In this document: in pieces, positions 1-64,000 of the stretch
Layout of the letters: each line of letters opens with the position of its first letter
Position numbering within the stretch: position 1 is the first letter of the stretch
Source of the DNA: an uncultured Methanosarcinales archaeon
GTDB lineage: Archaea > Nanobdellota > Nanobdellia > Woesearchaeales > GW2011-AR9
Length of the DNA: 64,000 bases
Assembly: GCA_964527395.1 (NCBI GenBank)
Contig: CAZGQD010000002.1
Span: 24,245 to 88,244, forward strand
Direction of reading: 5' to 3'
The notes under the pieces: model-generated
What the model saw: only the letters and a program-made list of their open reading frames with translations
What the model was told of the DNA's origin: nothing
Databases searched by the model: none
Position numbers and translations under genes: made by a program

Positions 1-487
1 CAAAACCATCACTCCTTCTTGGACTATTTGAATCATTGATAACATATAATCCACTTGGTCTTAAAACTCGATGAACTTCACTAAAAACTCCTCTATAATT
101 CACAGCACTTCCTATATCTGCAAACATTGCACTTTGATTAACTAGTGAAATTGAAGCATCTTCTAAAGGAATATCCTCTGCACTTGCAATCAAAGTAGAA
201 TCTCCTGGTCTCTTATATCTTAAATCTGAGTTCATACCAGAATATTCTTCAGAAAAAACTCTTGGATCTACATCTATGCTAATAATTTGACCAGAAAAAT
301 GCCCTCTTTCTCTAAGCCACAACAAAAAATCTGATCCAAAACCACAACCTATATCTAAAACTGTCCCACTCAGACCCCTAATAATCTTAAGATACTGATC
401 ATCATAATATCTAAATCCATCTCTTCTTACTCTTCCTAAGATGTTATAAGAATCTCTTTCCATTGGAGCATTTGATCTCATTATCAT
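1..487 (-). CDS. class I SAM-dependent methyltransferase, N-terminal 162 codons (continues past window start)
   Basis: Hand translation of - strand from ATG at 487: MIMRSNAPMERDSYNILGRVRRDGFRYYDDQYLKIIRGLSGTVLDIGCGFGSDFLL... VLDIGCGFG is SAM-binding motif I. The frame is open to the window edge, and it is absent from the ORF track because it has no stop in the window. Confidence 0.7.
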   Translation of the reverse strand, partial: MIMRSNAPMERDSYNILGRVRRDGFRYYDDQYLKIIRGLSGTVLDIGCGFGSDFLLWLRERGHFSGQIISIDVDPRVFSEEYSGMNSDLRYKRPGDSTLIASAEDIPLEDASISLVNQSAMFADIGSAVNYRGVFSEVHRVLRPSGLYVINDSNSPRRSDGF

Positions 488-554
488 TTTTCCTTTAAAA
501 AGCCCCATATTTTTAAAACAAACCCTCATAAATCAACTAAAACCCAACACAAAG

Positions 555-564
555 CTTTATAAAT
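555..564 (+). promoter_or_regulatory. TATA-box-like element upstream of S8e gene
   Basis: CTTTATAAAT lies about 25-32 nt upstream of the ATG at 589. The same spacing recurs before many genes in this window. Confidence 0.4.
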
Positions 565-588
565 GAATCATCATCCTAAGCACGTATT

Positions 589-963
589 ATGGCAAATTCA
601 TCTAGAAGAGCAAACAGAAAAGCTAGCGGTGGAAGATATACTGAAGACCGTAGCAAAAGAAAAAAGGAACTAGTTAGATTCCCAGCTATGACTAAGTTAG
701 AAGAAAAGAAATCTAAAACTATCAGAGTTGCTGGCGGAAACATTAAAAGAGTCCTTTTATCAGGAAATCAAATTAACGTTATCAAAAAAGACAACACTGC
801 AGCTAAAACAACTATTAAAAACGTAGTTGAAAACCCTGCTAACTCTAACTTAATTAGACGAAACATTCTAACTAAAGGTGCTGTTGTTGAAACAAATTTA
901 GGTAAAGTAAGAATTACTTCAAGACCAGGAAAAGACGCATGCTTAAACGGCGTTCAAATTTAA
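589..963 (+). CDS. rps8e: 30S ribosomal protein S8e
   Basis: 124 aa. The basic N-terminus RRANRKASGGRY...RKKE and the overall length are typical of archaeal S8e. Confidence 0.85.
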   Translation: MANSSRRANRKASGGRYTEDRSKRKKELVRFPAMTKLEEKKSKTIRVAGGNIKRVLLSGNQINVIKKDNTAAKTTIKNVVENPANSNLIRRNILTKGAVVETNLGKVRITSRPGKDACLNGVQI

Positions 964-1759
964 TTTTTTTTTCTTAAACTAATTTCTATCTATCATTAAA
1001 TCAACTATTCATAATTTCCTACCAAAAACCCATATTTTTCTATCAATTTACACGCCAAAACCATACCCACTGGACAAACCACTTTTGTGCTTAAATTCTC
1101 CAATTTTGTGCTTAAATCCATGACCCACTCCCCACTGGACAGGTGCGGGTAGCGCTTATAAAGCAAACATCCCATCGTAATTCTATCAAACAACGAAATT
1201 AAACAATCAACAAAAGGGGTGCAAAAAATGACAAACAATCTAAGGGACTTAAGTACAAACACCATAAAAAGACTTTTCGAAGAGCAGGTTAAACAACTAA
1301 CTATGCAAACTGTCGGAATCAATAATGAACCTATCCAATCTATAGAAAACCATCACGCAAGAGTCTTCGATTTCCAACTAAGTGGGGGGTGGGTATAATG
1401 TTAAATCAAAATAATTACCTCACAAACAACACTGAATTTAGAACAAAGACATACGAACGAGTTATGTATTTGCTATGGAAATACCAATCTCCAAAAATTA
1501 GCCTAGCTAAAACTCCCTTACAACAAAAGAAACTAGAATCTTTCCATACCTCTTTAATTTTAGAGGATCCTTTCCTCGCTTTAGCTTAACCAATCACAGT
1601 TCCATCCTAAAACACCTTTGGGGCAGCCATTCTTACCTCTGCCATCCTACTTCTTATGGCTGCTCCCACCTCCTTTTTACTCTGCCAACACAATTAATCT
1701 CCAAAAATAATGAACTTTTAGTCACAACACTTAAAACTATAACATAAACTTCAAACACT

Positions 1760-2335
1760 ATGGAAATCTTAAGTAAAAAAGACACCATTCTAAGAAAAAA
1801 AGAACTACAAAAACGTATTAAACAAGGTGCTATCTTCATTTATCCTACTGACACTATCTACGGCATTGGTTGTGACGCAACAAACAAAGAAGCAATCACT
1901 AAACTACGACAACTAAAAAACCGTCCAAACGACAAAGCACTATCAGTTTGGGCCCCTAGCATTGATTGGATCAAAAAAAACTGCGACACTAACTCCCAAA
2001 ACGCTCAAGAATACCTTCCTCTTCTACCAGGCAAATACACTCTTCTTATCCCTATCAAAAACAAAAATGCAGTAGCACAAAACACTGCTCCAAATAAAGA
2101 ACTTTTAGGAGTAAGGCTTCCAGACCATTGGCTCCAATCTTTTTTCCAAGAACTAAATTTACCAATAATTACAACTTCTGTAAACAAATCTGGAGAATCT
2201 TTCATGACTAGTATCGACAACCTTGACCAAAGAATAGGTAACCATGTTGACTTTATTATTAACGATGGAGAAACCAAAAACAAACCTTCAAAAATAATCA
2301 ATTGCAAGACGAAAGCAGAGATTGATCGAAGTTAG
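1760..2335 (+). CDS. YrdC/Sua5-domain protein (threonylcarbamoyl-AMP synthase TsaC-like)
   Basis: Motifs IFIYPTDTIYGIGCDA, LKNRPNDKALSV and ITTSVNKSGE match the PTDTVYG / KxRxxxKP / SAN-SG pattern of the YrdC family. Confidence 0.8.
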   Translation: MEILSKKDTILRKKELQKRIKQGAIFIYPTDTIYGIGCDATNKEAITKLRQLKNRPNDKALSVWAPSIDWIKKNCDTNSQNAQEYLPLLPGKYTLLIPIKNKNAVAQNTAPNKELLGVRLPDHWLQSFFQELNLPIITTSVNKSGESFMTSIDNLDQRIGNHVDFIINDGETKNKPSKIINCKTKAEIDRS

Positions 2336-2340
2336 ATAAC

Positions 2341-2868
2341 TCACTCTTCTCTGATATACATTCCAAGTTCACGATGAATAATACTAAATCCATAATCAAT
2401 ATGTAACTCACCTAAAATTGGCCACATTTTTCTTTGCAAACTATCTCTTGCTTTATAACAAATTTCACTTCTACTTACATTAACAACTAGCAAATTTGCC
2501 TCTCTTGGTACTACATTTTCTAGATAATCATCTTCATCGATTCTCTCAAAAATTCCTCCTGCCTCAGCAGCATAACTTTGAAGTTCAGCAACTCTTTGCT
2601 CAAAAGAAATTTCTGGTAAATCATTATACGTTTCAACTAAAGCTTCATAACCAATATGATTCCTATTTTTTTCTCCTATTGCTCTGATCTCCTCTTCTGA
2701 AAATTGTTCATAATGCTCAGCTAGCAAAGCAGCCTCTGCATCTGAAAACTTTTCAAAGATCCCTGAAACTCCTGCTGCCATCATTTCTAAATCTCCAAAA
2801 CTTTGATGATAAAGTGCTGGAGGTCCTTCCTGACTATGCAATAACACATACAATTGTTGTTCTTCCAC
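2341..2868 (-). CDS. hypothetical acidic protein
   Basis: 175-aa ORF with no recognisable motif. The coding call rests on length and the tight fit between neighbouring genes. Confidence 0.5.
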   Translation of the reverse strand: MEEQQLYVLLHSQEGPPALYHQSFGDLEMMAAGVSGIFEKFSDAEAALLAEHYEQFSEEEIRAIGEKNRNHIGYEALVETYNDLPEISFEQRVAELQSYAAEAGGIFERIDEDDYLENVVPREANLLVVNVSRSEICYKARDSLQRKMWPILGELHIDYGFSIIHRELGMYIREE

Positions 2869-2984
2869 AAACTAAAAGTAATAAAAAGCAACTTAAAAAC
2901 ATATCTAAACTCAAGAATATAACTAAAGCAACTATCAAAAAACCTAAGCTATATAAAGCATAAAATACTTCTTTAAAGATCAAG

Positions 2985-3665
2985 ATGGTTGATTTTGCTT
3001 CAATAATATCACTTTTAGGACAAGGTTTCGTAGAACTTCTTAAAGCTCCTTTTCAAAAACTAGAAATTTGGTGGTATTTATTCCCTATTCTTACACTTTG
3101 GTTAATCTTAGAAATTTACTTTGGTGAACACAAATCAGAAAAGATGGGTTGGAACACTGCTCTTGGTAACGGTTTTTCATTAACTTGGGTTACAATAGAA
3201 TCCATGAGAGTTTTGTTCGAGATGCAATACTCAAACTTCTTTTTCAGATTCATGGTTATCTTCCTAGCTCTATCTTATGGAGTTTTCATTATTTATGTAG
3301 CTTTCACTCACAAATTCGAAGAAAAAGTCACTTTTGCTCTAACTGGTACAACTCCAACTTACTTCCTTTCAGCTACAATGATACTTTGGGCCCACAACAC
3401 TTTCACTCTAACAATTTGGACGCTCATTGATTTAGTCATCCTCTTAGGAATTTTCATTGTAATCTCAATAATTCTAAAAAAGCTCCTTCCAAGTAAAAGT
3501 TCAGGTGGAGATCATGAATACGAAAAGTTCGGCTTTGATGACAAAAGCTCTTCTAGCAGTTCAAGTTCCAGCAGTTTCGAAGACTCAGCTTTCGGATCAA
3601 GTAGCAGCGAAACAAATGACTCAAGCAGCTCAGGTGGAGCAATGGACTTTCTTAATTTTAAGTAG
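2985..3665 (+). CDS. multi-pass membrane protein with Ser-rich C-terminal tail
   Basis: Several hydrophobic segments followed by DDKSSSSSSSSSSFEDSAFGSSSSETNDSSSSGG. A TATA-like CTATATAAAG lies about 30 nt upstream. Confidence 0.6.
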   Translation: MVDFASIISLLGQGFVELLKAPFQKLEIWWYLFPILTLWLILEIYFGEHKSEKMGWNTALGNGFSLTWVTIESMRVLFEMQYSNFFFRFMVIFLALSYGVFIIYVAFTHKFEEKVTFALTGTTPTYFLSATMILWAHNTFTLTIWTLIDLVILLGIFIVISIILKKLLPSKSSGGDHEYEKFGFDDKSSSSSSSSSSFEDSAFGSSSSETNDSSSSGGAMDFLNFK

Positions 3666-3715
3666 ATTCTCTAGAACCACAAACAATAAATACTTCCTAT
3701 AACCAAAAAAAAAGC

Positions 3716-3997
3716 ATGAAAACATGGAAAAAAATAGGAGTAATACTTGGTTTATCTGCAGCAGGATATGGATTCTACAAAGCCGTTGATTTAACAATGG
3801 ACTTAAGATCTTCTGCTAGACAAGCAGAATATGATTCAAACCTAAATCAAGCAAGAACTCTATTAGACACAAACGGTGACGGAACCTTATCACCTCAAGA
3901 ACTACAACCATTCTACCAAACAACTAACACTACTACTGAAAACTTCAGACCTAAACAAGGCCAATTAGAATCATTCCTAAACTCATACAACCCCTAA
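3716..3997 (+). CDS. small membrane-anchored protein with EF-hand-like Ca-binding loop
   Basis: N-terminal TM segment (IGVILGLSAAGYGFY) and DTNGDGTLSPQE, which matches the DxNxDGxxxxxE EF-hand loop. Confidence 0.5.
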   Translation: MKTWKKIGVILGLSAAGYGFYKAVDLTMDLRSSARQAEYDSNLNQARTLLDTNGDGTLSPQELQPFYQTTNTTTENFRPKQGQLESFLNSYNP

Positions 3998-5043
3998 AAA
4001 ACCAACTTCTCTCCATCTATATAAATAACAGGATCTTTAAAAGTCTGGTCTCCATGAAAGATTGTCTTAATTGCTCCACCAAACCAAGAGTTACTTCCAA
4101 TTCCAATATGCGCAGTCCCTTCAACTTTCTCATCCATTAAAGCAACACCCATCAAATTCACATTAGAATTGATTCCTATCCCAAACTCTCCAATCATCCT
4201 AACTCTATGAGGATATTTAGCACGAGCTTCAAACTTCTCAAAAGTCTTAACTAAAAGTTCAGCCTGCTCACCTGTAACTTTTCGAATCTTTCCTTTCTCT
4301 ATTTCAAGTGTAACTGGACTATCAAGTAAACAACTCCCGCTTTCATGACGTATACTTCCATCTATCACTAATTTACCATTCACTCCCTCGTACCCTTTTG
4401 GTGCAATATAAACTTCTCCAGCAGGCAAATTCCCACCTTTGCCATAATCTAAATAATTTCCATCATTACTAATAGAAGTCATCTCACTAATATCAATTAA
4501 CAACTCAGTTCCCATTTTGGTCCACACTCGAACTTCATTACCTTTATCAAGCAATTTCTTAATCTTCCTACCTTTTCGTTGCATTCGAGTATAATTCACA
4601 TTCATAGCTTCTACAAACATCTCAAACTGAGAGTTACGTGCATCACGAAGGCCAGTAGCTGAAGCAAAACGATGTCCTTTTTCACGACAAAACTTTCGAA
4701 AACTGCTCCCAGAACCAAAACGCCCCAATTTGTTAGAAACAGCCACTAAAACAACAGATTTCTCAGGCAGCATAGAAAGTGACATTTTCACATGCTTGTC
4801 CACATGCATAAACCCTTTCTTTTCTTCTTGAATTACTAAATGCACATCATGTTTCTTATCAAGCAAACCAAGGTAATATCCACGAGCGAGCATTAATGCA
4901 ATATTATGCCCAGAACTACCATAATCAGTAATAATCAACACTTTCTCATCCACTTTTGGCTTAATACATTGCTTTAATACTGAATAAAAAGTATCAGCAT
5001 GCTTTGCCACCATCTGTTCATGCATTTTTGTCAAAGAAAACAT
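3994..5043 (-). CDS. M29-family aminopeptidase (AmpS / aminopeptidase T-like)
   Basis: GNLPAGEVYIAPKG...VNGKLVIDGSI and DEKVEGTAHIGIGSN match the NxPxGEVF and DEK..GT.H.A.G blocks of peptidase M29. Confidence 0.75.
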   Translation of the reverse strand: MFSLTKMHEQMVAKHADTFYSVLKQCIKPKVDEKVLIITDYGSSGHNIALMLARGYYLGLLDKKHDVHLVIQEEKKGFMHVDKHVKMSLSMLPEKSVVLVAVSNKLGRFGSGSSFRKFCREKGHRFASATGLRDARNSQFEMFVEAMNVNYTRMQRKGRKIKKLLDKGNEVRVWTKMGTELLIDISEMTSISNDGNYLDYGKGGNLPAGEVYIAPKGYEGVNGKLVIDGSIRHESGSCLLDSPVTLEIEKGKIRKVTGEQAELLVKTFEKFEARAKYPHRVRMIGEFGIGINSNVNLMGVALMDEKVEGTAHIGIGSNSWFGGAIKTIFHGDQTFKDPVIYIDGEKLVF

Positions 5044-5111
5044 AAGAAAGTCACAACGTTATCTACTTAAAAAGATTGTTAGACTCAAGAAGCCAAAGGA
5101 ACTAAAAAACA

Positions 5112-6089
5112 TCAGGCTCTCTTAACAATCTTAGCAATAAAAAAACCACCAGTGTCATTATCTTGTGGCCAAACCCGAATGGTCTTCTTAACTTCTGAAG
5201 AATACTCCTTCCCTTCAAAGAAAACTACAGGCTCACCTCGAACCAATCCAGGCAATACTTCCTCAGAAACTACGCAAACTTCAGCATTAGTCCGTTGTTT
5301 AAGCAAATAATCAATCATTCCTTCATTTTCTTCAGGCTCAAGTGAACATGTAGAATAAACTAAAACCCCTCCAACCTTCAAATTATCAAAACCAGCCAAA
5401 ATCAACTTCTTTTGCTGATTTGCAATCTTCTTAACCATATTTGCATTCCACATTCGAATTGTTTTCAAACTTTTCCGTATTGTTCCAGTCCCACTACAAG
5501 GTGCATCAACAAGTACCCGATCAAAAGATTTACCAGAAATTCGTTCCCCATTCATAATTGTTATAATTGTATTTGTTATCCCACAACGCTGCAAATTCAT
5601 TCCAAGTGCAGTAATTCTAAGACCACGATAATCATTAGCAACAATCAAACCTTTGTTTTCCATCATCATTGCAATTTGTGTGGTCTTACTTCCTGGCGCA
5701 GAACACATATCTAGTACAGTTTCACCTGGCTGAGCCTCTAAAACAAGTGGTGGAATCATCGAAACTGCTTCTTGGACATAGATCTTACCAAGTTTGTATT
5801 CCTGCAAGTTCCCCACATCACGTCTGTCAGGATGCGATATCCAAAAACCAGAACTACACCATGGTATAGCTTCCAACTTCCATCCTTTAGCAGAAATACT
5901 CTCTCGAACAGATTCAACACTAGCACGGATTGTATTGACTCGAATAGAACGCTTCATAAAAGATAAACAATACTTCTTGAGCAATTCAAAATCAGTCAAA
6001 GCACTATAACGTTCAATAAAACCTGGCTTAAACTCATACTTCTCTGTTCCTGGTATTGCTTCTACTTCACTCATAAACAAACAAAACAA
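5112..6089 (-). CDS. NOL1/NOP2/Sun-family RNA cytosine-C5 methyltransferase
   Basis: VLDMCSAPGSKTTQ (SAM motif), DAPCSGTG (motif IV Cys) and YSTCSLEPEENE (motif VI Cys). The true start may be MSEVEA at 6074. Confidence 0.85.
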   Translation of the reverse strand: MFCLFMSEVEAIPGTEKYEFKPGFIERYSALTDFELLKKYCLSFMKRSIRVNTIRASVESVRESISAKGWKLEAIPWCSSGFWISHPDRRDVGNLQEYKLGKIYVQEAVSMIPPLVLEAQPGETVLDMCSAPGSKTTQIAMMMENKGLIVANDYRGLRITALGMNLQRCGITNTIITIMNGERISGKSFDRVLVDAPCSGTGTIRKSLKTIRMWNANMVKKIANQQKKLILAGFDNLKVGGVLVYSTCSLEPEENEGMIDYLLKQRTNAEVCVVSEEVLPGLVRGEPVVFFEGKEYSSEVKKTIRVWPQDNDTGGFFIAKIVKRA

Positions 6090-6150
6090 GCCTCCCTTTT
6101 TAAGCCTTAACCTAGAAAATTAGCTAAATCAGCATACCAAAACTTTCTTT

Positions 6151-6756
6151 TCAGCCATTTATAGTTACCTTTTTCATAAATTGAACAAATTTATCTTGTC
6201 CAAATAAGATAACTCCCTTATCCACAGATTCTATAAAAGCTTTATTGGGCTTCAATAGTTCATATTGAAACTCATTTTCAGTAAATTTGATAGCATGAAT
6301 TCTCTTGTCCAAAGTCATTTGAGCAGCATCCAAAACGCTCTGAACCTTCAAAAATTTACCTTTTTTTGCCACAACTACTAGGTCTATATCACTAGCTTTC
6401 TTATAAGAATGAAGCACACTTCCAAATAAAATCAAAAATTCACATTCACTTTCCAATTCAGAAAAATTTACCAACCAACGCTTTCTTTTTACTGCAAATT
6501 TAGTTAGATAATAAGAAATCAACTTTTCAACTAAAATATTCCCAAAATTAAGAGTCACTAAAGTCATACTTGTCTTCCCAGAACCAATTTTCTCAACTAA
6601 AACAAATTTCTCTTTCTCAAGTTTTTTTACAGCTTTCCAAACTCCTACTCTACTATTTCCTAACTTTTCAGATAAAGAACTTATAGTCCACCTTCTAGAA
6701 AAACCTCTAAAAATTGATAAAATTACTCTTCCTTCTAAATTTCCAACTATTTCCAT
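6151..6756 (-). CDS. winged-HTH + nucleotidyltransferase-domain protein (MNT-like)
   Basis: N-terminal wHTH-like segment (WTISSLSEKLGNSRVGVWKAVKKLEKEKFV) and the NTase motif LFGSVLHSYKKASDIDLVVV. No HEPN partner is seen nearby. Confidence 0.6.
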   Translation of the reverse strand: MEIVGNLEGRVILSIFRGFSRRWTISSLSEKLGNSRVGVWKAVKKLEKEKFVLVEKIGSGKTSMTLVTLNFGNILVEKLISYYLTKFAVKRKRWLVNFSELESECEFLILFGSVLHSYKKASDIDLVVVAKKGKFLKVQSVLDAAQMTLDKRIHAIKFTENEFQYELLKPNKAFIESVDKGVILFGQDKFVQFMKKVTING

Positions 6757-6885
6757 TTGATTAACAATTATTAATTATTAGTTAATACTTATAAATCTTA
6801 CCCTCAAAAATAAGCTAAATTACCTTAAAAGAATATAATCAAACAAATCCCCAAAAATAACCAAAAACAACTAAAACTAATTTCT

Positions 6886-7833
6886 CTAAGAATTCCTTCT
6901 CAAATACTCAACTACTTGTTCACAAACTCCAAGTGCAGCTTTGTAATAGTCCTCTACAGGATCTTTATCATTCTTAGTAAGCACATTAAGTACAGAATCA
7001 TTTCCACTAGAATCACGTTCAACTGGCAACTTTCCTTCACCAATCACAAACAACTCTTTCTCAGGATGAGTTAACCTTTTAAGTCTAGCATAAATATTCT
7101 CTACAACAGACAACAGCTTCAATTTGTCATATGTCCCTTCTTCATCAGTAAGTTCAGAAAAGGCATTATAAAGTTCACGTGGAATCACAATTTTGGAACG
7201 AATATCTTTAGATCCACCCTTTTTGTCACTATAAACCCGTCCAACTACAAAATTAATCGCTTTACATTTATCTTCAATCGCTCTAATTGTAACAGAAACT
7301 TTCTCATCATCAAGTTCCACAGCAGCTAGTTCCGAAGAAACATCTTCAGTATTGGTATAGATCACTGAATTAGAATCAACTGCCTTTCTACTACTAGTCA
7401 CTGGATGTACAAAACTAAGTATCATTGCATACACATAAGACACAACTAAATTCAGAACAGTTAGCATTCCCCCATCCATTGCAGCAAGTTCAGGAATCAC
7501 ATCTAAAGACCAAACCACATAAAACAACACTCCAAACAATAAAGGTAACAAATAAAGTAACTCCACCATTTCCTTTCCACGAAATAATAAAGTAAATATG
7601 GTCACTAGATAAAGTAAAACTGGTAAAAACCCAAGCCCAACCACAAACGGATTCTCTGGGATTGATACAGACAACAAAAACAAGAACAACAAGTAAAGCC
7701 CAAATGAAAGTGCAACTATAGCTTTAAGTCCCATTTCATGTAACTTTTCAGAAAAAGATCTTTTTCTAACATAAGGTTTCCTAGAAGAAGTTTTTGATCT
7801 CCTAGACTTAACTTTCATTGCTCTACCAGCCAT
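6886..7833 (-). CDS. hypothetical membrane protein
   Basis: Basic N-terminus, about 4 hydrophobic helices, soluble C-terminal domain. No recognised motif. Confidence 0.55.
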   Translation of the reverse strand: MAGRAMKVKSRRSKTSSRKPYVRKRSFSEKLHEMGLKAIVALSFGLYLLFLFLLSVSIPENPFVVGLGFLPVLLYLVTIFTLLFRGKEMVELLYLLPLLFGVLFYVVWSLDVIPELAAMDGGMLTVLNLVVSYVYAMILSFVHPVTSSRKAVDSNSVIYTNTEDVSSELAAVELDDEKVSVTIRAIEDKCKAINFVVGRVYSDKKGGSKDIRSKIVIPRELYNAFSELTDEEGTYDKLKLLSVVENIYARLKRLTHPEKELFVIGEGKLPVERDSSGNDSVLNVLTKNDKDPVEDYYKAALGVCEQVVEYLRRNS

Positions 7834-7931
7834 CTATAAAGAAACAAACAAATGTAGCATATAAAAGTTTTGTTCTAACTGATCCATCAAGAACAAACAT
7901 TTATTAACCAAAATACCTAAACTAAACTTAA

Positions 7932-8909
7932 ATGCAATCCTCTAAAAAAAAGTATAAAGAGCTATTCGAAACTTTAGAATATCTTAAACCCTTCAAATTC
8001 AAAATATTTCTCATAGTTATAAGCAGTATAATCATGATCTCATTTGGCCTTGTCCCTATTGAAATTTTCAAAAGAATCATAGATGAAGCTATCCCTGCAA
8101 AAAACATATCTTTGGTCTTCATTATGGTTGGAATCATCATCGGAACTCATATAACAAAACTAATAATTAGATACTTCCATGATTTATTGTTAACAAAAAT
8201 GCAATTAGACGTTGCTAGAAACATGCAAATTGACTTCTTTAAAAAATATCAAGAAACTAAAACTACTAAATTTGATACTGGTCAATTAATGGAAATCATA
8301 ATATATGATGTTAAAGAAGTAACAAAATCTGTATTCAACTTGATTATTTCTCCAATTTTAGATATAATTGGTATCCTAATCACAATTGCCTACATGTTTA
8401 CTGTAAGTCCCATCTTAGCTTTAGTTTCTATAGCTTTTATCCCTATTTTTCTTGGTTCAATCATTCCTGTAAACAAAATCATTAGAAAAGAATACACTCA
8501 AATCAAAAAAGCATACGCTAAGATATATAGTACTTTTGAAAAAAAACTAATAAAATTCTCTAATGTATTAAAAACAAATTCACATAAAAAAGAAAGAAAA
8601 GATTTAGACAAAAAAATAAAGCAATTTGATAATGTTGATTATGACTTTAAAAAATTCTCAATAAAAATTCAAAGCTATCTTGAATTAATTGGTGACATTG
8701 CTCCATACACAGTCCTATTAGTAGCAACATACCTAATAATAGAAGGCAGATTCGAAGTTGGTACTTTCATTGCCTTTAGTATGCTTATGCCTAGACTCTT
8801 TGGACCTGTAAAAAGTCTTGCTTCTAAAGAGGTAGAATTTCAAACTTTAATAGTTACAGCTAAACGAGTCTTCGGAAAGCTAGATAAAGCAACACAAAAA
8901 AAGAAATAA
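7932..8909 (+). CDS. ABC exporter transmembrane domain only (no nucleotide-binding domain)
   Basis: Type-I exporter TMD pattern: 6 hydrophobic helices, FFKKYQETKTTKFDTGQLM, and an ending of AKRVFGKLDKA where an NBD normally follows. No Walker A follows in any frame. Confidence 0.65.
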   Translation: MQSSKKKYKELFETLEYLKPFKFKIFLIVISSIIMISFGLVPIEIFKRIIDEAIPAKNISLVFIMVGIIIGTHITKLIIRYFHDLLLTKMQLDVARNMQIDFFKKYQETKTTKFDTGQLMEIIIYDVKEVTKSVFNLIISPILDIIGILITIAYMFTVSPILALVSIAFIPIFLGSIIPVNKIIRKEYTQIKKAYAKIYSTFEKKLIKFSNVLKTNSHKKERKDLDKKIKQFDNVDYDFKKFSIKIQSYLELIGDIAPYTVLLVATYLIIEGRFEVGTFIAFSMLMPRLFGPVKSLASKEVEFQTLIVTAKRVFGKLDKATQKKK

Positions 8910-8974
8910 ACCAATAATTTCTCACATTCTAAACGCTTTTTTCTCTTCTCAAAAAAATCATTCTAAACTAAAAT

Positions 8975-9062
8975 AATATATTCTCCCAAAATATACTATT
9001 AATTAATAATATATTCTACCAAAATATACAAAACACTATTAATATATTACCAAAAGATATAT
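8975..9062 (+). promoter_or_regulatory. three 22-bp dyad-containing repeats at 33-bp spacing upstream of COG1373 ATPase gene
   Basis: AATATATTCTCCCAAAATATAC (8975), AATATATTCTACCAAAATATAC (9008) and AATATATTACCAAAAGATATAT (9041). Each contains TATATT...AATATA dyad symmetry, and the last overlaps a TATA-like box about 25 nt before the ATG at 9088. Confidence 0.5.
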
Positions 9063-9087
9063 AAATGATAACCATTTATAAACAAAC

Positions 9088-10344
9088 ATGAACAAAGAGA
9101 TCATAAAACAGCTAGTACTAGAACAACAAGAACTATTCAATCAAAAAGAAAGAATCATCAAAAGACCCCTTCAAGAAAACATCCTTAAATCAAAGAAAAT
9201 CATTGTAATCACAGGTGTTAGACGTTGTGGTAAATCAACGTTACTAAAACAAATATCAAAAAAATACCACTCATTTTTCTACTTCAATTTCGAAGATGAA
9301 AGGCTTTTAGACTTCACTCGCCATGACTTCAACACCCTTTTAGAAGTCTTTCTAGAACTAAACTCAAAAGTAAAAACTTTCTTTTTTGATGAAATTCAAG
9401 AAATCACTGGCTGGGAAAAATTCGCAAGACGCCTTTTCACAAACAACTACAAATTATTCATCACAGGATCAAACGCTAAACTTCTAAGCTCTGAAATTGC
9501 CACATCCCTTACTGGAAGAAACCTAAAAATAGAATTATTCCCCTTCAGTTTCAAAGAATTCATCCAATTCAAAAAAATTCCTCTAAAAGATACTTATCAA
9601 ACAAAAGAAAAAGCCAAAATATCTTCACTTTTCGAAGAATATTTCAACTTAGGAGGATTCCCTGAAGTCGCTATCACAAAAGACAAACAAGAACTAATCG
9701 AAATCTACCAAGACGTCCTCATCAAAGACATTTTAGTCAGATTCAGGATAAAAGATTCTAAAGAATTTAGAGAACTATCCCTATTCCTAATTTCAAATAT
9801 CTCAAAAAGAGTTAGTTTCAACAACATAAAAAATCTACTAAAATTCAGCAATACTTCAAAAGTAAAAAATTATATGGATTTTCTAACACAAGCATACCTT
9901 TTTTTCCCTCTTTTTCTCTATAACAGTTCAGTAAAAAGACAAATTATCAACAAAAGAAAAATTTATGCTATTGACACAGGAATTATTAACTCAATTGCCT
10001 TTCAAACAAGCAAAAATGCAGGCAGTATTCTAGAAAATATTGTCTTCCTTGAACTAAAAAGAAAACAAAAAGACATTTTTTACTACTCTGATAAAAAAGA
10101 ATGTGACTTTGTAATTAGAACTGGCACAAAAATAACTCATGCTATTCAAGTATCATATGAAATGTCAAACCCAAAAACTCGGCAAAGAGAAATTGAAGGT
10201 TTAATGGAAGCACTAGATAGGTTCAACCTAAACTCTGGATTCATTATTACAAAAAGCGAAGAAAAAACAATAGAATACGAAGAAAAAAAAATAAAGATCA
10301 TTCCTATAACTAAATTTCTCATGTTTGGACTAGAAAATAACTAA
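9088..10344 (+). CDS. AAA+ ATPase of the COG1373 / DUF4143 type
   Basis: Walker A ITGVRRCGKST and Walker B FFFDEIQ, with a C-terminal block ECDFVI...AIQVSYEM typical of this family. Paralogue of 13757..15019. Confidence 0.8.
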   Translation: MNKEIIKQLVLEQQELFNQKERIIKRPLQENILKSKKIIVITGVRRCGKSTLLKQISKKYHSFFYFNFEDERLLDFTRHDFNTLLEVFLELNSKVKTFFFDEIQEITGWEKFARRLFTNNYKLFITGSNAKLLSSEIATSLTGRNLKIELFPFSFKEFIQFKKIPLKDTYQTKEKAKISSLFEEYFNLGGFPEVAITKDKQELIEIYQDVLIKDILVRFRIKDSKEFRELSLFLISNISKRVSFNNIKNLLKFSNTSKVKNYMDFLTQAYLFFPLFLYNSSVKRQIINKRKIYAIDTGIINSIAFQTSKNAGSILENIVFLELKRKQKDIFYYSDKKECDFVIRTGTKITHAIQVSYEMSNPKTRQREIEGLMEALDRFNLNSGFIITKSEEKTIEYEEKKIKIIPITKFLMFGLENN

Positions 10345-10874
10345 GAATCCTTACTTAGCCTACTCTTCTTCTTATAATTCTCCAAGTGCAACCTAGCAGG
10401 CTCCGCCAAATCCATCCCATAGATCTCAGAAACCTCAACCCACCTAAGATCAGAAAACTTCTCAGGCTCAAGAATCTTAGCTTCACCAGACATGCTGCGA
10501 TTAGCAGCGTCTGAAAATGCAAAAACTGTGGTTTTTGCGTTTGGAAACAATGTTTCCATGAATTTTTCTAAATTTTCATGAACAACTAAACACTTAAACC
10601 CAAGACCAACCCAATGCTTCTCAGAATCAATAACCTCAATATACCCCAAACTCTCACCAACACTAACTTCAACTCCAACTTCCTCACGAATCTCTCGCTT
10701 CAAAGCCTCAATCAAATCCTCACCCTGTCCAACAGCCCCACCAACCAGATCCCATTTTCCATGGTTATCCCTAGCACCAACACTCCTCTTCAACATCAAA
10801 ACCCGATTATTAGAATCAAAAATCATTGCTCCAACTGCAAAACCAACATAGTCCTTTCCTTGCACTGCATTCAC
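10341..10874 (-). CDS. Nudix hydrolase
   Basis: Nudix box GGAVGQGEDLIEALKREIREEVGV (Gx5Ex7REUxEExGU). Confidence 0.8.
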   Translation of the reverse strand: MNAVQGKDYVGFAVGAMIFDSNNRVLMLKRSVGARDNHGKWDLVGGAVGQGEDLIEALKREIREEVGVEVSVGESLGYIEVIDSEKHWVGLGFKCLVVHENLEKFMETLFPNAKTTVFAFSDAANRSMSGEAKILEPEKFSDLRWVEVSEIYGMDLAEPARLHLENYKKKSRLSKDS

Positions 10875-10885
10875 TTAAGTCACCA

Positions 10886-11353
10886 TCACTCCAACTTACT
10901 AAGGACCTCAACAAACACCTTCTTCTGCTCAGGATACTCAGTAAGTAATCCAACAGCTCTATCATATGAAACCCACTGCCATTCTAGATGCCCATCACTT
11001 TTCGGTCCACCTATGTTCACATCACCTGAATCAGAAGTTACTTTAGCAGCTAAAGCCCTCAAATATATCTTAACAGGCTCACCTTCTCGCTGTGCAAAAT
11101 AAACTGATCTAACTACTTTATCTTTTGAAAGCTCACTTCCACGAATCCTAAGCCCAGTTTCTTCACGAACCTCTCTTCGAGCAGCCTCAATTACATCTTC
11201 TCCAGTTTCAATTCCTCCTTGCGGAAACTGCCAATAACCTTTTCGTGCATGTAACAATAAAAACTCACGATCACCAGAACTCAAAACCTTATACAAAATT
11301 ACTCTAACATTATACCTTTCTTTCATATATATCAACTCAATTAAATAAACCAT
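10886..11353 (-). CDS. Nudix hydrolase
   Basis: Nudix box GGIETGEDVIEAARREVREETGL. An alternative start MKERYNV at 11326 is possible, with a TATA-like GTTTATTTAA just upstream. Confidence 0.8.
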   Translation of the reverse strand: MVYLIELIYMKERYNVRVILYKVLSSGDREFLLLHARKGYWQFPQGGIETGEDVIEAARREVREETGLRIRGSELSKDKVVRSVYFAQREGEPVKIYLRALAAKVTSDSGDVNIGGPKSDGHLEWQWVSYDRAVGLLTEYPEQKKVFVEVLSKLE

Positions 11354-11364
11354 CTACCACATCA

Positions 11365-11587
11365 AAGAAATTAGTAGCGTCTCACTACTGGCAATGGTTG
11401 CTGCTAAGCAACCTACGAACACTTCGTGTGAGTATGTTATTCAACGAATAAACCAAACAACGAGCATTTTTGTTCATGAAATGGACAAAAATATAAAGCG
11501 AAGTGGTCACGCCTGCACTACTTGGTGAAGTATGAACCAAGTAACGAGAGCTTTGCTCGAACTTAAGTCTGACACTACTAATTTCTT
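11365..11587 (+). repeat. structured palindromic element, copy A (long form)
   Basis: Closing stem AAGAAATTAGTAGCGTC / GACACTACTAATTTCTT. Core blocks are ACTACTGGCAAT, AACAACGAGCATTTT, AAAGCGAAGTGGTCACGCCTGC and TAAGTCTGAC, plus internal hairpins. It starts 21 nt after the RSH stop codon. The strand given is the orientation of the consensus, not proven transcription. Confidence 0.8.
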
Positions 11588-11607
11588 GGGCTATCAACAT
11601 AAACCAT

Positions 11608-13500
11608 TCAAGTTCCCTCAAAATATACCTTTTTAACACCTTTTACTTTAAAAATGATTCCCAGCATTCTTGCCAATTCTTCATATTCTCTCGGAATTAC
11701 CACAAAACCACACTCTGTAAGCCCAGTCCCCACTACTTTTGCTTTTGCTTCTTTCACAGTAAACTTAGCACGCACAATTGTATTAAGTAAATCAGCAAGC
11801 AGCCCACTTCTCTCTCCAGCTACAACATTCAGCTGCAAAGGTTTACTAAAAGTCTCTTTCCAAGCTACTGGAATCCATCTATCTTTCATCTTAATAGCTT
11901 GTTTACAACCCTTCTCATTATGCACAGAGATCAGACGTTTCTTAGTAGCAACTCCAACTATAGAATCTCCTGGAATTGGTCTACAACATTTAGCAAGAAC
12001 ACAATGTGCATTTTCATAATCTGCTGCATAAGCAAGAGTATCATATACATCTGACACTGTCTTTTTAAACTGTTTATAATGCATTACTGGCAAATCACGA
12101 TACTGCTTTACCCCTTTACGAATCTTTTGCTTTGCCCGCGATGATTTCACAATTTTCAGCCAACTCAATCGAGGCTTTTGATTCTTAGATGTAACAACTT
12201 CAACTACATCTCCTTGAGACAATGAACTTCGCAGTGGCACAAACTTCCCATTTACTCTAGCTCCAACTGCTCTATTCCCTACCTGTTCATGTACAGAATA
12301 AGCAAAATCAAGTACACCTGATCCAACGGCTAGATACCGAACATCTCCTTTTGGTGTATACACATAAAATTCATCAGTAAACAAATCAACCTTAACATTT
12401 TCTAAAAACTCCTTACTACTGGCATCCTTTTGCAAATCAAGTACACCTTTTAACCAACCCATTCGCTTTTCAAATTTGATATCACTTTTGACACCTTTAT
12501 ATCTCCAGTGCGCAGCCAAACCTTCTTCAGCAAACTCATCCATTACTTCCGTACGTATTTGCACTTCAACAGGCTTCCCAGCAAGCAAAATCACTGTATG
12601 TATCGACTGGTATCCATTAGGTTTAGGGTTAGTGATATAATCCTTTAATCGACCAGAAACAGAATCATATTTCTCATGCAAATAACCTAGTACAACATAG
12701 CAATCATTCAAATCATTAACAATAACTCTAATCGCAAGGTGATCATATTGCTGACTCAAAGAGACCTTCTTTCCAACAGTTTTCTTATAAATAGAATACA
12801 AATGCTTAGGTCTACCTTTGATTTTCAAAATCTTCACTGGACAAGACAAAGACACTTCTTTCATCAACATATCAATAATATCTTGCCTCTCACTTTGCGA
12901 CTTTTCAACATACTTTTCTATTTGCGCATATCTCTTTGGCTGCAACACCAAAAACGCTTGATCTTCAAGTTGAACTTTAAGCTTCTCAACTCCTAAACGA
13001 TACGCTAGCGGTGCATAAACTAAAAGAACTTCTTCAGCAATCCTTTTTTGCTCATCAGCATCAAGTACATCTATATGCCTCAAATTATCCAGCTTAATAG
13101 CCAGTTTCACAAACAAAACTCTAGGATCCTTAAGTGTAGTAAGTAAAACCCGACGAAGTGCATCTGCTTGCAACTTATAGTTCTTCTTCTTAACTGACTT
13201 TATCGCATCTGACCCTTTAACCAAAGACAAAACATCTTTCCCAAACAAATCAAACACTTCACGCTCAGTACTATGCTTTAAAATACCATGCAAAAGCGTA
13301 GCCACCACCACTTCATATGATGCTCCAATAGATGCAACTGTTTCTGCAGCACGCAAATTATGATCATAATAACTATCCAAAGAAAGCCTCTTAACAGAAC
13401 CCAATACAGACTCAGAAAATTCACAAGCCTTTTTCAAAACACCTTGCTCTTTTTTAGAATACGAAGAAAACCAATCAAACCCCTTTACACTTGCCACCAT
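11608..13500 (-). CDS. long RelA/SpoT homologue, (p)ppGpp synthetase with degenerate hydrolase motif
   Basis: Synthetase blocks GRPKHLYSIYKK, DHLAIRVIV, NGYQSIHT, EVQIRT and AAHWRYKG. TGS block YVYTPKGDVRYL...GDVVEV, a CCRPIPGD zinc-finger block and a C-terminal ACT/RRM-like domain. The hydrolase HD motif reads LLHGILKHS instead of LLHDVvEDt. Confidence 0.9.
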   Translation of the reverse strand: MVASVKGFDWFSSYSKKEQGVLKKACEFSESVLGSVKRLSLDSYYDHNLRAAETVASIGASYEVVVATLLHGILKHSTEREVFDLFGKDVLSLVKGSDAIKSVKKKNYKLQADALRRVLLTTLKDPRVLFVKLAIKLDNLRHIDVLDADEQKRIAEEVLLVYAPLAYRLGVEKLKVQLEDQAFLVLQPKRYAQIEKYVEKSQSERQDIIDMLMKEVSLSCPVKILKIKGRPKHLYSIYKKTVGKKVSLSQQYDHLAIRVIVNDLNDCYVVLGYLHEKYDSVSGRLKDYITNPKPNGYQSIHTVILLAGKPVEVQIRTEVMDEFAEEGLAAHWRYKGVKSDIKFEKRMGWLKGVLDLQKDASSKEFLENVKVDLFTDEFYVYTPKGDVRYLAVGSGVLDFAYSVHEQVGNRAVGARVNGKFVPLRSSLSQGDVVEVVTSKNQKPRLSWLKIVKSSRAKQKIRKGVKQYRDLPVMHYKQFKKTVSDVYDTLAYAADYENAHCVLAKCCRPIPGDSIVGVATKKRLISVHNEKGCKQAIKMKDRWIPVAWKETFSKPLQLNVVAGERSGLLADLLNTIVRAKFTVKEAKAKVVGTGLTECGFVVIPREYEELARMLGIIFKVKGVKKVYFEGT

Positions 13501-13562
13501 AACAATAACAATATCTTAAGAGAATAAAAACTTTTGTAACCTATAATCCACATTTTTCCACT

Positions 13563-13616
13563 AATATTGTTCTACAAAAACCTCCAATAGTACAATAATC
13601 ATGAATATTGTACTAC
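13563..13616 (+). promoter_or_regulatory. three copies of an ATTGTWCTA-type motif upstream of second COG1373 ATPase gene
   Basis: AATATTGTTCTAC (13563), inverted ATTATTGTACTATT (rc of 13586-13599) and AATATTGTACTAC (13604). Confidence 0.35.
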
Positions 13617-13756
13617 AAACTCCAAAAAACCTTCAAAATCTCTTAGTTTCCAACAAAAAATACTCTCAAAAACACTAATTCATAATTAGTAAAAAAGGCC
13701 AAAAGTACTAATTACCAATGATAACCTTTATAAAGAAAAGCCCTTTTGAGACTATT

Positions 13757-15019
13757 ATGATTCAAAAAAACATCCTAAGACAGATAGTAAATAGACAAAA
13801 AAACATCAAATATCCTATTTCAAACCCTATTAAAAGAGAAATTGAAAATGAAGTACTAAAATATTTTAAAGATAATAGAATAATCATTATTACTGGCCTT
13901 AGACGTACTGGAAAATCCACTCTTTTAAGACAATTGATGCAAAAACAAGAAAATTATTGCTATTTCAACTTTGAAGAAGAAAAAATCTCAGATTTCAGAG
14001 CAGAAGATTTTGAAACTTTGAACGAAATTTTAATAGAAATCTACGGTGAATCAGACACATATTTCTTTGACGAAATCCAAAACGTTCCTAAATTTGAATT
14101 GTTTGTACGGCGCTTACAAGATCAAGGCAAAAAAATAGTCATAACTGGATCAAATGCTTCTCTTCTTAGTAAAGAATTAGGAACAAGATTAACTGGAAGA
14201 TACAAAGCCTTCGAATTATTCCCTTTTTCTTTTAAAGAATTTTTAACCTTCACAAAAAAAGACTTTCAAACAGAAGATTTATACGATACTAAAAAAATAG
14301 TCCAGCTAAAAAAATCATTCCAAAAATACCAAAAAACTGGCGGTCTACCTGGGTTTTTGCAACTAAAAGACCATGATTATGTAAAAACATTGCTTCAAAA
14401 CATTCTTTATAGAGATATAATCACCAGATACAAAATAAAAAAAGAAAAAACCATTATTGATTTAGTTATTCTTCTAACCAGCAACATATCAACATTATTT
14501 AGTTTTAATTCACTTAAAAAAACCCTTGGACTAGCTAATGCTATAACTGTAAAAGAATACATCTCATACCTATCAAACTCATACCTTTTCTTCCAATTGG
14601 AAAAACACGAATTTTCTCTAAAAAAGCAACTCATTGCTCAAAAAAAGATTTATTTAATTGATCCTATCTTTAAAATCACTTCTGGTTTTAATTTCTCAAA
14701 AAATGAAGGTAGAATTTTAGAAAACTTAGTTTTCCTACAACTTAAGAGACAAAAAAAAGAGATTTACTACCACAAAAATAAACATGAATGTGACTTTGTA
14801 ACAAAAAAAGGCTTAAAAATCACTGAAGCTATCCAAATCTGCCACATCTTAAATGAAAAAAACATGCAAAGAGAAATAAACGGTCTTTTAGAAGCTATGA
14901 AAGAACATAAACTAAAAACAGGCACCATCATAACCTTCGAACAAGAAGAAGAAATCATAAAAGAAAATAAAAAGATAAATGTTATTCCAATATACAAATA
15001 CCTCTTAAATAAAAAGTAA
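13757..15019 (+). CDS. AAA+ ATPase of the COG1373 / DUF4143 type (paralogue)
   Basis: Walker A ITGLRRTGKST, Walker B YFFDEIQ, C-terminal ECDFVT...AIQICH. The start at 13757 (MIQKNILRQIV) aligns with the paralogue's MNKEIIKQLV and lies 23-30 nt after TTTATAAA. The track ORF starts at 13718. Confidence 0.8.
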   Translation: MIQKNILRQIVNRQKNIKYPISNPIKREIENEVLKYFKDNRIIIITGLRRTGKSTLLRQLMQKQENYCYFNFEEEKISDFRAEDFETLNEILIEIYGESDTYFFDEIQNVPKFELFVRRLQDQGKKIVITGSNASLLSKELGTRLTGRYKAFELFPFSFKEFLTFTKKDFQTEDLYDTKKIVQLKKSFQKYQKTGGLPGFLQLKDHDYVKTLLQNILYRDIITRYKIKKEKTIIDLVILLTSNISTLFSFNSLKKTLGLANAITVKEYISYLSNSYLFFQLEKHEFSLKKQLIAQKKIYLIDPIFKITSGFNFSKNEGRILENLVFLQLKRQKKEIYYHKNKHECDFVTKKGLKITEAIQICHILNEKNMQREINGLLEAMKEHKLKTGTIITFEQEEEIIKENKKINVIPIYKYLLNKK

Positions 15020-15025
15020 AAATAA

Positions 15026-15256
15026 CCAAAACAACTGTATTTTCTTCAAAATCGTCCAAAACAAGCTCCTTTTCGTCTAAATCAACCAAAATAACCCTTA
15101 TTTCACCTAAATAGACATAAACAGCCTCCTTTTCGCCTGAATCAACCAAAACTAGCTCCTTTTGTTCCAAATAGACAAAAATGGCCTTCTTTTAAGCTAA
15201 AACAGCCAAAACAACCTTCTTTTCAAAAAATACGGCAAATATTGCTTTTAAAATAG
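15026..15256. repeat. tandem array, about 7.7 units of a degenerate 30-bp repeat
   Basis: Units start every 30 nt from 15026 (CCAAAACAACTGTATTTTCTTCAAAATCGT). The next four are CCAAAACAAGCTCCTTTTCGTCTAAATCAA, CCAAAATAACCCTTATTTCACCTAAATAGA, CATAAACAGCCTCCTTTTCGCCTGAATCAA and CCAAAACTAGCTCCTTTTGTTCCAAATAGA. The last ones are CAAAAATGGCCTTCTTTTAAGCTAAAACAG, CCAAAACAACCTTCTTTTCAAAAAATACGG and a partial unit. The array is contiguous, with no spacers. Confidence 0.85.
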
Positions 15257-15273
15257 AAAATAAAAGACTAATG

Positions 15274-16725
15274 TTACTTACATGTCAAAAAACCATCATC
15301 AGACTCTACACTTATATGTAAATGATTTGCATGTCCTCCTGTACTATCGCCAGTCCACAAATTCTTATCACATTTTAACTCATAATGCGATCCAGCCTTT
15401 GCATCATAAACATACTTTCCATCATCATCTTCCCTTAGAAATTCAGGACCAATTATATGCGCTTTTTCAACTCCACAAGCAGTTGCTATTTCTGCTAATT
15501 CACAAGCCTTACTTTCTTCACCAAAATCTACAGCAAGTGAATAATCATAAGATCCACACCCATAATGAGCTGAACCATGACTGTGAGCACACTTTGATTT
15601 TGACCAATCATCCCTACATTCTTCAAGACCTTCACTATCACTTAAACTAGATATTCTAGCAGCTGTTGGAGCCTGTGTTAAAGATGGATTTGCTTTAATA
15701 CCACCATCCATACATTTTAGTAAAGTTGCAAGTTCACTAGATACTTCTGATATTTGCCTATCGACTCCTGGATCAAAAGTCCACACATCCCCAATATCAG
15801 AAGAACTTTCTCCAGTTCCATAAATACCTTGGTCATCATAATGCTTATACCATCGACAATAAATATCTTCTTGAAGTTCTTCTGCATAGCTACATCCAGT
15901 TACAGCTGTTCCTGTATTATATACACAAAGTATACATTGCCACATTTTTTCTGGATCAGAATTAAAAGCATTACAATTCTTATATTTTCCACTTGTTGTA
16001 CCCATTGCATCACTATAAGCTCCAGCTAAAGTTTTTGCTGTACATTCAATTTGAGCTCTATCTGAATCAGCTGTTCCATCAGTAGGATGGTTACTACAAG
16101 AACCACTTGGCCATCCACATCCTGTCAAAGCACTCTTTGAATAACTACTTGTAGTACAACCATTATCATTTCCAAGTTGAGATTCAACTTGTGCAATAGC
16201 TCCTAATGCAGCAGGATCAATTCCTTTTTCCTCAGCAACATCCAATATAAGGTTCTTATATCTCTCATGAGATGTAGCAGTTCCTAACCATGCTAAATTA
16301 TCTAACCTTCCTGTCATTGTAGTAGTCAAACCACTTCCAGTATAACCTTCACACAAAATTTGTGGACCTAACAAATTCCCTGACCTAAAAGGAGTATCTC
16401 CACTATCATCCCCATCATCATAAGCATCACACTGGTCTGGATATTCTGAACAAAACTCTTTCCAATCTGAATCACGAAGTTCAGTGGAGCTAGGATCATA
16501 AATAGTTGTACTAGTTCTGCCAGAATTCAAAGAACCAACTTGACCCACCAAGCTAACCCACACCTTATCAATTTCAAGACAGATCTGAGTATTGTCACAT
16601 ACAATCCCTTCTACAACTTCTGCTCCTGTACTCTTTGTAAGGCTTGAATCTGCAGTAACCAAAACAAAGCTAAAGCTAACAAAAAGAAAAACTAAAAGCA
16701 CCAAAGCTATGTTTCTTTTCCTCAT
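15274..16725 (-). CDS. secreted cell-wall hydrolase-like protein: SLT (lytic transglycosylase)-like region + LAS-type (M23/M15-like) zinc peptidase motifs
   Basis: Sec signal MRKRNIALVLLVFLFVSFSFVLVTA. KGIDPAALGAIAQVESQ resembles SLT motif I with the catalytic Glu-Ser. C-terminal GSAHYGCGSYDYSLAVDF and STGGHANHLHISVE resemble the H..D and HxH zinc ligand blocks of LAS peptidases. Many Cys residues. Confidence 0.65.
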   Translation of the reverse strand: MRKRNIALVLLVFLFVSFSFVLVTADSSLTKSTGAEVVEGIVCDNTQICLEIDKVWVSLVGQVGSLNSGRTSTTIYDPSSTELRDSDWKEFCSEYPDQCDAYDDGDDSGDTPFRSGNLLGPQILCEGYTGSGLTTTMTGRLDNLAWLGTATSHERYKNLILDVAEEKGIDPAALGAIAQVESQLGNDNGCTTSSYSKSALTGCGWPSGSCSNHPTDGTADSDRAQIECTAKTLAGAYSDAMGTTSGKYKNCNAFNSDPEKMWQCILCVYNTGTAVTGCSYAEELQEDIYCRWYKHYDDQGIYGTGESSSDIGDVWTFDPGVDRQISEVSSELATLLKCMDGGIKANPSLTQAPTAARISSLSDSEGLEECRDDWSKSKCAHSHGSAHYGCGSYDYSLAVDFGEESKACELAEIATACGVEKAHIIGPEFLREDDDGKYVYDAKAGSHYELKCDKNLWTGDSTGGHANHLHISVESDDGFLTCK

Positions 16726-17300
16726 GGTAGCACCGTAACTGTATTTCTCAAAGCTGATTCTTTTGAAACAAGCGGATTCTTCATCACCAATTCCAAAGTA
16801 TAATCTCCAATCGGAGACTCATCTCCTAAAATAAAATAATCATGAAAATGCACCGTTTCTAAGCTCTCTTCTGTTCTTGCTTCATAAAGTACATCATCAG
16901 AATCATCTACTGATAACAAAAGTGACCCATCTGGTCCATACACTTGATAGTTTTCAAGCAGTTCAATTCTCCCATTCATAGCTGAACTAACCACTTCAAA
17001 GCTAAAATGCACTTCTTCTCCTAAATAAAATACATCCCGATCAACAGTACAAACTCCATCAAGTTCTTCAAGCCCACAAAATTTAAGGTTCTGCGTAACA
17101 AGCACCCCTCCAGATGATACTGGTATAAACTCCACATTAAGTAAACTCTCAGATCCACTAGCTCCAGAATCTCCCGTAGAACCTTCAACTGCAACCATCC
17201 CTGATGATACTAAAAAGAAAACTGTAGCAGACGTAAATACCACTAACACTAGTGCCGCCAGCGACTCAATCGCCAATCCTCCTTTCTTACCCATCACCAT
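16722..17300 (-). CDS. pilin-like secreted protein (class III signal-peptide-like N-terminus)
   Basis: MVMGKKGGLAIESLAALVLVVFTSATVFFLV has a basic-Gly motif followed by a hydrophobic helix. Its stop overlaps the start of 15274..16725 by 4 nt. The track start at 17321 is a GTG; ATG codons occur at 17300 and 17294. Confidence 0.55.
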   Translation of the reverse strand: MVMGKKGGLAIESLAALVLVVFTSATVFFLVSSGMVAVEGSTGDSGASGSESLLNVEFIPVSSGGVLVTQNLKFCGLEELDGVCTVDRDVFYLGEEVHFSFEVVSSAMNGRIELLENYQVYGPDGSLLLSVDDSDDVLYEARTEESLETVHFHDYFILGDESPIGDYTLELVMKNPLVSKESALRNTVTVLP

Positions 17301-17354
17301 AAACTCATCCTCATCAATCACAATATACTCTTAAAAAAGAGCACACCCCTCAAA

Positions 17355-17488
17355 GGAAATTAGCAGCGTCCCCTACTGGCAATTAAACTAAAAACAAGAA
17401 CACAACCTCAGCATTTTTCAAGCAACGACTTGAAAAATTAAAAGCGCCAAGGTTTGTACCTGCGATAAGTCTGACCCTGCTAATTTCC
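17355..17488 (+). repeat. structured palindromic element, copy B
   Basis: Closing stem GGAAATTAGCAGCGTC / GACCCTGCTAATTTCC, CTACTGGCAAT, hairpin TTTTTCAAG-CAACGA-CTTGAAAAA, TAAGTCTGAC. It begins 57 nt after the stop of the 1948-aa gene. Confidence 0.8.
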
Positions 17489-17544
17489 TGGGAATTAAAT
17501 TAATCTATACTTTTATCTTCACCAATATAATCTTCTTTTCCTAT

Positions 17545-20500
17545 TTAAGACTTACAACAAAGTTCTCTTCCATTTCCACATCCATAAGTTTCATAATTCT
17601 GATACCCATCTGCCAAATAATCAACAAAAGACTTACAAGTACTCTCATCATCAGCATTCTCAATCAACATACAACTATAGCTACTAAAGTCACTAGGCAC
17701 AGTATCTTTCAAACCAATAGTCCCTGCTGCAGACCCACAAAGTGTAGTTAATGGAACTCCAGTTGAACTACTACTTCCAGCACTTCCAGCATAACTCCTA
17801 CTTTCGTCACAGTGATATCCATTTACAGACCCTTCACCATACTTATCTGACTTACCAATCACTTTAGCAAACTGACAATTATAAGCACGAATCTTTTGAA
17901 ACTCTCCATCCTCTTGCACAGAAGAACTAAACGCCCCTAACTTCCCACCAGAAGCATCTTCTCGTAAAAAGAATCTATCTAGCATAGTTTCAACTCTACT
18001 TTTCACATCTGAAGATCCAATGTCACTATCTCCTGACTGCATTACAAGTGAAGCAATATAATAATAAATTCCCACAGCCTCATTCAAATGGCTTGGATAA
18101 GCCTCAATCAACTGCGCAGCTTCAGAAACCACTCGCGAATAATCCTTAGCTACAAAATACTCATAAATGCTGCTACTGTCACCAGTACTTACATCAATTT
18201 CATTCTTTTGCACCAAAATTGATTCTGACACAGTAACTTCTCCCAGCCCTGTATTTGCTACAGTCTGATATGCATTATAACATCCATCTGATTGATCTTT
18301 ATGCATCAAACTAAACTTAACTCCAATATTAGCCTCATCTCGACTTGTAGATTTAGCTGCACGCTGTGTTTCATATTCACACTCAGTTGTTCCAACTTTC
18401 CCAGCAGACCCAAGCACATTAGTAAATTCAAAGCCATCATATCCAAACTTAACTGCATTAATTTCAGACAATTCAAATGTACTAGTTCCAGATTTGGTCA
18501 ATTTGCCACCATCATCATCTGTAGGTTCATAACCACCAGTTAAAACAGTAACATCTTTAGGAACAGTCAACTCATATTTGTCATCAATTAGTTGATAATC
18601 AAATTCAATGTTTCTCTCACGACTAACTGTGCTTGGTACTTTCACATCTTTAAGCTCCTCACAACCTTCATGACTTCTACTAGAATCAAGTTTGATTGCA
18701 TTACTATATTCTCCAAACATTTCTGAATTAACTTTACCTAAACTAATTGTAGGTTGCATTAAACCAGCTGCTCCTGTTGGAATTGTCAAAATCTGATCAT
18801 CAGCCTGCACTCCAGCACCATTCACATCCATTTTCATACAATACCCTGCCCCATCTGTATAAATTGAAGGTCGTACAGTAATATCATCTTCATCTAAGAA
18901 CAAATTTGGTGTCTCACAATCAAGCCATAAACCAGTTTTGTCATCATAACACTGAATATAAGGTGCTTGGAAATAACTAAGTCCTTCTTCTCCATAAAAG
19001 ATACTACTAAGCCCTGGACATGAAAAAGTCCCATCTGTTTGTGTATAACAAGTACCAATGTCACAATCATAAGTTGCATCTGTACTTAATCCAGCTGAAC
19101 ACTCAAAGACTCCAGGAGCACTGTTATCCTTAATCGGGTAATAGAACTTACCACCAGTTGAAGTCTTATACCCTTCTTCAAAACAATTATCTATATCTGC
19201 TTTTGTTGTATCTACATTTAATTCTAACACAACGTGGTCATATCTATAATGTGAATTAATTCTTTGCGGCATTTGCATTTGGATATCTACAAGTTCACCT
19301 GAGTTCACGTAACTAACTGAACTTCCTCCATCTAAATAATAGACTTTCTCATTCTCAAACTGTGAATTCCCTGTTGCTGTTAAACAATCACAACCTTCAC
19401 CATCACAACTTGTATCAACTCCCGGATTCCCTTGATCTTCTGGTCCAATACATTTCAAATAAGTTTTATAGTTATCTATCGGACAGCCAGCAGAGAATAC
19501 AGCTCCAACTTTGTAGTTATATACAGCTGTAAGCCCTTGCGGATCATAGTTACTAAACACTCTTTCTTTAGGATAAACGAGTGGATAACTTTTTGTTTCA
19601 ATTGTCAAAGCAGCTTCTGCGAATGCATCTAAACCAAGTGGAAAATCATAACCAAACGCAGCAAGACAAATACTTTGCGCAATACCTTGTGCTCCTCCTC
19701 CAAAATACTGACTTAGAACAGCATCTCCATAATCATCTTGCATATCATCTATAGTACTTTGAAGTCCAGGTTCAATACTGGAACTAAAATCAGCAACTTT
19801 TCCATCAAATAAACTTCCTTCTTTACCAAAATCACCAAAACCATAAGGTGAACATTGGTTTGACGCAAACGTAATTGCTTTATAAACCAAACCACAGACA
19901 TGCTGTGAAAAGATTTGCTTACACATCCCCATATCTTGAAACTCAGTATACTTAGCTTCTACTGCGCAAGTTCGTAAACCATCTAAAATACCTCTAAGCA
20001 TAGTAAACTGTCCCCAGATATTCTCCAAACACATAGTTTGATACGCGCTCAAAAACTGTGTATTAGGGTCAATCATTGCAACTTTCTTATTCTCTGCTGT
20101 ACGAAGCATATCAAGTGCATAATCTTGTCCAAAAGCTGCACTAAAGTCACGTTCTTTGTAATACCTTTTATCTGAATAATATGTTCCAAATTTACTATTA
20201 CTCTCAGAAAAGACTTGATCTTGTCTGTAATGATACTCTTCAGTAGCTCCTGATTCTTCATCTTTACGAACAGCTTCACGAACTGTATAAACTTTATCTT
20301 CACTTCCTTTTTTAGGCTCACATACACACTGATAGAATTCTAAATCATCTCCAATAAAACAATCACTAGAATAACCCGCATAAAACAATTCACCACTTAA
20401 CTGCTGACCATTAGCATCAACTAACTCTCCTTTAACATGACCTCTTTCTGTAACAGCTCCTGTTTGATTGAAACAAGTAGCAACTTTAGCATCATCTGTT

Positions 20501-23391
20501 TTTATTGGATCAAACCCAGTATGTCCTGACTTACCTGCTCCATGACCTAAAGCTGTATAACCTGGCTTTCTAGGATTCTCACAAATTTGCTGACATGTTT
20601 CTGATCTAGCTCCACAAAACCCTTCTGTTCCTGGTGCTTGATAAACTTGAATTTTATCAACAACTGTACCTGCCCCAATTGCTGTAAGACCTTTATCAAT
20701 AACTTCTAATTCATAAATTCCTTTAGCTTCATCAATTGCCTTACTATTCCTATACAAAGTAGCAGAGATTGTAGTCCCTGACTGTTTATATTCTTCTGGA
20801 ACTAAATAACAAGTATCTCCTGGAATCTCCAAATCACTAATATCTTCACTTAACGCATACCCATCTACATTATTTTTAACATACTTCTGACAATTCTCTA
20901 CTTCCTCAAGCGGAATACAAGCCCCTGTAGCCCCACACTGTTTCTGCTCTAAAATCACTGACTGAATTTCATCTTCTGTTTTAGTTTCTGTCCATCTAGC
21001 AGGCGAACTATGACAAAAGGTTCTGTCACATGTCCATCTGTAAGCTTTCTCTAGCCGACTCTCAAGCTCCCACAACCTAGCAGTGTTCGGGCAATAATCA
21101 TCAAGAATCTTACTTTGATAATCTTCTGGCAACTTATGATTAGGAGCATTAATCTCAGGATGACCAGCTTCTATCAATTTATCCCAGCTTTCAATAGTAC
21201 TCTCTAAAAACAATTGATTTTGTAAAACTCCAACTGGACAAGCATCTTCCTCTCCTCCAGCAAGCTTTTCAATAGTTCCAGCTACCCCTTCAGTCTTAGA
21301 AACAGTAAACCGAAGTATCCGAACCACAACTTTGCTACCAAAAGACAAATAACATCCAATAGAAGTCAATCGAACAGCCTTCTCTAAGTAAGGGAGTACC
21401 TTATCAATCTTCTCAATAGTCCATGTAGTTGAATCAATCACGCCTTGAAGCAATTTGTCAGCCTTCAAATCTTCAATATCAAGAGGAGCATCTACAAAAT
21501 AAGATAAATCATAACAACTTGTTTGAGTCTTTGAAGATCCTAATGCACCATTTGCATCACGTTCTTGATAATTCACAGTAACTTGTAGTGGAAAAACAAT
21601 CATTCTGTCACTATACATATTCCAATAACTCTCATCACTATCACTATAATCTTCTGTAGGCGCTAAATTCCAAGAAAGGTAATGCGAAGTCTTAGCTCCA
21701 TTTGAAGCTACTTTAGGTTCGTTAGGCAAAATCGCACATCCAACTCCAAACTCATCATCTACCATGCTTTGGGTACACGCTTTCTCAAACCTAACTGAAT
21801 TAATTTGATATGCTGCATCTGTTTCAGACCCAGTTGATAAATCACTTGTTGCACTACCTTGCCCTTGATAGTCCATTGTAAAAATAGCAGTCACTTGCTC
21901 TCTACCTTCATCAAGCAATGTCGGATCAAGCTTCAACGGCAACTGATAATTAGGATCATCTGCAATCAAAAAATCAAAATCGGTAGAATAACAACTGTTC
22001 ACAATAACTTGGTCTTTAAAATACCCTGCCTTTCCACTTGCATCTACTGCAATAATATAGATATAATATGAAAAACTTGTAGCTGACCCTGCTGAACTAA
22101 CTCCATTAATTACTTCATTTTCAAGTCCAGATGGAACTACATTAACTGCAAAATCATCTAAAGAAAAAGCTCCACCATTTTTTAAATTCACATTACTAAA
22201 CACAAACTTCCCTTCAGAATCAGCCTCAACCATATCAAAAACATCACTTTCACTAAAAGTCAACTGCTGATCATAAGTCAATGTTCTATAAACATACAAA
22301 TAAACTTCCGCGCCAGCTTCAGTCTCTCCAAATATATCTGTTTCAGCTCTGTTTTGGTAATACTCTTTTCCTTTACTAAATTCAGCAGAAACTGTCGGTT
22401 CTTTTGTATCTGATACTACTTCAGCTTCAACCTTAGAAGAAAGCCCAACTAAATCTGTAGCAACTACAACAATAGAATTCTCTCCTTCCTCAAGCGAAAC
22501 AGACTCAGAAAACCCACCAGCACTTTCCAAAGAAACAGAAATCTTCTCTTCACCATTTACAGTAACCAAAACCTCGCTAGCTTCATCTACATTTCCACTG
22601 ATATCAATAGATTTCTCAGACGTATAAGAAGAAATTGTATCAACAACTAAAGTAGGATGACTATTGTCACTAACAACTGTCACGCTATATTCTTCTAACT
22701 GATCTCCAAGGCTAGCTTCTAAGCTAACAACATTACTTTCTCCAGCAACAAGTGGTGCATTTGATATTGCAAAAAGCCCATCTGTCCCTACAACATCCTT
22801 AGCAAAATAACCACCATTTACATATAATCTTACTTCAGTTCCATACGCAGCTGACCCTGTAACTGTAATAGAATCTCCTGCGATAAGTTCATCAATTTCA
22901 TCAACTTGTAAATTTATACTAGCAGAATAATCAACTTCTTCACTACTAGTATCTTCTTCACCAGAATCAGCCTCTTCACTCTCACTTGTATCTTCAGTCT
23001 CCTCAGCAGCATCTGTTGTAAAACTATAATATGATCCAGAATTGTCATCCAAAACCTCTTCATCCCCAGCTACACTCATCACCGAATAATAATATTCAGT
23101 CCCTCCTTCCAAACCACTAATATCAAACTCATGCGAAGTCACTGCATCTGAACTAGAAACCTCTAAATCTAAATTAGTTGCATCTGTTCCATAAAACACA
23201 GTCCCTGAAGCCTCTTCATCTGTCTCCCATGAAACTGTAGCTGTAGAAGAACCAACATTGGAACTAGCAGTATCACTAATACTAAGCGCATACGTTATTG
23301 GCAGGTTTAAAAACAAAACTACTACAAACACTGCAAAAAACCTAGTCCAATTCTCCTTACTTTTTCCAAATACCATTACAATACCATTCAC
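17545..23391 (-). CDS. giant secreted Cys-rich surface protein (1948 aa) with N-terminal FN3-like and Ig-like domains
   Basis: Uninterrupted 5.8-kb ORF with signal peptide FFAVFVVVLFLNLPITYALS. FN3-like STATVSWETDEEASGTVFYGTD...YYYSV. Repeated Ig-like segments (ITVTGSAAYGTEVRLYVNG, IDISGNVDEASEVLVTVNG, FGETEAGAEVYLYVY). Then about 1400 aa rich in Cys, Gly, Asp and Tyr. Confidence 0.85.
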   Translation of the reverse strand: MNGIVMVFGKSKENWTRFFAVFVVVLFLNLPITYALSISDTASSNVGSSTATVSWETDEEASGTVFYGTDATNLDLEVSSSDAVTSHEFDISGLEGGTEYYYSVMSVAGDEEVLDDNSGSYYSFTTDAAEETEDTSESEEADSGEEDTSSEEVDYSASINLQVDEIDELIAGDSITVTGSAAYGTEVRLYVNGGYFAKDVVGTDGLFAISNAPLVAGESNVVSLEASLGDQLEEYSVTVVSDNSHPTLVVDTISSYTSEKSIDISGNVDEASEVLVTVNGEEKISVSLESAGGFSESVSLEEGENSIVVVATDLVGLSSKVEAEVVSDTKEPTVSAEFSKGKEYYQNRAETDIFGETEAGAEVYLYVYRTLTYDQQLTFSESDVFDMVEADSEGKFVFSNVNLKNGGAFSLDDFAVNVVPSGLENEVINGVSSAGSATSFSYYIYIIAVDASGKAGYFKDQVIVNSCYSTDFDFLIADDPNYQLPLKLDPTLLDEGREQVTAIFTMDYQGQGSATSDLSTGSETDAAYQINSVRFEKACTQSMVDDEFGVGCAILPNEPKVASNGAKTSHYLSWNLAPTEDYSDSDESYWNMYSDRMIVFPLQVTVNYQERDANGALGSSKTQTSCYDLSYFVDAPLDIEDLKADKLLQGVIDSTTWTIEKIDKVLPYLEKAVRLTSIGCYLSFGSKVVVRILRFTVSKTEGVAGTIEKLAGGEEDACPVGVLQNQLFLESTIESWDKLIEAGHPEINAPNHKLPEDYQSKILDDYCPNTARLWELESRLEKAYRWTCDRTFCHSSPARWTETKTEDEIQSVILEQKQCGATGACIPLEEVENCQKYVKNNVDGYALSEDISDLEIPGDTCYLVPEEYKQSGTTISATLYRNSKAIDEAKGIYELEVIDKGLTAIGAGTVVDKIQVYQAPGTEGFCGARSETCQQICENPRKPGYTALGHGAGKSGHTGFDPIKTDDAKVATCFNQTGAVTERGHVKGELVDANGQQLSGELFYAGYSSDCFIGDDLEFYQCVCEPKKGSEDKVYTVREAVRKDEESGATEEYHYRQDQVFSESNSKFGTYYSDKRYYKERDFSAAFGQDYALDMLRTAENKKVAMIDPNTQFLSAYQTMCLENIWGQFTMLRGILDGLRTCAVEAKYTEFQDMGMCKQIFSQHVCGLVYKAITFASNQCSPYGFGDFGKEGSLFDGKVADFSSSIEPGLQSTIDDMQDDYGDAVLSQYFGGGAQGIAQSICLAAFGYDFPLGLDAFAEAALTIETKSYPLVYPKERVFSNYDPQGLTAVYNYKVGAVFSAGCPIDNYKTYLKCIGPEDQGNPGVDTSCDGEGCDCLTATGNSQFENEKVYYLDGGSSVSYVNSGELVDIQMQMPQRINSHYRYDHVVLELNVDTTKADIDNCFEEGYKTSTGGKFYYPIKDNSAPGVFECSAGLSTDATYDCDIGTCYTQTDGTFSCPGLSSIFYGEEGLSYFQAPYIQCYDDKTGLWLDCETPNLFLDEDDITVRPSIYTDGAGYCMKMDVNGAGVQADDQILTIPTGAAGLMQPTISLGKVNSEMFGEYSNAIKLDSSRSHEGCEELKDVKVPSTVSRERNIEFDYQLIDDKYELTVPKDVTVLTGGYEPTDDDGGKLTKSGTSTFELSEINAVKFGYDGFEFTNVLGSAGKVGTTECEYETQRAAKSTSRDEANIGVKFSLMHKDQSDGCYNAYQTVANTGLGEVTVSESILVQKNEIDVSTGDSSSIYEYFVAKDYSRVVSEAAQLIEAYPSHLNEAVGIYYYIASLVMQSGDSDIGSSDVKSRVETMLDRFFLREDASGGKLGAFSSSVQEDGEFQKIRAYNCQFAKVIGKSDKYGEGSVNGYHCDESRSYAGSAGSSSSTGVPLTTLCGSAAGTIGLKDTVPSDFSSYSCMLIENADDESTCKSFVDYLADGYQNYETYGCGNGRELCCKS

Positions 23392-23398
23392 TCTTCAT

Positions 23399-25576
23399 CT
23401 AATCTTCCGCCACAACTTCAGGTGACCCAATTAATTCACTATAATATTCCAAATCTGATAAAAACAAATAATAATTTTCATCGCTCGGATCTAATTCTAA
23501 TACATGAAACACAACAGATCTCCCTTCTTTTGTAGAAAGTGAGCTATCAATCATCCATTTTCCATCATATCCACCCATCAAATACTCATCTGTTGTAATT
23601 ATAATATCAACTTCATACTCAAAATTAGCTTCAGAAAGTACATTTACGAATGCATCAGACAATAAACCATCTTCACTTTCTAAACTAGTATAAATGAACT
23701 TTTCTTCATGTAATGTCTCTCTGTTATCAAAAACTCCTAAGATATCAAGCTCTTCTTCACTATAAGAATCCTCAGACTCAGCATCCTCGCCACTTTCCCC
23801 CTCACTTGATTCAGTAGTTTCTCCACCAGCTACATCACTACCAACAACATCCTCAGCAAACAACTTAAGTGTTACAAGTGCAGTCTCATCTTCATCCATT
23901 TCTTCTTCAAACTCTGCAATTTCTACACAAAGTCCATTTTTGTCAGGCTCATCATCACCACGGCAAGTATCAACATCTAATCTATGCTTAATTATAGAAA
24001 TATCAGACACTGGAAAAGAATAAAGCGGCCGCAAATTCAAACTAACTTCAGTTCCTTCTACAGCTGGTACAAACTCATTAGCTGGCAAATAACCTTCTTT
24101 TTCTCCAGTTACAATCCCTCCAGCACAATACGGAAACAACTGTGTCATTCCAGCAGCGTTACCCATACCTTCAAAATCATACTCAGTCACACCTAACTCA
24201 CATGAATACTTTAAACATGTATAACTTAAATTCACATCTGATAATGGTTCAGTTGCATACACTCCTGTTCCACTATTTTCAACTAAACTGTTAGTAAACA
24301 CTGTCATCGGTACTGTATAAGAATTTTCTAAGCAAAACTCTTCTTCATAATTGCTTGTTGGCGCAAATTCTGACTCACGAGCATAAACTTGCCCACCACG
24401 GTTACCATAATTAGACAACAAATGTACAGAAACTGCATATTGTAAAGTTACTCCACTTGCATCATCAGTCACTTGAACTAAAACAGGAAAAACAGCATCA
24501 TAAGTAAACTTCCAATTTTGTATACACACAAAGTTAAGCAAATCCTGTCCACCAAGTTGGTTAGACATCATTTTATCTCCACTTCGCGGTGTAACTTGAA
24601 ATGTAAAAGGATAATTAGATTCATACCTAAAAACTACTGAAAGATCATCATCATCTACTCCATCAACTCCCCATTCGTAATGGTTTTGATAATAAGGTTC
24701 AAGGTCTCCATAAGACACAAACTGTGTCCCTTCAACCCGCAAATTTCGCATATTCACACGAAGCATTTCCTTTAGAGTATCTTCAGCAGTTGAAGCACTC
24801 CACTGCTTTTTGCTACAGCTTAGTTCAGTTCCAACAACAGGCAAATCTTCATGTTCCATAGCAATCATATCTTGCGTTAAATCTTCAAGCTTCAATTCAT
24901 CAAGTTCAGCATCAAGTATCAGTGATGCACTGTCATACATTGACTTAAATGGCACTGAACTTTCTGCAACATGCTCAATTACTTCTGCAACTGTCTCACC
25001 TGACTTATCCATAATTAACAAATTCCACCTAACATTAAATTCTGTTTTAGAATCTAAAAACTGTGTATCTGCAAAAATATCACTATTCTCTGTCAAATCA
25101 TATTCAACTGAAAATGCATCTGATTCAAACAAACAATCTCGCACATTTTCTTCAATATAAGAATCAATTTCATTTTTGATCACATCAATACTTGGCCTAT
25201 CTTCTAAATTCCCATAAGCCCAAAGTGGCACATCCATAAAATCACTAAGTGGTAAATGCCAATTGATATCCTCACTAAAACGCTCAGGAACTTCAATGTA
25301 CCCACCTTGCAAACCTGCAATGTACAAAGCCTCCTCACCAACGCCTTGGATACATGCTGTCACAAAATTCTCTACTTTACCTTTGTCTGTAGAAAAAGTC
25401 GCTTCTGCTCCAAACGAAACTACTTCTGATCGAAGTACAAGAATTAAAGCAACAGAAATAAGCAAAACAAGTCCTACAATAATAAAAATAGTAACTTGTC
25501 CTTTTTTAGAATTAGATAACAATCCAGCTAAAGCTTTAGAGCTAACTCTACCTCCATTCACCTCTGTTGTATGCAT
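23399..25576 (-). CDS. large secreted/anchored protein with pilin-like (class III signal-like) N-terminus
   Basis: From the ATG at 25576: MHTTEVNGGRVSSKALAGLLSNSKKGQVTIFIIVGLVLLISVALILVL. TTTATATA lies 25-32 nt upstream. The track's extra 56 N-terminal codons (to 25744) come from low-complexity A/C-rich DNA and overlap repeat copy C. The stop is 7 nt before the start of the 1948-aa gene. Confidence 0.7.
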   Translation of the reverse strand: MHTTEVNGGRVSSKALAGLLSNSKKGQVTIFIIVGLVLLISVALILVLRSEVVSFGAEATFSTDKGKVENFVTACIQGVGEEALYIAGLQGGYIEVPERFSEDINWHLPLSDFMDVPLWAYGNLEDRPSIDVIKNEIDSYIEENVRDCLFESDAFSVEYDLTENSDIFADTQFLDSKTEFNVRWNLLIMDKSGETVAEVIEHVAESSVPFKSMYDSASLILDAELDELKLEDLTQDMIAMEHEDLPVVGTELSCSKKQWSASTAEDTLKEMLRVNMRNLRVEGTQFVSYGDLEPYYQNHYEWGVDGVDDDDLSVVFRYESNYPFTFQVTPRSGDKMMSNQLGGQDLLNFVCIQNWKFTYDAVFPVLVQVTDDASGVTLQYAVSVHLLSNYGNRGGQVYARESEFAPTSNYEEEFCLENSYTVPMTVFTNSLVENSGTGVYATEPLSDVNLSYTCLKYSCELGVTEYDFEGMGNAAGMTQLFPYCAGGIVTGEKEGYLPANEFVPAVEGTEVSLNLRPLYSFPVSDISIIKHRLDVDTCRGDDEPDKNGLCVEIAEFEEEMDEDETALVTLKLFAEDVVGSDVAGGETTESSEGESGEDAESEDSYSEEELDILGVFDNRETLHEEKFIYTSLESEDGLLSDAFVNVLSEANFEYEVDIIITTDEYLMGGYDGKWMIDSSLSTKEGRSVVFHVLELDPSDENYYLFLSDLEYYSELIGSPEVVAED

Positions 25577-25600
25577 ACACAAACTTAAAGTGAAAAAACG

Positions 25601-25608
25601 TATATAAA
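25601..25608 (-). promoter_or_regulatory. TATA box for 23399..25576
   Basis: The - strand reads TTTATATA, 25-32 nt upstream of the ATG at 25576. Confidence 0.45.
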
Positions 25609-25733
25609 CCTTTGCGAATTTGAAACAAAAAACAAGAAAAAAACAACTTAAAAGAGCATAAAAACACAAAAAAACAAAACAAAAAACAAATCCAAATAAT
25701 AAAAAATATACGCAAAAACAAAAAACAATAACA

Positions 25734-25852
25734 GCACTGTCCACTCACTGGCACTCCCATTCAAAACAAGACCTAAACAACGAGCATTTTTCAAGCAGCG
25801 ACTTGAAAAATTAAAAGCGAAGTGGTCACGCTTGCAGTAAGTCTGACAGTGC
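25734..25852 (+). repeat. structured palindromic element, copy C (compact form)
   Basis: Closing stem GCACTGTC / GACAGTGC, CACTCACTGGCAC, CAAGACCTAAACAACGAGCATTTT, hairpin TTTTTCAAG-CAGCGA-CTTGAAAAA, AAAGCGAAGTGGTCACGCTTGC, TAAGTCTGAC. It begins 83 nt after the stop of 25935..27116. On the - strand it is followed by T-runs (TTTTTTGTTTTTG). Confidence 0.85.
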
Positions 25853-25934
25853 GACAAAAAAAGAGAAATCAAAAGAAAACAAAAGAAAGGAAATCAAAAT
25901 CAAACAACAAAAAGAATCTAGAATCAAAAGGACC

Positions 25935-27116
25935 TCAAGAAGCATCTCTTTGCTGATAAGCTTCAACAAAAGCATCAAATCTCTGAATTAGCTGTTTTCC
26001 AGTTTCAACCTCATTATAATGATTTTTATAACTAGCAAAATCTGTTAAAACAACTACTGTCGAAAGTGCTCTATCGAGATCTTCTTCAGAAAAATCTTTT
26101 GATGCATCTGCATGCTTCATATCCCACCTACTTTTATCATGTTTCCATCCTTCTCTTCTAAAAAATTTAGAAAGAACTTTTCTTCTTTCTTCTCCAACTC
26201 TCCCTTTTGTTCCTAATTCCCAAGTAACTCTATAATTTCCCTTAATTGAATTATAAAAAACATCTATGTAAAAATTATCATCACTTGCAAAGCTAGGAGT
26301 AGTTACAAAAGACGCATTTGTATCAGTAAAAAAACCTCCAACAATGTCTCCTGTGATCGCTGATCCACTCCCCCCATAAGTTGAATAAGGATCTTGTTTA
26401 ATCTCATTGAAAACAACATTAAAATCATTTAAAGAATTTAACATATTCTTAACCATAAGCATCCTTGGGTCTACTTTTATCCCATCAGTTGCAAAATAAG
26501 CTACTCTTTTATACGGAGTATACTTCCCTGCGCCTGGATGGCGCCTAGGTCCACCCATAACAATGCTATTAAAATTATGATAAAAATGTCCATGAATTTC
26601 TCTTACAAATTCTTCAAAAGTTTCTGGAACCCAAAACTTTGTTCTACTTCTACCTGACAGAATCCCACTAAATTCAGCTAAACTTAACTTAACTCTTTCA
26701 TTTGGTAATCTATAGCCCATTTTAGCACTAAATTCTACTTGTTGCATAGCTGACCTAAAATTAGAATCTAAAGTTCCAAGATACTTATCAAAATCTTTCC
26801 CTCTTTGCCAACAATACATCCCATTTCTGTAAGGTCTTTCTGGATTCAAAAAAGGATTATCTGCTAAATTTATCATCTCTTCAATTCCAGAACGAACCAC
26901 ATCATAAGTATCAGAGAACATATTCCTCCTATGAGCCATATGTCCAGATAAAACAGCAGTAGCATTACCATTCAATTCATTTATTCCCCTTATAACAGAA
27001 CTATTTAGTTCATGAAACCTCTCATAATTACTTATCAATCTTCCAAAACTAGAAACATTTTCAACTACTAACTCAATTCCCACAAAAAAACCCCATATTA
27101 AACTATTTATAAGCAT
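25935..27116 (-). CDS. hypothetical protein (393 aa)
   Basis: Long ORF heading the surface-protein gene run. No motif recognised. Confidence 0.6.
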   Translation of the reverse strand: MLINSLIWGFFVGIELVVENVSSFGRLISNYERFHELNSSVIRGINELNGNATAVLSGHMAHRRNMFSDTYDVVRSGIEEMINLADNPFLNPERPYRNGMYCWQRGKDFDKYLGTLDSNFRSAMQQVEFSAKMGYRLPNERVKLSLAEFSGILSGRSRTKFWVPETFEEFVREIHGHFYHNFNSIVMGGPRRHPGAGKYTPYKRVAYFATDGIKVDPRMLMVKNMLNSLNDFNVVFNEIKQDPYSTYGGSGSAITGDIVGGFFTDTNASFVTTPSFASDDNFYIDVFYNSIKGNYRVTWELGTKGRVGEERRKVLSKFFRREGWKHDKSRWDMKHADASKDFSEEDLDRALSTVVVLTDFASYKNHYNEVETGKQLIQRFDAFVEAYQQRDAS

Positions 27117-27140
27117 TTATCCTTTATAAACCAACAATCC

Positions 27141-27434
27141 TTGACAAAAAAGATATATACTCCAAAACCTTCTTTAACCTATATAAATCAATTAATAAAA
27201 CTTTATGACAAAACCTTTGTGGAAAAAGTAATTAACAAAGTTTTCAAGGACAAATTCAGCAATAAAGTAGCAAAAAGTGCTATATTCACTCTTGTCTTAT
27301 TTGCAACTATTAACAGCTTCACTGAATTTGTTTCAAGAAGCACAATTTCACTTTTGCTAACAATTTGCATATTTTATGCCACATTCCAAATAATAGCATT
27401 CGGAGAAAAAAATGATAAAAAAAGAAAAATTTGA
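27141..27434 (+). CDS. small membrane protein, hypothetical
   Basis: 97 aa with two hydrophobic segments (AIFTLVLFATINSF, ISLLLTICIFYATFQIIAF). Confidence 0.4.
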   Translation: MTKKIYTPKPSLTYINQLIKLYDKTFVEKVINKVFKDKFSNKVAKSAIFTLVLFATINSFTEFVSRSTISLLLTICIFYATFQIIAFGEKNDKKRKI

Positions 27435-27504
27435 CAAACTGATCATCTTATATGCTATCGCAGCAATCGTCATAATCATAGGAACCTTCTTAGGTTGGTG
27501 GTAA
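27412..27504 (+). CDS. possible 30-aa single-TM peptide
   Basis: Hand translation MIKKEKFDKLIILYAIAAIVIIIGTFLGWW*. Below the track length cutoff. Speculative. Confidence 0.25.
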   Translation: MIKKEKFDKLIILYAIAAIVIIIGTFLGWW

Positions 27505-27505
27505 A

Positions 27506-27607
27506 ATGAAAAAACTAACCCTAAAAACTGGATCTGACATCATTTCAATACTCTTAGCACTAATTTTTCTATTCATAATAGTTGCAAAAGCCACAGGAAT
27601 CTTATAA
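27506..27607 (+). CDS. possible 33-aa single-TM peptide ending KATGIL
   Basis: Hand translation MKKLTLKTGSDIISILLALIFLFIIVAKATGIL*. The C-terminus resembles the peptide at 63058..63168 (…LILKAEGIL*). Confidence 0.3.
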   Translation: MKKLTLKTGSDIISILLALIFLFIIVAKATGIL

Positions 27608-27645
27608 AAACCTTAAACCAATAGAAAACAAAACAAAAAACAACT

Positions 27646-29082
27646 TCACTTCTTCACAACAACTTCATAAGCATTACTAGAATCAACAATATCAAATCCA
27701 AGCTTACGAACTTTCTCACGCAATTTGTCAGATTTCTTCCAATCCTTAGCCAAACGTGCTTCCAAACGTTCTTCACAAAGCACCTTTACTTCAGCAGGAA
27801 CAGAAACTTTCTCTTTCTCAGCTCCAAGATTCAAACCAAGCACAGAATCAAAAGAAACAATCAAAGCATATTTCTCAGAATCAGATAAATCATTATCTTT
27901 AAGCAAGTCCCAAACAAGCGCAACTACTTTTGGCATATTCAAATCATCATAAACTGCAGCTTCAAACGACTCCAAATACGAAATAGCAACCTCAGAAAGA
28001 TTACCCCTACCAATCTTCTCCAAACTAACACCACTAGCACCACCAGAAATCAGACTCCAAACTCTTTTTTGCAACTTCTTTCTTGTTGCCTTAGCACCAT
28101 CAAGGGCATTAAAAGAAAACTTAAGTGGCTTACGGTAATGAGCACTAAGACAAAAATACCTATAATCAAGAGCAGAATAACCCTTCTCCTCAAGTACAGC
28201 CAAAGTCAAAAAATTATCCTTAGACTTAGACATCTTCTCTGAATCACCAATTACTAAAAACTCACCATGCATCCAGATCTTAACCCACGGATCAACACCT
28301 AAAGCCCCCTCACTTTGCGCAATTTCATTAGTATGATGCACAGATATATGATCAATTCCTCCACAATGGATATCAAACTGCTTTCCAAGATACTTAGAAG
28401 ACATAGCACTACACTCAATATGCCATCCAGGATAACCTACACCAAACCGACTCTCCCATTTCATAGCTTGTTTATCAAATTTTGATTTAGTAAACCACAA
28501 CACAAAATCATGCACATTCTTTTTGTTTTTATCAACAGCAACACGGTTTTTTACAGCAGCTGACAAATCCAGCCCAGCAAGTTTGCCATAATCAGAAAGC
28601 TTAGATGTATCAAAATAAACATTCCCACCAGCCTGATAAACAAAACCGTTCTTATCCAACTTATCTATCATAGAAAGCTGCTCTTTGATATGATCTGTAG
28701 CTTTAGGACAAGTAGAAGGATCAAGCAAATTCAACTTTTTCATATCAGAAAAGAACGCCTGCGTATAAAAGTCTGCAACTTCCCAGACAGTTTTCTTCTC
28801 ACGCTTCGCACCCTTAAGCATTTTGTCTTCTCCAGCATCAGCATCATCAGTCAAATGACCTACATCAGTAATATTCATTACATGATTAACTTTAAGACCA
28901 GCATATTCAAGCACACGACGAAGTATATCTTCAAACACATATGTTCGTAAATTACCTATATGAGCATAGTTATACACAGTAGGTCCACATGTGTAGAGTC
29001 CAACTTTCCCAGAAACTATCGGAACTAACTTTTCTTTGCTCCGACTAAGAGTATTATACAAATAAATATCAGCTTTAGCCAT
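27646..29082 (-). CDS. cysS: cysteine--tRNA ligase
   Basis: HIGN (YNYAHIGNLRTY) and KMSKS (EKMSKSKDN) class I signatures with CysRS-typical blocks (TDVGHLTDDAD, WHIECSAM). Start moved to the ATG at 29082 (MAKADIYLYNT), which sits 23-32 nt after a TATA box. Confidence 0.95.
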   Translation of the reverse strand: MAKADIYLYNTLSRSKEKLVPIVSGKVGLYTCGPTVYNYAHIGNLRTYVFEDILRRVLEYAGLKVNHVMNITDVGHLTDDADAGEDKMLKGAKREKKTVWEVADFYTQAFFSDMKKLNLLDPSTCPKATDHIKEQLSMIDKLDKNGFVYQAGGNVYFDTSKLSDYGKLAGLDLSAAVKNRVAVDKNKKNVHDFVLWFTKSKFDKQAMKWESRFGVGYPGWHIECSAMSSKYLGKQFDIHCGGIDHISVHHTNEIAQSEGALGVDPWVKIWMHGEFLVIGDSEKMSKSKDNFLTLAVLEEKGYSALDYRYFCLSAHYRKPLKFSFNALDGAKATRKKLQKRVWSLISGGASGVSLEKIGRGNLSEVAISYLESFEAAVYDDLNMPKVVALVWDLLKDNDLSDSEKYALIVSFDSVLGLNLGAEKEKVSVPAEVKVLCEERLEARLAKDWKKSDKLREKVRKLGFDIVDSSNAYEVVVKK

Positions 29083-29104
29083 AACAGTCAAAACCAAAAT
29101 ATAA

Positions 29105-29114
29105 CTATAAATAG
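29105..29114 (-). promoter_or_regulatory. TATA box for cysS
   Basis: The - strand reads CTATTTATAG, 23-32 nt upstream of the ATG at 29082. Confidence 0.45.
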
Positions 29115-29146
29115 CTTCCGCTACAATAAAAAACCACTTTATAGAA

Positions 29147-29158
29147 ATATTTAAATAG
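29147..29158 (+). promoter_or_regulatory. TATA box for RHH/PIN operon
   Basis: ATATTTAAATAG lies 22-33 nt upstream of the ATG at 29180. It is divergent from the cysS promoter. Confidence 0.45.
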
Positions 29159-29179
29159 TAATACTATGGTATAACTTAT

Positions 29180-29374
29180 ATGAAGGCAATACCCGCAAAA
29201 TTAACCGGACGTCTAGTTGAAGAAATGGACGAAATAATAAAAGATGGATGGTACGCAAACCGTTCCGAAATGATTAGATCAGCCTTAAGAGACATGATTA
29301 AGAGAACTAAAATAGAAAGGTTAGAAAAAGCAATACATGAGGATGTTAGGTGGGCACTAAATGAAGAGAATTAG
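29180..29374 (+). CDS. ribbon-helix-helix (CopG-like) antitoxin
   Basis: 64 aa. IPAKLTGRLVEEMDEIIKDGWYANRSEMIRSALRDMI fits the RHH beta-strand plus two helices, including the RSE.iR signature. It overlaps the next gene by 14 nt. Confidence 0.7.
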   Translation: MKAIPAKLTGRLVEEMDEIIKDGWYANRSEMIRSALRDMIKRTKIERLEKAIHEDVRWALNEEN

Positions 29375-29873
29375 TAAAGCTGTTTTCGATACAGGGCCAT
29401 TTATTCATCTAGATGACATAAATTCTATAAAATTATTAAGATTATTCAAACTAATTTTAACAACAAAAGAAATTCTTGAAGAATCAAGAGAGCTTAAAGA
29501 AACTATTTTATCAACAAAAAACATCAAAATAAAAAAACTAAGCTCAAAAAACAAAAATTTCAGTAAAGCCCTATGTGAAATTTACGAAATTCATTTAGGT
29601 GAAGCAACAGCAATTTCTCTTTGCAAACAAGAAAAAGTAAAACTTTTTTTCACAGATGATCTAGATGCACGTAAAACTGCAAAAAATTTAGGCCTAAAAG
29701 CTCATGGAACAATAGCAATTATACTAAAATCTTTAAAAAATAACTTAATTAATAAAAAACAAGCTTTTTCACTTGTAGAAAATCTTTACCACAATTCAAG
29801 TTTATTTTTAACTGAAAAGCTTTTCAAATTTGTTTGTGCAAGTATTGATAAATTCAAACAAAAAAACATCTAA
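29361..29873 (+). CDS. PIN-like (DUF3368-type) putative toxin
   Basis: N-terminal VFDTGPFIHL (acidic PIN motif). GEATAISLCKQEKVKLFFTDDLDARKTAKNLGLKAHGTIAIIL matches the GEAEAI...DD..AR..A..G....GT pattern. Confidence 0.65.
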   Translation: MKRISKAVFDTGPFIHLDDINSIKLLRLFKLILTTKEILEESRELKETILSTKNIKIKKLSSKNKNFSKALCEIYEIHLGEATAISLCKQEKVKLFFTDDLDARKTAKNLGLKAHGTIAIILKSLKNNLINKKQAFSLVENLYHNSSLFLTEKLFKFVCASIDKFKQKNI

Positions 29874-30528
29874 ATCCACTTCACTTCACCTTGTAAAACA
29901 ATTCCATTCAACATATTGTTCACAAGATGTTTATTTTTAACGTTTTTGATACTCTTGTATCTAAATAACTGCAATCTCCTATTAAGTTTCTTCTCAAATT
30001 TCTCCAAAAATGGAAAATCTTCAACTTTCTCTGACAAAATTGACGTCCTCCCAGTCCTAAAGGATCTCCCTTCGGTCGACTTCTTCCCTCTGGTCAGAAG
30101 CTGGGATTCCCTGTGTAGGCAGCTTTTGGCGTGATGATCCTCTAAATATTTCTTCGCTTTTTCCAAGGTAATATGGCCTACACTTCCCATCAATTTCCCT
30201 GGACTCCATAAACTTCCTTTTTTGTATATTCTTCTCAATTCTGGAAAAGCCAAAAAAAGCATTCTCGAAGTATAACCTTTCAAAAGGAAGACTCCTTTTG
30301 ATGGTGACATTGTCAAAGGAAATAATATTACAACATGTACGTGATTTACATCAACTTCACAATCATAAATTACCAAGTTGTGTTTTTTGCAACTTCGTGC
30401 AAAAAAGTTTTACAGATATCTCTCATTTTTTTCGAAAATATCTTATATCTGTACTTCGTACACCATTGTAAATGCCATTGATTCCAACCTACAGAGCGGA
30501 TATAGGCATGTTGTTTGTAAATGTTCAT
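29870..30528 (-). pseudogene. tnpA: IS200/IS605-family tnpA (Y1 HUH transposase) interrupted by a frameshift in a homopolymer
   Basis: N-terminal frame from the ATG at 30528: MNIYKQHAYIRSVGWNQWHLQWCTKYRYKIFSKKMRDICKTFLHEVAK... It stops at 30370. The second frame (the track ORF) continues KKHNLVIYDCEVDVNHVHVVI (HUH), KGYTSRMLFLAFPELR and KAKKYLEDHH (catalytic Tyr helix). The frames join if the A6 run (T6 at 30383-30388 on +) were A7. An unusual C-terminal extension of about 85 aa runs to 29870. Confidence 0.7.
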
Positions 30529-30657
30529 TTTTCCCACCTCCTGTGGGACACATCACTTTACCATAAAACGAACAACAAGAAATTATTCAAAAATGTAACG
30601 CCATTCATCCCATACCTAAAGGTACGCTTTGCTGTTTAAACAGCAAAGCTATGGGAT
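30049..30657 (-). mobile_element. IS200/IS605-like element (tnpA only) with subterminal hairpins
   Basis: Directly repeated motif CCCAKWCCTAAAGG at 30050-30063 and 30609-30622, each inside a stem-loop. TCCCAG...CTGGGA spans 30049-30106. ATCCCATA...TATGGGAT spans 30607-30657 and encloses a perfect 24-nt palindrome GCTTTGCTGTTTAAACAGCAAAGC at 30626-30649. There are no terminal inverted repeats, as expected for this family. Boundaries are approximate. Confidence 0.5.
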
Positions 30658-30833
30658 TTCTGGCTAAGAATTCTTAACCAATAAAACACCTTTCAAGCAC
30701 AAAAGTAGACTTAAAGTGCACATTTTTCTTTCTCCGAGCTTATAAACAAAAGCACCAATTCATTCTACAAGGCAAAACAAAAGCTTGCCAAAAACACTTC
30801 CGAAATAACAAAACAACAATGAGGTAAATAAAA

Positions 30834-31463
30834 ATGACAGAAACCACCACCAAAAATAATAAATCATTAACAAAGAAAGTATTTGCACTAGGAACATTAG
30901 GTCTTATTGGATCAACCATGCTAACAGCAGCTTATGCAGCAGACGACGATTCAAACACAGTTGATGTAAACGCAGAAAGACCTGAAAGCTTCATGCAAAA
31001 CGAAGAAATCAAAGCCGCAATTGATGCTGGTGACTACGAAACTTTTATCGAATTAGCAAGTGAATACAACGAAAATATTGAAAACATCATCACTGAAGAA
31101 AGATTCGTTAAACTTCTAGAACAAAAAGCTATCCATGATGCTATCCAAGACGCAGTTTTAAACAATGACTATGACGCTTGGGTTGAAGCTATGCAAAGCC
31201 TACCAAATGGTGAAGCAATCACAGAACTGATCGAAGAATCTGACTTCACATATCTGGTAGAGATGCATGAATTAAGATCTGCTGGTGAACATGAAGAAGC
31301 TAGAGAAATAGCGCAAGATTTAGGCTTAACAGAACTTCATGAAGAAGCAAGAGAAGAGCGAAGAGAAGTTAGAGAAAGAATCGCTGAAGAAAAAGGCGTA
31401 GATGTAGAGGATCTAGAACCTAAACAAAAACGTGGAATCTTAAACAGATTATTCAGAAGGTAA
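30834..31463 (+). CDS. secreted acidic helical protein, hypothetical
   Basis: Signal peptide VFALGTLGLIGSTMLTAAYA, E/D-rich mature part. GAGGT lies 8 nt upstream of the ATG. Confidence 0.6.
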   Translation: MTETTTKNNKSLTKKVFALGTLGLIGSTMLTAAYAADDDSNTVDVNAERPESFMQNEEIKAAIDAGDYETFIELASEYNENIENIITEERFVKLLEQKAIHDAIQDAVLNNDYDAWVEAMQSLPNGEAITELIEESDFTYLVEMHELRSAGEHEEAREIAQDLGLTELHEEAREERREVRERIAEEKGVDVEDLEPKQKRGILNRLFRR

Positions 31464-31479
31464 ACATAATTTAGCCAAA

Positions 31480-31609
31480 AAGAAGATTGTAGTGCCGCCC
31501 ATCGAGGCCCTAAATTACAATCCAAAAAATAAACAAACTGAAAATCCTAAGGATTTTACTGATATTAATTGTAATTTAGATCTGGGCCGTGCCGCACTAC
31601 TATTTTCTT
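31480..31609 (+). repeat. structured palindromic element, copy F (divergent, highly palindromic)
   Basis: Closing stem AAGAAGATTGTAGTGC / GCACTACTATTTTCTT resembles copy A. The 3' block TAGATCTGGGCCGTGCC resembles copy D TAGATCTGACCGCGCC. Internal inverted repeat CTAAATTACAAT / ATTGTAATTTAG and central hairpin AAAATCC-TAA-GGATTTT. It begins 17 nt after the stop of a + strand gene. Confidence 0.55.
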
Positions 31610-31804
31610 TGCATACAAAAACACCCTTTTTTTTCTTTTTTTAAACCTCAAACCAACAAAACACCCATATTTTCCCCACACCTCTTTGGCTTAACAGCCA
31701 TAGTACACACACGACCACATTTGGGCCCATTGACCATTTTGGGCCCTCTTTTTTCTCCATTTTCAATATAAACACTTTAAATATTAGCTAAAAAAACAAA
31801 AACC

Positions 31805-32623
31805 ATGCCACTACTTAGCCTTTTAGGAGACCCAACAACATACCAAGGACTCCAAACAGATACTTTCATAGATTATGCTGCAAGAGAATTACATAGAAAA
31901 ACACTTCGCTACGAACTAGCTATTTTCAAATACGGAACTTTACCCGAACCAACAATCAAACAAATCTTCAAAAAAGCTGAAATTATATCCAGAGGACACG
32001 CTTCTCCAGGAATTTACTTAGAACTAGATCAATCTACAAGAGGCTTATTCACAGAAGATGGTAGAGTTCCTTTCTACAGAGCCTTAGTTGGAAGATTCAT
32101 TGACGCTTTAGAACAAACAAGGTTCGGTGAAACTGATGAAGCAAGAAGATTAAGAGAATTATATGAAACTAGCTTTGATGAAATTTACAACACAGAAGAG
32201 ATAGGATATAGGCCAGATGGAAATTACCTACCTGACCCCCTCTTAAAACAATTTTTCAACATCGGAATGAATTTAAGCACACTTGTAAATTCAATTACAC
32301 AAAAATGGTATCATCCAATTCCTTTAATCAACATTTCCACAGTTCCAAATTTCCCTAAAGGTGCAGTTACTGTTGAAGAAAACCCAGAAAATGCAATCAT
32401 CCCTCAAAATTCAGGAGAACTTGAAGCAGCTACAAGCCATACACTCACTCTTTTACAAGACTTATTTAAAGGCGGAAAACATATGAGAAAAGGAATTGCC
32501 TTTCCAGGTTGGACTGCAGAAGTTTTAACAAATTCAACAAGAAATCAAAGATGGTTCAAAAGCCATTTTAATGAGAGAGGTATTTTAGAAGAATTAGGTT
32601 TTAAAGACAAATTCTACATATAA
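31805..32623 (+). CDS. hypothetical protein (272 aa)
   Basis: ORF with no recognised motif. Confidence 0.55.
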   Translation: MPLLSLLGDPTTYQGLQTDTFIDYAARELHRKTLRYELAIFKYGTLPEPTIKQIFKKAEIISRGHASPGIYLELDQSTRGLFTEDGRVPFYRALVGRFIDALEQTRFGETDEARRLRELYETSFDEIYNTEEIGYRPDGNYLPDPLLKQFFNIGMNLSTLVNSITQKWYHPIPLINISTVPNFPKGAVTVEENPENAIIPQNSGELEAATSHTLTLLQDLFKGGKHMRKGIAFPGWTAEVLTNSTRNQRWFKSHFNERGILEELGFKDKFYI

Positions 32624-32689
32624 AAGTCCAACTAAGCTACCACCACAAAAGCAGTAACATTTATTATCTAAAACATCAACATAACACGT

Positions 32690-34729
32690 ATGAAAATAAA
32701 CAAACTAATAATAATAACAATCATACTAACTACAATCTTAACAACCAGCATTCTAGCCCAAGAAGTAAACACTGGAATCAAAGAAGAACTAGAAAATCTA
32801 TACCAATACGAATCCTTAGAAGCAACTGTCACTGTTGACGGACAATTTACTATTGAAGGAAGCGATAAAAGTGCAAGTGCAGATGAACTAACAACTACTA
32901 TCAGTATTTTCCCATACCAAAATTTCTATCAAACCTTATTAGACATATCAACAACTAGCCAAGCAACAAATGAAAACATCAACGAAGATAATCACGAAAT
33001 CACACTAGAATACGAAAATCCAGAAATAACAAGCCACGAGTTCTCAATCAACAGTAAAATAAAAACATCAAGTGCAAACCACAAACTAACAAAAAAAGTT
33101 GACTTCCCAATCAAACTAACTGAAGAAGAAATAAACAATAACAACTTAAACGAATACCTTAAAGTTACCGAAACTATAGATTGGGAAACAAAAGCAATCC
33201 AAGCAAAAGCAGCTGAACTCTCCCAAAACAAAGATGACCTCTTCGAAGTAACTTTCGCTTTAGCATATTGGGTTGAAGAAAACATTGAATACGATTTATC
33301 CACATTAAATTCAGAATCCTCATTAAAAGCTTCCACAGTTCTACAAAACAAAAACGGTGTTTGTGATGAAATGACTAGCCTTTTCTTAGCAATGTCAAGA
33401 TCCTTAGGCATCCCTGCTAAATTTGTATCTGGTCTAACTTACTCAAACTCAGAATTATTCGACGAACCTTGGCAAGCTCACGGTTGGGCAGAAGTTTACT
33501 TCCCAGATCACGGTTGGGTAACTTTCGATCCTACCTTTGGTCAATATGGTTATGTTGACGCAACTCATATTCCAATGAAAGAAAGCTCAGATCCAAAAGA
33601 ATACTCTTCCCAATTTTCTTGGTTAGGCTCAGACATTGAATTAACAAACAGCCAAATTGAATTCAATCCAGAAATTACCAGCAGGGGCGACATCAGAGAA
33701 AGCCCATACAATTTAAACATAGAAATCCTATCAAACACAGTCCAATTTGGCTCATACAACCTAATTACTGCTTATTTAGATAGTAAAGACAACAGTTATA
33801 CAACATCAACCTTAGAACTCTTCGTTCCGCAAGAGATTGAAGTAATCTCCAAAACAAAACAAAGTACCATCATTCCAACACAAAACACTAAAGCAATTTA
33901 CTGGTTAATCAAAGTAGACCCTAATCTAAAAGAAGGCTACTCATACACCTTTCCTTACGTTATCAGAACAGATTTAGGAGAAACAATAGAAAACAAATTC
34001 ACTTCTAATGAAGTAGATCAATCATTCACAAAAGAAGAATTAGAACAAATCATACCTACAGAAAAAAGCCTATCAGCTTTAGAGAAAATCAGCGTTAACT
34101 GTGACTATGAAACAACTATTCAATTAGGCACAGAAAACCCAATCACATGTCAAATCAAAAACATCCATAGTAACCCAATAAACAACCTACAAGTCTGTCA
34201 TCAAAACAACTGCCAAACACAAAACTTAGACATTGCTCAAACAATCACTTTTGACAGCACAATCACAGAATCAACTTCAGGCTTCAAGAGTCAAAGTATC
34301 TCAGTTACCAACAACGACTTAGAATACACCTTAATTTTACCACTACAGGTACAAGACACTCCAAACCTCAATATCGAAATTGACGCACCAACAACTGTAA
34401 ATTTAAACGAAGACTACACAATCAAACTTAAACTAACCCAGGACTCCTTCACTCAAGTAGACCTTCTAAACATCAGCCTAGAAGTAGCTCCTTCTACATT
34501 CAATTGGGAAGTAGAAAACTTTCAAGGTGAAGAAACAATCACACTAGAAACAAACTCAAAGAACCTTAAAAAGAACAACGAAATCATAGTAACATACAAT
34601 TGGAAAGACCAAAATGGCAATTTCCACGAAAAAACCACAAAAACAGAACTAAATATTACTCCAAACACAACAAAAGACAAGTTCATGCTCCTAATAAACA
34701 GATTAAACATCTTCTTCGCCAGCATCTAA
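32690..34729 (+). CDS. transglutaminase-like cysteine protease superfamily protein, secreted/anchored
   Basis: Signal/TM KLIIITIILTTILTTSILA. Catalytic triad context NKNGVCDEMTSLF (Cys), QAHGWAEVYF (His) and VTFDPT (Asp). Long Ig-like C-terminal region and C-terminal hydrophobic tail. Confidence 0.8.
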   Translation: MKINKLIIITIILTTILTTSILAQEVNTGIKEELENLYQYESLEATVTVDGQFTIEGSDKSASADELTTTISIFPYQNFYQTLLDISTTSQATNENINEDNHEITLEYENPEITSHEFSINSKIKTSSANHKLTKKVDFPIKLTEEEINNNNLNEYLKVTETIDWETKAIQAKAAELSQNKDDLFEVTFALAYWVEENIEYDLSTLNSESSLKASTVLQNKNGVCDEMTSLFLAMSRSLGIPAKFVSGLTYSNSELFDEPWQAHGWAEVYFPDHGWVTFDPTFGQYGYVDATHIPMKESSDPKEYSSQFSWLGSDIELTNSQIEFNPEITSRGDIRESPYNLNIEILSNTVQFGSYNLITAYLDSKDNSYTTSTLELFVPQEIEVISKTKQSTIIPTQNTKAIYWLIKVDPNLKEGYSYTFPYVIRTDLGETIENKFTSNEVDQSFTKEELEQIIPTEKSLSALEKISVNCDYETTIQLGTENPITCQIKNIHSNPINNLQVCHQNNCQTQNLDIAQTITFDSTITESTSGFKSQSISVTNNDLEYTLILPLQVQDTPNLNIEIDAPTTVNLNEDYTIKLKLTQDSFTQVDLLNISLEVAPSTFNWEVENFQGEETITLETNSKNLKKNNEIIVTYNWKDQNGNFHEKTTKTELNITPNTTKDKFMLLINRLNIFFASI

Positions 34730-34791
34730 AGCAAAAACACCAATAAAATTAGCAACAAACCTTTCTCAACAGATACAAAAAACTCATAAAA

Positions 34792-34930
34792 GGAAGAAAA
34801 GGACGCCGTCTCTTACTGGCAATTACATCCAACTCAAGACTTAAACAACGAGCATTTTCCAAGTCATGCTTGGAAAATTAAAAGCGAAGTGGTCACGCCT
34901 GCTCTAGATCTGACCGCGCCTTTTCCTTCC
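34792..34930 (+). repeat. structured palindromic element, copy D
   Basis: Closing stem GGAAGAAAAGGACGCCGTC / GACCGCGCCTTTTCCTTCC, CTTACTGGCAAT, CAAGACTTAAACAACGAGCATTTT, hairpin TTTTCCAAG-TCATG-CTTGGAAAA, AAAGCGAAGTGGTCACGCCTGC. It lies in a convergent intergenic region, 80 nt after the HAD gene stop and 63 nt after the stop of the transglutaminase-like gene. Confidence 0.85.
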
Positions 34931-35009
34931 GAAAAAAGAATTCTATCTACTTCATCTTGACTTCCATTCAATCCCCTTTATCCCAATCTTTCCAAGAATG
35001 CAGAAGTCT

Positions 35010-35636
35010 CTACTTCTGCGTCTGGAAAATAAGATTTTCCAAGAACAAAGTCAACTCATCGAAACTAGAAACAATAGCCTCAGGCTCCCCTTTCTCCAAA
35101 ACTTCACGTGAATGAAAGCCAAAATCTACACAAACCGACTTCACTCCTACCTCTTTAGCCTCAAGCACATCTCCAACTGTATCTGTTATAAACAAACAAT
35201 CAGAACTACTAAACCCATACTTTTCAAAAAGCATAGAAAACTTCTCCTTTTTGGAACGACACTCCTCAGCCCCAAACACTTCTTTAAAGACAGAAGCTCC
35301 ATTCAACCCTAAATACTTAGAAATTATCTTAGAACTCCCTGAACTAACAATATAAAGGTCATAAACAGATGACAAACCTGCTAAATAATCACGCAATTTA
35401 TCATCCATCACTAATCTACACATCTCATTGAACACAAATGATCTATATCCATACCAATTAACCTTCTTTAGTTCTTCTGGAACACAATCAAAAAAATTCC
35501 CATTATGCATATCTCTATAGACTTGCGCATCTACTTCAAAACCCACATAAGAGCTAACTTTAGAACGATGAAATTCAAAAGTATCTTGTAATACTCCATC
35601 AAAGTCAAAAATTAGTACTTTTACCACAAAGATCAC
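35010..35636 (-). CDS. HAD-superfamily hydrolase
   Basis: Motif I VLIFDFDGVLQDT, motif II IVSSGS, and a C-terminal FITDTVGD acidic motif. GTG start. Confidence 0.8.
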   Translation of the reverse strand: MIFVVKVLIFDFDGVLQDTFEFHRSKVSSYVGFEVDAQVYRDMHNGNFFDCVPEELKKVNWYGYRSFVFNEMCRLVMDDKLRDYLAGLSSVYDLYIVSSGSSKIISKYLGLNGASVFKEVFGAEECRSKKEKFSMLFEKYGFSSSDCLFITDTVGDVLEAKEVGVKSVCVDFGFHSREVLEKGEPEAIVSSFDELTLFLENLIFQTQK

Positions 35637-35665
35637 ACAAAAAACCCTAATTATAAACTTTTAGC

Positions 35666-35995
35666 TTAAGAAAAATAATCAAATGTAACTATAATATATT
35701 CTACACATCCTGCACTAACATACTTACTTTCATTCGAAACCCATACTCTAGTAACTCCACTACTGGCACCGAGCACTTCCATATTTGTACTTGCCAAAGC
35801 CATATTTGCTAAACCAATAGGATATTTTGTCCCTAACCTAACAACTCCACCCTCCTCATCAGTAAAATCTCCACTTCTAAATGCATTAAGCATCCCTTTT
35901 TTAAAGTCAACTCTTATTTGTTCAACTAAATCAATTCTTCCAGAACTTAAAGAAACATATCCTCTAGAACCAAAAACTCCTTGTTCATTTATCAT
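35666..35995 (-). CDS. hypothetical protein (109 aa)
   Basis: ORF only; no motif. Confidence 0.45.
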   Translation of the reverse strand: MINEQGVFGSRGYVSLSSGRIDLVEQIRVDFKKGMLNAFRSGDFTDEEGGVVRLGTKYPIGLANMALASTNMEVLGASSGVTRVWVSNESKYVSAGCVEYIIVTFDYFS

Positions 35996-36121
35996 AAAAA
36001 TTCCAGCAAATCACCAATTTATAAGCATTTCGACACAAGAACACATTAAAAAAATCTATACTCAATCTAAGAAGCTAACATTATTAAAAAATAAAAAAAA
36101 GAAAATAAAAAACTTCAGAAT

Positions 36122-36556
36122 CTACCTTCTTCTACGTTTAGCAGGTTTTCGCTTTGCAGCTTTCCGCTTAGTAGTCTTCCTCTTAGCACTTTTACGCTTA
36201 GTGGTTTTTCTTTTAGTAGTTTTCTTCTTTCGAGCTACTTTTCGCTTAACTGATTTTTTCTTCTTTACAGCTTTACGCTTTGTAGTCTTCTTCTTTCGAG
36301 CAACTTTTCTTTTAGTAGTTTTCTTCTTAGTGGTTTTTCGCTTTGTAGCTTTCCGCTTAGTAGTTTTCTTCTTCTTAGTTGCTTTTCTTTTAGTTGTTTT
36401 CCGCTTAGCAGTTTTCTTCTTAGCCGGTTTCTTTCGAGCCACTTTACGCTTCTTAGCTACCTTTTTCTTAGTAGTTTTTCTACGTTTGGTGGTCTTCTTC
36501 CGAGCTACCTTCCGCTTAGTGGTTTTACGTTTTGTTGTTTTTTTACGTGCTGCCAT
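36122..36556 (-). CDS. entirely basic Lys/Arg/Thr repeat protein (histone H1-tail-like)
   Basis: 144 aa made only of TTKRK / VARKKK-type repeats (MAARKKTTKRKTTKRKVARKKTTKRRKTTKKKVAKKRKVARKK...RRRR), with no globular segment. Confidence 0.55.
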   Translation of the reverse strand: MAARKKTTKRKTTKRKVARKKTTKRRKTTKKKVAKKRKVARKKPAKKKTAKRKTTKRKATKKKKTTKRKATKRKTTKKKTTKRKVARKKKTTKRKAVKKKKSVKRKVARKKKTTKRKTTKRKSAKRKTTKRKAAKRKPAKRRRR

Positions 36557-37163
36557 CCTAGTCGACCTCTTTTTTTGGCTTCCACAAAAAAATCTTTGTG
36601 TAAATACCTTAATTCATGGTAACAAAACTCTTGAGAAATACACCTCTCAACATCACCAATTGAATATATTACAATTAGAAATGTATTTTCCATTTTTAAA
36701 CATTGCGTTTTTTATAAGCCAAAACATACATTATAACAGCAAAATCACAAAATAACTAATAAAATACAACTTTTACAAAGAAAACATACAAAAATACATC
36801 TAAATATTTCAAAATAAAACTATAATTCCACAAAAAACTAATTTTATCGACGAGAAAAAACAAATAGAACAAAATAAAAAAATATTTTCAATAAATGAAA
36901 ATTAAACTTTCTGAAAAAACATAATAAAAAAATAATAAAAAACTAAATAATTTCTCAACAAAAATACAAAAAATTAACAAAAAACACAAACAAACACTAA
37001 ACTTTCATTAACTTTATAAAAAAAGCTAGTAAAAAACTAATTAATCAAACAAAATCAGCAAAAAACCACATTTATCGACGAGAAAATAAATATTAAAAAC
37101 CACAAAAAAACAAAAAATAATTCAAATAAATTAACAAAAACAAACTAAACGGGGACTAAAAAC

Positions 37164-40028
37164 ATGACATCATCAATTTGGACAGAAAAATACCGACCTC
37201 ACACTTTTGAAGAAGTTAAAGGTCAAAAAGACATTGTAGAAAAACTAAAAGCCTTTGTTAAAACAAAAGAGATGCCTCACTTACTATTCGCAGGTCCTGC
37301 AGGTGTTGGTAAAACTACAGTTTCTTTAGTAATTGCAAAAGAACTCTTCGGCGAGAACTGGCGTGCAAACACTTTAGAATTAAACGCAAGTGATGAAAGA
37401 GGTATCGACGTAGTAAGAACTAAAGTAAAAGATTTCGCGAGGACAAAAGCTTTAGGGAACATTCCTTTCAAACTAATTTATTTAGACGAGAGTGACGCTC
37501 TAACCAAAGAAGCACAACAAGCCCTACGTCGAACAATGGAGAACTACACTAGAACTGTTAGGTTCATCCTTTCTTGCGTAACTCCTGATACAAAAATAAT
37601 GCTCTCTGGAGAAAGAGAAACTATTATTGATAATTTTATTGACCAGTACGAAAAAAATCCAAAAGAAATTTTTGTTGAAAACATTTCAGACAATAGAAAA
37701 AAAACTAAAAAAGACTTAGTTTTAGCTGCTGTTAAATTACCTGCATCTTCAATAGGTAAAAAAGTACTAGAAATTTCTACTATGACTGGTAGAAAAATAA
37801 AAGTAACTAACGACCACAAATTACTAACCACAAAAGGCTGGAAAGAAGCAGGAGACATTACAAAAGAAGATGAATTATTAATTTACCCTAACTTAGAAGG
37901 GACTCCTGTAGAAGATAACTCAAAAAACATCATCAATTTAGATCATTTCGTCAATTTTATTGCTTCAACTGAAGAAAAAGACGGTCTAAAAACAATAAAT
38001 AATGCAAAAAAATTCAAAAATCTTCAATCTAAAGAGAAAGAAAAAATTATCAAAAAAATAAAAGAACTTCAAAAGATAACTAAATCAAACAAAGGGTTAA
38101 CTCCCAGAGAATTTGAAGCATATGAATTCATTAAAAATAATCCAAAAATTACTAGAAAAGACCTACAAAAGAAACTAAAAATCACTAGAATTGGTACAAA
38201 TTACCTTTTACCATCTTTAGTTAAAAAAGGCTTCATTAAAAGACATATACATAAAAAAGAACATTCATTTACTATTACTAATAAAAAACCGATTGTTCTT
38301 AGAAATGATAAAGACATTAAAAAACTCTTAGAAAAAGAATTTTCTATGAATATTTCTTACACTGCTGTTAGAAAATCAATAGACAAAAACATAAATAGAG
38401 GAAGAATTGACAGAGTAATTGGAGAATTAACTAGGAAAAAACTCCTAAACCTTACTTACAACAACATAGAAAAAATTGGAGCCCTTGCAAGAATTTGCGG
38501 ATTTATGTTAGGTGATGGACATTTAGTACACAATAGTATCAGACTCCACTTTTCAGGAAACAAAAAAGCACTAAAAGAAGTACAAAAAGACCTTGAAATC
38601 CTTGGATATTCAAAATACTCAAAAATTAAATCAATAGAATTAACCAACACAATTATGAAAAGAACATTTACTGGAACGTCAACTTCATTCACATTAGATT
38701 CTAAGGCTTTCTCCTTGCTCCTACAACATCTTGGAATAACTAAAGGAGATAAAGTAGTTACCCCATACAATACCCCTAAATTCATCAAAAATGGAACTAA
38801 ATTTGTGAAAAGAGAGTTCATTAGAGCATTATTTGCTTGTGACGCTGACAAACCAAATTGGAAAAAAATGAACTTTCAATCACTTATGCTTAGACAAAAC
38901 AAAAGTGTAGATCAAAAACAAAATATGTTAAACCATTACAATGAGTTATCTGAAATTCTCAAAGAATTTGAAATAGACAGCTATATCACAACAAGAGATA
39001 AAAAAGAAGTCAGAAAAAGAGACAACAAAGCAGTTTTAACATTTGGCCTAAACATCACTCCAAATAATAAAAATTTATTCAAATTCTTCACAAAAATAGG
39101 TTATTGTTATGAAAAATACAAAAATAACCTTGCTAGAGCATCAGGGGAATACTTAAGGCACAAGTTATTCCTAATAGAACAACAAAAACTGAAGAAAACA
39201 GCTATTTTTGAAGCTAAAAATTCTGGCCTAGGCTACAGAAAAACTGCAAAAAAACTAAATGTTAGTATTGACTTTGTTTCGAATCAACTAAAAGGAAAAG
39301 AAGCTCATCTTCCATGGAAAAGCTTCATGTCTTTTGATAAGTGGCAAGAAGAATTCAAACATAACGAATTACTCTTAAAAAATAAAATTATTGACATCAA
39401 ACCAATAGACGAAGAGTTAGTAATGGATATTACTTGCCAAAAAGACCACAATTTTGTCTCAAATGGACTTATTTCTCATAATTGTAACTATAGCAGCAAA
39501 ATATTGGATCCGATACAATCACGTTGTGCAGTTTTCAGATTCAGACCTCTTCCCGACGAAGAAATCAGAAAAGTCATCAACAAAATTGTTACAAACGAAC
39601 AAATTACAATAACTGAAGAAGCAATTGACGCACTAATTAAAATCACTGGTGGCGACTGTAGAAAACTAGAAAACGTAATGCAAAGTTGTGCAACTTTAAA
39701 CAAAAACATCGACGCAGACCTCATTTATTCTATGTCAAGTATGGCAAAACCAAAAGAAGTAAAAGACGTTTTAGAATTAGCTGCAAACCAAAACTTTCCT
39801 ATGGCAAAAAAAAAACTTTTAGACTTAACATTAAACCACGGTCTTTCTGGAACTGACATCATCAAACAAATGAGCAGCGAGATTTGGAACCTTGACATCG
39901 ACGACAAAACAAAAGTAAAACTCATCGACAAATGTGGTGAAATAGAATTCAGATTAGTAGAAGGTAGCGACGAATACGTCCAATTGGAGGCACTTTTGGC
40001 ATACACCATGCTAATTTGTTCAGAATAA
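37164..40028 (+). CDS. rfcS: replication factor C small subunit, interrupted by one intein
   Basis: Exteins carry [16 protein letters not shown] (Walker A), LDESDALT (Walker B/DEAD), and RFILS|[15 protein letters not shown] (sensor-1/SRC) once the intein is removed. The mature protein would be 318 aa. Confidence 0.95.
37575..39482 (+). other. intein (636 aa) with LAGLIDADG homing endonuclease and an extra winged-HTH-like segment
   Basis: Starts with Cys ([12 protein letters not shown]). Block B is [18 protein letters not shown] motifs are [11 protein letters not shown] and [12 protein letters not shown]. It ends ...GLISHN, followed by the extein Cys (CNYSSK). An HTH-like segment [47 protein letters not shown] lies between the splicing and endonuclease parts. 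Confidence 0.9.
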
Positions 40029-40046
40029 ACAAACAAAAAACTTTTT

Positions 40047-40316
40047 TTATTTATATACTCCATCATGATGATCTAAATTACAAAAAACTACATAATCTTT
40101 CTCTACATCATACTCAAAGATTAGAACAAAAGAACTTTTCACATGAACTCTCTTATAATTTTGCATGGGCTTTCTTAGATTCTTATAATGATCAATATTT
40201 TCACAATCTAAAATTTCTTTAATCTTCTTCTCAACTGCTTGATGCAAAACATTATCTTTTTTAGAAATTTTTCTTAACTTCTTTTTAAGTCCATCCTTAA
40301 CACCAAATTTCTTCAT
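40047..40316 (-). CDS. RelE/ParE-family toxin
   Basis: From the ATG at 40316: MKKFGVKDGLKKKLRKISKKD...HYKNLRKPMQNYKRVHVKSSFVLIFEYDVEKDYVVFCNLDHHDGVYK, the typical RelE-fold pattern. It lies 7 nt downstream of the antitoxin gene. Confidence 0.7.
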   Translation of the reverse strand: MKKFGVKDGLKKKLRKISKKDNVLHQAVEKKIKEILDCENIDHYKNLRKPMQNYKRVHVKSSFVLIFEYDVEKDYVVFCNLDHHDGVYK

Positions 40317-40323
40317 AAATAAA

Positions 40324-40563
40324 TCACCCTTTAATATCACGAGAAAAACTTTCAAAATCTTCATAAGAGGTTACTTTTTCAGACTTTATCTTTTCCATCT
40401 TTTTTATAAATTCAGGCCTAAGTTCTGGCTCTAAAAATTCGCTTTCAAATTTATCTATCACAAAATTTACTGCATCAGATTTATTCTTAAATCCATATTT
40501 ACCTTTAACAATAGCCAAAATCCTAGATTCCCTTTCTCCCAAATTAAAAACTGAACTTACCAT
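40324..40563 (-). CDS. antitoxin partner of RelE-like toxin
   Basis: 79 aa. ILAIVKGKYGFKNKSDAVNFVIDKF resembles the small archaeal antitoxins found upstream of RelE genes. The position and spacing are typical of a TA operon. Confidence 0.6.
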   Translation of the reverse strand: MVSSVFNLGERESRILAIVKGKYGFKNKSDAVNFVIDKFESEFLEPELRPEFIKKMEKIKSEKVTSYEDFESFSRDIKG

Positions 40564-40682
40564 TTTTTTACCTTTATTTTAATATTAAACAATACATTTA
40601 GTTACAAAAAGATACGTTTAAATATAAATCTTTCTACATAAAACCAAAAAAAGAATAAAATAGCTCAATTTTTCCTTAAAAA

Positions 40683-41288
40683 ATGAAACCAATATGCATC
40701 TTCCTCTCAGGAAACAGTAAAAACTCCAACGAAACCTGGAGCAAAGAAATCATCAAGAAACTAATAGAAACAAAGCTTTTCAAAGAAGTAAAAACAATCA
40801 GATACTCTCACTGGGACCAAAACCCAACAAAAACAAATGAATCAAAAGAACCCACAACCCCACCTCGCATCAACAGATCCACAGAACTAAAAAAACTAAA
40901 ACCCCTTCTAGAAAGAATCAAAGAAGATCAAACTTACATAGTAGTAGCTAAATCAGCAGGTGTTGGCCTCATAGTAGAAACTCTAAATACAAACAAAAAC
41001 ATAAAAAAACCATTCCTTTGCATTTTCTCAGGCATCCCCATCCATAAAGACAAACATTCCAACCACGGTCTAACAAAGCACCTACCTAATTTCAATATCA
41101 AATCAATAATGATTCAGAACCCAAATGAAAGACTAATTCACCCAAAAGAGCTAGAAGAACACCTAAAAGATATCAATGTTACTAATACAACAGTGATTCT
41201 AGGCAAAGGAAATTCTCACAGCTACACTGTAGAAGAGATGGTAGATACAACTATAAAAGAATTCAACAATTACTTAAAAGAAAAATAA
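40683..41288 (+). CDS. hypothetical protein, possibly alpha/beta-hydrolase fold
   Basis: N-terminal beta-strand ICIFLSGNS and the nucleophile-elbow-like VVAKSAGVG. The functional call is weak. Confidence 0.4.
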   Translation: MKPICIFLSGNSKNSNETWSKEIIKKLIETKLFKEVKTIRYSHWDQNPTKTNESKEPTTPPRINRSTELKKLKPLLERIKEDQTYIVVAKSAGVGLIVETLNTNKNIKKPFLCIFSGIPIHKDKHSNHGLTKHLPNFNIKSIMIQNPNERLIHPKELEEHLKDINVTNTTVILGKGNSHSYTVEEMVDTTIKEFNNYLKEK

Positions 41289-41617
41289 TCTGCTTGCATG
41301 ACAAACTCTCCAGCTCTATCTGCTCCTGAACCATACCAATTGATTGCATTTCCTACTGCTACCAATTCACATTCTGAAGGAGCCAACCCAACAAAACGTT
41401 CCATTTGTTCTGGAACTAAATCACTAAAGCCTTGAACTCCTGAACCAGCAGTTGCTCCTCGTTCAAATGTTCCAGTTTCTCTCACTTTAACTAAATCATC
41501 AACAGAATAAATATCATCTCCTACAAATACTTTAGATGAATCAATTACTTTCCAATTGGTACCTTCATTTTCCTTAATTGTTGCATAAGAACCCACTAAT
41601 AAACCTGCTTTTGCCAT
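41270..41617 (-). CDS. hypothetical protein (115 aa)
   Basis: ORF only. Confidence 0.45.
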   Translation of the reverse strand: MAKAGLLVGSYATIKENEGTNWKVIDSSKVFVGDDIYSVDDLVKVRETGTFERGATAGSGVQGFSDLVPEQMERFVGLAPSECELVAVGNAINWYGSGADRAGEFVMQADYFSFK

Positions 41618-41706
41618 AAAATATCAAAAATAGCCCTTTTTTTAAAGTTTTCTTAAGGAAACGTTGGAAATATTCTATTTCCATCAACTTTCAAAACAAA
41701 AAACTC

Positions 41707-42159
41707 TCATTCAAAGCTCAAAAACTCAGATTTAACCTGCTTAAGTGAAGTCAAAGACCTAATCTTAGTAACTCCTTTCCGAGAAATCACCCTTTTCATA
41801 AACTCATAATAGGCATCCTGATCTGCACATCGAACCTTAAGCATCATCTCCCAATCCCCAGTAACTATATCTACACTTTCAATCTCAGAATGCTTAGCCA
41901 AATCCCTACCAATTCTCTCAGGATCACCATACTCATCAGGCGACAGATGCAACAAAACATAGACACAAAACCCTTCTCCAATCAACTTATGATCAAAAAC
42001 AGCTTTATAACCACGAATGGCACCCTCTTTCTCTAACTTCTTAATGTTATAATGCAAAGTAGAAGAAGATTCCTTAGTTTTCTTAGCAATCCGAGCTATT
42101 TGAGGAGTACAATAGCCCAAACGAAACAATCCAACCAGTTTAGCACGTATATCTTTCAT
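41707..42159 (-). CDS. Lrp/AsnC-family transcriptional regulator
   Basis: HTH CTPQIARIAKKTKESSSTLHYNIKKLEKEGAIRGY followed by a RAM-like domain. The start at 42159 (MKDIRAKL) is 22-31 nt after the TATA box. Confidence 0.8.
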   Translation of the reverse strand: MKDIRAKLVGLFRLGYCTPQIARIAKKTKESSSTLHYNIKKLEKEGAIRGYKAVFDHKLIGEGFCVYVLLHLSPDEYGDPERIGRDLAKHSEIESVDIVTGDWEMMLKVRCADQDAYYEFMKRVISRKGVTKIRSLTSLKQVKSEFLSFE

Positions 42160-42180
42160 AATTTTTGAATAATATCCCAC

Positions 42181-42190
42181 TATTATAAAC
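42181..42190 (-). promoter_or_regulatory. TATA box for Lrp/AsnC gene
   Basis: The - strand reads GTTTATAATA, upstream of the ATG at 42159. Confidence 0.4.
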
Positions 42191-42255
42191 TTTTCCATCA
42201 AATATTCAAATATTATTCAAAAGAATATAAATACCAAGCACAATTATCCTATTTT

Positions 42256-43182
42256 ATGGCAAAAAACACCTCAAAAACACAAGATACAAGCAATAATCCA
42301 AATAATAACCAAAATAACTCTAACTTAAACTTAGAAACTCTACCTATTTTAGACTTAGACCACCCTGGAGCTACTGATCAGATCTACAAAAAACGAAGAG
42401 AAGAGATAGCTAAATTAGCTATAGATTTCCACAAAAACCAAAATGGAACCAAAAATAACAGCAAAATAACTATCAAAAATGCTAATTACACAAAAAAAGA
42501 GCATCAATTGTGGGAAAAAATAGGGGAAAAGCTCCATGTTTTACATAAAAAGCACGCTTGTCAAATCTACAAAGACGCTTTCAAAAAACTAGATATCAGC
42601 ACAAACAAAATTCCAGAAATTGGCGAAATTAACCAAAAACTAAAACAGTTCCACAATTTCACTATCGAACCTATCCATGGTCTTGTTAGCACCAGAGCTT
42701 TCTTCAGAAAATTCAAAGACAAAACTATGCTTTCTACTCAATACATTCGGCACCACTCTAAGCCAGAGTTCACTCCAGAACCTGATGTTGTCCATGAACT
42801 TATCGGTCACATTCCTATGTTTACAAATAAACAGATTGTAGATTTCTGCCAATTAGTAGGTGAAGCTTCAGTAAATGCTACAGATAAAGAATTAGAACAA
42901 TTATCAAGACTCATGTGGTTCACTCTAGAATATGGCCTTATCAAAGAAAACAATAGTATCAAAGCTTTCGGCGCAGGCTTACTAGGTGGCATCCAAGACT
43001 GCCAGAACGCTTTCAAACATGATACAAAAAAGATCCCTTTCAACCTAAACGAAGTAATAAACACAGACTACAACTACTCTTTCGAGCAACCTTTCTTTTT
43101 CGTACTAGAATCTTTCGAACAATTGGTCCAAGAAACAAAGAATCTAATCAAAACTTTCAAACATAACCAAAAAAACAAATAA
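42256..43182 (+). CDS. phhA: aromatic amino acid hydroxylase (phenylalanine 4-monooxygenase-like)
   Basis: PEPDVVHELIGHIPMF (iron-ligand His pair), MWFTLEYGLI (ligand Glu block) and FGAGLLGG, as in biopterin-dependent hydroxylases. Confidence 0.8.
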   Translation: MAKNTSKTQDTSNNPNNNQNNSNLNLETLPILDLDHPGATDQIYKKRREEIAKLAIDFHKNQNGTKNNSKITIKNANYTKKEHQLWEKIGEKLHVLHKKHACQIYKDAFKKLDISTNKIPEIGEINQKLKQFHNFTIEPIHGLVSTRAFFRKFKDKTMLSTQYIRHHSKPEFTPEPDVVHELIGHIPMFTNKQIVDFCQLVGEASVNATDKELEQLSRLMWFTLEYGLIKENNSIKAFGAGLLGGIQDCQNAFKHDTKKIPFNLNEVINTDYNYSFEQPFFFVLESFEQLVQETKNLIKTFKHNQKNK

Positions 43183-43200
43183 CGGAGGAATTAAACAAAA

Positions 43201-43449
43201 ATGAAAAAACCAAAAGACCCATTCAAATTTGGAATACAAATGGAATGGCACAAAAAGTATGAAATATCTGAAATACTAAGACCAAATGTAGTTAGAATAG
43301 TAAGAACTAGCGATAATCCTAGAGCAACTCTTTGTACTTTACTTGGAATCTCTGGAGAAAAACCAAAAGGACAATCAGACGGAATGTGGGTAGAGCAAGA
43401 TAAAACAAATCTTTATTTAGTCTCAAAACCTCACACAGGATGGTACTAA
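43201..43449 (+). CDS. hypothetical protein (82 aa)
   Basis: GGAGG lies 12 nt upstream of the ATG, and the gene is packed between phhA-like and HD genes. No motif. Confidence 0.5.
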   Translation: MKKPKDPFKFGIQMEWHKKYEISEILRPNVVRIVRTSDNPRATLCTLLGISGEKPKGQSDGMWVEQDKTNLYLVSKPHTGWY

Positions 43450-43452
43450 AAC

Positions 43453-44049
43453 ATGTTAAACAAAAAACAACTTGAACAAATAAAAAAATTTGCAATAGAT
43501 TTAGATTGGAATCAGGCTTTTGAAGGAGCAGCAAAAGGAAATAAACACCTTTTCAGGATAGTTGGCAAAGCAAAATTGCTAGCAAAAAAAGAGAATTCAT
43601 CTCAAAAACAAAAAATCAATCTCAACATCATTGAAGCAGGTGCATGGTTACATGATTCTAATCTAGAACAAACAATCTTGGGTGATACTCTTACAAACAA
43701 AGAAAAGTTAAAAAAATTCTTTAAAAAAATTAAAATAATAAAAGAAGACCAAGAAAAAATCCTTCATTGCATTGAATCACATGATGGAAGAAAAAAAGCC
43801 AAAACAATAGAAGCAAAAATTGTTCATGACGCTGATACTTTAGAAAAAATGGGCCCATTAGGTATAATTAGGGAAACTTGGAAGCGTTGCCAAGCTGGTT
43901 GGAACACAGAAAAGATCATTGAACACTTAAAAACTCATCTCAAAAAAAGAGAATCCAAAATATACTGGTCCGTAAGTAGAAAGTGGAACTTTTCTTACGG
44001 AACTGTGTCTCGAATCCGTAACCAAGTTATAGAAAATAGTTACGGATGA
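43453..44049 (+). CDS. HD-domain phosphohydrolase
   Basis: AWLHDSN (HD), IESHDG and IVHDADTLEKMG. The last about 30 codons are encoded by the left 98-bp inverted repeat. Confidence 0.75.
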   Translation: MLNKKQLEQIKKFAIDLDWNQAFEGAAKGNKHLFRIVGKAKLLAKKENSSQKQKINLNIIEAGAWLHDSNLEQTILGDTLTNKEKLKKFFKKIKIIKEDQEKILHCIESHDGRKKAKTIEAKIVHDADTLEKMGPLGIIRETWKRCQAGWNTEKIIEHLKTHLKKRESKIYWSVSRKWNFSYGTVSRIRNQVIENSYG

Positions 44050-44056
44050 GTATATA
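43959..44056 (+). repeat. left copy of perfect 98-bp inverted repeat
   Basis: AATATACTGGTCCGTAAGTAGAAAGTGGAACTTTTCTTACGGAACTGTGTCTCGAATCCGTAACCAAGTTATAGAAAATAGTTACGGATGAGTATATA is the exact reverse complement of 54365-54462 by hand comparison. Confidence 0.95.
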
Positions 44057-44179
44057 CACAAAAACAGCAAAAAAACAAGCAAAAGAACTAAACAAAATAC
44101 TCCCAGAATTCTTTAAGACAATAGGAAAACAACTATAAAGCAAAATAACCTAAAAAACAAAGAAAAAAGAAAAAAAAAC

Positions 44180-44272
44180 TTAAGCTACAACCCCTACTAG
44201 ATAAACTCCTAGCACCATAAATAGTATATAACTAAGCCCAACTACAGTTTCATGTTTTAATCTCATCTTCAT
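44180..44272 (-). CDS. possible 30-aa single-TM peptide
   Basis: Hand translation MKMRLKHETVVGLSYILFMVLGVYLVGVVA*, preceded by GAGGTGA. Speculative. Confidence 0.3.
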   Translation of the reverse strand: MKMRLKHETVVGLSYILFMVLGVYLVGVVA

Positions 44273-44293
44273 CACCTCTTTATAAACAAATAC

Positions 44294-45226
44294 TTACTCT
44301 GCACTCTCCTTAACACGTAGCTCCTCTTGAACTAAGTCACGATAGGTGTAACTAAAAGCCATTTCAACAGACTGCTGATAAAGTGATCCTTCATCAAGTG
44401 GATCAGCCAACTTACAGATTATTTCTGCTGTACCATCAACAAGTCTAGCTTCTCCTTCTCGTCCACCACTCTTACATTCCCAATCTTCAGGGTTTTCTAT
44501 ACTAAAGCCAACTTGACTATATCTGGTATCAAACTCTTCACCCACAAGTGTAGATTCTCCTCCAGCAACATTACTTATACCGATCTTAAGCAAAATAATT
44601 CCTTTTCCACCACTATCTTCACTAACTGATGTAACTGTAATAGGAGCACCTGATACTGAATATACTTTTCCTTCATCAACTGTACATACTCTATCATCAG
44701 TAAGATCTTCTTTAAAACAAACATCATTCACAATCAGTCTTGTTTCATAGTCATAATCATAATTCACATGCCAAGTGATATCATAATACCCTGTTACATC
44801 TGCATCATATGTTGCATAATTCGAAGATGTAAAAGCCACAACTTCTTCTCCTCCTTCAGGATTATACTCTGAAATACCTTCAATTGCTTCACTGTTACTC
44901 AAATCCCAACTAGGAATGTTTGAAAAATCACTTTCTGCAGGACCAAGTAGTTCAAGTCGAACATCTCCAGCTTCCACATCATGCTCACCTTCATTATTAA
45001 TCACAACTTCAAGCGGAAAATCTTCTGTATCAAAAATGGTATAGATCCCATCTTCAAGTACACTTAACGGCTCAAATGTAACAGAAACTCCTTCACTTCC
45101 TCCCAGAAAAGCTCCTGGGCTAGTTGTGTCAGCATCACCACTGTCACCTGAACAACTAGAAAGCAAAAGCAATCCAGCAAATAAAACTACAATTAGAACA
45201 TTCTTAAACAATTTCATCATCTCCAA
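44294..45226 (-). CDS. lipoprotein, paralogue family with NxGxxD[LV] and Y.YET...VC motifs
   Basis: Lipobox LLLLSSC. VVINNEGEHDVEAGDVRL, YDYETRLIVNDVCF and GAPITVTSV...IGISNVAGGE are shared with 48650..49591 and 49623..50531. Confidence 0.7.
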   Translation of the reverse strand: MEMMKLFKNVLIVVLFAGLLLLSSCSGDSGDADTTSPGAFLGGSEGVSVTFEPLSVLEDGIYTIFDTEDFPLEVVINNEGEHDVEAGDVRLELLGPAESDFSNIPSWDLSNSEAIEGISEYNPEGGEEVVAFTSSNYATYDADVTGYYDITWHVNYDYDYETRLIVNDVCFKEDLTDDRVCTVDEGKVYSVSGAPITVTSVSEDSGGKGIILLKIGISNVAGGESTLVGEEFDTRYSQVGFSIENPEDWECKSGGREGEARLVDGTAEIICKLADPLDEGSLYQQSVEMAFSYTYRDLVQEELRVKESAE

Positions 45227-45324
45227 CCTCTTACCTATTCTTATTTATAAACAAATTATAATAATTACCTAAGAAACTAAGCCAAATTTGTATAAAAACC
45301 TGTCGGTAAAGCACTAATATTTCA

Positions 45325-46350
45325 TCAATCATTTATTTCAAGAAATTTCTTTGACATTTCATCAAAATCAGACACTATTTTTTGTTTTTTATTAAATTCA
45401 TTATATTCTTTAAAAGCTTTATTTTCAGCTTCTTTCTTTGAAATACTTCCTTTACCTTGAAGAACCTTAAATTCATTAAAATTCAAAAATTTATCAACAC
45501 TTCTTGCCAAATCCTCCATTTTCATAACTACCCTATTCTCAACAATATTCTCTATATAATCAAAAAAAGCAGAAACTGTCCGTTCTAATTTCTTTATTTC
45601 TTTTTCACCTAAATAATTTTTTGCAACAATTGTATCTGACTTCAAAACCCTTCCTTTTGGAGAATATTTCCAAGTAGTCAAACCCATATTTCTCTTACTT
45701 GCATCTACTTCATCAAAAACTATCTCTGCTGCAGTTTTTCCACAAATTGCAAAATGAAACTTATTTTGTACCATTGCATAAAATTCATTAGTTATTTTGG
45801 AATTTCTATCATAATCTATACTACATTCAGCAAAAATATCTGTAATTTGTTGATAAATTCTTCTCTCACTTGCACGAATTGAACGTATTCTTTCAAGAAG
45901 CTCTTTAAAATAATCCTTTCCAAAGTAATGTCCATTTTTTAACCTATCATCATCTAAAACAAATCCTTTTATAATAAATTCCTTCAATTTACTTATTGCC
46001 CAGATACGAAATTGTGTGGCTTTAGCAGAATTCACTCTATATCCTACTGATATTATAGCATCTAAACTATAATATCTTACTTTATACTTCTTATTATCCA
46101 AAGCAGTATGTTCCAAAATGGAACTAACTGAATTTTCTTGCAACTCACCACATTCAAATACATTTTTAAGGTGTTTTGTGACAGCTGGCCTTTGAACACC
46201 AAATAATTCAGCCATACTCTTTTGAGTTAACCAAATATTTTCATCATGAAAAAAAACATCAACTTTGATATCACCATTTGGAGAGGTATACAATAAAAAT
46301 TCAGTTATCTCATCTTTAATTGCCAAAACACCTTTTTTTTCACCTACCAT
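45325..46350 (-). CDS. RhuM-family protein
   Basis: Near-diagnostic blocks IWLTQKSMAELFGV, YYSLDAIISVGYRVNSAKATQFRIWA, FIIKGFVLDDDRLK and ERIRSIRASERRIYQQITDIF. Confidence 0.8.
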   Translation of the reverse strand: MVGEKKGVLAIKDEITEFLLYTSPNGDIKVDVFFHDENIWLTQKSMAELFGVQRPAVTKHLKNVFECGELQENSVSSILEHTALDNKKYKVRYYSLDAIISVGYRVNSAKATQFRIWAISKLKEFIIKGFVLDDDRLKNGHYFGKDYFKELLERIRSIRASERRIYQQITDIFAECSIDYDRNSKITNEFYAMVQNKFHFAICGKTAAEIVFDEVDASKRNMGLTTWKYSPKGRVLKSDTIVAKNYLGEKEIKKLERTVSAFFDYIENIVENRVVMKMEDLARSVDKFLNFNEFKVLQGKGSISKKEAENKAFKEYNEFNKKQKIVSDFDEMSKKFLEIND

Positions 46351-46438
46351 CTCCTAATTTTAGCTAAATTCCCATTTTATAAACATTCTCTTAGAAAAGT
46401 CTAAATAACTTTATATCTACAAAAAACTCAATTTTACC

Positions 46439-46882
46439 ATGCAAAACCACCTAAACCAACACTCAATTCCTTTAAAAGAAGAAACTACTAAATTAGCAAC
46501 AATTTTCACTCTAAACCCTAGAAATTCAAAGAAAGGAAGGCTTTGGATCCCAATTCTAAACAAAAAATACCCTTTAAAATTCAAAACCAAGTTCGCTTAC
46601 ATCTCAAAAATCCTAGAAAAAGATAACATTTCTGGCAACCATTATCACAATATAAAAGAAGAGATAATAATGCCCTTAACTGGAACCTTTGAAATCCACT
46701 TAGAAAATATAAATACCAAAGAAAAAGAACAAATAACTCTAAACTCAAAAAATAACAAAGCAATATACATAAAAACCAAAATCTCCCACAAACTAGTTTC
46801 TAAAGAACCTACAGGAATCATCTTGGTTCTAGCTTCAAGTCAAAGCAGCCCAGAAGATGAAATAAAATATATAATTAAATAA
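46439..46882 (+). CDS. cupin-fold protein, WxcM/FdtA-like (sugar ketoisomerase-like)
   Basis: SGNHYHNIKEEIIMPLTG...ILVLASSQSSPEDE resembles the RG.H.H....E.....G ... vlaS..y..eD pattern. Weak. Confidence 0.45.
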   Translation: MQNHLNQHSIPLKEETTKLATIFTLNPRNSKKGRLWIPILNKKYPLKFKTKFAYISKILEKDNISGNHYHNIKEEIIMPLTGTFEIHLENINTKEKEQITLNSKNNKAIYIKTKISHKLVSKEPTGIILVLASSQSSPEDEIKYIIK

Positions 46883-46886
46883 AAAA

Positions 46887-47285
46887 TCAAGATCTATAGA
46901 TCCCTACTTTGAACTTTCTTTGTACATTTTCAAAAGCTCTTCTAATTGGTTCATATCCCTCTTCTGTTCTAGCAAATCCTAACGAGTCACAAAGAATTCT
47001 ACTTAAAGGTTCAAGTAATTCTTCACGAACTCCACTATCTTCAAATCCAGGTTCTACTCTAATTCCACCATCTTCATAATAAGGTCGAAGTTTTACCATT
47101 TCTCCACGTCTTACTTCAGCAGCAAAACCGCCCATTTTAACTCCATTTTGATCTCCAACAACTCCCATTTGTCTAAAATCATAAATTCTTACTTTTGTAC
47201 TACCTAAACAACCACTATTCACAAAAACATTATTACTTGTGATATAATCTGCTATTCTTTCTTCAACTGATCTTTCTACTTCCAT
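46887..47285 (-). CDS. hypothetical protein (132 aa)
   Basis: ORF only. Confidence 0.5.
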   Translation of the reverse strand: MEVERSVEERIADYITSNNVFVNSGCLGSTKVRIYDFRQMGVVGDQNGVKMGGFAAEVRRGEMVKLRPYYEDGGIRVEPGFEDSGVREELLEPLSRILCDSLGFARTEEGYEPIRRAFENVQRKFKVGIYRS

Positions 47286-47521
47286 CTTAATTTACCTTCC
47301 AACACCATAAAACATACCACTTTATCCTAAAATGAAGCTTCATTTATAAATGATTTGGTATATTTCATGCCTAAATAGGGACAAAAACGATTATTAAATC
47401 ATCCCTCAGAAACATAAACTAGCTACCACTTGGTACCAAAACGTACCATTTGCCACCAACAACTAATAGAAACTACAAAAACATCCCAAATCCTTTTAAA
47501 AATCCTTCTTTTTAGACCTTT

Positions 47522-48634
47522 ATGTTCACTTTCATTAGAGGGGTAAAACCAAGAAAACAACCTTATGACTTTGCTATGATCCTAGGAGGAATGACTCCAG
47601 AAGCAAAAGTTGCTGGAGCAAGCTGGGATAATTATTAATCTAGCTGACGCAACTAATGGAGAAGTCCAAGCAATGGCTGCTCACTATATTGCTTTTCACA
47701 GACATCTAATTTTAAGACCCGACATGGTTGCATTACTTGAACATTCTGCAACCATGGCTAATTTTAGAGCACTAGAATTAGCAAGGGACAATACCAAAAA
47801 ATCAAAAGTTCTATGTAGTAACATGTCACATAACTCTATTTCAAAAGCCTGTCACTCATTAGGTTTAGAACCAATTGTTTTAGATGCAAATCCAGAAAAT
47901 AACTTTCAAGTTGATCAAGAAAACCTTATCAAGCATTGGATAATCACGAAAGAGAACTTGCTGCCATTGTTTCAACTTACGGAACCACACAACTAGGCCA
48001 TATTGAACTTCTAGCTGAAAATGAAAAAGTCCAAGAACTAAGAAAAAAAGGTGTATGCCTCCATGTAGATGCAGCTTATGGTGCCTACATTGGAAACTTA
48101 TCAAGACACATTCAAAGAGTTATTCCGCCTGCTGATTCAGTTACAATTGACTCATACAAATTCATTGGAAAACCTGGACTTGCCCTCTTAGTTTTAGAAA
48201 GAGACAAAAAGCCAACTCCAACTGTTCCTTATTACAATCAATCTCCTTTCACTATTCATTCAACTCTTTCTGCTGGCCCTTTAGCAGCTTGGCAACAAAC
48301 AATTAATGATGTAAACATTGTAAAATTAGCAGATAGCTCAGTAGAATTAGCAAAACGTTGCGCAGATGATTTAACTAGACTAGGAGTCCCATTAATTGAA
48401 TATCCTCAAATGTCCATTGTTCCAATTAGACTAAAAGATCAAAAACAAGTAAAAAATATTGAAAACCACTTACTCCAAGAAGGATACAAGGTTGGCCTTG
48501 TCAGAATTGAAGGAAAAGATTACACCATAAATGGCATCAGAATAGTAATCACTCCAAAAATAGATCCTGAATTAATGTATGGTAGCAGCTCAAGACTAGT
48601 TAATTTAATTGGAGAATATTTTTCTAAAGCTTAA
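47522..48634 (+). pseudogene. group II PLP-dependent decarboxylase (MfnA-like), at least two frameshifts
   Basis: Three frames carry consecutive pieces. The first is MFTF...ILGGMTPEAKVAGASWDNY* (47522-47638). The second is ...NLADATNGEVQAMAAHYIA...SATMANFRALELAR...SHNSISKA (to 47996). The third is DNHERELAAIVSTYGTTQLGHIE...GVCLHVDAAYG...SVTIDSYKFIG (47936-48634). The join at 47934-47938 needs a 1-nt correction. Confidence 0.6.
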
Positions 48635-48649
48635 AATAACCCAAAGAAT

Positions 48650-49591
48650 CTAAGGTGTTTCAATAATCTGCACAGTCTTTTGTGTATTCTCAATATAGTT
48701 ATAATCCATATTAATAATCAATGGCGTCTCAAAAGCAGAACTTCCACTAATTCTAAACTTACACACAGCTTTCCCAGCTCCATTAGACATTCGAACCTTT
48801 CCATCACTAGGGGTACAATCAATCAAACTGCCACCTGTCATTTCTGCTGTAAACTGTAAAACATCAAGATCACTATAATCTAAATTACTTCCTCCACACT
48901 GACTGATATCACTATAAGGGCTTAAAACACGTCCACTTCCAAGGTTACGAAATGAAATCTCAAAAATAGCTGTATCTCCCACCATGTCAACTCCTACATA
49001 ACTAACTCCAACTGGGCCACCTTGTCCTGACCCCATTGAAACATCTCGTGGCTCACACGCCTTTTGTTCTGAAGTAACTTGATAAAATAACGGATCTACA
49101 CAAATACTAGCAGCTGCCTGAGTTTCATAAGCATAACACCAAACCAAATTCAAATTAGGACTATACTCATAACTTCCATCAGGCAAAACAATATTGGTGG
49201 ACATATACTCAACTTGATTCCATCCACCATCTAAATTATACACACTTTTCCCAGAAATATCTCCACAACTTTGTACATAATCAATTCCTTGAACTATGTT
49301 AGGATCAAAGCCAGTAATTTGTAAATAACAATCTGACCCAGCAAGGTCATGGTTACCTTTGTTATAAATTTCAAGAATAGCCACAAATTCAGAAATGTCA
49401 TATATTGTTGATGCAGGAAAACCTGACACAAAACTAACTTCAACACCTCGACTTCCTGTAGAAGCAGCAGTTAAGGCATCTGCACTTTGATCTGGATTCT
49501 CTCCAGCAGATACTCCACTACAAGAACTAAGCATAAGCAAAACAGCAACTAAACTAAATATTAGTAATACTCGCGACTTTAAAGCATCCAT
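48650..49591 (-). CDS. lipoprotein, paralogue family
   Basis: From the M at 49591: MDALKSRVLLIFSLVAVLLMLSSC (lipobox). LEIYNKGNHDLAGSDCYL, YAYETQAAASICVDP and GGPVGVSYV...ISFRNLGSGR. Confidence 0.7.
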   Translation of the reverse strand: MDALKSRVLLIFSLVAVLLMLSSCSGVSAGENPDQSADALTAASTGSRGVEVSFVSGFPASTIYDISEFVAILEIYNKGNHDLAGSDCYLQITGFDPNIVQGIDYVQSCGDISGKSVYNLDGGWNQVEYMSTNIVLPDGSYEYSPNLNLVWCYAYETQAAASICVDPLFYQVTSEQKACEPRDVSMGSGQGGPVGVSYVGVDMVGDTAIFEISFRNLGSGRVLSPYSDISQCGGSNLDYSDLDVLQFTAEMTGGSLIDCTPSDGKVRMSNGAGKAVCKFRISGSSAFETPLIINMDYNYIENTQKTVQIIETP

Positions 49592-49622
49592 AACAAATAG
49601 AAAGAAACTCCCATTATTAAAG

Positions 49623-50531
49623 CTAACGATTACGATCAGCATTTATAGTGAACTTTACAGTATCAAGCAACTTATATTCATACACGAGTTCCATAAAAAG
49701 TGCTTTTGTTGTTGCACTAGACAAACTCCCATAATGAAACTCACAATCAAGTTCCACACTGTCTTCTCCTTCATCAAAAGTATACTGCAAAACAGAATCA
49801 ATACGGCCTTCTTCACCATCACCAACAAATTCACAAGCTTCTAATTCATCCGTAGTCAACTTAGAATTAATCAAACTAATCATATCAACTGACCCTTCAC
49901 CTTTGTTTTCTATCACAAATGTAAAATAAACAGTATTTTCTCGATCAAACACATTTTGTGTATAAGAACTAAATATAACTGGTGAATATTGTGCACCAAA
50001 ACTCTTCATCTCATCAAGTTCAGGATTAGAACACCCTCCATAAACATCATAAGAGCTAGGATTGATACATACATCTGCTTCTGCAAGTGTCGAATACATA
50101 AAACTGGTTTCCATAAATAATGTCATTGAATGTGAAAGTTCATCATTAAGTAAAACTCCTGTTTCTCCTTCAAATTCCATTTCCTCAAACAGCTCTATTG
50201 GTGACTCTTCATCATATGCTGGTATAGTAAACGACAAAGGTTCAACTGAACCAACATCAATATACCTATCATCATAGCCAAAAACACGCACTTTCCCATC
50301 TCTCAAATCAGCAGACCCATAATTCTTCACATCAAAAGTTACATAAAATTCATCTTCTTCAGTCACACTACTACGTGGAGCAACTTGAATATTTTCTACA
50401 GAAGGTGCTGCATACCGAGATTTGTAAGAAAGTTCAATCACATTTCCCCCTATTTCAGGTTCAGAACTACATGAAACTAGCATCATACCAAACATTAACA
50501 AAACAACTAACACAACTAACTTCTTTCGCAT
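49623..50531 (-). CDS. lipoprotein, paralogue family
   Basis: From the M at 50531 (GAGAGGT upstream): MRKKLVVLVVLLMFGMMLVSC (lipobox). FDVKNYGSADLRDGKVRV, YSTLAEADVCINP and SPVIFSS...FVIENKGEGS. Confidence 0.7.
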   Translation of the reverse strand: MRKKLVVLVVLLMFGMMLVSCSSEPEIGGNVIELSYKSRYAAPSVENIQVAPRSSVTEEDEFYVTFDVKNYGSADLRDGKVRVFGYDDRYIDVGSVEPLSFTIPAYDEESPIELFEEMEFEGETGVLLNDELSHSMTLFMETSFMYSTLAEADVCINPSSYDVYGGCSNPELDEMKSFGAQYSPVIFSSYTQNVFDRENTVYFTFVIENKGEGSVDMISLINSKLTTDELEACEFVGDGEEGRIDSVLQYTFDEGEDSVELDCEFHYGSLSSATTKALFMELVYEYKLLDTVKFTINADRNR

Positions 50532-50587
50532 CCCAAAAACCTCTCGTACCTTTTGTTTCATTAGATCCTAACCCCTAATTAATCTTC

Positions 50588-52681
50588 CTACTCTTCATCT
50601 CCATACAATTCATAGTCTGGAGTACTAATTTTCTCTGACAATTGATAATCAAATATTAGTTCTGCTTCAATTGTGCTTCTATAATAACCACCATTCTGAT
50701 TCACAAGTGCCGCAAGATCTTCATCAGGCTCAACAAAACACTGCGGAAGCGCAACTCCTTGCTGTCTACTATCATCCCCTAAATAAAGGTCATTTGAAGT
50801 CCCATACATACACTCATCCATATCTGTTGAATAAAAATCCCCTATTCTGATATCATACAAACGAATATTATCAATTTCTCCATCACCAATGTTCTCTATA
50901 TAAGCTTCAAGCAATATTTTCTGATCCATCTCTAAAACTGAATCTGCTCCTAAATCAAAATTAAGTCTAGCAAACTCATCTGCTCCAAACACTTCTCCAT
51001 CATGATCTAAATCTGCTAAAATACTTGCTTGCACTTCACTATCAGGATCATCTACATCAACCCAAAGCCTCTCTTGCCGAGCTACTGAACTAAATTCCAC
51101 TAAAGTTAAAAAAAACTCAATATCATAAGATCCTTCAAGCAATTTATCGTCAGCCTGATCTTCTGGAAAAGTACACAAAAACTGCTTATCAAATTCATCA
51201 ACACCTAACATATCATAAGGCACAGGAAATGAATTTGAAGGGTATTCAATCACTCCAACAATACTTTCTCCACGATACTTTCGGTGTGAATACTCACATC
51301 CTACTTCAAAACCAAATTCACGTTCACCTGGGTTTTTAATATCAACATTAAACCCATAAGCCATCCTTCCTAAAAACGTATCTGAAGTAACTTGATACAC
51401 ATCTATATCTGATCTACGTGTTTCACTAATTTCAACAGTTATCGGATCAAGTGTTTCATCAGTAACTCCATGTACATAAGCTTCACTTCGTTTCTCTTGC
51501 TGCTCCAAAACACATTGAGAATACCCACTTGTTCCAGAAGCAAAACCTTCAACATCCTCGCAATATTGTTCAATTTCACGTTCAATATCTTTATTCTTAA
51601 TACATTCATCTGCACTAACTCCTTGTCCAATCGCACCAATATCTAATACACAAGTTAATCTGTCCCACAAACTAGAAATAGCAAATTTTGCTCCACCTGT
51701 TTGTTCTCTCAAACTAACTTCTGCTTCAGAAATTTCATCAAGACCTGGTAAAAAGGAGATATCACTATTTGTAACTGACACTGTTGGAATCAAAATAAAT
51801 ATTGCCATTAAAGATAAAATACTTAGACCAAAGCTCAATTTCCAAAGTGTTTGTACAGAACCTTTCATAGAATCAACAAACCTAATACCTGCAAAGCTAC
51901 CAAAATAAAACCACCATGGGATATATAATATCGCCAAACCCACTGCAGATTTAGTTATATCTATTGCTACATCTTCTAAAACTACTTCCAAAAAGTAAGG
52001 TATTAGTCCTGAACCTAAGAAAAAAACGACTACTAAACCAAAACCAATTATTGCTCCTTCAGAAACTTCTCCAGTAGGATTTTTTTTATGCCCTATCAAT
52101 CCCCAAAACCAAAGCATCAATAAAACTACTGCAAAAAAGAAAAAATACAACTGCCATGAATCAAAACTTCTATCAAATACATACCACAAAAGAAAAGTCA
52201 CAGGAAAAACAATCACTGCACCTTTCCCAAACTCCACTTCTTTCATCATTAAAAATGCAGCTATAATTACCAACAAAAAACTCAACATTAAATTCAATGC
52301 TGGAGAAACACCGCTGATACTAACAAGCCACTGAAATCCCCCAAACAACAAAATCATAAAAACAAGCATTCCTCCACCACTTCCTGAAGAAGAAGAAGAA
52401 CCAGAATTATCTAAATCATTTTCTACTCTTTTTCTCTGATCCTTTGCATCCTTATCTGCCGCCTGCGAATCTACTTTATCTTTATTAGCTACTGCCTTAT
52501 CTGCTGCTGCTGTAGCTAAAGCCTGCTCAGCTCCCAAACCTCCAGCACCAAAACCAGCTACTTTCAAAATACTTTGACCTGTTTCAGTTTCTGCTGCTTT
52601 ACCCGCTAGAGCTCCTGCTGACCCTGCTGACCCAGTTGCACCTCTTGTTGCTAATTTACCTAAAGCTCCAAATACTCCCAT
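50588..52681 (-). CDS. polytopic membrane protein with Gly/Ala-rich N-terminus and large C-terminal ectodomain
   Basis: 697 aa. The N-terminal 100 aa are low complexity (GATGSAGSAGALAGKAAE...). About 7 hydrophobic helices follow, then a Cys-containing domain with IKNPGEREF and IENIGDGEI motifs like the neighbouring lipoproteins. Confidence 0.75.
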   Translation of the reverse strand: MGVFGALGKLATRGATGSAGSAGALAGKAAETETGQSILKVAGFGAGGLGAEQALATAAADKAVANKDKVDSQAADKDAKDQRKRVENDLDNSGSSSSSGSGGGMLVFMILLFGGFQWLVSISGVSPALNLMLSFLLVIIAAFLMMKEVEFGKGAVIVFPVTFLLWYVFDRSFDSWQLYFFFFAVVLLMLWFWGLIGHKKNPTGEVSEGAIIGFGLVVVFFLGSGLIPYFLEVVLEDVAIDITKSAVGLAILYIPWWFYFGSFAGIRFVDSMKGSVQTLWKLSFGLSILSLMAIFILIPTVSVTNSDISFLPGLDEISEAEVSLREQTGGAKFAISSLWDRLTCVLDIGAIGQGVSADECIKNKDIEREIEQYCEDVEGFASGTSGYSQCVLEQQEKRSEAYVHGVTDETLDPITVEISETRRSDIDVYQVTSDTFLGRMAYGFNVDIKNPGEREFGFEVGCEYSHRKYRGESIVGVIEYPSNSFPVPYDMLGVDEFDKQFLCTFPEDQADDKLLEGSYDIEFFLTLVEFSSVARQERLWVDVDDPDSEVQASILADLDHDGEVFGADEFARLNFDLGADSVLEMDQKILLEAYIENIGDGEIDNIRLYDIRIGDFYSTDMDECMYGTSNDLYLGDDSRQQGVALPQCFVEPDEDLAALVNQNGGYYRSTIEAELIFDYQLSEKISTPDYELYGDEE

Positions 52682-52848
52682 CGTTTACACTACCTACATA
52701 ATAACCAATCTAATATGAATACAACAAAACAAACATTCCAGGTATAAAAATACTACCTTTATCACCCTCAAATAAACAAAAAAAGTACCTAAGAAAAAAA
52801 TTAAAAAAATCAAAACCAAAAAAAAATTAATAACCTAAAACAACCCTT

Positions 52849-54063
52849 CTAATTACCAATCTCAACAAGTAATTCTCTAACTTCTAAGCTTGTTGTCGGA
52901 ATTATCTTCACAGCGTTGTTACCAGTTTCTACATAGCTAGATGCATCAAAAGCATATGATGTTGACGTTGTATCAAAGCTTTTCTTATACCCATTCACAG
53001 ACACATATCCAGTTTTGCTGTCTCCATCATCTGCAAAGTTAAGTGTAACTTCTATTTGTTTGTCATCATCTTCAACTTCTTCAAAATCCTCAAGAGCCAA
53101 ACTAAAGTAATATGTTGGATAATCCACATCAACTAATTCAGACACAACTTTTACTCCATAAACAGTATAATCTCCTTCATCAGTATAAAACTCAAGTGTA
53201 TTTTGTCCAATATCAACCATTTCAAGTCCAAGTTCGATTGGATCCATTTGCACACTACAACTAGGTGTAGCACTATAGATTTCTTCTGAATTTAACCAAA
53301 CTGTTAACAATGCATCCTCTCCTGAAGCACAATCAGGCTGAAAATAAAATGTCAACTTTTCAAGATTATCATACTCAGTCTCAGAGATCTGAAATGACCC
53401 ACTAGCCCGCTGAGAATCAAGGTTCTTAAGCTCACCAACAATAATAATATTCTCTAAAGTAACCTCATTACTGGTCCAAAACTTAGCACCTGGTGAACTA
53501 ACTTTAAATTCAACAGAATTCTGCTCTTCAAGCAAATGATCTGGAACATTTAAATTCAAATTATCTCCTGAACTAGCAGATCCATCATACAAACTCTCTC
53601 CATTAAAATTAACTTTCAATCTACCACCTGTGGTATCGCCTACTCTTAAACTAAGAATTACTCCAGATGTAAGTCCAACATCATCTAAAACCAAAGTCAT
53701 TGTCCCTTTTTCTTCAGAAAACATACTATTTTTGATATACATCGACTCTTTTTCCGCAAGAGATTCGCTTTCTGTACTAGTGAATATATTCACCGAGGCC
53801 AACGTATGCTCTATTTCATCTTGTGACAAATATTCAATATCACCAGGATTTTCCTCAAGCAATACTTCTCCACTTACTTCTCCAGCATCAGACCCATCTG
53901 AACTAGAGTCATAATCTTCTCCAAGCAATAAAGCCCTTTCTTCAGGTTCTACTACTAATACATATCCTATCATCATTGCCATTACAATAGCAAGTAGAAC
54001 TGCTGCTGCTCCAGCTGCTTGAGCTTTCTTATCAAAATTTTTTATACCAAATAATGTGACCAT
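52849..54063 (-). CDS. pilin-like (class III signal-like) secreted protein
   Basis: MVTLFGIKNFDKKAQAAGAAAVLLAIVMAMMIGYVLVVEPEE. AGGTGGT lies 4 nt upstream of the ATG. The C-terminal part is acidic and beta-rich. Confidence 0.65.
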   Translation of the reverse strand: MVTLFGIKNFDKKAQAAGAAAVLLAIVMAMMIGYVLVVEPEERALLLGEDYDSSSDGSDAGEVSGEVLLEENPGDIEYLSQDEIEHTLASVNIFTSTESESLAEKESMYIKNSMFSEEKGTMTLVLDDVGLTSGVILSLRVGDTTGGRLKVNFNGESLYDGSASSGDNLNLNVPDHLLEEQNSVEFKVSSPGAKFWTSNEVTLENIIIVGELKNLDSQRASGSFQISETEYDNLEKLTFYFQPDCASGEDALLTVWLNSEEIYSATPSCSVQMDPIELGLEMVDIGQNTLEFYTDEGDYTVYGVKVVSELVDVDYPTYYFSLALEDFEEVEDDDKQIEVTLNFADDGDSKTGYVSVNGYKKSFDTTSTSYAFDASSYVETGNNAVKIIPTTSLEVRELLVEIGN

Positions 54064-54140
54064 TTATACCACCTTTAAAAATCAATCTTACAAAGAACTA
54101 GCAAATTAATGTATATAAAGATTTGCTAAAAACAAACTAT

Positions 54141-54365
54141 TCAATCCAAAACACTATATTGTTCTATCTTTCTTACATATGGCTTCTCACCTTTCTCAAG
54201 CAAGGGATACTCTATTTCTCCTACTTGGATAAAAGTAGATCTTCTCCCTAACCTTCCATGCCCTAAATCAACTGGATAAATTACAATCTTCATTCTCCCA
54301 AAATGATCTCTCAAAAGCTGCAGTGAACTATCCATAACTGCATCCCTAATCCCTTCAAAAAGCAT
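54141..54365 (-). CDS. hypothetical protein (74 aa)
   Basis: The first base of its ATG is the innermost base of the right 98-bp inverted repeat. Confidence 0.45.
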   Translation of the reverse strand: MLFEGIRDAVMDSSLQLLRDHFGRMKIVIYPVDLGHGRLGRRSTFIQVGEIEYPLLEKGEKPYVRKIEQYSVLD

Positions 54366-54462
54366 ATATACTCATCCGTAACTATTTTCTATAACTTGGT
54401 TACGGATTCGAGACACAGTTCCGTAAGAAAAGTTCCACTTTCTACTTACGGACCAGTATATT
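54365..54462 (-). repeat. right copy of perfect 98-bp inverted repeat
   Basis: Exact reverse complement of 43959-44056. It overlaps the last 17 nt of gene 54446..54703. Confidence 0.95.
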
Positions 54463-54703
54463 CTCCTGCCACATCTTGATCTGGCACAGGATATCTTTCT
54501 TTTCCCCACAAAAAATCAGCATCTAAAGTAATAGTATAACCTCCAAATCTTTCAGTCAAATCCCCTACAATGTACCTATTGTCTCCAGTATCTACAAAAA
54601 GCTGTGTTGCCCTGCCAGTCTCACTCTCAGCCAATCGTATAGTTTCTTCCAATCTAGAAACAACAGCATCACTAAGTCCAGAACTATCTTCGCTATTCAT
54701 CAC
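54446..54703 (-). CDS. hypothetical acidic protein (85 aa)
   Basis: ATTTATATATG (- strand) lies about 27 nt upstream of the ATG. The last 5 codons and the stop are encoded by the right inverted repeat. Confidence 0.5.
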   Translation of the reverse strand: MMNSEDSSGLSDAVVSRLEETIRLAESETGRATQLFVDTGDNRYIVGDLTERFGGYTITLDADFLWGKERYPVPDQDVAGEYTGP

Positions 54704-54800
54704 AAAACCAAAAAACTAAAGAGCTCATATATAAATTAGTTAGAAAAATAGATGCTGTGTCTTTGTTCTGGCCTTTTGCGATAATTGATAAAAAGTCATT

Positions 54801-55003
54801 GGCGCGCTTGCCCCCTCACTGGCAATTACATTCATCTTGAGATCATTTCCACGAGCATTGTTGCTGACAAGCAACCTCGAAAATTTCTTGAATTTTCCGC
54901 CGTTGTGACTAAAAGGAGCAAAACTTAGTGAAGAATGAACTAAGTCCCGAAAGCAACGCTTGAAGACATAGTAAGCACAATGGAATGTACCTGCACTAAT
55001 TTC
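54801..55003 (+). repeat. structured palindromic element, copy E (long, divergent)
   Basis: CTCACTGGCAATT, ACGAGCATT, hairpins GTTGCT-GACA-AGCAAC and ACTTAGTGAAGAATGAACTAAGT (homologous to the copy A hairpins), GTACCTGC (as in copy B), and 3' ACTAATTTC. A possible outer pairing AAATTAGT (54733-54740) and GAGCTC (54721 / 55009) would extend it to 54721-55014. Confidence 0.6.
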
Positions 55004-55070
55004 GAGCAGAGCTCTCCTGGCTAATTTATCCTCAAAAATTTTTCAGGACTTGACTATTCGCCAAGTTTCC

Positions 55071-55221
55071 ATGGAAAAATAAATGAAAAGGCTCTTCTCC
55101 ACGTTCATGGAAACCAAGGCTTTCCAGACGCATAATCAAAGATTCTGCATTCGTTCGTACCTCACTTAGGTCGAATGATAAAGCTCTAATGAAAAGATCT
55201 CTTTCTACGATCAACGCCCCC
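55071..55221 (-). repeat. structured palindromic element, copy R2 (inverted orientation, degenerate 5' arm)
   Basis: GGCTCTTCTCCACGTTCA, CGTACCTCACTTAGGTCG, AGCTCTAATGAAAAGATCTCTTTCTACGATCAACGCCCCC align with copy R1. It carries a 48-nt insertion, and the G-rich closing arm has decayed to A-rich sequence. Confidence 0.65.
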
Positions 55222-55258
55222 GAATAAATTTAGGACAGCGCCAGAAAAATACACTAAA

Positions 55259-55870
55259 TTATCTCTCAAGAACATTTTCTTGTATTTTATCAACACTTAC
55301 CCTTGACTGATCTTCAAACAACTTTTCTGCCCTATCAGCAAGATCTCTTCCAATATCTTTATACAATGCATGCCATTGTCCATGAAAATTCCTTGCTTTA
55401 CCAAGCACATTTACTATTTCACTTAAATCATCACAATGTCCATTACCATCACCTTGATTTTTCAAATCTTTAAAAGCCCAACCACTAACAACATACCTTA
55501 AACCTCTTCTTTCAGAAAGAGCCAAAGCAGCTGCATGCATTGCTCCATATTCTGGAACACGAGCACCTGCCTCTTTTAGTAAATCTACCCTTACTTCAGT
55601 AGCTACCATCCCTCCATCTCTAAAAAAATAACCTTCAAAACCTAGCTTTCCTTCTGGACCTAAAGCTATACTAAAAGTCCTTTCATGACAATCAACATAA
55701 GGACCTCCTTCTTCAACTATAGCACTCTTCATTTGAAAACCACTATCACTATAAGTCAATTTATCAAAAGAATCTCCTTGAGGTAATCTATCAAACCCTC
55801 CAAACCCAAACTTCTCTAACTCAGGCTTCCATAAATCATAAGGTATTGGTGTCAAATATCTCTCTGCCAT
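55259..55870 (-). CDS. hypothetical protein, tandem paralogue 1
   Basis: MAERYLTPIPYDLWKPELEKFGFGGFD... aligns with the next gene's MRDSNLVPIPYRSWRPVLEEFGFLGLD... Both share later blocks (GW/SWAF, GHCDDLSEI vs GYCSDLGEI, FHGQWHALY vs FHKEVHDLY). Confidence 0.6.
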   Translation of the reverse strand: MAERYLTPIPYDLWKPELEKFGFGGFDRLPQGDSFDKLTYSDSGFQMKSAIVEEGGPYVDCHERTFSIALGPEGKLGFEGYFFRDGGMVATEVRVDLLKEAGARVPEYGAMHAAALALSERRGLRYVVSGWAFKDLKNQGDGNGHCDDLSEIVNVLGKARNFHGQWHALYKDIGRDLADRAEKLFEDQSRVSVDKIQENVLER

Positions 55871-55925
55871 AAACTAACTATTCCAAACCCAAATATAAAC
55901 ATTATGCCACTCAAGAATACACAAA

Positions 55926-56420
55926 TCATCTTCCATACAAATCATGCACTTCCTTATGAAAACCCAAAAGCCCATTTAAAACTCCCTCTATTTCTCCTAA
56001 ATCAGAACAATAACCACTACCAGAACCACTCCAATCTTTAATCCCATAATTAGCTCTAAAATCCAACCCATTAAAAAAAGCCCAACTTGCAATTGGATTA
56101 TACAAAGGATCACCTACACCAACAACCTTTCTTTCATCCCTAAAAAGCCTAACTAAAGCACTACTTCCAAGCATCGACCTATCTTTAAAAAACAATCCAT
56201 AAAAATCAAGCCTTCCTCCATTATCAAAAAATTGAGTAGAAACCCCTTTCCCAAAATAATCCCTTCTACTTCTAGGACCAAGCTGAATCTCTTCAACTCT
56301 AACATCAATTGCATCAAAAAAGCCCCTCCCTTTAAACTGATCCAAACCCAAAAAACCAAACTCCTCTAAAACTGGCCTCCAAGATCTATAAGGTATTGGC
56401 ACTAAATTAGAATCTCTCAT
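55926..56420 (-). CDS. hypothetical protein, tandem paralogue 2
   Basis: See 55259..55870. Start set to MRDSNLVPIPY by alignment with the paralogue. Confidence 0.6.
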   Translation of the reverse strand: MRDSNLVPIPYRSWRPVLEEFGFLGLDQFKGRGFFDAIDVRVEEIQLGPRSRRDYFGKGVSTQFFDNGGRLDFYGLFFKDRSMLGSSALVRLFRDERKVVGVGDPLYNPIASWAFFNGLDFRANYGIKDWSGSGSGYCSDLGEIEGVLNGLLGFHKEVHDLYGR

Positions 56421-56538
56421 TAAACAAGCCAACATAGACTTGTTTTATAAATGTTTAAGAGTAAAATCAACAAAAATAGACTCCAACTCACAAAGAAAAA
56501 CCCAAACACTCATAAATATTAATAGTCTATAATCCACT

Positions 56539-56712
56539 ATGGCAACAACAACTTCTAAAATAACAAAGAAGTCACACAGTTACACCTCTCCAAACCCTAA
56601 AGAATTCTCTAAGCAAACCAAAAAAGAAATTATCAAAGCTAGAGAAGAAATAAAAAAAGGAGAATTCACAACTCTCTCAAAATTAAAAAGAAAATATAAA
56701 ATCAGATTCTAA
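56539..56712 (+). CDS. possible small basic protein (57 aa)
   Basis: Hand translation MATTTSKITKKSHSYTSPNPKEFSKQTKKEIIKAREEIKKGEFTTLSKLKRKYKIRF*. Below the track cutoff. Confidence 0.35.
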   Translation: MATTTSKITKKSHSYTSPNPKEFSKQTKKEIIKAREEIKKGEFTTLSKLKRKYKIRF

Positions 56713-56776
56713 TTTATTAACAAACTCACAGCACCATTTATAAATAAAAACCAATCATAAACAACCTTACTAACCA

Positions 56777-57832
56777 ATGAAACTAACAACCCAAGATTAC
56801 AAAAAAGGTATTGTCAAACTCAAAGTGACTGACCGTGACGACCTTTGGTATCTAAGTCACATCATTAGTCCTAGCGATAGCATCACAGGTATCACAACCA
56901 GAAAAATCAAGATAGGATCAAGTGACAACGCCAAAATCACTAGAAAAACCTACAAAATCACTATCAAAGCAGAAAAACTAGACCTCCAACTTGATTCTGA
57001 CACCCTTAGAATCAACGGAACCAACGAAACAGAACATGATGACATCCCAAAAGGCAGTTATCAAAACATTTCAATCACTATCGATGACGAAATCACTATC
57101 AAAAAAGAACATTTCAAAAAATACGAACAAGAAAAATTAAAGGAAGCTGCAAGTGAAAAAAGCCCACTTTTAATCGCCCTTTTCGATCGAGAAGAAGCAA
57201 TTATCGCAAAAACAACAAAGTTCGGTCATAAAATCCTAACAAACTTAAAAGGCAGCAGCCAAAAGAAGAACGAAGACCACCAGTCAACAGGAAATTTCTA
57301 TCAAGATCTCTATAAAACCTTAGAAGAATACCAAAAACGTCACAAAGCCAACAAAATAATCCTAGCAACACCTGCTTTTTACAAAGAAGACTTCTTAAAA
57401 CAGATCTCCAACAAAGATTTCAAAAAACTCACTATCCAAGCAACCTGCTCAGCTGTCAACGAATCTGCAATTACTGAAGTTCTTAAAGACACAAAGCTAA
57501 AACAGATCTTAAACGAATCAAGATCTCAAATTGAAACAAATCTGATGCAAGAGCTCCTAACTGCTATTGCTAAAGAAACTCCTCACGCTTATTCAATAAA
57601 AGAAGTACAACACGCAGCCAACTTAGGCGCAGTCATAAAACTCTTAACCACAACCAAATTCATCACCAAAGCCAAAGAAGAAGGCAACTACGAAGAAATA
57701 GACAATCTCCTAAGCAGCATCGACAAACAAAAAGGCGAAATCCACATCTTAAATAGTGAAGAAGAAGCCGGTAGAAGACTAGATGGCCTCTCCGGAATCG
57801 CAGCTATTCTAAGGTACAAAATAGGAAACTAA
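56777..57832 (+). CDS. pelA: Pelota (mRNA surveillance / ribosome rescue factor)
   Basis: N-terminal VKLKVTDRDDLWYLSHIISPSDSITGITTRKIK is the Pelota Sm-like domain signature. The 351-aa length and the eRF1-like central and C-terminal domains agree. Confidence 0.9.
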   Translation: MKLTTQDYKKGIVKLKVTDRDDLWYLSHIISPSDSITGITTRKIKIGSSDNAKITRKTYKITIKAEKLDLQLDSDTLRINGTNETEHDDIPKGSYQNISITIDDEITIKKEHFKKYEQEKLKEAASEKSPLLIALFDREEAIIAKTTKFGHKILTNLKGSSQKKNEDHQSTGNFYQDLYKTLEEYQKRHKANKIILATPAFYKEDFLKQISNKDFKKLTIQATCSAVNESAITEVLKDTKLKQILNESRSQIETNLMQELLTAIAKETPHAYSIKEVQHAANLGAVIKLLTTTKFITKAKEEGNYEEIDNLLSSIDKQKGEIHILNSEEEAGRRLDGLSGIAAILRYKIGN

Positions 57833-58270
57833 ACCAACTCAAAACCTACTAAAAACACTTCTCCCACAACTATAATAAATTAAAAAAACTTGTTTCTTTC
57901 ACACCTTCATTTAAGCACAAAACCACTAATCTTTGCGTTACTAACACAAACTTTAGCTTAATCCTTGCGTTGGCAACGCAAAGTTTCAGCAAATTAAACA
58001 CCTCTAAAATACCACAAAAAACCCAACTCCCACAACATACACACTCCAACCACAATAAACAAAAACCAATTTTCTCGTCTATAAAAACAAACACAAACAA
58101 CATAACAACTCTTGCCCATAACCACAACCTTTTAATAGTAGTTATTTTTATTCATAGTTAAGTTACAACAAATTAAAGTGGGTGTGGGTAATTCCAAAAA
58201 TTTAGGCTTTTTTTCAACTTAAGCCAAAAGAGGTATTCCCTACTTCTAAACAAGAGGGGTGTTTAAGAAA

Positions 58271-59068
58271 ATGATAGTAAAAGACGATTTATTAGCACAG
58301 ATGAGAAGGTATTTTGACTTAAACTTATACGAAGTTAAGTTATGGGCAGCACTACTTAGCCGTGGAGTTTCTACAGCTGGAGAACTCTCCGACATTGCAA
58401 ACGTTCCAAGATCCAGATCTTACGACGTTCTAGAATCTTTAGAAAAGAAAGGTTTCGTAGTTATGAAAACTGGAAAGCCAATCAAATACATTGCAATTCC
58501 TCCAACTGAAGTTGTTGACCGTGTAAAGAAAAACATGCATCTGCAGGCACAAAACAAAATCAAGAGATTAGATTCTATTAAAAACTCAGAGATTCTAGCA
58601 GAATTAGAGGAATTACACAAAACTGGTGTAGCCTTAGTTGACCCTGTAGAAATTACTGGCGCTGTTAAAGGTAGACATAATTTATACAACCATATGGATA
58701 TGCTAATTAAAGGCTCCAAAAAGTCTGTAAACATTATGACAAGTGAGAAAGGTTTCATGCGTAAAGCTGAAGGTTTAAAAGCTTCTTTAACAAAAGCAAA
58801 AAAGCGTGGTGTTGACATCAAGATTGCAGCTCCAATTACTAACGAGAACAAAAAACATGTTGACGCTTTAAAAGGTGTAGCTACAGTTAAGCACAATTCA
58901 AGTATCAAATCCAGATTCATGACAGTTGACAGTGACCATACTGTTATGATGACTATGGACGATGGCCAAGTACACCCTAGTTATGATATGGCAGTTTGGG
59001 TTAAAGCTGATTATATGGCTAAAGGTATGGATTCCATGTTCGACCAAACCTGGAGCAACTTGAAGTAG
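58271..59068 (+). CDS. trmB: TrmB-family transcriptional regulator
   Basis: LNLYEVKLWAALLSRGVSTAGELSDIANVPRSRSYDVLESLEKKGFV is the TrmB wHTH. The ATG at 58271 lies about 13 nt after GAGGGGTG. The track ORF begins at a GTG at 58259. Confidence 0.85.
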   Translation: MIVKDDLLAQMRRYFDLNLYEVKLWAALLSRGVSTAGELSDIANVPRSRSYDVLESLEKKGFVVMKTGKPIKYIAIPPTEVVDRVKKNMHLQAQNKIKRLDSIKNSEILAELEELHKTGVALVDPVEITGAVKGRHNLYNHMDMLIKGSKKSVNIMTSEKGFMRKAEGLKASLTKAKKRGVDIKIAAPITNENKKHVDALKGVATVKHNSSIKSRFMTVDSDHTVMMTMDDGQVHPSYDMAVWVKADYMAKGMDSMFDQTWSNLK

Positions 59069-59168
59069 ATAAAACAACTTTTTTTCTTATTTTTCAACCT
59101 TTTTTCTTCTAAAACACCAATACTCCAACCCAATAAACCTTTTAAGAACAAAATTACCAAAACCAATC

Positions 59169-60263
59169 ATGAAACTCAGCACAGTCCCTAAGCTTCTAAG
59201 AGTCCACCAATGGTATAAAAACCTAGTAATCTTCCTAGCATTGTTCTTCTCAAACAACCTTTTCAATATAACTGATCTAACACTAACTATTCTAGGCTTC
59301 ATTTCACTATCATTAGCAGCTTCCTCAGGCTACATCATCAACGATATTAAAGACAAAAAGCAAGATCAATTACACCCTGAAAAACGCCTAAGACCAATTG
59401 CAAACAAAGAAATCACAAGCACAGCAGCTGCCATTCTCTCAATAGCACTCCTAGCAGCATCCCTAACAATAGCCCACCAGCTTTCACCACTTTTCCTCTT
59501 AGCAATAGCAGCATACTACACTTTAACAACCCTTTACACTTTCCTCTTGAAACACATAGTTGTTGCAGACATCATTACTATCAGCACTCTTTTCGTTATC
59601 CGAGCCATGAGTGGTGCCTACATTATCAACGTCCATGTCTCCCCATGGTTAATCTTGTGCCCATTCTTCTTAGCTTTAATGCTAGCTGCCGGCAAAAGAT
59701 ACGCCGAACTAAAGCTCCTAGACTCAACAAAAACAAGATCAAACAACAAAGAAAATATCACCTCAAAATCCACCTCCAGCAATGTAGAAATCATTTCGGG
59801 GGCGCCTCTGCAGAACAAGACCACCAAATCAAGACCAAACGACCTGAGTGAACAAAGTGAGCGAACGTGGAGAAGAGCCAATTCAGCCTCGCCCCGAGTT
59901 AATGATCTCTACATTGCCAATAAAAAAAAAAACATAATAGAATCAAAAGAAACTAAGGCAGAAAAGATAAGATCCACCTTGAAAGATTACACAACTAACA
60001 ATGCTAAAACCATCATCCTAATTGCTACTATCCTTTTCATCATCTCATATAGCATCTACACCCTCCAGCACCAAAAGAACCTCTTGATCACAACCCTACC
60101 TTTCGCTCTATTTGCAACAATCCGATACTTCCTTCTAACTACTAGTACAAACATAAAAAACACCATTTTGGCAAGAAAACCTCACAAAATCATCAAAGAC
60201 AAACACTTAACAATAGATATTTTGATTTGGATAGTCTTAGCAATCACTATTCTTTACTTTTGA
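59169..60263 (+). CDS. UbiA-family prenyl/phosphoribosyl transferase (decaprenyl-phosphate phosphoribosyltransferase-like) with a long inserted loop
   Basis: VHQWYKNLVIFLALFFS, YIINDIKDKKQDQLHPEKRLRPIA (NDxxDxxxD) and AGKRYAEL...IRSTLKDYT. About 75 extra hydrophilic residues lie between AEL and IRSTL, and they include repeat copy R3. Confidence 0.8.
   Translation: MKLSTVPKLLRVHQWYKNLVIFLALFFSNNLFNITDLTLTILGFISLSLAASSGYIINDIKDKKQDQLHPEKRLRPIANKEITSTAAAILSIALLAASLTIAHQLSPLFLLAIAAYYTLTTLYTFLLKHIVVADIITISTLFVIRAMSGAYIINVHVSPWLILCPFFLALMLAAGKRYAELKLLDSTKTRSNNKENITSKSTSSNVEIISGAPLQNKTTKSRPNDLSEQSERTWRRANSASPRVNDLYIANKKKNIIESKETKAEKIRSTLKDYTTNNAKTIILIATILFIISYSIYTLQHQKNLLITTLPFALFATIRYFLLTTSTNIKNTILARKPHKIIKDKHLTIDILIWIVLAITILYF
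59796..59898 (+). repeat. structured palindromic element, copy R3, inserted in frame inside the UbiA-family CDS
   Basis: Its reverse complement CTCGGGGCGAGGCTGAATTGGCTCTTCTCCACGTTCGCTC...TCAGGTCGTTTGG...TTCTGCAGAGGCGCCCCCGA matches copy R1 with 2 mismatches over the first about 37 nt. Closing stem TCGGGGGCG / CGCCCCGA. Confidence 0.8.
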
Positions 60264-60973
60264 TCAAAAGGACTTACAACAATGTCACTTCCTCCTACAA
60301 GGTAAGGTCCTCCAGAAGACTTTTTCTCTCCAGAACCTAAAGACCCACTTGCTTCAGGTGGAACTCCAATTCCTACAAGATATTCATCTGTAGCTGCTGC
60401 CAACTCTTCTAACTCTCCTAACTTAGTATTTGCTATATCATTAGAGATCATACCTTTTATAGAAACATAAGGTATAACTACACCTGAAATTGGCATTGCC
60501 ACTCTAAAAGCCATATTTAACTCTGGAACATTATAAGATACAACTGCTCCAAAAATCCCTAAAGAAATAGCAGTCAAAGAAGCAAGAAAAGTAGCGTTTT
60601 TAAAATCATTTTTCCAACCAACTATTGTAAATCTCTCAGGATCAAGATAAGCAACACCTACTTGATTCATAGATTCAACAGTACTTCTAACTTTCATATC
60701 AAAAACTGGATCTGGTCCTGGTGCAAAAGCCCTACCAAAAAAAGTATCATATTTAGCTAAAATTGAAGCAACCCTATCTGTATAACTATCATTTCCAGCA
60801 GCTACAGCTCCTGCAATAGGATTTGAATCATAAAAAGCAAGTATCCCTTCATCTCTACTACCCACAACACCAGGTAACCTCCTAAAACCTTCATTAAAAG
60901 ACGCTTCAGAAAGCGCAATGTAATCCAATTTGCCTTTCAAAGTATCAAGTACCTTAGCTTCTTCATATTCCAT
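60254..60973 (-). CDS. hypothetical membrane-associated protein
   Basis: ORF with central hydrophobic segments (FLASLTAISLGIFGAVVSY, AMPISGVVIPYV). The likely start is MEYEEAKV at 60973. Confidence 0.55.
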   Translation of the reverse strand: MEYEEAKVLDTLKGKLDYIALSEASFNEGFRRLPGVVGSRDEGILAFYDSNPIAGAVAAGNDSYTDRVASILAKYDTFFGRAFAPGPDPVFDMKVRSTVESMNQVGVAYLDPERFTIVGWKNDFKNATFLASLTAISLGIFGAVVSYNVPELNMAFRVAMPISGVVIPYVSIKGMISNDIANTKLGELEELAAATDEYLVGIGVPPEASGSLGSGEKKSSGGPYLVGGSDIVVSPFDQK

Positions 60974-61047
60974 AAAAACAACTAACACAAAATATCTATT
61001 TAACTATTTCTATCTTAAAAACTACAAATTACTCATCCTTTCAGACA

Positions 61048-61193
61048 CTGTAGAAGATCTCGCTTCGCTCGATGGGGGCGAGGCTGAATAGGCTCTTCTC
61101 CACGTTCACTCGTACCTCGTTCAGGTCGTTTGCTGTAGCTCTAACGAAAATGCTCTCTTTCTGCAATAGACGCCCCCCATACATCTTCTACAG
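61048..61193 (-). repeat. structured palindromic element, copy R1 (inverted orientation)
   Basis: Core closing stem ATGGGGGCG (61072) / CGCCCCCAT (61172-61180), plus an outer 11-bp stem CTGTAGAAGAT (61048) / ATCTTCTACAG (61183). The internal blocks are shared with R2 and R3. It lies between divergent genes, about 50 nt upstream of pheS. Confidence 0.8.
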
Positions 61194-61211
61194 CACCTTA
61201 TCCACAAAAGC

Positions 61212-61224
61212 ATTTATATATAAT
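61212..61224 (+). promoter_or_regulatory. TATA box for pheS
   Basis: ATTTATATATAAT lies 20-32 nt upstream of the ATG at 61244. Confidence 0.45.
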
Positions 61225-61243
61225 CCCTCACAACCTTTCCCTC

Positions 61244-62770
61244 ATGAAACTAGATTCTCTAATCAAAAAGCTCCATCCATTAGAAAGAAAAGTCCTCCCA
61301 TTCCTAGCTAAAACTACAGATATTAAAGAGCTAACAAAACTAGCTAACCTAAGTGAAATCGAAGTAACTAGAGCTCTGCAGTGGTTAGAGAACAAAGGAG
61401 CACTCACATTAGAAACCATCGAAGAGACTGTTATCGATCTTAAAAACAACGCAAAAAAATACGCAAAAGAAGGTCTTCCAGAAAAACAAATCTTAAGCAT
61501 CTTAAACGAAACTCTAAAAGCAGCTGACGAAGTAATAGAAGAAGCCCACTTAAGCATGCAAGAGCTAAACGCCAGCATCGGGAAACTAAAAAAGCAAGGT
61601 GCAATCGAAATAAATAAACAAGCAAACAAACTGATGCTTAAAGCTACAAAAGCAGCAAAAGAATTCCTAAATACGAAAAGCATCGAAGAACTTTTCCTAC
61701 AAAAAGACTTCCCAATCAAAGAAGAGAACCTTACTAAAGATGACAAACAAGCTATCAAGAATCTTCAAAATAGAAAAGATTTCATTGAAAAAAGACACAA
61801 TAAACATCTAAACATCACTTTAACAAAATTAGGAAAAGACCTATCAAAAAAGAAGATCGACCAAAATGTTATCAACCGTCTAACTCCACAGATGTTAAAA
61901 GATGGTTCTTGGAAAAACAAAAACTTCCGTGCATACGATGTAGAAATCAACGTACCACAAATCCATACTGGAAAAAAACACTTTGTAAACCAAGCTGTTG
62001 ATTATATCAAAGACATTTGGATTGACTTAGGCTTCCAAGAAATGACTGGTAACTATGTACACTCAGCCTTTTGGGACCTAGACGCGCTTTTCGTACCTCA
62101 AGACCATCCTGCAAGAGAGATGCAAGACACATTTTATCTAAAAAACAAAGCAAAAATAGAACAAAACATCTACAAAAAAGTCAAAGCAGCCCATGAAAAT
62201 GGAGGAACTACTGGTTCTACAGGTTGGGGCTACAAATATTCTAAAGATGAAGCTCAAAAAACCATGCTTAGAACTCACACAACTGTACTTAGTGCAGAAA
62301 CTATTCACAAACTAAAAAAATCAGACTTACCAGCAAAATTCTTTGCAATCGGAAAAGTTTTCCGAAACGAAGCCCTAGATTGGAAACATTTATTCGAATT
62401 TTATCAAGTTGAAGGTATTGTTATTGATCCAAATGCTAATTTAAAACATCTAAAAGGCTATCTCACTCAATTTTACAAAAAAATGGGTTATCCAAAAGTA
62501 AGAATGCGTCCTGCCCATTTCCCATATTGCGAACCTAGCCTAGAAGTAGACGTATTCCATCCAGTAAAAAAGGAATGGGTTGAGTTAGGTGGAGCTGGTA
62601 TTTTCCGTCCAGAAGTAGTTAAACCCTTATTAGGAGTAGACTACCCTGTCTTAGCGTGGGGCCAAGGTATGGGTAGAATCATCAGCGCCTATTGGAACTT
62701 AACAGACATCAGAGACATGTACAAAAACGACTTAAAACAAATCAGAAACATGAAAATGTGGGTCAAATAA
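61244..62770 (+). CDS. pheS: phenylalanine--tRNA ligase alpha subunit (archaeal/eukaryal type)
   Basis: Class II motifs: HPAREMQDTFY (motif 1 region), LRTHTT, FAIGKVFRNE (motif 2) and GAGIFRPEV...AWGQGMGR (motif 3). It also has the long N-terminal DNA-binding-fold domains typical of archaeal PheS. Confidence 0.95.
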   Translation: MKLDSLIKKLHPLERKVLPFLAKTTDIKELTKLANLSEIEVTRALQWLENKGALTLETIEETVIDLKNNAKKYAKEGLPEKQILSILNETLKAADEVIEEAHLSMQELNASIGKLKKQGAIEINKQANKLMLKATKAAKEFLNTKSIEELFLQKDFPIKEENLTKDDKQAIKNLQNRKDFIEKRHNKHLNITLTKLGKDLSKKKIDQNVINRLTPQMLKDGSWKNKNFRAYDVEINVPQIHTGKKHFVNQAVDYIKDIWIDLGFQEMTGNYVHSAFWDLDALFVPQDHPAREMQDTFYLKNKAKIEQNIYKKVKAAHENGGTTGSTGWGYKYSKDEAQKTMLRTHTTVLSAETIHKLKKSDLPAKFFAIGKVFRNEALDWKHLFEFYQVEGIVIDPNANLKHLKGYLTQFYKKMGYPKVRMRPAHFPYCEPSLEVDVFHPVKKEWVELGGAGIFRPEVVKPLLGVDYPVLAWGQGMGRIISAYWNLTDIRDMYKNDLKQIRNMKMWVK

Positions 62771-62777
62771 ACCAAAA

Positions 62778-63056
62778 ATGAAGCAAGACAACTCCTTAGA
62801 ACTAATTTCAATCATTTTAGGTTTAATTTCAATAGCTTTGGCAATATATTATTCAAATAACAGCACCATACAAATTGCATTTTTTGCCATGCTTACTATT
62901 ATTGGAATATTATTTTTTATCTACAACAACTCAAACAAAATAAAACTTTATAACAAAGAATTATTAAAAATAAACTACAAATTAGAAAACATTGAAAATA
63001 ATTTCAACATTTACAATAGATTAGCAAAAATAGAACAAGAAATTCAAAGAAAATAA
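62778..63056 (+). CDS. small membrane protein, hypothetical
   Basis: 92 aa with two TM segments followed by a coiled-coil-like tail. It is packed between pheS and pheT. Confidence 0.5.
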   Translation: MKQDNSLELISIILGLISIALAIYYSNNSTIQIAFFAMLTIIGILFFIYNNSNKIKLYNKELLKINYKLENIENNFNIYNRLAKIEQEIQRK

Positions 63057-63057
63057 A

Positions 63058-63168
63058 ATGAAAATCCTTAACAAAAAAGCTCAATATGAATTACATGAAA
63101 TTATGCCTATCATACTAATCATACTATTCATGATATTTTTAATCTTAAAAGCAGAAGGAATACTATAA
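63058..63168 (+). CDS. possible 36-aa pilin-like mini-protein
   Basis: Hand translation MKILNKKAQYELHEIMPIILIILFMIFLILKAEGIL*. It has the same NKKAQ motif as the N-terminus of 52849..54063, and a C-terminus like 27506..27607. Confidence 0.35.
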   Translation: MKILNKKAQYELHEIMPIILIILFMIFLILKAEGIL

Positions 63169-63169
63169 A

Positions 63170-64000
63170 ATGCCAACGGTAACATTCAGTAAAAAGGAAC
63201 TTGAAAAATTAATGGGTAAAAAGCTCCCATTAGCAGAGCTTAAAGATAGAATCAGTATGCTTGGAACAGATTTAGAAGAAATCCAAGGCGACGAAATCAA
63301 AGTAGAAATATTTCCAAACAGACCTGATCTTCTCTCAGAACAAGGCTTCGCAAGAGCCCTAGCAAGTTTCTTAGGAATCAAAGGTAAAACTGGTATCAAA
63401 AAATACAAAGTAACAACAAGCAAAAACAAACTAATTGTAAAAAACACTCCTCAAGAATGGCCTTTTGCTATAGCTTTCATTGCTAAAAACCTCAAATTAG
63501 ACTCAGAAAAAGTAAGAGATTTGATCCAACTCCAAGAAAAAATAGGAGTAACTATGCTTAGAAACCGTAAAAAAGGCGGTATTGGTTTATATCCTTTAGA
63601 AAAAATCACTTTTCCTGTTACTTTTGAAGGGAAAAACCCTAAAGATATAAAATTCCAACCTTTAGAACATAATAAAATACTCTCAGCGAATCAAATTCTT
63701 GAACAACATAAAAAAGGTAAAGAATACGGTCACCTAATGAAAGATTGGAAAAAATATACTATCTTCACAGACGCAAAAGCTACTATCATGTCTATGCCAC
63801 CAATCATCAATTCTCATATTGTTGGAAAGATAGACAAATCTACAAAAAATCTTTTCGTTGAATGTACTGGTAATGATATGACTACAATCACTAAAGCTAT
63901 CAACATTTTCGCTTCATCCTTAGCTGATATGGGTGCCAATATTGAATCTATCGAAGTTACTGGAAACAAAGGATTCAAAAATCAAGTTATCCCAGATCTG
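63170..64000 (+). CDS. pheT: phenylalanine--tRNA ligase beta subunit, N-terminal 277 codons (continues past window end)
   Basis: Hand translation MPTVTFSKKELEKLMGKKLPLAELKDRISMLGTDLEEIQGDEIKVEIFPNRPDLLSEQGFARAL...IMSMPPIINSH..., typical of the archaeal PheT B1/B3-4 region. The frame is open to the window end. Confidence 0.9.
   Translation, partial: MPTVTFSKKELEKLMGKKLPLAELKDRISMLGTDLEEIQGDEIKVEIFPNRPDLLSEQGFARALASFLGIKGKTGIKKYKVTTSKNKLIVKNTPQEWPFAIAFIAKNLKLDSEKVRDLIQLQEKIGVTMLRNRKKGGIGLYPLEKITFPVTFEGKNPKDIKFQPLEHNKILSANQILEQHKKGKEYGHLMKDWKKYTIFTDAKATIMSMPPIINSHIVGKIDKSTKNLFVECTGNDMTTITKAINIFASSLADMGANIESIEVTGNKGFKNQVIPDL

Follow-up and report, generated by a model that had tools for sequence, protein, structure and literature searches.

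The 64,000 nucleotides of archaeal DNA analysed here (the window) carry nine hairpin-forming stretches, which lie at or near the positions given in a sequence-only reading of the same DNA; the stems and blocks quoted there read as given. The window and its flanks (80 kb together) hold six copies of one family, termed core type, five copies of a second, termed R type, a separate hairpin designated F and, in addition, a 98-nt element that is present twice. The very high density remarked on in the earlier reading is thus real. The core-type family consists of A, B, C, D, the divergent copy E and copy G, which is located just upstream of the window. The R-type family consists of R1, R2 and R3 in the window plus R4 and R5 in the flanks. 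The elements are 119–273 nt in size, have inverted repeats at their ends in both families and are located mostly 14–85 nt 3' of stop codons. No reading frame is conserved across the copies in any of the six frames, which ruled out the elements as small-protein genes.

The core-type copies in the window are all assigned to the minus strand. Copy A (11365..11587; nhmmer E = 1.5e-28) begins 20 nt past the stop codon of a RelA/SpoT-like gene and ends 11 nt before the start codon of a Nudix gene. Its closing stem measures 17 bp, and it carries two hairpin modules in addition. Copies B (17355..17488; CM 140 bits; folding z = -5.4), C (25734..25852; CM 116 bits; folding z = -3.2) and D (34792..34930; CM 144 bits; folding z = -3.5) are also of this type; C has a short closing stem and D sits between convergent genes. 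Copy E is divergent and enlarged, and extends from 54733 to 55003 rather than from 54801 as first placed. It has the AUUGCCAGU and AUGCUCG blocks in common with A, together with an accessory hairpin whose proposed covariation between the two copies was confirmed. The hairpin modules occupy different positions in A and E. A repeat search identified long conserved blocks common to A, B, C and D. The covariance model (CM) built from B, C and D scored 116–144 bits on these three copies and 32 bits on the core of A, while E was recovered by the DNA profile (nhmmer E = 4.9e-6).

Among the R-type copies, R1 (61048..61193, minus strand; nhmmer E = 1.4e-36) occupies a divergent intergenic region and is bounded by the terminal inverted repeat CTGTAGAAGAT / ATCTTCTACAG. 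Further terminal inverted repeats of this type read CGTAGAAGTC/GACTTCTACG and GCAATGTAGAAATCATT/AATGATCTCTACATTGC. One end of R2 (55071..55244, minus strand; nhmmer E = 9e-29) is degenerate, and this copy carries an extra two-hairpin module found also in R5 at another position. R3 with its outer inverted repeat (59780..59916, plus strand) is located inside a UbiA-family gene.

All nine stretches had been described as a single family in which R1–R3 formed a subtype of A–D. The relationship within A–E and that within R1–R3 were upheld; the link between them was not. The nhmmer profiles of the two types showed no cross-match at E <= 10, and the highest z score of the pairwise local alignments between them was 3.3 in 50 tests. 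F (31480..31609, no strand assigned) is a separate imperfect hairpin of 130 nt with a folding z of -5.6. It resembles A in the closing stem alone (CM E = 0.27; no nhmmer match) and lies outside both families. The "nine-copy element" is therefore two unrelated families plus one stray hairpin. One might go further and regard all of the hairpins as unrelated local features, terminator-like for example, with chance similarities, given that neither F nor the link between R type and core type has statistical support. This is extremely improbable, and it is refuted for A–E and R1–R5 by the within-family matches (CM E values of 1e-27 to 1e-34; nhmmer E values of 1e-25 to 1e-36).

At least two of the R-type copies are insertions into genes. 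The insertion that holds R3 (59724..59951, plus strand) is 228 nt long and adds 76 codons in frame, in a loop of the protein, to the UbiA gene at 59169–60263. The encoded protein has 364 aa, compared with 265–315 aa in its 120 best homologues, and alignment showed a single 76-aa block that is unique to this UbiA-family protein and missing from all of the homologues. No second occurrence of the R3 peptide was found among 1.84 billion representative proteins, and a protein word search with it returned zero candidates. A bulge-helix-bulge intron was also considered. The stems form no 3-4-3 motif, and an open frame runs through the insert, which base composition would give by chance in 0.7% of cases; on these grounds translation of the insert is favoured over splicing.

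At the 3' end of scpA, the last codons are replaced by R4, an insertion of 134 nt. Comparison with the empty site revealed an ACGAA direct repeat on both sides. The ScpA of a Tara relative (88–91% identical) ends ...RRQRRFKKKQVAES, equal to the product of the local sequence with R4 removed, and R4 is absent from two orthologous scpA loci (L185 and L186). The search of orthologous loci for occupied and empty sites that had been suggested earlier thus yielded an empty site in a close relative together with a flanking direct repeat. At copies other than R4, flanking direct repeats were not evident. Movement of such elements is also recorded by the 98-nt element, of which the two copies are identical, with two hairpins and inserted without target duplication. 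Excision of exactly 98 nt restores an ORF of 154 aa, a sign of recent movement of small hairpin elements in this genome. The core-type and R-type families are read as small non-coding hairpin-forming repeats that have entered the spaces between genes, and some genes themselves, in one marine DPANN (Woesearchaeota-like) archaeon.

The syntenic 21-kb locus L186 (ScpA 73% identical) contains no copy of either family, and neither family is present in about 40 kb from more distant relatives. Two relatives lack the core type upstream of scpA; this evidence of absence comes from orthologous intergenic regions that are themselves rearranged, a nucleotide-level empty site being available only for one R-type copy. 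In a strain 98.97% identical to this one (L179), C, F and the transposase gene were free of differences, the 118 that exist all falling in a surface-protein gene. The population is represented in the samples JGI 3300007512, 3300007754 and 3300008954, ENA ERZ23498905 and Logan SRR8062322/3. Larger collections were also searched. Scanning genome contigs with an AT-rich two-block pattern gave at least 114 chance matches and zero family members, scanning metagenome contigs with GAGCATT...GCGAAGTGGTCAC gave 46 chance matches including bacterial 5S rRNA genes, and two viral-contig scans gave chance matches only. As the two big collection scans returned only chance matches, the distribution outside this population is poorly sampled.

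The sole transposase gene in the 80 kb encodes an IS200/IS605-type Y1 (HUH) transposase (29870..30527, minus strand) and is frameshifted in an A-run near 30376. Its protein matches ISDra2 and ISHp608, both IS200/IS605 transposases, over the full length, and no RAYT structure was matched at E <= 0.01. No tnpB gene was found in the 80 kb. The nearest element to the Y1 gene is F, 1.1 kb away, with no repeat within 1 kb, and the gene flanks showed no similarity to the ends of either family. An autonomous element with matching ends was not found within the 80 kb either, which, with the unrelated ends and the frameshift of the Y1 gene, counts against a MITE origin. The Y1 protein is a candidate trans-acting enzyme for the elements.

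The presence of a Y1 HUH gene within the window suggests comparison with a REP/REPIN-RAYT-like system, in which REP doublets tagged by GTAG / CGTC at their ends are associated with a single domesticated Y1 transposase. GTAG and CGTC do occur at stem ends here, with ATTAGTAGCGTC in A and GTAGAA in R1, R3 and R4, and GTAG/CGTC-tagged REPs as well as REPs inside genes are on record (PMC3733652). Nevertheless, the units are composite, modular structures of 120–270 nt rather than palindromes of 20–40 nt or doublets, and the direct repeat flanking R4 is not of a kind left by an IS200/IS605-type Y1 transposase. The Y1 protein itself is of the IS200/IS605 rather than the RAYT kind, and its gene is broken and has no flanking repeats. 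Assignment of the elements to such a system is consequently improbable.

Compensatory stem changes, as claimed in the sequence-only reading, were borne out for the core type. Its closing stems are 8–19 bp long and differ in sequence between copies while pairing is kept; such variation is unusual for terminal repeats bound by a transposase and counts against a MITE reading. In an alignment of only five sequences, fitted to the model, 94.4% of cells were paired compared with 84.6% in shuffles, and 13 of 42 pairs had changed on both sides, compared with 0–2 in slid controls; none of 500 shuffles reached as many. The middle region showed 80% pairwise identity, compared with 67–68% for the stems, and conservation extends to unpaired blocks such as AUUGCCAGU, GUCAGAC and GCAGGCGUGACCACUUCGC. 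Each of the six core-type copies is oriented like its neighbouring genes. In the earlier reading, orientation with respect to the upstream gene was described as variable; this depended on F and does not hold for this family. Co-orientation and the more conserved middle would also fit an RNA function, and to that extent weigh against MITEs.

These properties raise the possibility that the core-type copies (A–E and G) function as structured RNAs or as modules of RNAs, which would have spread through the genome by duplication and been retained by the host. As candidate roles, they would stabilise a transcript or signal its processing from within the 3' UTR, mark the end of a transcript, or bring a TATA-like box (CTTTATATTTT / CTTTTAATTTTT) to the downstream gene; the short distance between A and the Nudix start codon speaks for an RNA role. 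In addition, the minus-strand folds of B–E are more stable by 7–17 kcal/mol. A related proposal is that the core type has a role beyond that of selfish DNA, as a modular structured RNA, mobile now or once, that is used in the sense orientation by the host or by a partner enzyme; it might signal the end or the processing of transcripts, supply the downstream gene with a portable promoter and leader, or serve an enzyme encoded elsewhere as guide or scaffold RNA. The uniform orientation, the centre being more conserved than the stems, and the covarying stems are the reasons why a sense-orientation RNA would fit.

Nevertheless, several observations are at odds with a functional RNA family. Searches of Rfam 15 with the whole window and with single copies, at the gathering threshold and at E <= 10, gave no match, in agreement with the earlier remark that the element was not recognised as any known RNA family. 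The neighbouring genes have no function in common, and the element is missing upstream of scpA in the two relatives. The modules found at differing positions in A and E look like nested mobile pieces, and co-orientation at n = 6 has a two-sided chance of about 0.03. Moreover, the folding advantage is not peculiar to the core type: whichever way an R-type copy points, its fold on the minus genome strand is at least as good as that on the plus strand. This edge is attributed to the strand being G+T-rich rather than to its being the RNA strand, and the excess of G·U pairs tracks the genome strand, not the orientation of the element, so that it provides no RNA-strand signal. A functional structured RNA kept by the host is therefore unlikely, and the same judgement applies to a mobile RNA used in sense. 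Of the two possibilities left side by side in the sequence-only reading, REP/MITE-like DNA or an ncRNA family, the first was retained; the second found no Rfam match, no conservation at orthologous sites and a folding bias that follows the genome strand.

The elements are best explained as two families of non-autonomous MITE/REP-like mobile DNA, specific to a Woesearchaeota-like lineage, to which we assign a probability of roughly 0.7. The in-frame insertion of R3, the empty site of R4, the absence of the families in relatives, the lack of an RNA-strand signal and the negative Rfam searches together lead to this verdict of inserted DNA. The kind is already familiar, namely selfish MITE/REP-like DNA; this is not a new RNA gene family, and no new mechanism is shown. 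In such a scheme, the mobilising enzyme would require the hairpin, in the core type as closing and apical stems and in the R type as terminal inverted repeats. Active 'master' lineages may therefore have been under selection for pairing as their sequence changed, and this would have left the compensatory differences between dispersed copies that are now about 80% identical. A transposase gene located elsewhere in the genome could supply the mobilising enzyme. An IS200-type Y1 transposase acts on single-stranded hairpins and would be a candidate for the core type, while the short repeat flanking R4 would be a better fit to a cut-and-paste DDE enzyme. Once inserted, copies would become part of transcripts, either as hairpins of the 3' or 5' UTR or as sequence for extra peptide, and any effects on mRNA ends or neighbouring promoters would probably be secondary.

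Known mobile repeats share many of these features. Prokaryotic MITEs, such as Correia/NEMIS of Neisseria, Nezha of cyanobacteria and SM1-4 of Sulfolobus, are likewise small multicopy elements without coding capacity that end in inverted repeats and can form long hairpins. Most lie between genes, and relatives differ in whether they have a copy at a site; in the present case a short flanking direct repeat is seen at one copy. Here, however, the 80 kb yielded no parent IS that shares the ends, flanking repeats occur at one copy only, and the core-type closing stems vary in sequence with pairing kept. PATEs, which are haloarchaeal MITEs derived from IS200/IS605, share an archaeal host, non-autonomy and a richness in hairpins with the present elements, and theirs is the type that the 98-nt element fits best; the core-type and R-type ends, however, are unlike those of the local IS200-like copy, R4 has a flanking repeat, and tnpB is missing from the 80 kb. 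REP/REPIN-RAYT systems resemble the present elements in having hairpin repeats just past stop codons, compensatory stem changes, GTAG/CGTC-like motifs at stem ends and a Y1 HUH gene nearby, but the Y1 here is an IS200-type gene, frameshifted and not flanked by repeats, and the elements are much longer and modular. To our knowledge, REP/RAYT systems have so far been described in bacteria.

With regard to insertion into genes, there is a likeness to the Rickettsia palindromic elements (RPEs), which are palindromic, occur in a small AT-rich genome and can insert in frame into genes to be translated as an extra loop. R3 behaves in this way in UbiA, and R4 gives ScpA a new C-terminus. RPEs differ in that there is no sequence relation, the host here is archaeal and most copies here are intergenic. 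The GC clusters of yeast mitochondrial DNA are relatively GC-rich palindromic mobile clusters in an AT-rich genome, located between genes and in frame within genes. They belong to another domain of life and are much shorter, and the likeness is one of behaviour only.

For genome annotation, the elements are a source of error, as gene callers put spurious small ORFs on them and covariation scans will flag them as candidate RNAs. At least three or four families contribute to the density, which amounts to about 150 small hairpin repeats per Mb in a tiny streamlined DPANN genome; a Woesearchaea genome with 105 MITEs per Mb is listed in a MITE census (PMC11602168). Some of the repeats were tolerated even inside essential-looking genes, as a 76-aa loop in a UbiA-family prenyltransferase and as a new ScpA C-terminus. 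They represent an archaeal counterpart of the Rickettsia palindromic elements and indicate that repeats of this sort can remodel the proteins of a reduced genome.

The nine stretches described in the sequence-only reading were all present, with their stems as it quoted them. They had been taken as one structured family. The repeats stand, but the single family does not: because the family profiles do not cross-match and one stretch falls in neither, the set resolves into five core-type copies (A, 11365-11587; B, 17355-17488; C, 25734-25852; D, 34792-34930; E), three R-type copies (R1, 61048-61193; R2, 55071-55244; R3, 59780-59916) and an unrelated hairpin, F (31480-31609). Long blocks are common to A, B, C and D. 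With B, C and D as its training set, a covariance model scored D at 144, B at 140 and C at 116 bits and the core of A at 32 bits, with no other convincing match beyond these four. A DNA profile also picked up E (E = 5e-6), which is larger than first described (~54733-55003) and shares with A an accessory hairpin carrying a compensatory change from G-C to A-U between the two copies. R1, R2 and R3 form a clear separate family. Their placement as a subtype of the core family was not upheld, as the profiles were mutually silent at E <= 10 and pairwise alignments between the types stayed at chance level (best z 3.3 in 50 tests).

The F hairpin is significant against shuffles (z = -5.6), and its resemblance is limited to its closing stem, which is like that of A. 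Its arm motif CTAAATTACAA (31510-31520 and 31569-31579) recurs at 40073-40083, just past the replication factor C gene, and on a close relative's contig (L185, ~140-160), also just past a gene end; the seven occurrences in the window, against 5.6 expected, are not above chance.

Three more copies lie on contigs of this population that reach beyond the window, L174 by 6.7 kb on the upstream side and L171 by 9 kb on the downstream side. These are G (L174:1-112), a sixth core-type copy that is oppositely oriented and truncated where the contig ends, and the R-type copies R4 (L174:1043-1172) and R5 (L171, about 17049-17240), giving only five or six copies per family. R2 and R5 share a two-hairpin module at differing positions within the element, and the position of the accessory hairpin likewise differs between A and E; small hairpin pieces seem to have been nested or shuffled. 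No Rfam family matched either type of repeat, nothing in the window matched Rfam at gathering scores, and pattern scans of two large sequence collections returned chance matches only.

The minus-strand fold of the core type is an imperfect rod: besides its closing stem and apical hairpin it has three short inner helices, and its 3' internal loop (AUUGCCAGU) is conserved. In an alignment of five sequences to the model, pairing held in 94.4% of cells compared with 84.6% in shuffles, and 13 of 42 pairs had changed on both sides, a count reached in 0 of 500 shuffles; sliding the partners as a control left 0-2 such pairs. Pairing was therefore maintained while the sequence drifted, bearing out the earlier proposal for the core type. 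Compared pairwise, the copies are 80% identical in their middle helices but 67-68% identical in the closing and apical stems. Core-type folding is well beyond that of shuffles (z = -3.2 to -5.4). R-type folding is weak (z = -1.4 to -2.7), with pairing mainly in the terminal inverted repeats and GGGGCG/CGCCCC.

At 34% G+C the window is AT-rich (plus strand A 37%, C 22%, G 12%, T 28%), and its archaeal gene content includes an intein-bearing replication factor C small subunit, Pelota, an archaeal-type PheRS and a UbiA-family prenyltransferase. The closest homologues carry the names Woesearchaeota or Nanoarchaeia, and several marine metagenomes hold identical or near-identical contigs. No tRNA genes were found in the window. 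GC skew is -0.15 to -0.39 throughout, an extreme strand asymmetry; plus-strand genes encode proteins rich in K, N and I, minus-strand genes proteins rich in G, V, E, D and S, and most of the latter genes lack a Pfam match.

The minus strand gives the better fold in B-E, which could suggest a minus-strand RNA. R-type copies occur in both orientations and can thus separate effects of the genome strand from those of the element strand. The minus genome strand was better folded by 8-14 kcal/mol in R3 and R4 (sense plus) and in R2 (sense minus), while R1 and R5 were neutral. The G·U excess therefore tracks the G+T-rich genome strand and not the element, and is no evidence for a transcribed strand. 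Such an excess would be expected if C-to-T mutation pressure acted with a strand bias on a DNA palindrome.

R4 overlaps the end of scpA. In a relative from Tara Oceans, ScpA is 88-91% identical and has the C-terminus ...RRQRRFKKKQVAES, the same as is encoded locally downstream of R4. The flanking DNA can be aligned between the two, and the site with R4 is longer by 134 nucleotides, with ACGAA on both sides. scpA directly adjoins the next gene in this relative and in a 73%-identical one. The comparison of orthologous loci yielded one nucleotide-level empty site, for the R type only; in the 73% relative, 21 kb of syntenic DNA contained neither family and no comparable hairpin repeats, and neither family occurred in ~40 kb of more distant relatives. 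On this evidence, and on that from R3 below, the elements are lineage-specific insertions, not conserved RNA genes. Upstream of scpA in the close relative (L185:254-600) lies an intron-containing tRNA (tRNA-Val by ARAGORN), followed by two additional tRNA 3'-end copies (GGGCGGGCCCACCA), an arrangement that resembles the trace of an integration event at a tRNA gene; the matching region here holds G instead.

A secondary role of the core type as RNA or promoter is unlikely, though several features favour it. All six copies are oriented as their neighbouring genes (two-sided chance ~0.03), the centre is the most conserved portion, a TATA-like run immediately precedes the apical hairpin on the sense strand, and A ends 11 nt from a start codon. 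Nevertheless, the neighbouring genes have no common function, and the copy upstream of scpA is absent in relatives.

The insertion reading extends to R3, which lies within the UbiA-family gene. The protein has 364 aa compared with 265-315 aa in its best 120 homologues, and alignment revealed one 76-aa block peculiar to it between conserved same-frame sequence. As the 228-nt insert is free of stops in the UbiA frame (~0.7% expectation from base composition alone), it is probably translated, as are the Rickettsia palindromic elements within proteins. A search of 1.84 billion representative proteins found its peptide nowhere else.

A two-hairpin element of 98 nt (CCGTAAG...CTTACGG and ATCCGTAAC...GTTACGGAT) occurs as 100% identical inverted copies 10 kb apart, at 43959-44056 (+) and 54365-54462 (-). 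At the second site, ORFs 54446-54703 and 54141-54365 become one open 154-aa ORF when exactly 98 nt are excised, but not when 96, 97, 99 or 100 nt are. An HD-domain gene (43453-44049) takes its final codons and stop codon from the first copy. The element looks to have moved recently and without target duplication, which, with its two hairpins, makes it look PATE-like. It is a related sign of activity in this genome.

The only transposase gene in 80 kb is of the IS200/IS605 Y1 type (29870-30527, minus strand). A frameshift within an A-run near 30376 breaks the gene in two and is present in three independent assemblies. With its halves joined, the protein matches the ISDra2 and ISHp608 transposases over its full length and retains the HUH motif and catalytic tyrosine; no RAYT structures were among its matches. 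Upstream (region 29870-30700), a perfect 10-bp palindrome (GCTTTGCTGTTTAAACAGCAAAGC) lies within a larger hairpin, and a further hairpin spans the ribosome-binding region (CCCACAGGAGGTGGG), as in IS200. Because the hairpins flanking the gene have nothing in common with the repeat families, mobilization of the elements by this enzyme is only a possibility. The core type and the 98-nt element would fit its single-strand hairpin mechanism; the repeat flanking R4 fits a DDE enzyme better.

Other features were observed in this region. In a strain variant (L179; 98.97% identity across 10.4 kb), the 118 differences, including indels of 6, 27 and 3 nt, all fall inside large surface-protein genes and none in repeats or elsewhere; the surface-protein region (22300-24250) is hypervariable. 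About seven 30-nt tandem units (AAAT.ACC.AAAAC....CTCCTTTTC.CCT; 60-72% alike) lie between convergent genes at 15019-15228 and are not CRISPR-like. A 15-nt periodicity at 36120-36544 (minus strand) falls in a 144-aa lysine-rich ORF (36122-36556), a repetitive basic protein. The replication factor C small subunit (37164-40028, plus strand) has 954 aa owing to its large intein. The Lon protease just upstream of the window (L174:2083-4464) probably also bears one, given its 793 aa compared with 624 aa in the 73%-identical relative (L186) and a weak Hint match. Paralogous AAA_14/DUF4143 ATPase genes (9088-10344 and 13718-15019, plus strand; 3.4 kb apart), 75% identical over a 138-nt stretch, flank a RelA/SpoT-like gene, a Nudix gene and copy A. 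An intergenic imperfect palindrome (TTTGCGTTAC...TTGCGTTGGCAACGCAAAG) occupies 57928-57993, near a small ORF (57870-58127).

The repeats have GTAG and CGTC motifs at their stem ends, reminiscent of tagged REPs (PMC3733652). Despite these motifs, assignment to a REP/RAYT system was rejected on the criteria for that system. The elements behave as prokaryotic MITEs and REP-like repeats do, and share the in-frame habit of Rickettsia palindromic elements. A MITE census counted 105 per Mb in a Woesearchaea genome, one of the highest densities among archaea (PMC11602168). The repeats and their covariation are real, and the reading that fits best is small mobile DNA of a known kind, represented here by two new families.

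Follow-up and report, generated by a model that had tools for sequence, protein, structure and literature searches.

In Woesearchaeota-type genomes four genes make up a strongly conserved cassette, and their order, A-G-C-D, is kept. On balance, we infer that in Woesearchaeota-type DPANN archaea these genes are transcribed together, occur lineage-wide and encode an extracellular device that acts on bacterial cell walls; it is best read as a surface scaffold on which exchangeable peptidoglycan hydrolases are displayed against bacteria. The conserved four-gene order strengthens the core of the original prediction, an operon-like surface module in which pilin-like proteins and a giant secreted protein go together with a secreted wall hydrolase.

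Gene order and conservation of the cassette

ORF calling in the window (the whole 64-kb stretch of DNA that was analysed) confirmed the coordinates of five ORFs between 15274 and 27116, all on the minus strand, including the 7-nt gap between genes A and G (23392-23398) and the 4-nt overlap of the C stop with the D start (16722-16725). The genes and intergenic elements are as follows.

15274..16725, minus strand: gene D, 483-aa secreted enzyme ('cargo'), from the ORF and profile comparisons
16722..17300, minus strand: gene C, 192-aa prepilin-like protein, ORF with ATG at 17300
17350..17495, minus strand: dispersed structured intergenic repeat, copy between G and C, from sequence comparison and relatives without the gap
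17545..23391, minus strand: gene G, 1948-aa secreted giant protein, ORF with GTG start
23399..25576, minus strand: gene A, 725-aa surface protein, ORF with the start set by homologue N-termini and a TATA-like box
25732..25854, minus strand: second copy of the dispersed repeat, upstream of gene A, from sequence comparison
25935-27116, minus strand: 393-aa gene, ORF

Gene A adjoins G on the upstream side in all 66 related loci that could be assessed. Behind G comes C in each of the 57 main-clade loci with enough sequence, and behind C stands an enzyme carrying the tag described below in at least 50 of 52 loci. In the two apparent exceptions the motif is degenerate or the enzyme position is taken by a secreted protein of 3082 aa. 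The enzyme starts no more than 100 nt from the C stop in 45 of 50 tagged loci, often with the 4-nt overlap. G is encoded in 121 species-representative genomes, giving 76 loci, and its full-length homologues were found solely in records labelled 'archaeon', Nanoarchaeota or Woesearchaeota. Conservation statistics place the A-G-C-D arrangement far beyond chance. Of the checks proposed with the original prediction, that of gene neighbourhood showed four-gene synteny across Woesearchaeota-type genomes, and profile searches assigned a housekeeping role to no gene of the set. One divergent clade retains A and G but differs in the third gene and lacks the tagged enzyme, which indicates a function of A-G that does not depend on the hydrolase.

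Well over a hundred relatives of this tiny groundwater archaeon of Woesearchaeota type keep the four-gene set together. The surroundings of the cassette are conserved and of housekeeping type (CysRS, enolase, RelA/SpoT and GAPDH), with one cassette per locus. Archaeal markers in the window are RFC with an intein, aRF1/Pelota, ribosomal protein S8e and TrmB, and mobile-type genes near the cassette comprise an IS200-like Y1 transposase fragment, AAA_14/DUF4143 and RhuM. The predicted lack of an ATPase or prepilin peptidase in the module was confirmed: no pilus ATPase, platform protein or prepilin peptidase (signal peptidase III) was found in the module, the 64-kb window or the inspected flanks.

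The operon-like set had been predicted to hold five genes; four of them stand, and the 393-aa gene lies outside. It was ruled out as a cassette member since it had no homologue in 78 related loci and unrelated genes occupy the slot upstream of A in relatives. The two palindromic elements predicted in the larger gaps exist as two related structured elements, but a special role for them is not supported. At least five copies of this repeat are spread over intergenic regions of the window, all on the minus strand, so the elements are not module-specific, and on the evidence gathered the copy between G and C is no functional part of the cassette. The G-C spacing in relatives is an overlap or at most 139 nt, usually less than 60 nt, and the 223-nt gap in the window is an insertion of a copy of the dispersed repeat.

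The surface proteins A, G and C

All four products are predicted to be exported, A and C by class-III N-termini and G and D by Sec signal peptides. The features relevant to A and G are given below.

25601..25608, minus strand: TTTATATA, candidate archaeal TATA box, read from the sequence about 28 nt upstream of the gene A ATG
aa 1-35 of G, minus strand: Sec signal peptide, from sequence analysis
aa 45-126 of G, nt 23014-23259, minus strand: FN3-like domain, from domain search
To about aa 465 of G, minus strand: Ig-like domains, with Glucodextran_B/Big_13 at aa 246-329, from domain search
aa 466-1948 of G, nt 17548-21996, minus strand: conserved Cys-rich core, from alignment and composition

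The longer ORF of gene A (23399-25744) would give 781 aa from a GTG, and 725 aa are encoded from ATG 25576. Just 20-35 residues precede KKGQ in the homologues. Given this length and the TTTATATA box, a putative archaeal promoter element, ATG 25576 is the right start, and the 56 codons ahead of it are an artefact of T-rich sequence. The protein has a class-III-type signal and anchor (...SKKG/QVTIFIIVGLVLLISV), alpha/beta domains and then several beta-sandwich domains. Its family, about 660-730 aa long with the class-III signal peptide KKG/QVTIF, comprises 121 clusters, all unnamed and devoid of Pfam domains. Among 58 N-termini, positions -3/-2 are K/R and -1 is G/A, while Q at +1 and F at +5 are found in 58/58; the pilin-type N-terminus has Glu instead of Phe at +5. 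Structure prediction, another of the proposed checks, gave a high-confidence AF2 model of A (pLDDT 85) but no fold match, comparison with PDB and BFVD by Foldseek giving TM ≤ 0.17 and no global structural match. A recognisable pilin head is absent from this model, and a flexible linker lies behind the membrane helix where pilins have a continuous helix.

The ORF containing gene C (16722-17321) would encode 199 aa from a GTG and encodes 192 aa from ATG 17300. The protein begins MVMGKKG/GLAIESLAALVLVVFTSATVFFLV... and continues with a beta-rich domain of about 130 aa, which gave a weak MG2/Ig-like match (E = 0.046). Proteins of the family are about 190 aa long, and a regular expression recovered 48 N-termini from 59 distinct members. 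In 47 of the 48, [KR]-[GA] precedes Glu at +5 and a stretch of about 20 hydrophobic residues with a 'TSA' motif; the lone deviant has Glu at +4. The two predicted class-III-like N-termini are thus real and conserved in the A and C families. For each protein, 'pilin-like' is an unproven label derived solely from the signal peptide and N-terminal helix motif.

Protein G has the architecture originally described, namely a Sec-type signal, FN3-like and Ig-like domains, and a Cys-rich remainder. None of its 50 Cys lies in aa 1-465, after which the content is 3-4%, compared with 1.07% in other window ORFs. An alternative start at ATG 23376 would give 1943 aa, the family length being 1,750-2,300 aa. 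Full-length homologues are 33-54% identical and share many invariant Cys, Trp and Gly from aa 466 to about 1520; hundreds of invariant or near-invariant positions in the core at this level of identity indicate strong purifying selection. The core sequence matched nothing in Pfam, NCBIfam or PDB, and the AF2 model of aa 470-1665 was poor (pLDDT 57) and gave no Foldseek matches. With neither a confident structure nor a homologue of known function, 'adhesin' and 'scaffold' are guesses from architecture. A, C and the G core thus matched no known family or fold.

The secreted enzyme and its tag module

In the D protein a signal peptide (aa 1-25) is followed by the tag module (aa 41-98) and two further domains, one lysozyme-like (aa 115-305) and one resembling LAS zinc peptidases (aa 315-483), with 22 Cys in all (4.6%).

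16432..16605, minus strand: tag ('dock') module, VCDNTQICLEIDKVWVSL...DWKEFCSEY, from a by-eye motif and HMM searches
15811..16383, minus strand: lysozyme-like domain (GH23 / g-type / glucosaminidase-superfamily-like), from profile-to-PDB comparison
15277..15783, minus strand: LAS-type (Hedgehog-N / DD-peptidase-like) zinc domain, ...CAHSHGSAHYGC...LAVDFGEE...HANHLHISV, from profile against PDB

The D of the window had no Pfam match. The presumed catalytic Glu of its lysozyme-like domain (aa 182, ...AIAQVESQLG) is invariant among homologues. The domain aligned with goose lysozyme over the catalytic helix (phmmer, E = 0.25), a five-sequence profile found four g-type lysozymes at E about 0.1, a 27-sequence profile had the phage cell-wall hydrolase 8yxk as its best PDB match (E = 0.003), and jackhmmer connected the domain with a relative that matched SLT in Pfam. 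The LAS domain keeps its His, Ser-x-His-Tyr, Asp and His-x-His without exception across 28-48 homologues. All 23 PDB matches of its profile were Hedgehog N-terminal domains (E 0.04-1) with both zinc-ligand motifs aligned; Pfam gave no match, and hhalign against a VanY-type M15 domain was not significant. The lytic-transglycosylase-like and LAS motifs of the original prediction are therefore upheld at moderate strength, the two assignments standing on E = 0.003 and 0.04, and D is a predicted hydrolase.

Fifty tagged proteins were searched against Pfam. The domains found were M15_4/VanY/M15, Amidase_2, Hydrolase_2, M23, SLT, Phage_lysozyme2, Glucosaminidase, DUF2272, DUF218, GDSL esterases, Metallophos, Exo_endo_phos and FGE-sulfatase-like. 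No obvious wall target exists for FGE-sulfatase-like (the most frequent) or for Metallophos and Exo_endo_phos. The catalytic domains differ even among the closest relatives. Judged by these family assignments, the hydrolase D is polymorphic: species exchange its catalytic domains, which mostly belong to peptidoglycan-degrading families.

The tag, kept in every version of D and first recognised by eye in seven enzymes, is a non-catalytic module of roughly 45 aa (consensus C-x5-C-x-EID-x-VW-(x12-16)-VWD-x5-W-x2-F-x3-Y) with no match in Pfam, placed N-terminally or between catalytic domains. HMM searches of about 1.5 Mb of flanking sequence found it solely in the gene(s) downstream of C. When 241 million metagenome records were searched in reverse, with the motif as the sole query, 21 loci were obtained, and C (plus G and A where the contig reaches) lay directly upstream in 19/19 assessable ones. 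Essentially no others were found among 5.8 billion proteins in a word-indexed search, which is insensitive. Tag identity tracks protein A identity (Mantel rho 0.56, 0/999 permutations), whereas no similarity is left in the remainder of the enzyme. By these observations the tag is specific to the cassette.

These results bear on two other readings. A-G-C may be a general envelope component, such as an S-layer-like coat or integrity spike, with the tag as an envelope anchor like SLH and no dedicated attack apparatus. Archaeal S-layers typically pair a large secreted protein with a membrane-anchored partner (SlaA/SlaB), and the housekeeping neighbourhood with one cassette per locus, the purifying selection on the G core and the divergent clade with A-G but no hydrolase all fit such a role. 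However, S-layer proteins are usually fast-evolving and not Cys-rich, the tag is absent from other secreted proteins in the 1.5 Mb, and the start/stop overlap ties the enzyme to C. We consider this reading possible but distinctly the less probable. It differs from the preferred one mainly in emphasis, as both include tethered wall hydrolases.

The tag is less likely still to be a peptidoglycan- or bacterial-surface-binding domain, like LysM, SH3b or PG_binding_1, that does not touch A, G or C; the genes would then stand together only through co-regulation of factors needed in one and the same situation. Small non-catalytic wall-binding modules are common in cell-wall hydrolases and occupy similar positions, and PG_binding_1 or PG_binding_3 takes the place of the tag in a few homologues found for the lysozyme-like domain. 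A general wall binder would, however, be expected elsewhere, bacteria included, contrary to the metagenome and protein searches; the tag also stands beside phosphoesterase, nuclease-like and esterase domains, and its sequence co-diverges with A.

Proposed action on bacterial cell walls

In the preferred reading, a scaffold displaying hydrolases against bacteria, A and C would sit in, or be extracted from, the membrane through their pilin-like helices, as anchors or as minor tip subunits of a type-IV-like filament with its motor encoded elsewhere, and would hold the giant disulfide-rich G. The N-terminal FN3/Ig stalk and conserved core of G may contact the target cell. Secreted D would be captured on the scaffold via its tag and so kept from diffusing off. 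Once a bacterium is touched, tethered D would cut glycan strands and peptide cross-links, both cuts coming from the lysozyme-like domain and LAS peptidase in the D of the window, and local opening of the wall could serve attachment, nutrient access or killing. Since the archaeon has no peptidoglycan, an immunity protein would not be needed. Exchange of catalytic domains behind a constant tag could fit the device to different bacterial walls. The terms 'attachment', 'wall-breaching' and 'episymbiotic' in the original prediction are unproven.

DPANN archaea with known hosts attach to other archaea, a point on which a cryotomography preprint agrees, and archaeal type-IV-like filaments mediate DNA uptake and adhesion. 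The cassette could accordingly serve interaction with an archaeal host or its own kind (bridging, fusion or DNA uptake), the hydrolase merely clearing debris of bacterial walls or scavenging murein as a nutrient, as the esterases and phosphoesterases among the cargo would fit. This is improbable, as most cargo targets murein-specific bonds (MurNAc-L-Ala amidase, DD-/LD-peptidases and lytic transglycosylases), bulk scavenging needs no tight coupling to a surface scaffold, and archaeal peptidoglycan hydrolase homologues are mostly not from pseudomurein producers (PMC12352652). A degraded provirus or mobile element, with G as tail fibre or receptor-binding protein and D as endolysin or virion-associated lysin, is already close to refuted: the low-TM Foldseek matches of A to phage structural and baseplate proteins among viral models, the phage hydrolase match and the nearby mobile-type genes point that way, but those TM-scores (≤ 0.17) reflect generic beta-sandwiches, capsid, portal, terminase and integrase were not found, the chromosomal context is conserved, divergence over at least 121 species looks vertical, and murein hydrolases would be useless to an archaeal virus.

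The preferred reading, action on bacterial walls, agrees with reports that Nanoarchaeota are enriched in peptidoglycan hydrolases and that some archaeal peptidoglycan hydrolases kill bacteria (PMC12352652), and with the interpretation of Woesearchaeota GH23 genes as predatory (PMC9723730). The A-G-C-D cassette is mentioned in neither report, and the present results suggest that it encodes a hitherto undescribed apparatus that these archaea use for attacking bacteria or tapping them.

Gene calls, conservation and setting of the gene set

The original prediction described an operon-like module of five genes on the minus strand, and all five open reading frames were recovered with the 7-nt gap and the 4-nt overlap that it had stated. 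Its choice of the shorter start also held for gene A, at ATG 25576 (725 aa) with a TTTATATA box ∼28 nt upstream and with the 56 extra codons of the longer form being T-rich noise, and for gene C, at ATG 17300 (192 aa).

25935-27116, minus strand: gene for a 393-aa protein
23399-25576, minus strand: A, surface protein of 725 aa
17545-23391, minus strand: G, secreted giant protein of 1948 aa with a Cys-rich core
16722-17300, minus strand: C, prepilin-like protein of 192 aa
15274-16725, minus strand: D, secreted enzyme of 483 aa
16432-16605, minus strand: the tag, a ∼45-aa module within D

Searches of the five open reading frames against Pfam and NCBIfam gave no match beyond FN3-like and Ig-like domains in the N-terminal quarter of G. 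All four exported proteins, A, G, C and D, are strongly acidic (pI 4.1–4.5).

The neighbourhoods of six homologues had the same order, A-G-C and then a hydrolase gene whose Pfam families change (SLT; M23 + Amidase_2; DUF2272 + lysozyme + FGE-like; Exo_endo_phos/GDSL + a second, Amidase_2 protein; none). Scanning one genome per species with an alignment of G detected relatives in 121 genomes and returned 76 loci; a single-protein query, the variable C-terminal third of the window's G, found nothing in the same scan where the full G alignment succeeded. The census comprised 78 non-identical loci scored with HMMs built for this analysis. A was directly upstream of G in 66/66 loci with enough sequence. 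C followed G in 57 of 68 loci, and the misses (11/11) all belonged to a divergent clade with ∼25% identity to G. In this clade (L071-L082, e.g. L081:8007-16745 and L082:8107-17616) A-G is kept, the giants have 2000–2300 aa, and the third gene encodes a conserved 256–289-aa protein with an N-terminal membrane helix (…SLKESF…) that replaces C and the tagged hydrolase. A tagged enzyme was present in 50 of the 52 main-clade loci that have C and at least 3 kb of downstream sequence. Its start lies within 100 nt of the stop of C in 45 of these loci, typically with a 4-nt overlap, and several of the others have an enolase gene between C and the enzyme. The two loci without a match to the tag HMM have a degenerate motif (EDIDSVW) in one case and a 3082-aa secreted protein in the other. 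This protein (L058:16432-25679) takes the position of the tagged enzyme and extends as far as the locus does; by eye, its N-terminal part shows a lysozyme-like ‘ES’ helix motif.

No related locus has a homologue of the 393-aa gene and the position upstream of A is variable elsewhere, thus this gene is not part of the set. The predicted module therefore survives for four of its five genes: A, G, C and D are exported proteins whose genes keep a fixed order and have coupled starts.

The window has a G+C content of ∼34% with a negative GC skew throughout its 64 kb. It encodes archaeal markers (the RFC small subunit with an intein, an aRF1/Pelota-type factor, ribosomal protein S8e and TrmB regulators) as well as Cys- and Phe-tRNA synthetases, and the DNA is archaeal. 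No tRNA and no Rfam family was found in the 64-kb window. The contig is also recorded as metagenome scaffold ENA ERZ23498945, SUTE22-1. All relatives of the cassette proteins, i.e. of A-G-C plus a tagged enzyme, belong to records with archaeon, Nanoarchaeota, Nanoarchaeia or Woesearchaeota in the title, plus one automated ‘uncultured Methanosarcinales’ batch, whose title is in our view a labelling artefact.

A full-length RelA/SpoT-type (p)ppGpp synthetase/hydrolase (HD, RelA_SpoT, TGS and ACT domains) is encoded at 11608-13500 (minus strand) and also lies beside the cassette in relatives; enzymes of this type are uncommon in archaea. Conserved neighbours of the cassette in relatives are RelA/SpoT, NUDIX, GAPDH and CysRS, and enolase is found repeatedly directly behind the cassette or between C and the enzyme (L002, L004, L005, L006, L063 and others). 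In the window, the place of enolase is taken by a gene for an AAA_14/DUF4143 ATPase, which lies on the opposite strand (13718-15019) and has a paralogue at 9088-10344.

The two palindromic elements within the predicted module have an identical 37-nt core and a hairpin with an 11-bp stem, and fold stably (z = -5.7 and -3.1). A model made from both elements found three further intergenic copies in the window, all on the minus strand, and none in other genomes.

Intein-containing gene and copies of the dispersed repeat in the window
37164-40028, plus strand: RFC small subunit split by a large intein (LAGLIDADG and winged-helix segments)
11366-11590, 17350-17495, 25732-25854, 34799-34926 and 54809-54885, minus strand: dispersed repeat of ∼120–145 nt, core CGCTTTTAATTTTTCAAGTCGYTGCTTGAAAAATGCT plus hairpin

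The outer closing stems of the repeat vary in sequence between copies with pairing kept, and a search of the repeat against Rfam gave nothing credible. The palindromic elements are a genome-specific dispersed repeat, and the unusual 223-nt spacer between G and C is created by one copy of it. Candidate identities for the repeat are a MITE/REP-like element and a family of small structured RNAs. A 168-aa open reading frame at 29870-30376 (minus strand) aligns with the IS200-like Y1 transposase model over the C-terminal two-thirds of that model only and, speculatively, may be connected with how the hairpin-bearing repeats spread.

The exported proteins A, C and G

Type IV pilin-like proteins carry a short basic leader ending in [KR]-[GA] followed by ∼20 hydrophobic residues, and the pilin fold has a long N-terminal helix whose C-terminal half is packed on a β-sheet or Ig-like head. 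The N-terminus of C is that of a textbook prepilin, with a basic leader, [KR]-[GA], Glu five residues on in nearly all members and ∼20 hydrophobic residues. The leader, [KR]-[GA] and hydrophobic stretch were seen in 48/48 of the sequences that a regular expression recovered from 59 distinct members. The remainder of C, ∼130 residues, gives a faint Ig/MG2-like signal. Protein A has 121 homologue clusters, all unnamed, and its family N-terminus reads [KR][KR][GA]/Q-V-T-I-F-I-I-L-G… (slash, predicted cleavage). K/R at -3/-2 and G/A at -1 are found in 57/58 sequences, followed by QVTIFIILGILLLL. Gln at +1 and Phe at +5 are found in 58/58 (Tyr at +5 in some others), thus the Glu at +5 is absent from A; this Glu is not required by all archaeal pilins. 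The class III signal-peptide pattern is therefore present, with a predicted cleavage, in both A and C.

The AlphaFold model of A (62 sequences, pLDDT 85) has a membrane helix at residues 25–52, a low-confidence flexible linker at 53–61 and a helix at 63–88, beyond which are α/β domains and then about four β-sandwiches. A Foldseek search of the model against PDB and BFVD found no global relative (TM ≤0.17) and no pilin among the matches. The matches to SdrD/adhesin, cohesin, carboxypeptidase-regulatory-like and phage baseplate proteins were set aside as fold-level noise, being to generic strings of β-sandwiches only. Archaeal S-layer proteins are very abundant and form lattices; Foldseek matches of A to the S-layer protein SbsB were insignificant.

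Full-length homologues of G are 33–52% identical. The protein has a Sec signal peptide (…NLPI[VT][ST]A/L), an FN3 domain and Ig-like domains to about residue 465. Its 50 Cys all lie beyond this point, with none in the first 465 residues; the other open reading frames of the window contain 1.07% Cys. The core has hundreds of invariant or near-invariant positions including ∼40 Cys. Nothing beyond the FN3/Ig domains was found in Pfam, NCBIfam or PDB sequences, the core being without a PDB relative. A model of residues 470–1665 from 18 sequences (pLDDT 57) is unreliable, its Foldseek matches are not meaningful and none is to a propeller. Kinship of G with RHS/YD proteins was rejected, as RHS proteins match the Ig-like segment only (5–12% coverage).

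A second cluster of exported proteins with no Pfam match is encoded at 48650-54063 (minus strand), plus 44294-45226 (minus strand). It contains a 404-aa protein whose N-terminus, DKKA/QAAGAAAVLLAIVMAMMIG, is class-III-like, another of 697 aa and a pair of paralogues that have lipobox-like signals (…LSSCSG); the gene at 44294-45226 is a third paralogue, and a homologue is found at L011:235-1203.

The tag and the enzymes that carry it

The tag was recognised by reading the downstream enzymes side by side, as one short stretch common to otherwise unrelated proteins. Its consensus is C-x5-C-x-[ED]-I-D-x-[VA]-W, ∼14 residues, V-W-D, ∼5 residues and W-x-x-F-x-x-x-Y, and the window copy, residues 41–98 of D, is VCDNTQICLEIDKVWVSL…DWKEFCSEY. 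In short enzymes it comes after the signal peptide, and in long ones it is placed between catalytic domains. When the window and ∼1.5 Mb of related flanks were searched with a regular expression and an iterated HMM, the tag was confined to the gene after C and, sometimes, also to a second or third same-strand gene up to 5 kb downstream. No Pfam family matched the tag in the window enzyme or in 50 tagged proteins, while the rest of these 50 proteins was assigned to many families.

Pfam families among 50 tagged proteins
FGE-sulfatase-like: 16
Lipase_GDSL_2: 10
DUF2272: 9
Peptidase_M15_4: 6
Phage_lysozyme2: 6
Amidase_2: 5
SLT: 5
Metallophos: 4
DUF218: 3
M23: 3
Exo_endo_phos: 2
Glucosaminidase: 2
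Hydrolase_2: 2
VanY: 2

Even the nearest relatives of the window differ, having Glucosaminidase with the same C-terminal domain as D (L010), VanY (L002), M23 with Amidase_2 (L005) or M15_4 (L011). Identity of the tag follows identity of protein A (Mantel rho 0.56, reached by 0/999 permutations), which is taken as consistent with a link but not decisive because common descent inflates such correlations. The enzymes without their tag have <2% of 4-mers in common in ∼80% of pairs once the identity of A falls below 60%.

The strongest test of the link between tag and cassette is a reverse search, in which the peptide pattern CxEIDEVW alone was run against 241 million metagenome records and gave 21 confirmed loci. 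The C gene is immediately upstream in 19/21, the other two beginning at a contig edge, and G and A are present wherever the contig reaches. Given this upstream trio, the tag is dedicated to the cassette, at least for the CxEIDEVW variant. A word-indexed protein search with a 7-sequence tag alignment gave 11 candidates and 1 match, the tag being too short and variable for that index. From these comparisons, the last gene of the cassette encodes a predicted murein-directed hydrolase whose catalytic parts are exchanged and whose cassette-specific tag stays constant.

In the window enzyme the signal peptide and tag are followed by two catalytic-type domains, residues 115–305 and 315–483. D contains 22 Cys (4.6%), against 1.07% Cys in the other open reading frames of the window. 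Neither domain has a Pfam match, M15 and M23 included. Members of the lysozyme-like superfamily have an all-α fold with a catalytic Glu that ends a conserved helix (…E-S/T…). The first domain belongs to a Cys-rich family with an invariant Glu (E182 in the window, …AIAQVESQLG). As a single sequence it matches goose lysozyme (E = 0.25), as a 5-sequence profile four g-type lysozymes (E ∼0.1) and as a 27-sequence profile the phage cell-wall hydrolase 8yxk (E = 0.003); g-type lysozymes are matched by profile at E 0.1–0.3. All of these lysozyme-type matches align on the catalytic-Glu helix, which would be the feature kept in common with g-type lysozymes and GH23, and jackhmmer ties the domain to a relative that is positive for Pfam SLT.

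In LAS metallopeptidases (lysostaphin, D-Ala-D-Ala carboxypeptidase and Sonic hedgehog N-domain) a conserved fold carries the zinc ligands His-x(3-6)-Asp and His-x-His. The second domain of D, which has many homologues in a library of 1.84 billion proteins, has putative His…Asp and His-x-His ligands of this kind, the invariant positions being C-A-H, S-x-H-Y-G, A-V-D and H-x-H-[IV]-S (28–48 homologues). Against PDB the untrimmed alignment of this domain mostly drew spurious matches with GPCRs, through the transmembrane pilin segment that the homologues carry, and the trimmed domain was used instead. All PDB matches of the trimmed profile (23/23) were to Hedgehog N-terminal domains, at weak E values of 0.04–1, and the alignment spans both zinc-ligand motifs, H-Y-x-G-R-A-V-D and H-[IV]-H-[CV]-S-V. 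The Hedgehog N-domain is the ‘S’ of the LAS family, so these matches lend moderate support to the original assignment of the domain as LAS-type. Comparison by hhalign with the VanY-type M15 alignment from related loci was not significant (probability <1%), hence the domain is not filed under M15. Both domains of D differ from the LAS and g-type lysozyme/GH23 families in being too divergent for Pfam and unusually Cys-rich.

A further difference from LAS peptidases lies in the fusion partner, which for most homologues of the LAS-type domain in the library is not a lysozyme but Pfam T4SS_pilin (PF18895), found at the N-terminus of 35/47 scanned homologues (P0157-P0250, matching window 15277-15783). 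This family has been reported as VirB2-like pilins of Patescibacteria/CPR (PMC12102498). The domain architecture suggests a putative pilin-hydrolase fusion in CPR bacteria, and domain exchange between CPR and DPANN is possible.

Proposed function and comparison with known systems

The best reading of these results, and in our judgement a probable one, is that the cassette forms a surface scaffold with a tag-recruited wall hydrolase that acts on bacteria. The pilin-type helices of A and C would hold G on the cell surface or display it at a filament tip, the tag would recruit the secreted enzyme to the A-G-C scaffold, and on contact with a bacterium the enzyme would open the wall. The functional reading of the original prediction is supported by the comparative evidence and extended by the tag on polymorphic cargo, the mechanism itself staying inferred.

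The main rival is that A-G-C is a general envelope structure with enzymes anchored to it, for which the clade with A-G only and the housekeeping neighbourhood of the cassette both speak; it is considered unlikely, if less so than the other alternatives. A tag serving as a substrate-binding module is a weaker proposal, made so by the reverse metagenome search, and seems decidedly improbable. Service to an archaeal partner, or in scavenging, is given very little weight, and the idea that the region is a provirus is rejected as barely credible.

There is a fair chance, though a less than even one, that the scaffold with its recruited hydrolase is a new class of archaeal surface machine, in which a pilin-anchored giant scaffold would load exchangeable tagged murein hydrolases and apply them to bacteria on contact. 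If true, it would be a cross-domain, archaeon-to-bacterium apparatus for contact-dependent attack or feeding made from protein families without known relatives, and most Woesearchaeota would live on or prey on bacteria, not archaea. Little is understood of the ways in which DPANN archaea recognise and exploit their partners, and for the very widespread Woesearchaeota even the partners are not known. The cassette offers a concrete, lineage-wide and testable candidate for such exploitation, four co-encoded exported proteins with a putative recruitment tag of ∼45 residues. Its cargo amounts to a natural collection of wall-degrading domains, from whose specificities the targeted bacteria could be read, and is a source of new disulfide-stabilised peptidoglycan hydrolases. 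Neither the three families (A, C and the core of G) nor the tag have been characterised or entered in Pfam, which makes all four targets for structure determination.

Peptidoglycan hydrolases have been described as prominent in Nanoarchaeota, and archaeal ones can kill bacteria (PMC12352652); GH23 genes in Woesearchaeota MAGs have been read as ‘vampiristic’ (PMC9723730). Those enzymes resemble the cargo in being secreted murein hydrolases of the same lineages and in being read as anti-bacterial. Judging by keyword searches of the text of both papers, in which neighbourhoods, operons, pilins and pili did not come up, the enzymes are listed there singly, and neither paper describes the A-G-C partners, the tag or the cassette-wise exchange of catalytic domains. 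The cassette adds an organisational layer to the recent finding of bacteriolytic enzymes in archaea, as its enzymes seem to be interchangeable cargo carried by a conserved surface structure. No description of an A-G-C-enzyme cassette or of the tag was found in the literature searched, the coverage of which is incomplete, and an earlier description is possible.

The minor-pilin/PilY1 tip operons and the bindosome-type filaments of Sulfolobus are similar in being motorless operons with prepilin N-termini (C having the Glu at +5) and a very large Sec-exported non-pilin, and in the idea of pilin-like subunits carrying a functional load to the cell surface. Type IV filament systems have an assembly ATPase, a polytopic platform protein and signal peptidase III, usually clustered; T2SSE, T2SSF and Peptidase_A24 were all absent from the window's open reading frames of at least 100 aa and from the called genes of six related loci. 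In neither sequence nor structure do the cassette proteins resemble PilY1, GspK-type minor pilins or bindosome proteins, and the C-terminal β-propeller of PilY1/PilC was not found in G (Pfam, NCBIfam, PDB sequence and the low-confidence model). A is far larger than any pilin, with no recognisable pilin head in its model, and we know of no tip complex that carries an exchangeable wall hydrolase. A recent preprint sorts the type-IV-filament systems of archaea into classes and puts forward SPIII-bearing binding proteins as what functionalises them (2026, bioRxiv 10.64898/2026.04.22.720090); the cassette and the tag are not described in it.

The logic of the cargo is that of polymorphic effector systems and of cellulosomes, from unrelated parts. 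As in polymorphic effectors (T7SS LXG, T6SS MIX/PAAR-linked, CDI/Rhs), a short constant non-catalytic module is combined with catalytic domains that change from one close relative to the next, the effector gene lies beside those of a conserved apparatus and the likely target is the envelope of another cell; a constant module with variable catalytic domains beside an apparatus, the defining feature of such effectors, is found in the cassette. However, the cassette enzyme uses an ordinary Sec signal peptide, its module is internal or N-terminal and the apparatus is unrelated to any secretion system. Nor was a cognate immunity gene found: in the window and six related loci there is no small conserved partner, the genes after the enzyme being enolase, RelA/SpoT, NUDIX and similar, an absence to be expected of an archaeon without murein. 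With the cellulosome the cassette has in common the logic of a surface-anchored scaffold to which diverse hydrolases are recruited by one small tag, and one β-sandwich of A weakly matches type II cohesins, at a level typical of any β-sandwich (TM 0.35–0.38 over ∼105 residues). A dockerin is a duplicated calcium-binding segment of ∼22 residues and a cohesin a nine-stranded jelly roll. The tag is no dockerin, having neither a duplicated calcium-binding loop-helix nor a duplicated Asp/Asn-rich loop, D, A and G have no Dockerin or Cohesin match in Pfam, and a cassette locus has one or two enzymes rather than dozens. No component of the cassette is homologous to the parts of minor-pilin/PilY1 complexes, polymorphic effectors or cellulosomes. 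We rate the cassette as a system of the tagged-enzyme scaffold and polymorphic effector kinds, made from uncharacterised families.

Follow-up and report, generated by a model that had tools for sequence, protein, structure and literature searches.

A gene for a UbiA-fold membrane enzyme in a DPANN archaeon contains, within a single loop, an in-frame 135-nt copy of a small dispersed repeat, and the explanation that best fits our observations, and that we consider probable, is that a MITE-type insertion is translated as a loop extension of its host enzyme. The repeat has homologous copies and inverted termini, the inserted segment is absent from homologs of the enzyme, the reading frame through it is open, and the catalytic and invariant residues of the host protein are intact. 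We propose that a small non-autonomous repeat of the MITE type landed in the DNA encoding loop CL3 of a DPPR-synthase-like UbiA-fold enzyme. It would be transcribed and translated with the gene, with the mRNA keeping the element, and would give 45 residues of a 76-residue hydrophilic, positively charged extension off the cap loop, leaving the nine-helix core intact and the enzyme presumably still working. All coordinates are those of the window, the whole 64-kb stretch of DNA (64,000 nt) that was analyzed, unless another contig is named. The host organism is a DPANN archaeon, Woesearchaeota/Nanoarchaeia-like.

The host enzyme and the insert in loop CL3

The host gene and the parts of the insert are as follows.

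59169 to 60263, + strand: host gene, an uninterrupted ORF of 1095 nt encoding 364 aa; UbiA-fold membrane enzyme, decaprenyl-phosphate phosphoribosyltransferase-like
59721 to 59948, + strand: insert relative to all homologs, from alignments; 228 nt, 76 codons, D185 to K260
59721 to 59780, + strand: left A-rich flank of the insert, outside the repeat; 60 nt, 20 codons
59781 to 59915, - strand: repeat copy R3 within the host gene, in the orientation opposite to copy R1; 135 nt, 45 codons
59916 to 59948, + strand: right A-rich flank of the insert, outside the repeat; 33 nt, 11 codons

By profile and by its match to a solved structure, the host protein resembles a DPPR-synthase-like member of the UbiA superfamily. 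It matched Pfam UbiA (PF01040) at 3.8e-24 and Mycobacterium tuberculosis Rv3806c (PDB 8J8J) at 4.3e-30, with HMMER aligning the latter on both sides of the insert, and the NDxxD and GKRYAEL motifs are common to the two proteins. We assembled a set of 119 homologs, all 265–315 aa long and mostly from Woesearchaeota and Nanoarchaeia, which are 41–52% identical to the host protein over full alignments and at most 57% in local alignments; the closest reaches 54% identity in its best local alignment. In the resulting 120-sequence alignment, the host protein retains all 19 invariant columns on both sides of the insert (N58, D59, D62, D66, K176, and R177 are invariant in the 120 sequences), and the near-invariant columns that we checked are likewise intact on either side. 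An AlphaFold2 model built from the 120 sequences has a mean pLDDT of 88.9 and a pTM of 0.80, with a confident core.

To locate the insert, we used the spacing between the invariant residues R177 and Y274. This spacing is 96 residues in the window protein, and the equivalent spacing in the 119 homologs is 20 (n = 114), 24 (n = 4), or 18 (n = 1) residues, i.e., the insertion site is a loop that is otherwise nearly fixed in length. The preliminary description of this DNA had noted an unusually long loop here, and the alignments bear this out, delimiting the insert to D185–K260 and finding it absent in all 119 closest homologs; of the 76 extra residues (228 nt), however, the repeat accounts for just 45 (135 nt), the other 31 residues coming from the A-rich flanks. 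That description had also named what would overturn it, namely the same long loop in unrelated homologs or a loss of the similarity to R1 and R2, and neither was encountered. The loop peptide had no match in any other protein in a search of 5.8 billion. Judged by the loop lengths and the uniqueness of the peptide, the insert is best regarded as derived rather than ancestral. In close relatives we encountered neither an allele lacking the insert nor an empty site, and R3 is present in both assemblies.

The HMMER alignment to Rv3806c broke off, and then resumed, at chain residue 204. In the published topology of Rv3806c, CL3 lies between TM6 and TM7, and CL1–3 form a cytoplasmic cap closing on PRPP, CL3 itself moving toward the ligand when PRPP binds (PMC10994848). 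The break at residue 204, together with this topology, therefore places the insert in the cytoplasmic loop CL3 between TM6 and TM7, which answers the question, raised in the preliminary description, of whether it falls in a cytoplasmic loop. Rv3806c has about 10 residues at the insert site, whereas the window protein has about 85. The insert has a mean hydropathy of -1.33, is net positive (15 K+R vs 8 D+E), and is without a membrane-like stretch. AlphaFold2 renders residues ~200–270 as a helical protrusion whose tip is disordered, at a pLDDT of 46–71 in this region versus ~84–99 elsewhere. We suggest that the host gene is a natural experiment on the tolerance of the catalytic cap loop in DPPR-synthase-like enzymes.

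Searches with the A-rich flanks returned only short low-complexity matches elsewhere. A long target duplication was rejected as their origin, the left and right flanks being without significant similarity to each other (427 of 2000 shuffles score as high). The right flank contains an A11 run (59922–59932, codons N-K-K-K-N) that is slippage-prone and coding, and is identical in both assemblies. Nor is an intein supported: in Pfam, UbiA alone scored above cut-off, without a Hint domain, and the inserted segment is hydrophilic and of low complexity.

A repeat with inverted ends and its four known copies

Besides R3, three copies of the repeat are known, two in the window and one on another contig; they are listed here with the ends of R3.

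59781 to 59795, + strand: terminal inverted repeat of R3, one end, AATGTAGAAATCATT, preceded by GC at 59779–59780
59901 to 59915, + strand: terminal inverted repeat of R3, other end, AATGATCTCTACATT, followed by GC at 59916–59917
61047 to 61194, + strand: R1, 148 nt, intergenic, between divergent genes
55084 to 55242, + strand: R2, decayed, without the 5' terminus and with an internal insertion of ~46 nt
L034:3971–4118: R4, 148 nt, on another contig of the same metagenome assembly

Contig L034 is scaffold_18971 of ENA assembly ERZ23498905, and the same assembly contains a contig (L001) that copies the right end of the window at 99.96% identity; the 4 SNPs between the two all lie outside the element.

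An in-frame repeat within the uninterrupted ORF had been claimed before, and it is confirmed by two levels of similarity. First, positions 59859–59895 of R3 are 95% complementary to 61075–61111 of R1 over 37 nt. Second, homology to R1 extends over the full length: a global alignment of the reverse complement of R3 (59780–59916) with R1 (61047–61194) gave 107 identical columns, 83% of the ungapped ones, so that the two copies differ by 17% and by a net 13 nt of indels. A pattern of 33 nt, one position of it degenerate, matched the R3 and R1 sites only and matched no shuffle of the window. An nhmmer profile built from the R3/R1 pair returned its own copies at E-values of 4e-45 and 2e-38 and picked up R2 at 55084–55107 and 55147–55228 (E-values of 2e-8 and 0.0035). 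R4 is 89.6% identical to R1 over 134 nt. DNA pattern scans for further copies in GTDB species genomes, JGI metagenomes, and IMG/VR yielded only chance matches to a 17-nt core; those in the genomes and metagenomes lay in high-GC bacterial DNA.

The full copies (R1, R3, and R4) share an anatomy: they are 135–148 nt long, with terminal inverted repeats of 11–15 nt and an inner GGGGCG...CGCCCC clamp, and the conserved core GGCTCTTCTCCACGTTC is common to all copies. The termini of R3 (59781–59795 and 59901–59915) are complementary at 14 of 15 positions. Those of R1, CTGTAGAAGAT and ATCTTCTACAG, match at 11 of 11, with GGGGGCG/CGCCCCC as the inner clamp and AC on either side, and R4 has a perfect 14-nt inverted repeat, GCTATGTGAAAGAT (14/14). 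Compared with R1, the termini of R4 differ at two positions on both arms (TGTGAA vs TGTAGA); since the same two substitutions occur on both arms, the ends change together. In one common register, picked post hoc after several had been tried, a 2-bp direct repeat flanks each full copy (AC for R1, GC for R3 and R4). This points to a possible 2-bp target duplication, but GC is self-complementary.

These boundaries revise two earlier statements. The repeat is present where the preliminary description put it, but its true span is 59781–59915 (135 nt) and not 59796–59898 (about 103 nt). The term palindromic element overstates its structure: the 105-nt core taken from that description did not outperform shuffles in folding, whichever strand was used, whereas with the termini included the element folded better than shuffles (z of -2.0 to -4.1; -3.1 and -4.1 for that core segment with its termini). 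The repeat thus has inverted ends but is not a palindrome.

R3 and R1 are inverted copies ~1.1 kb apart, and between them lie the 3' portion of the UbiA gene and all of ORF 60254–60988. Recombination between them would invert this segment and split the UbiA gene; the segment has the same orientation in both assemblies. We also noted one-mismatch matches to the R1 terminal repeat TGTAGAAGATC at 23242, 26078, 29774, 31403, 37907, and 51046. Including the two termini of R1, the window holds 8 such matches versus 1.7 expected, which may be solo termini or a bias of coding sequence.

A second copy contributes coding sequence to a protein. We searched proteins with translations of several frames of three copies and obtained one foreign match, P0121 (200 aa; gene L034:3503–4105), whose last 43 residues and stop codon come from R4, that is, from R1-like sequence. 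P0121 has 126 homologs, mostly of 130–190 aa, and in these the matching ends at query residue 152–159. R4 starts at codon 157 of P0121, and this coincidence indicates that R4 replaced or extended the C terminus of the protein. R3 and R4 have the same orientation relative to their genes and lie in different frames, encoding unrelated peptides; hence there is no conserved peptide of the RPE kind. Coding sequence is thus contributed by two of the four known copies. Taken together, R3 and R4 suggest a role for MITE-type repeats in extending proteins of reduced DPANN genomes, much like that of RPEs in Rickettsia.

Reading frame and competing explanations

Of the six frames of R3, the translated one alone is free of stops, whereas every frame of R1 is interrupted. 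The sequence GTGAACG or ATGAACG of R1 and R2 is GCGAACG in R3, so that CGA stands in place of what would be an in-frame TGA. The other 867 nt of the gene have neither a frameshift nor a stop. On the sequence evidence, the open frame, the intact invariant residues, and the TGA-to-CGA change favor continued selection for an open, translated gene; this argument falls short of proof, as the master copy that gave rise to R3 may itself have diverged beforehand. Length bears on the frame as well. A unit of the size of R1 or R4 (148 nt) with a 2-bp duplication adds 150 nt, or 50 codons, and is frame-neutral. The 135 + 2 nt of R3 are not divisible by three, and further events in the flanks are required to account for the frame as it now stands.

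The most serious rival, although we consider it unlikely, is that the insertion inactivated or crippled the enzyme, leaving a recent pseudogene in which the frame is still open by chance. The position of the insert lends this some weight: CL3 is the cap loop that moves toward the ligand during Rv3806c catalysis, a 76-residue insert there could impair catalysis, and no homolog has more than 24 residues at the site. The open frame taken alone is weak evidence against a pseudogene, given that 12% of shuffles of a 131-nt core of R3 (59783–59913) are stop-free in a given frame. When the whole 228-nt insert is shuffled, however, only 1.6% retain an open frame, and divisibility of the length by three is required in addition. 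Moreover, R3 has diverged from R1 by the substitutions and indels given above, yet the rest of the gene shows no frameshift or stop, every invariant residue is kept, including those downstream of the insert, and the TGA of both R1 and R2 is CGA in R3.

Far less probable is a suggestion made in the preliminary description, that the element is removed at the RNA level. Under this explanation, it would be cut out post-transcriptionally at its terminal hairpin, like an intron, for example by the archaeal splicing endonuclease, and never be translated. A precedent is the Cbf5 pre-mRNA intron of Crenarchaeota, and broad-specificity splicing endonucleases occur in some DPANN archaea. The sense-strand RNA of R3 indeed has a long terminal helix (-39 kcal/mol, z of -3.1), but this helix contains a 1x1 mismatch and a 1x4 internal loop rather than two 3-nt bulges 4 bp apart. 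A scan of 59650–60010 for the canonical bulge-helix-bulge motif found none that brackets the element; the sole motif found, at 59670–59721, would delete the conserved GKRY motif, and we rejected a bulge-helix-bulge intron. Rfam gave no match to the element, with no family at gathering score in the whole window and none at E ≤ 1 around R3 and R1, and an RNA gene was rejected likewise. Excision of 135 or 137 nt would miss the loop length of the homologs, and 137 nt would also shift the frame; nor would an intron need the frame that is open throughout the element. Were excision by a relaxed-specificity endonuclease and a ligase to take place all the same, the element would be a mobile intron in a DPANN protein-coding gene, with the open frame as a fail-safe.

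The least likely of all, barely worth entertaining, are the reverse direction, in which the loop is old and R1, R2, and R4 are copied fragments of it, and an assembly artifact: the known copies number just four and all come from this population, but the shared unit is bounded at all sites by its own inverted termini, unrelated to the gene, and the segment is absent in the 119 homologs, while two assemblies 4 SNPs apart agree base for base across the region and a typical read pair would span the element, which lies between unique flanks.

We thus return to a MITE-type insertion translated with its host gene, for which the counterpoint is that the known copies are only four and that neither an empty site nor an allele lacking the insert was found. 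What the preliminary description had put forward as in-frame insertion into a coding gene, of the kind described for RPEs, is upheld by the nucleotide homology of the copies, the absence of the loop in homologs, the unique peptide, and the hydrophilic cytoplasmic location.

Known elements, the candidate mobilizer, and other features of the window

We compared the element with known families of small repeats. Like prokaryotic MITEs, it is small (135–148 nt, against about 50–800 bp), has terminal inverted repeats, encodes no transposase or other protein of its own, occurs in several dispersed copies, and shares its genome with an IS that has a DDE transposase. It differs in that the copy number seen is small and that the target-site duplication and the cognate transposase are candidates. 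Prokaryotic MITEs are mostly intergenic, and in-frame insertion or fusion of small repeats in bacterial host genes has been described for RPEs, REPs, ERIC, BOX, and Coxiella QMITE1 (PMC10969869, PMC3733652). In a census of archaeal MITEs, ~11% were intragenic and a Woesearchaeota genome was among the MITE-richest archaea (PMC11602168). Our literature search found no described case of a MITE insertion in a UbiA-family gene.

RPEs, in the summaries of Ogata et al. 2000 given in PMC10969869 and PMC3733652, are ~150 bp long and occur between genes and in frame in housekeeping genes. The window element is similar in size, has both intergenic and in-frame copies, and in R3 adds a peptide to a surface segment compatible with the fold (hydrophilic CL3, with the AlphaFold2 core unaffected). 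In contrast to RPEs, it occurs in a DPANN archaeon and not in Rickettsia, only two of its four copies are translated, and these are in different frames, so that R3 and R4 lack the one conserved in-frame peptide. REPs also lie inside genes and encode short peptides, and GTAG-tagged REP/BIME elements are mobilized by RAYT transposases (PMC3733652). The termini of R1 and R3 contain GTAG (TGTAGA). Nevertheless, we rejected membership in the REP/BIME group: the window unit is 135–148 nt with separate inverted termini rather than a 20–40-bp palindrome, its core folds like shuffles, R4 has TGTGAA and no GTAG, and no RAYT gene was seen, the neighboring transposase being of the DDE type. In-frame insertion of small repeats is already well known in bacteria, and R3 provides a clear-cut case from an archaeon. 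Its interest lies not in a new kind of mechanism but in its clean delimitation, its place in a catalytic cap loop of near-invariant length, and the second translated copy.

The element would have transposed, probably with a DDE transposase acting in trans, such as that of the IS5/IS4-type IS beside R4. This IS is 897 nt long, carries the 17-nt terminal repeat GGCGCTGTCCTAAATCA, and encodes a DDE_Tnp_1 transposase (PF01609, 6.9e-19). On L034 (4153–5048) it begins 34 nt to the right of R4, and a second, complete copy lies at L039:1324–2220. The 3' end of R2 (55226–55242) is a terminal repeat of the IS type, agreeing at 16 of 18 positions, and 0 of 3000 random 18-mers reached 15. Homology of the R1, R3, and R4 termini to the IS terminal repeat was rejected, as they match at 9–11 of 18 positions, a level reached by 7% of random 18-mers; the link to the IS therefore comes from R2 alone. 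From these sequence matches, we regard the IS as a candidate mobilizer of the repeat family. A tblastn search found no transposase in the 64-kb window. The ORF of the IS reads through the terminal repeat and stops in flanking DNA, so that the C terminus of the transposase depends on the site (281 vs 296 aa), and most contigs bearing P0121 end inside the IS, which indicates several IS copies.

The window has other repeats and structured segments, and neither a tRNA gene (ARAGORN) nor, as stated above, an Rfam family at gathering score was found in the whole 64 kb. A second intergenic repeat family, whose copies are 73–97% identical, consists of a hairpin, TTTTTCAAG..CTTGAAAAA, followed by AAAGCGAAGTGGTCACGC, and is found at these positions.

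11439 to 11533: second intergenic repeat family
17410 to 17446: second intergenic repeat family
25744 to 25852: second intergenic repeat family
34812 to 34919: second intergenic repeat family
54815 to 54859: second intergenic repeat family

A long imperfect intergenic hairpin with G+C-rich arms occupies 31472–31617 (+ strand; MFE -40.4 kcal/mol, z of -5.4) and has no Rfam match. Tandem repeats at 36120–36544 (period 15 nt) and 15019–15228 (period 30 nt) are probably low-complexity coding sequence. Finally, a perfect 98-nt inverted repeat (43959–44056 and 54365–54462) brackets 10.3 kb. Each arm contains two small hairpins, CCGTAAG..CTTACGG and CCGTAAC..GTTACGG, and the pair may delimit either a segment that inverts or a larger mobile element.
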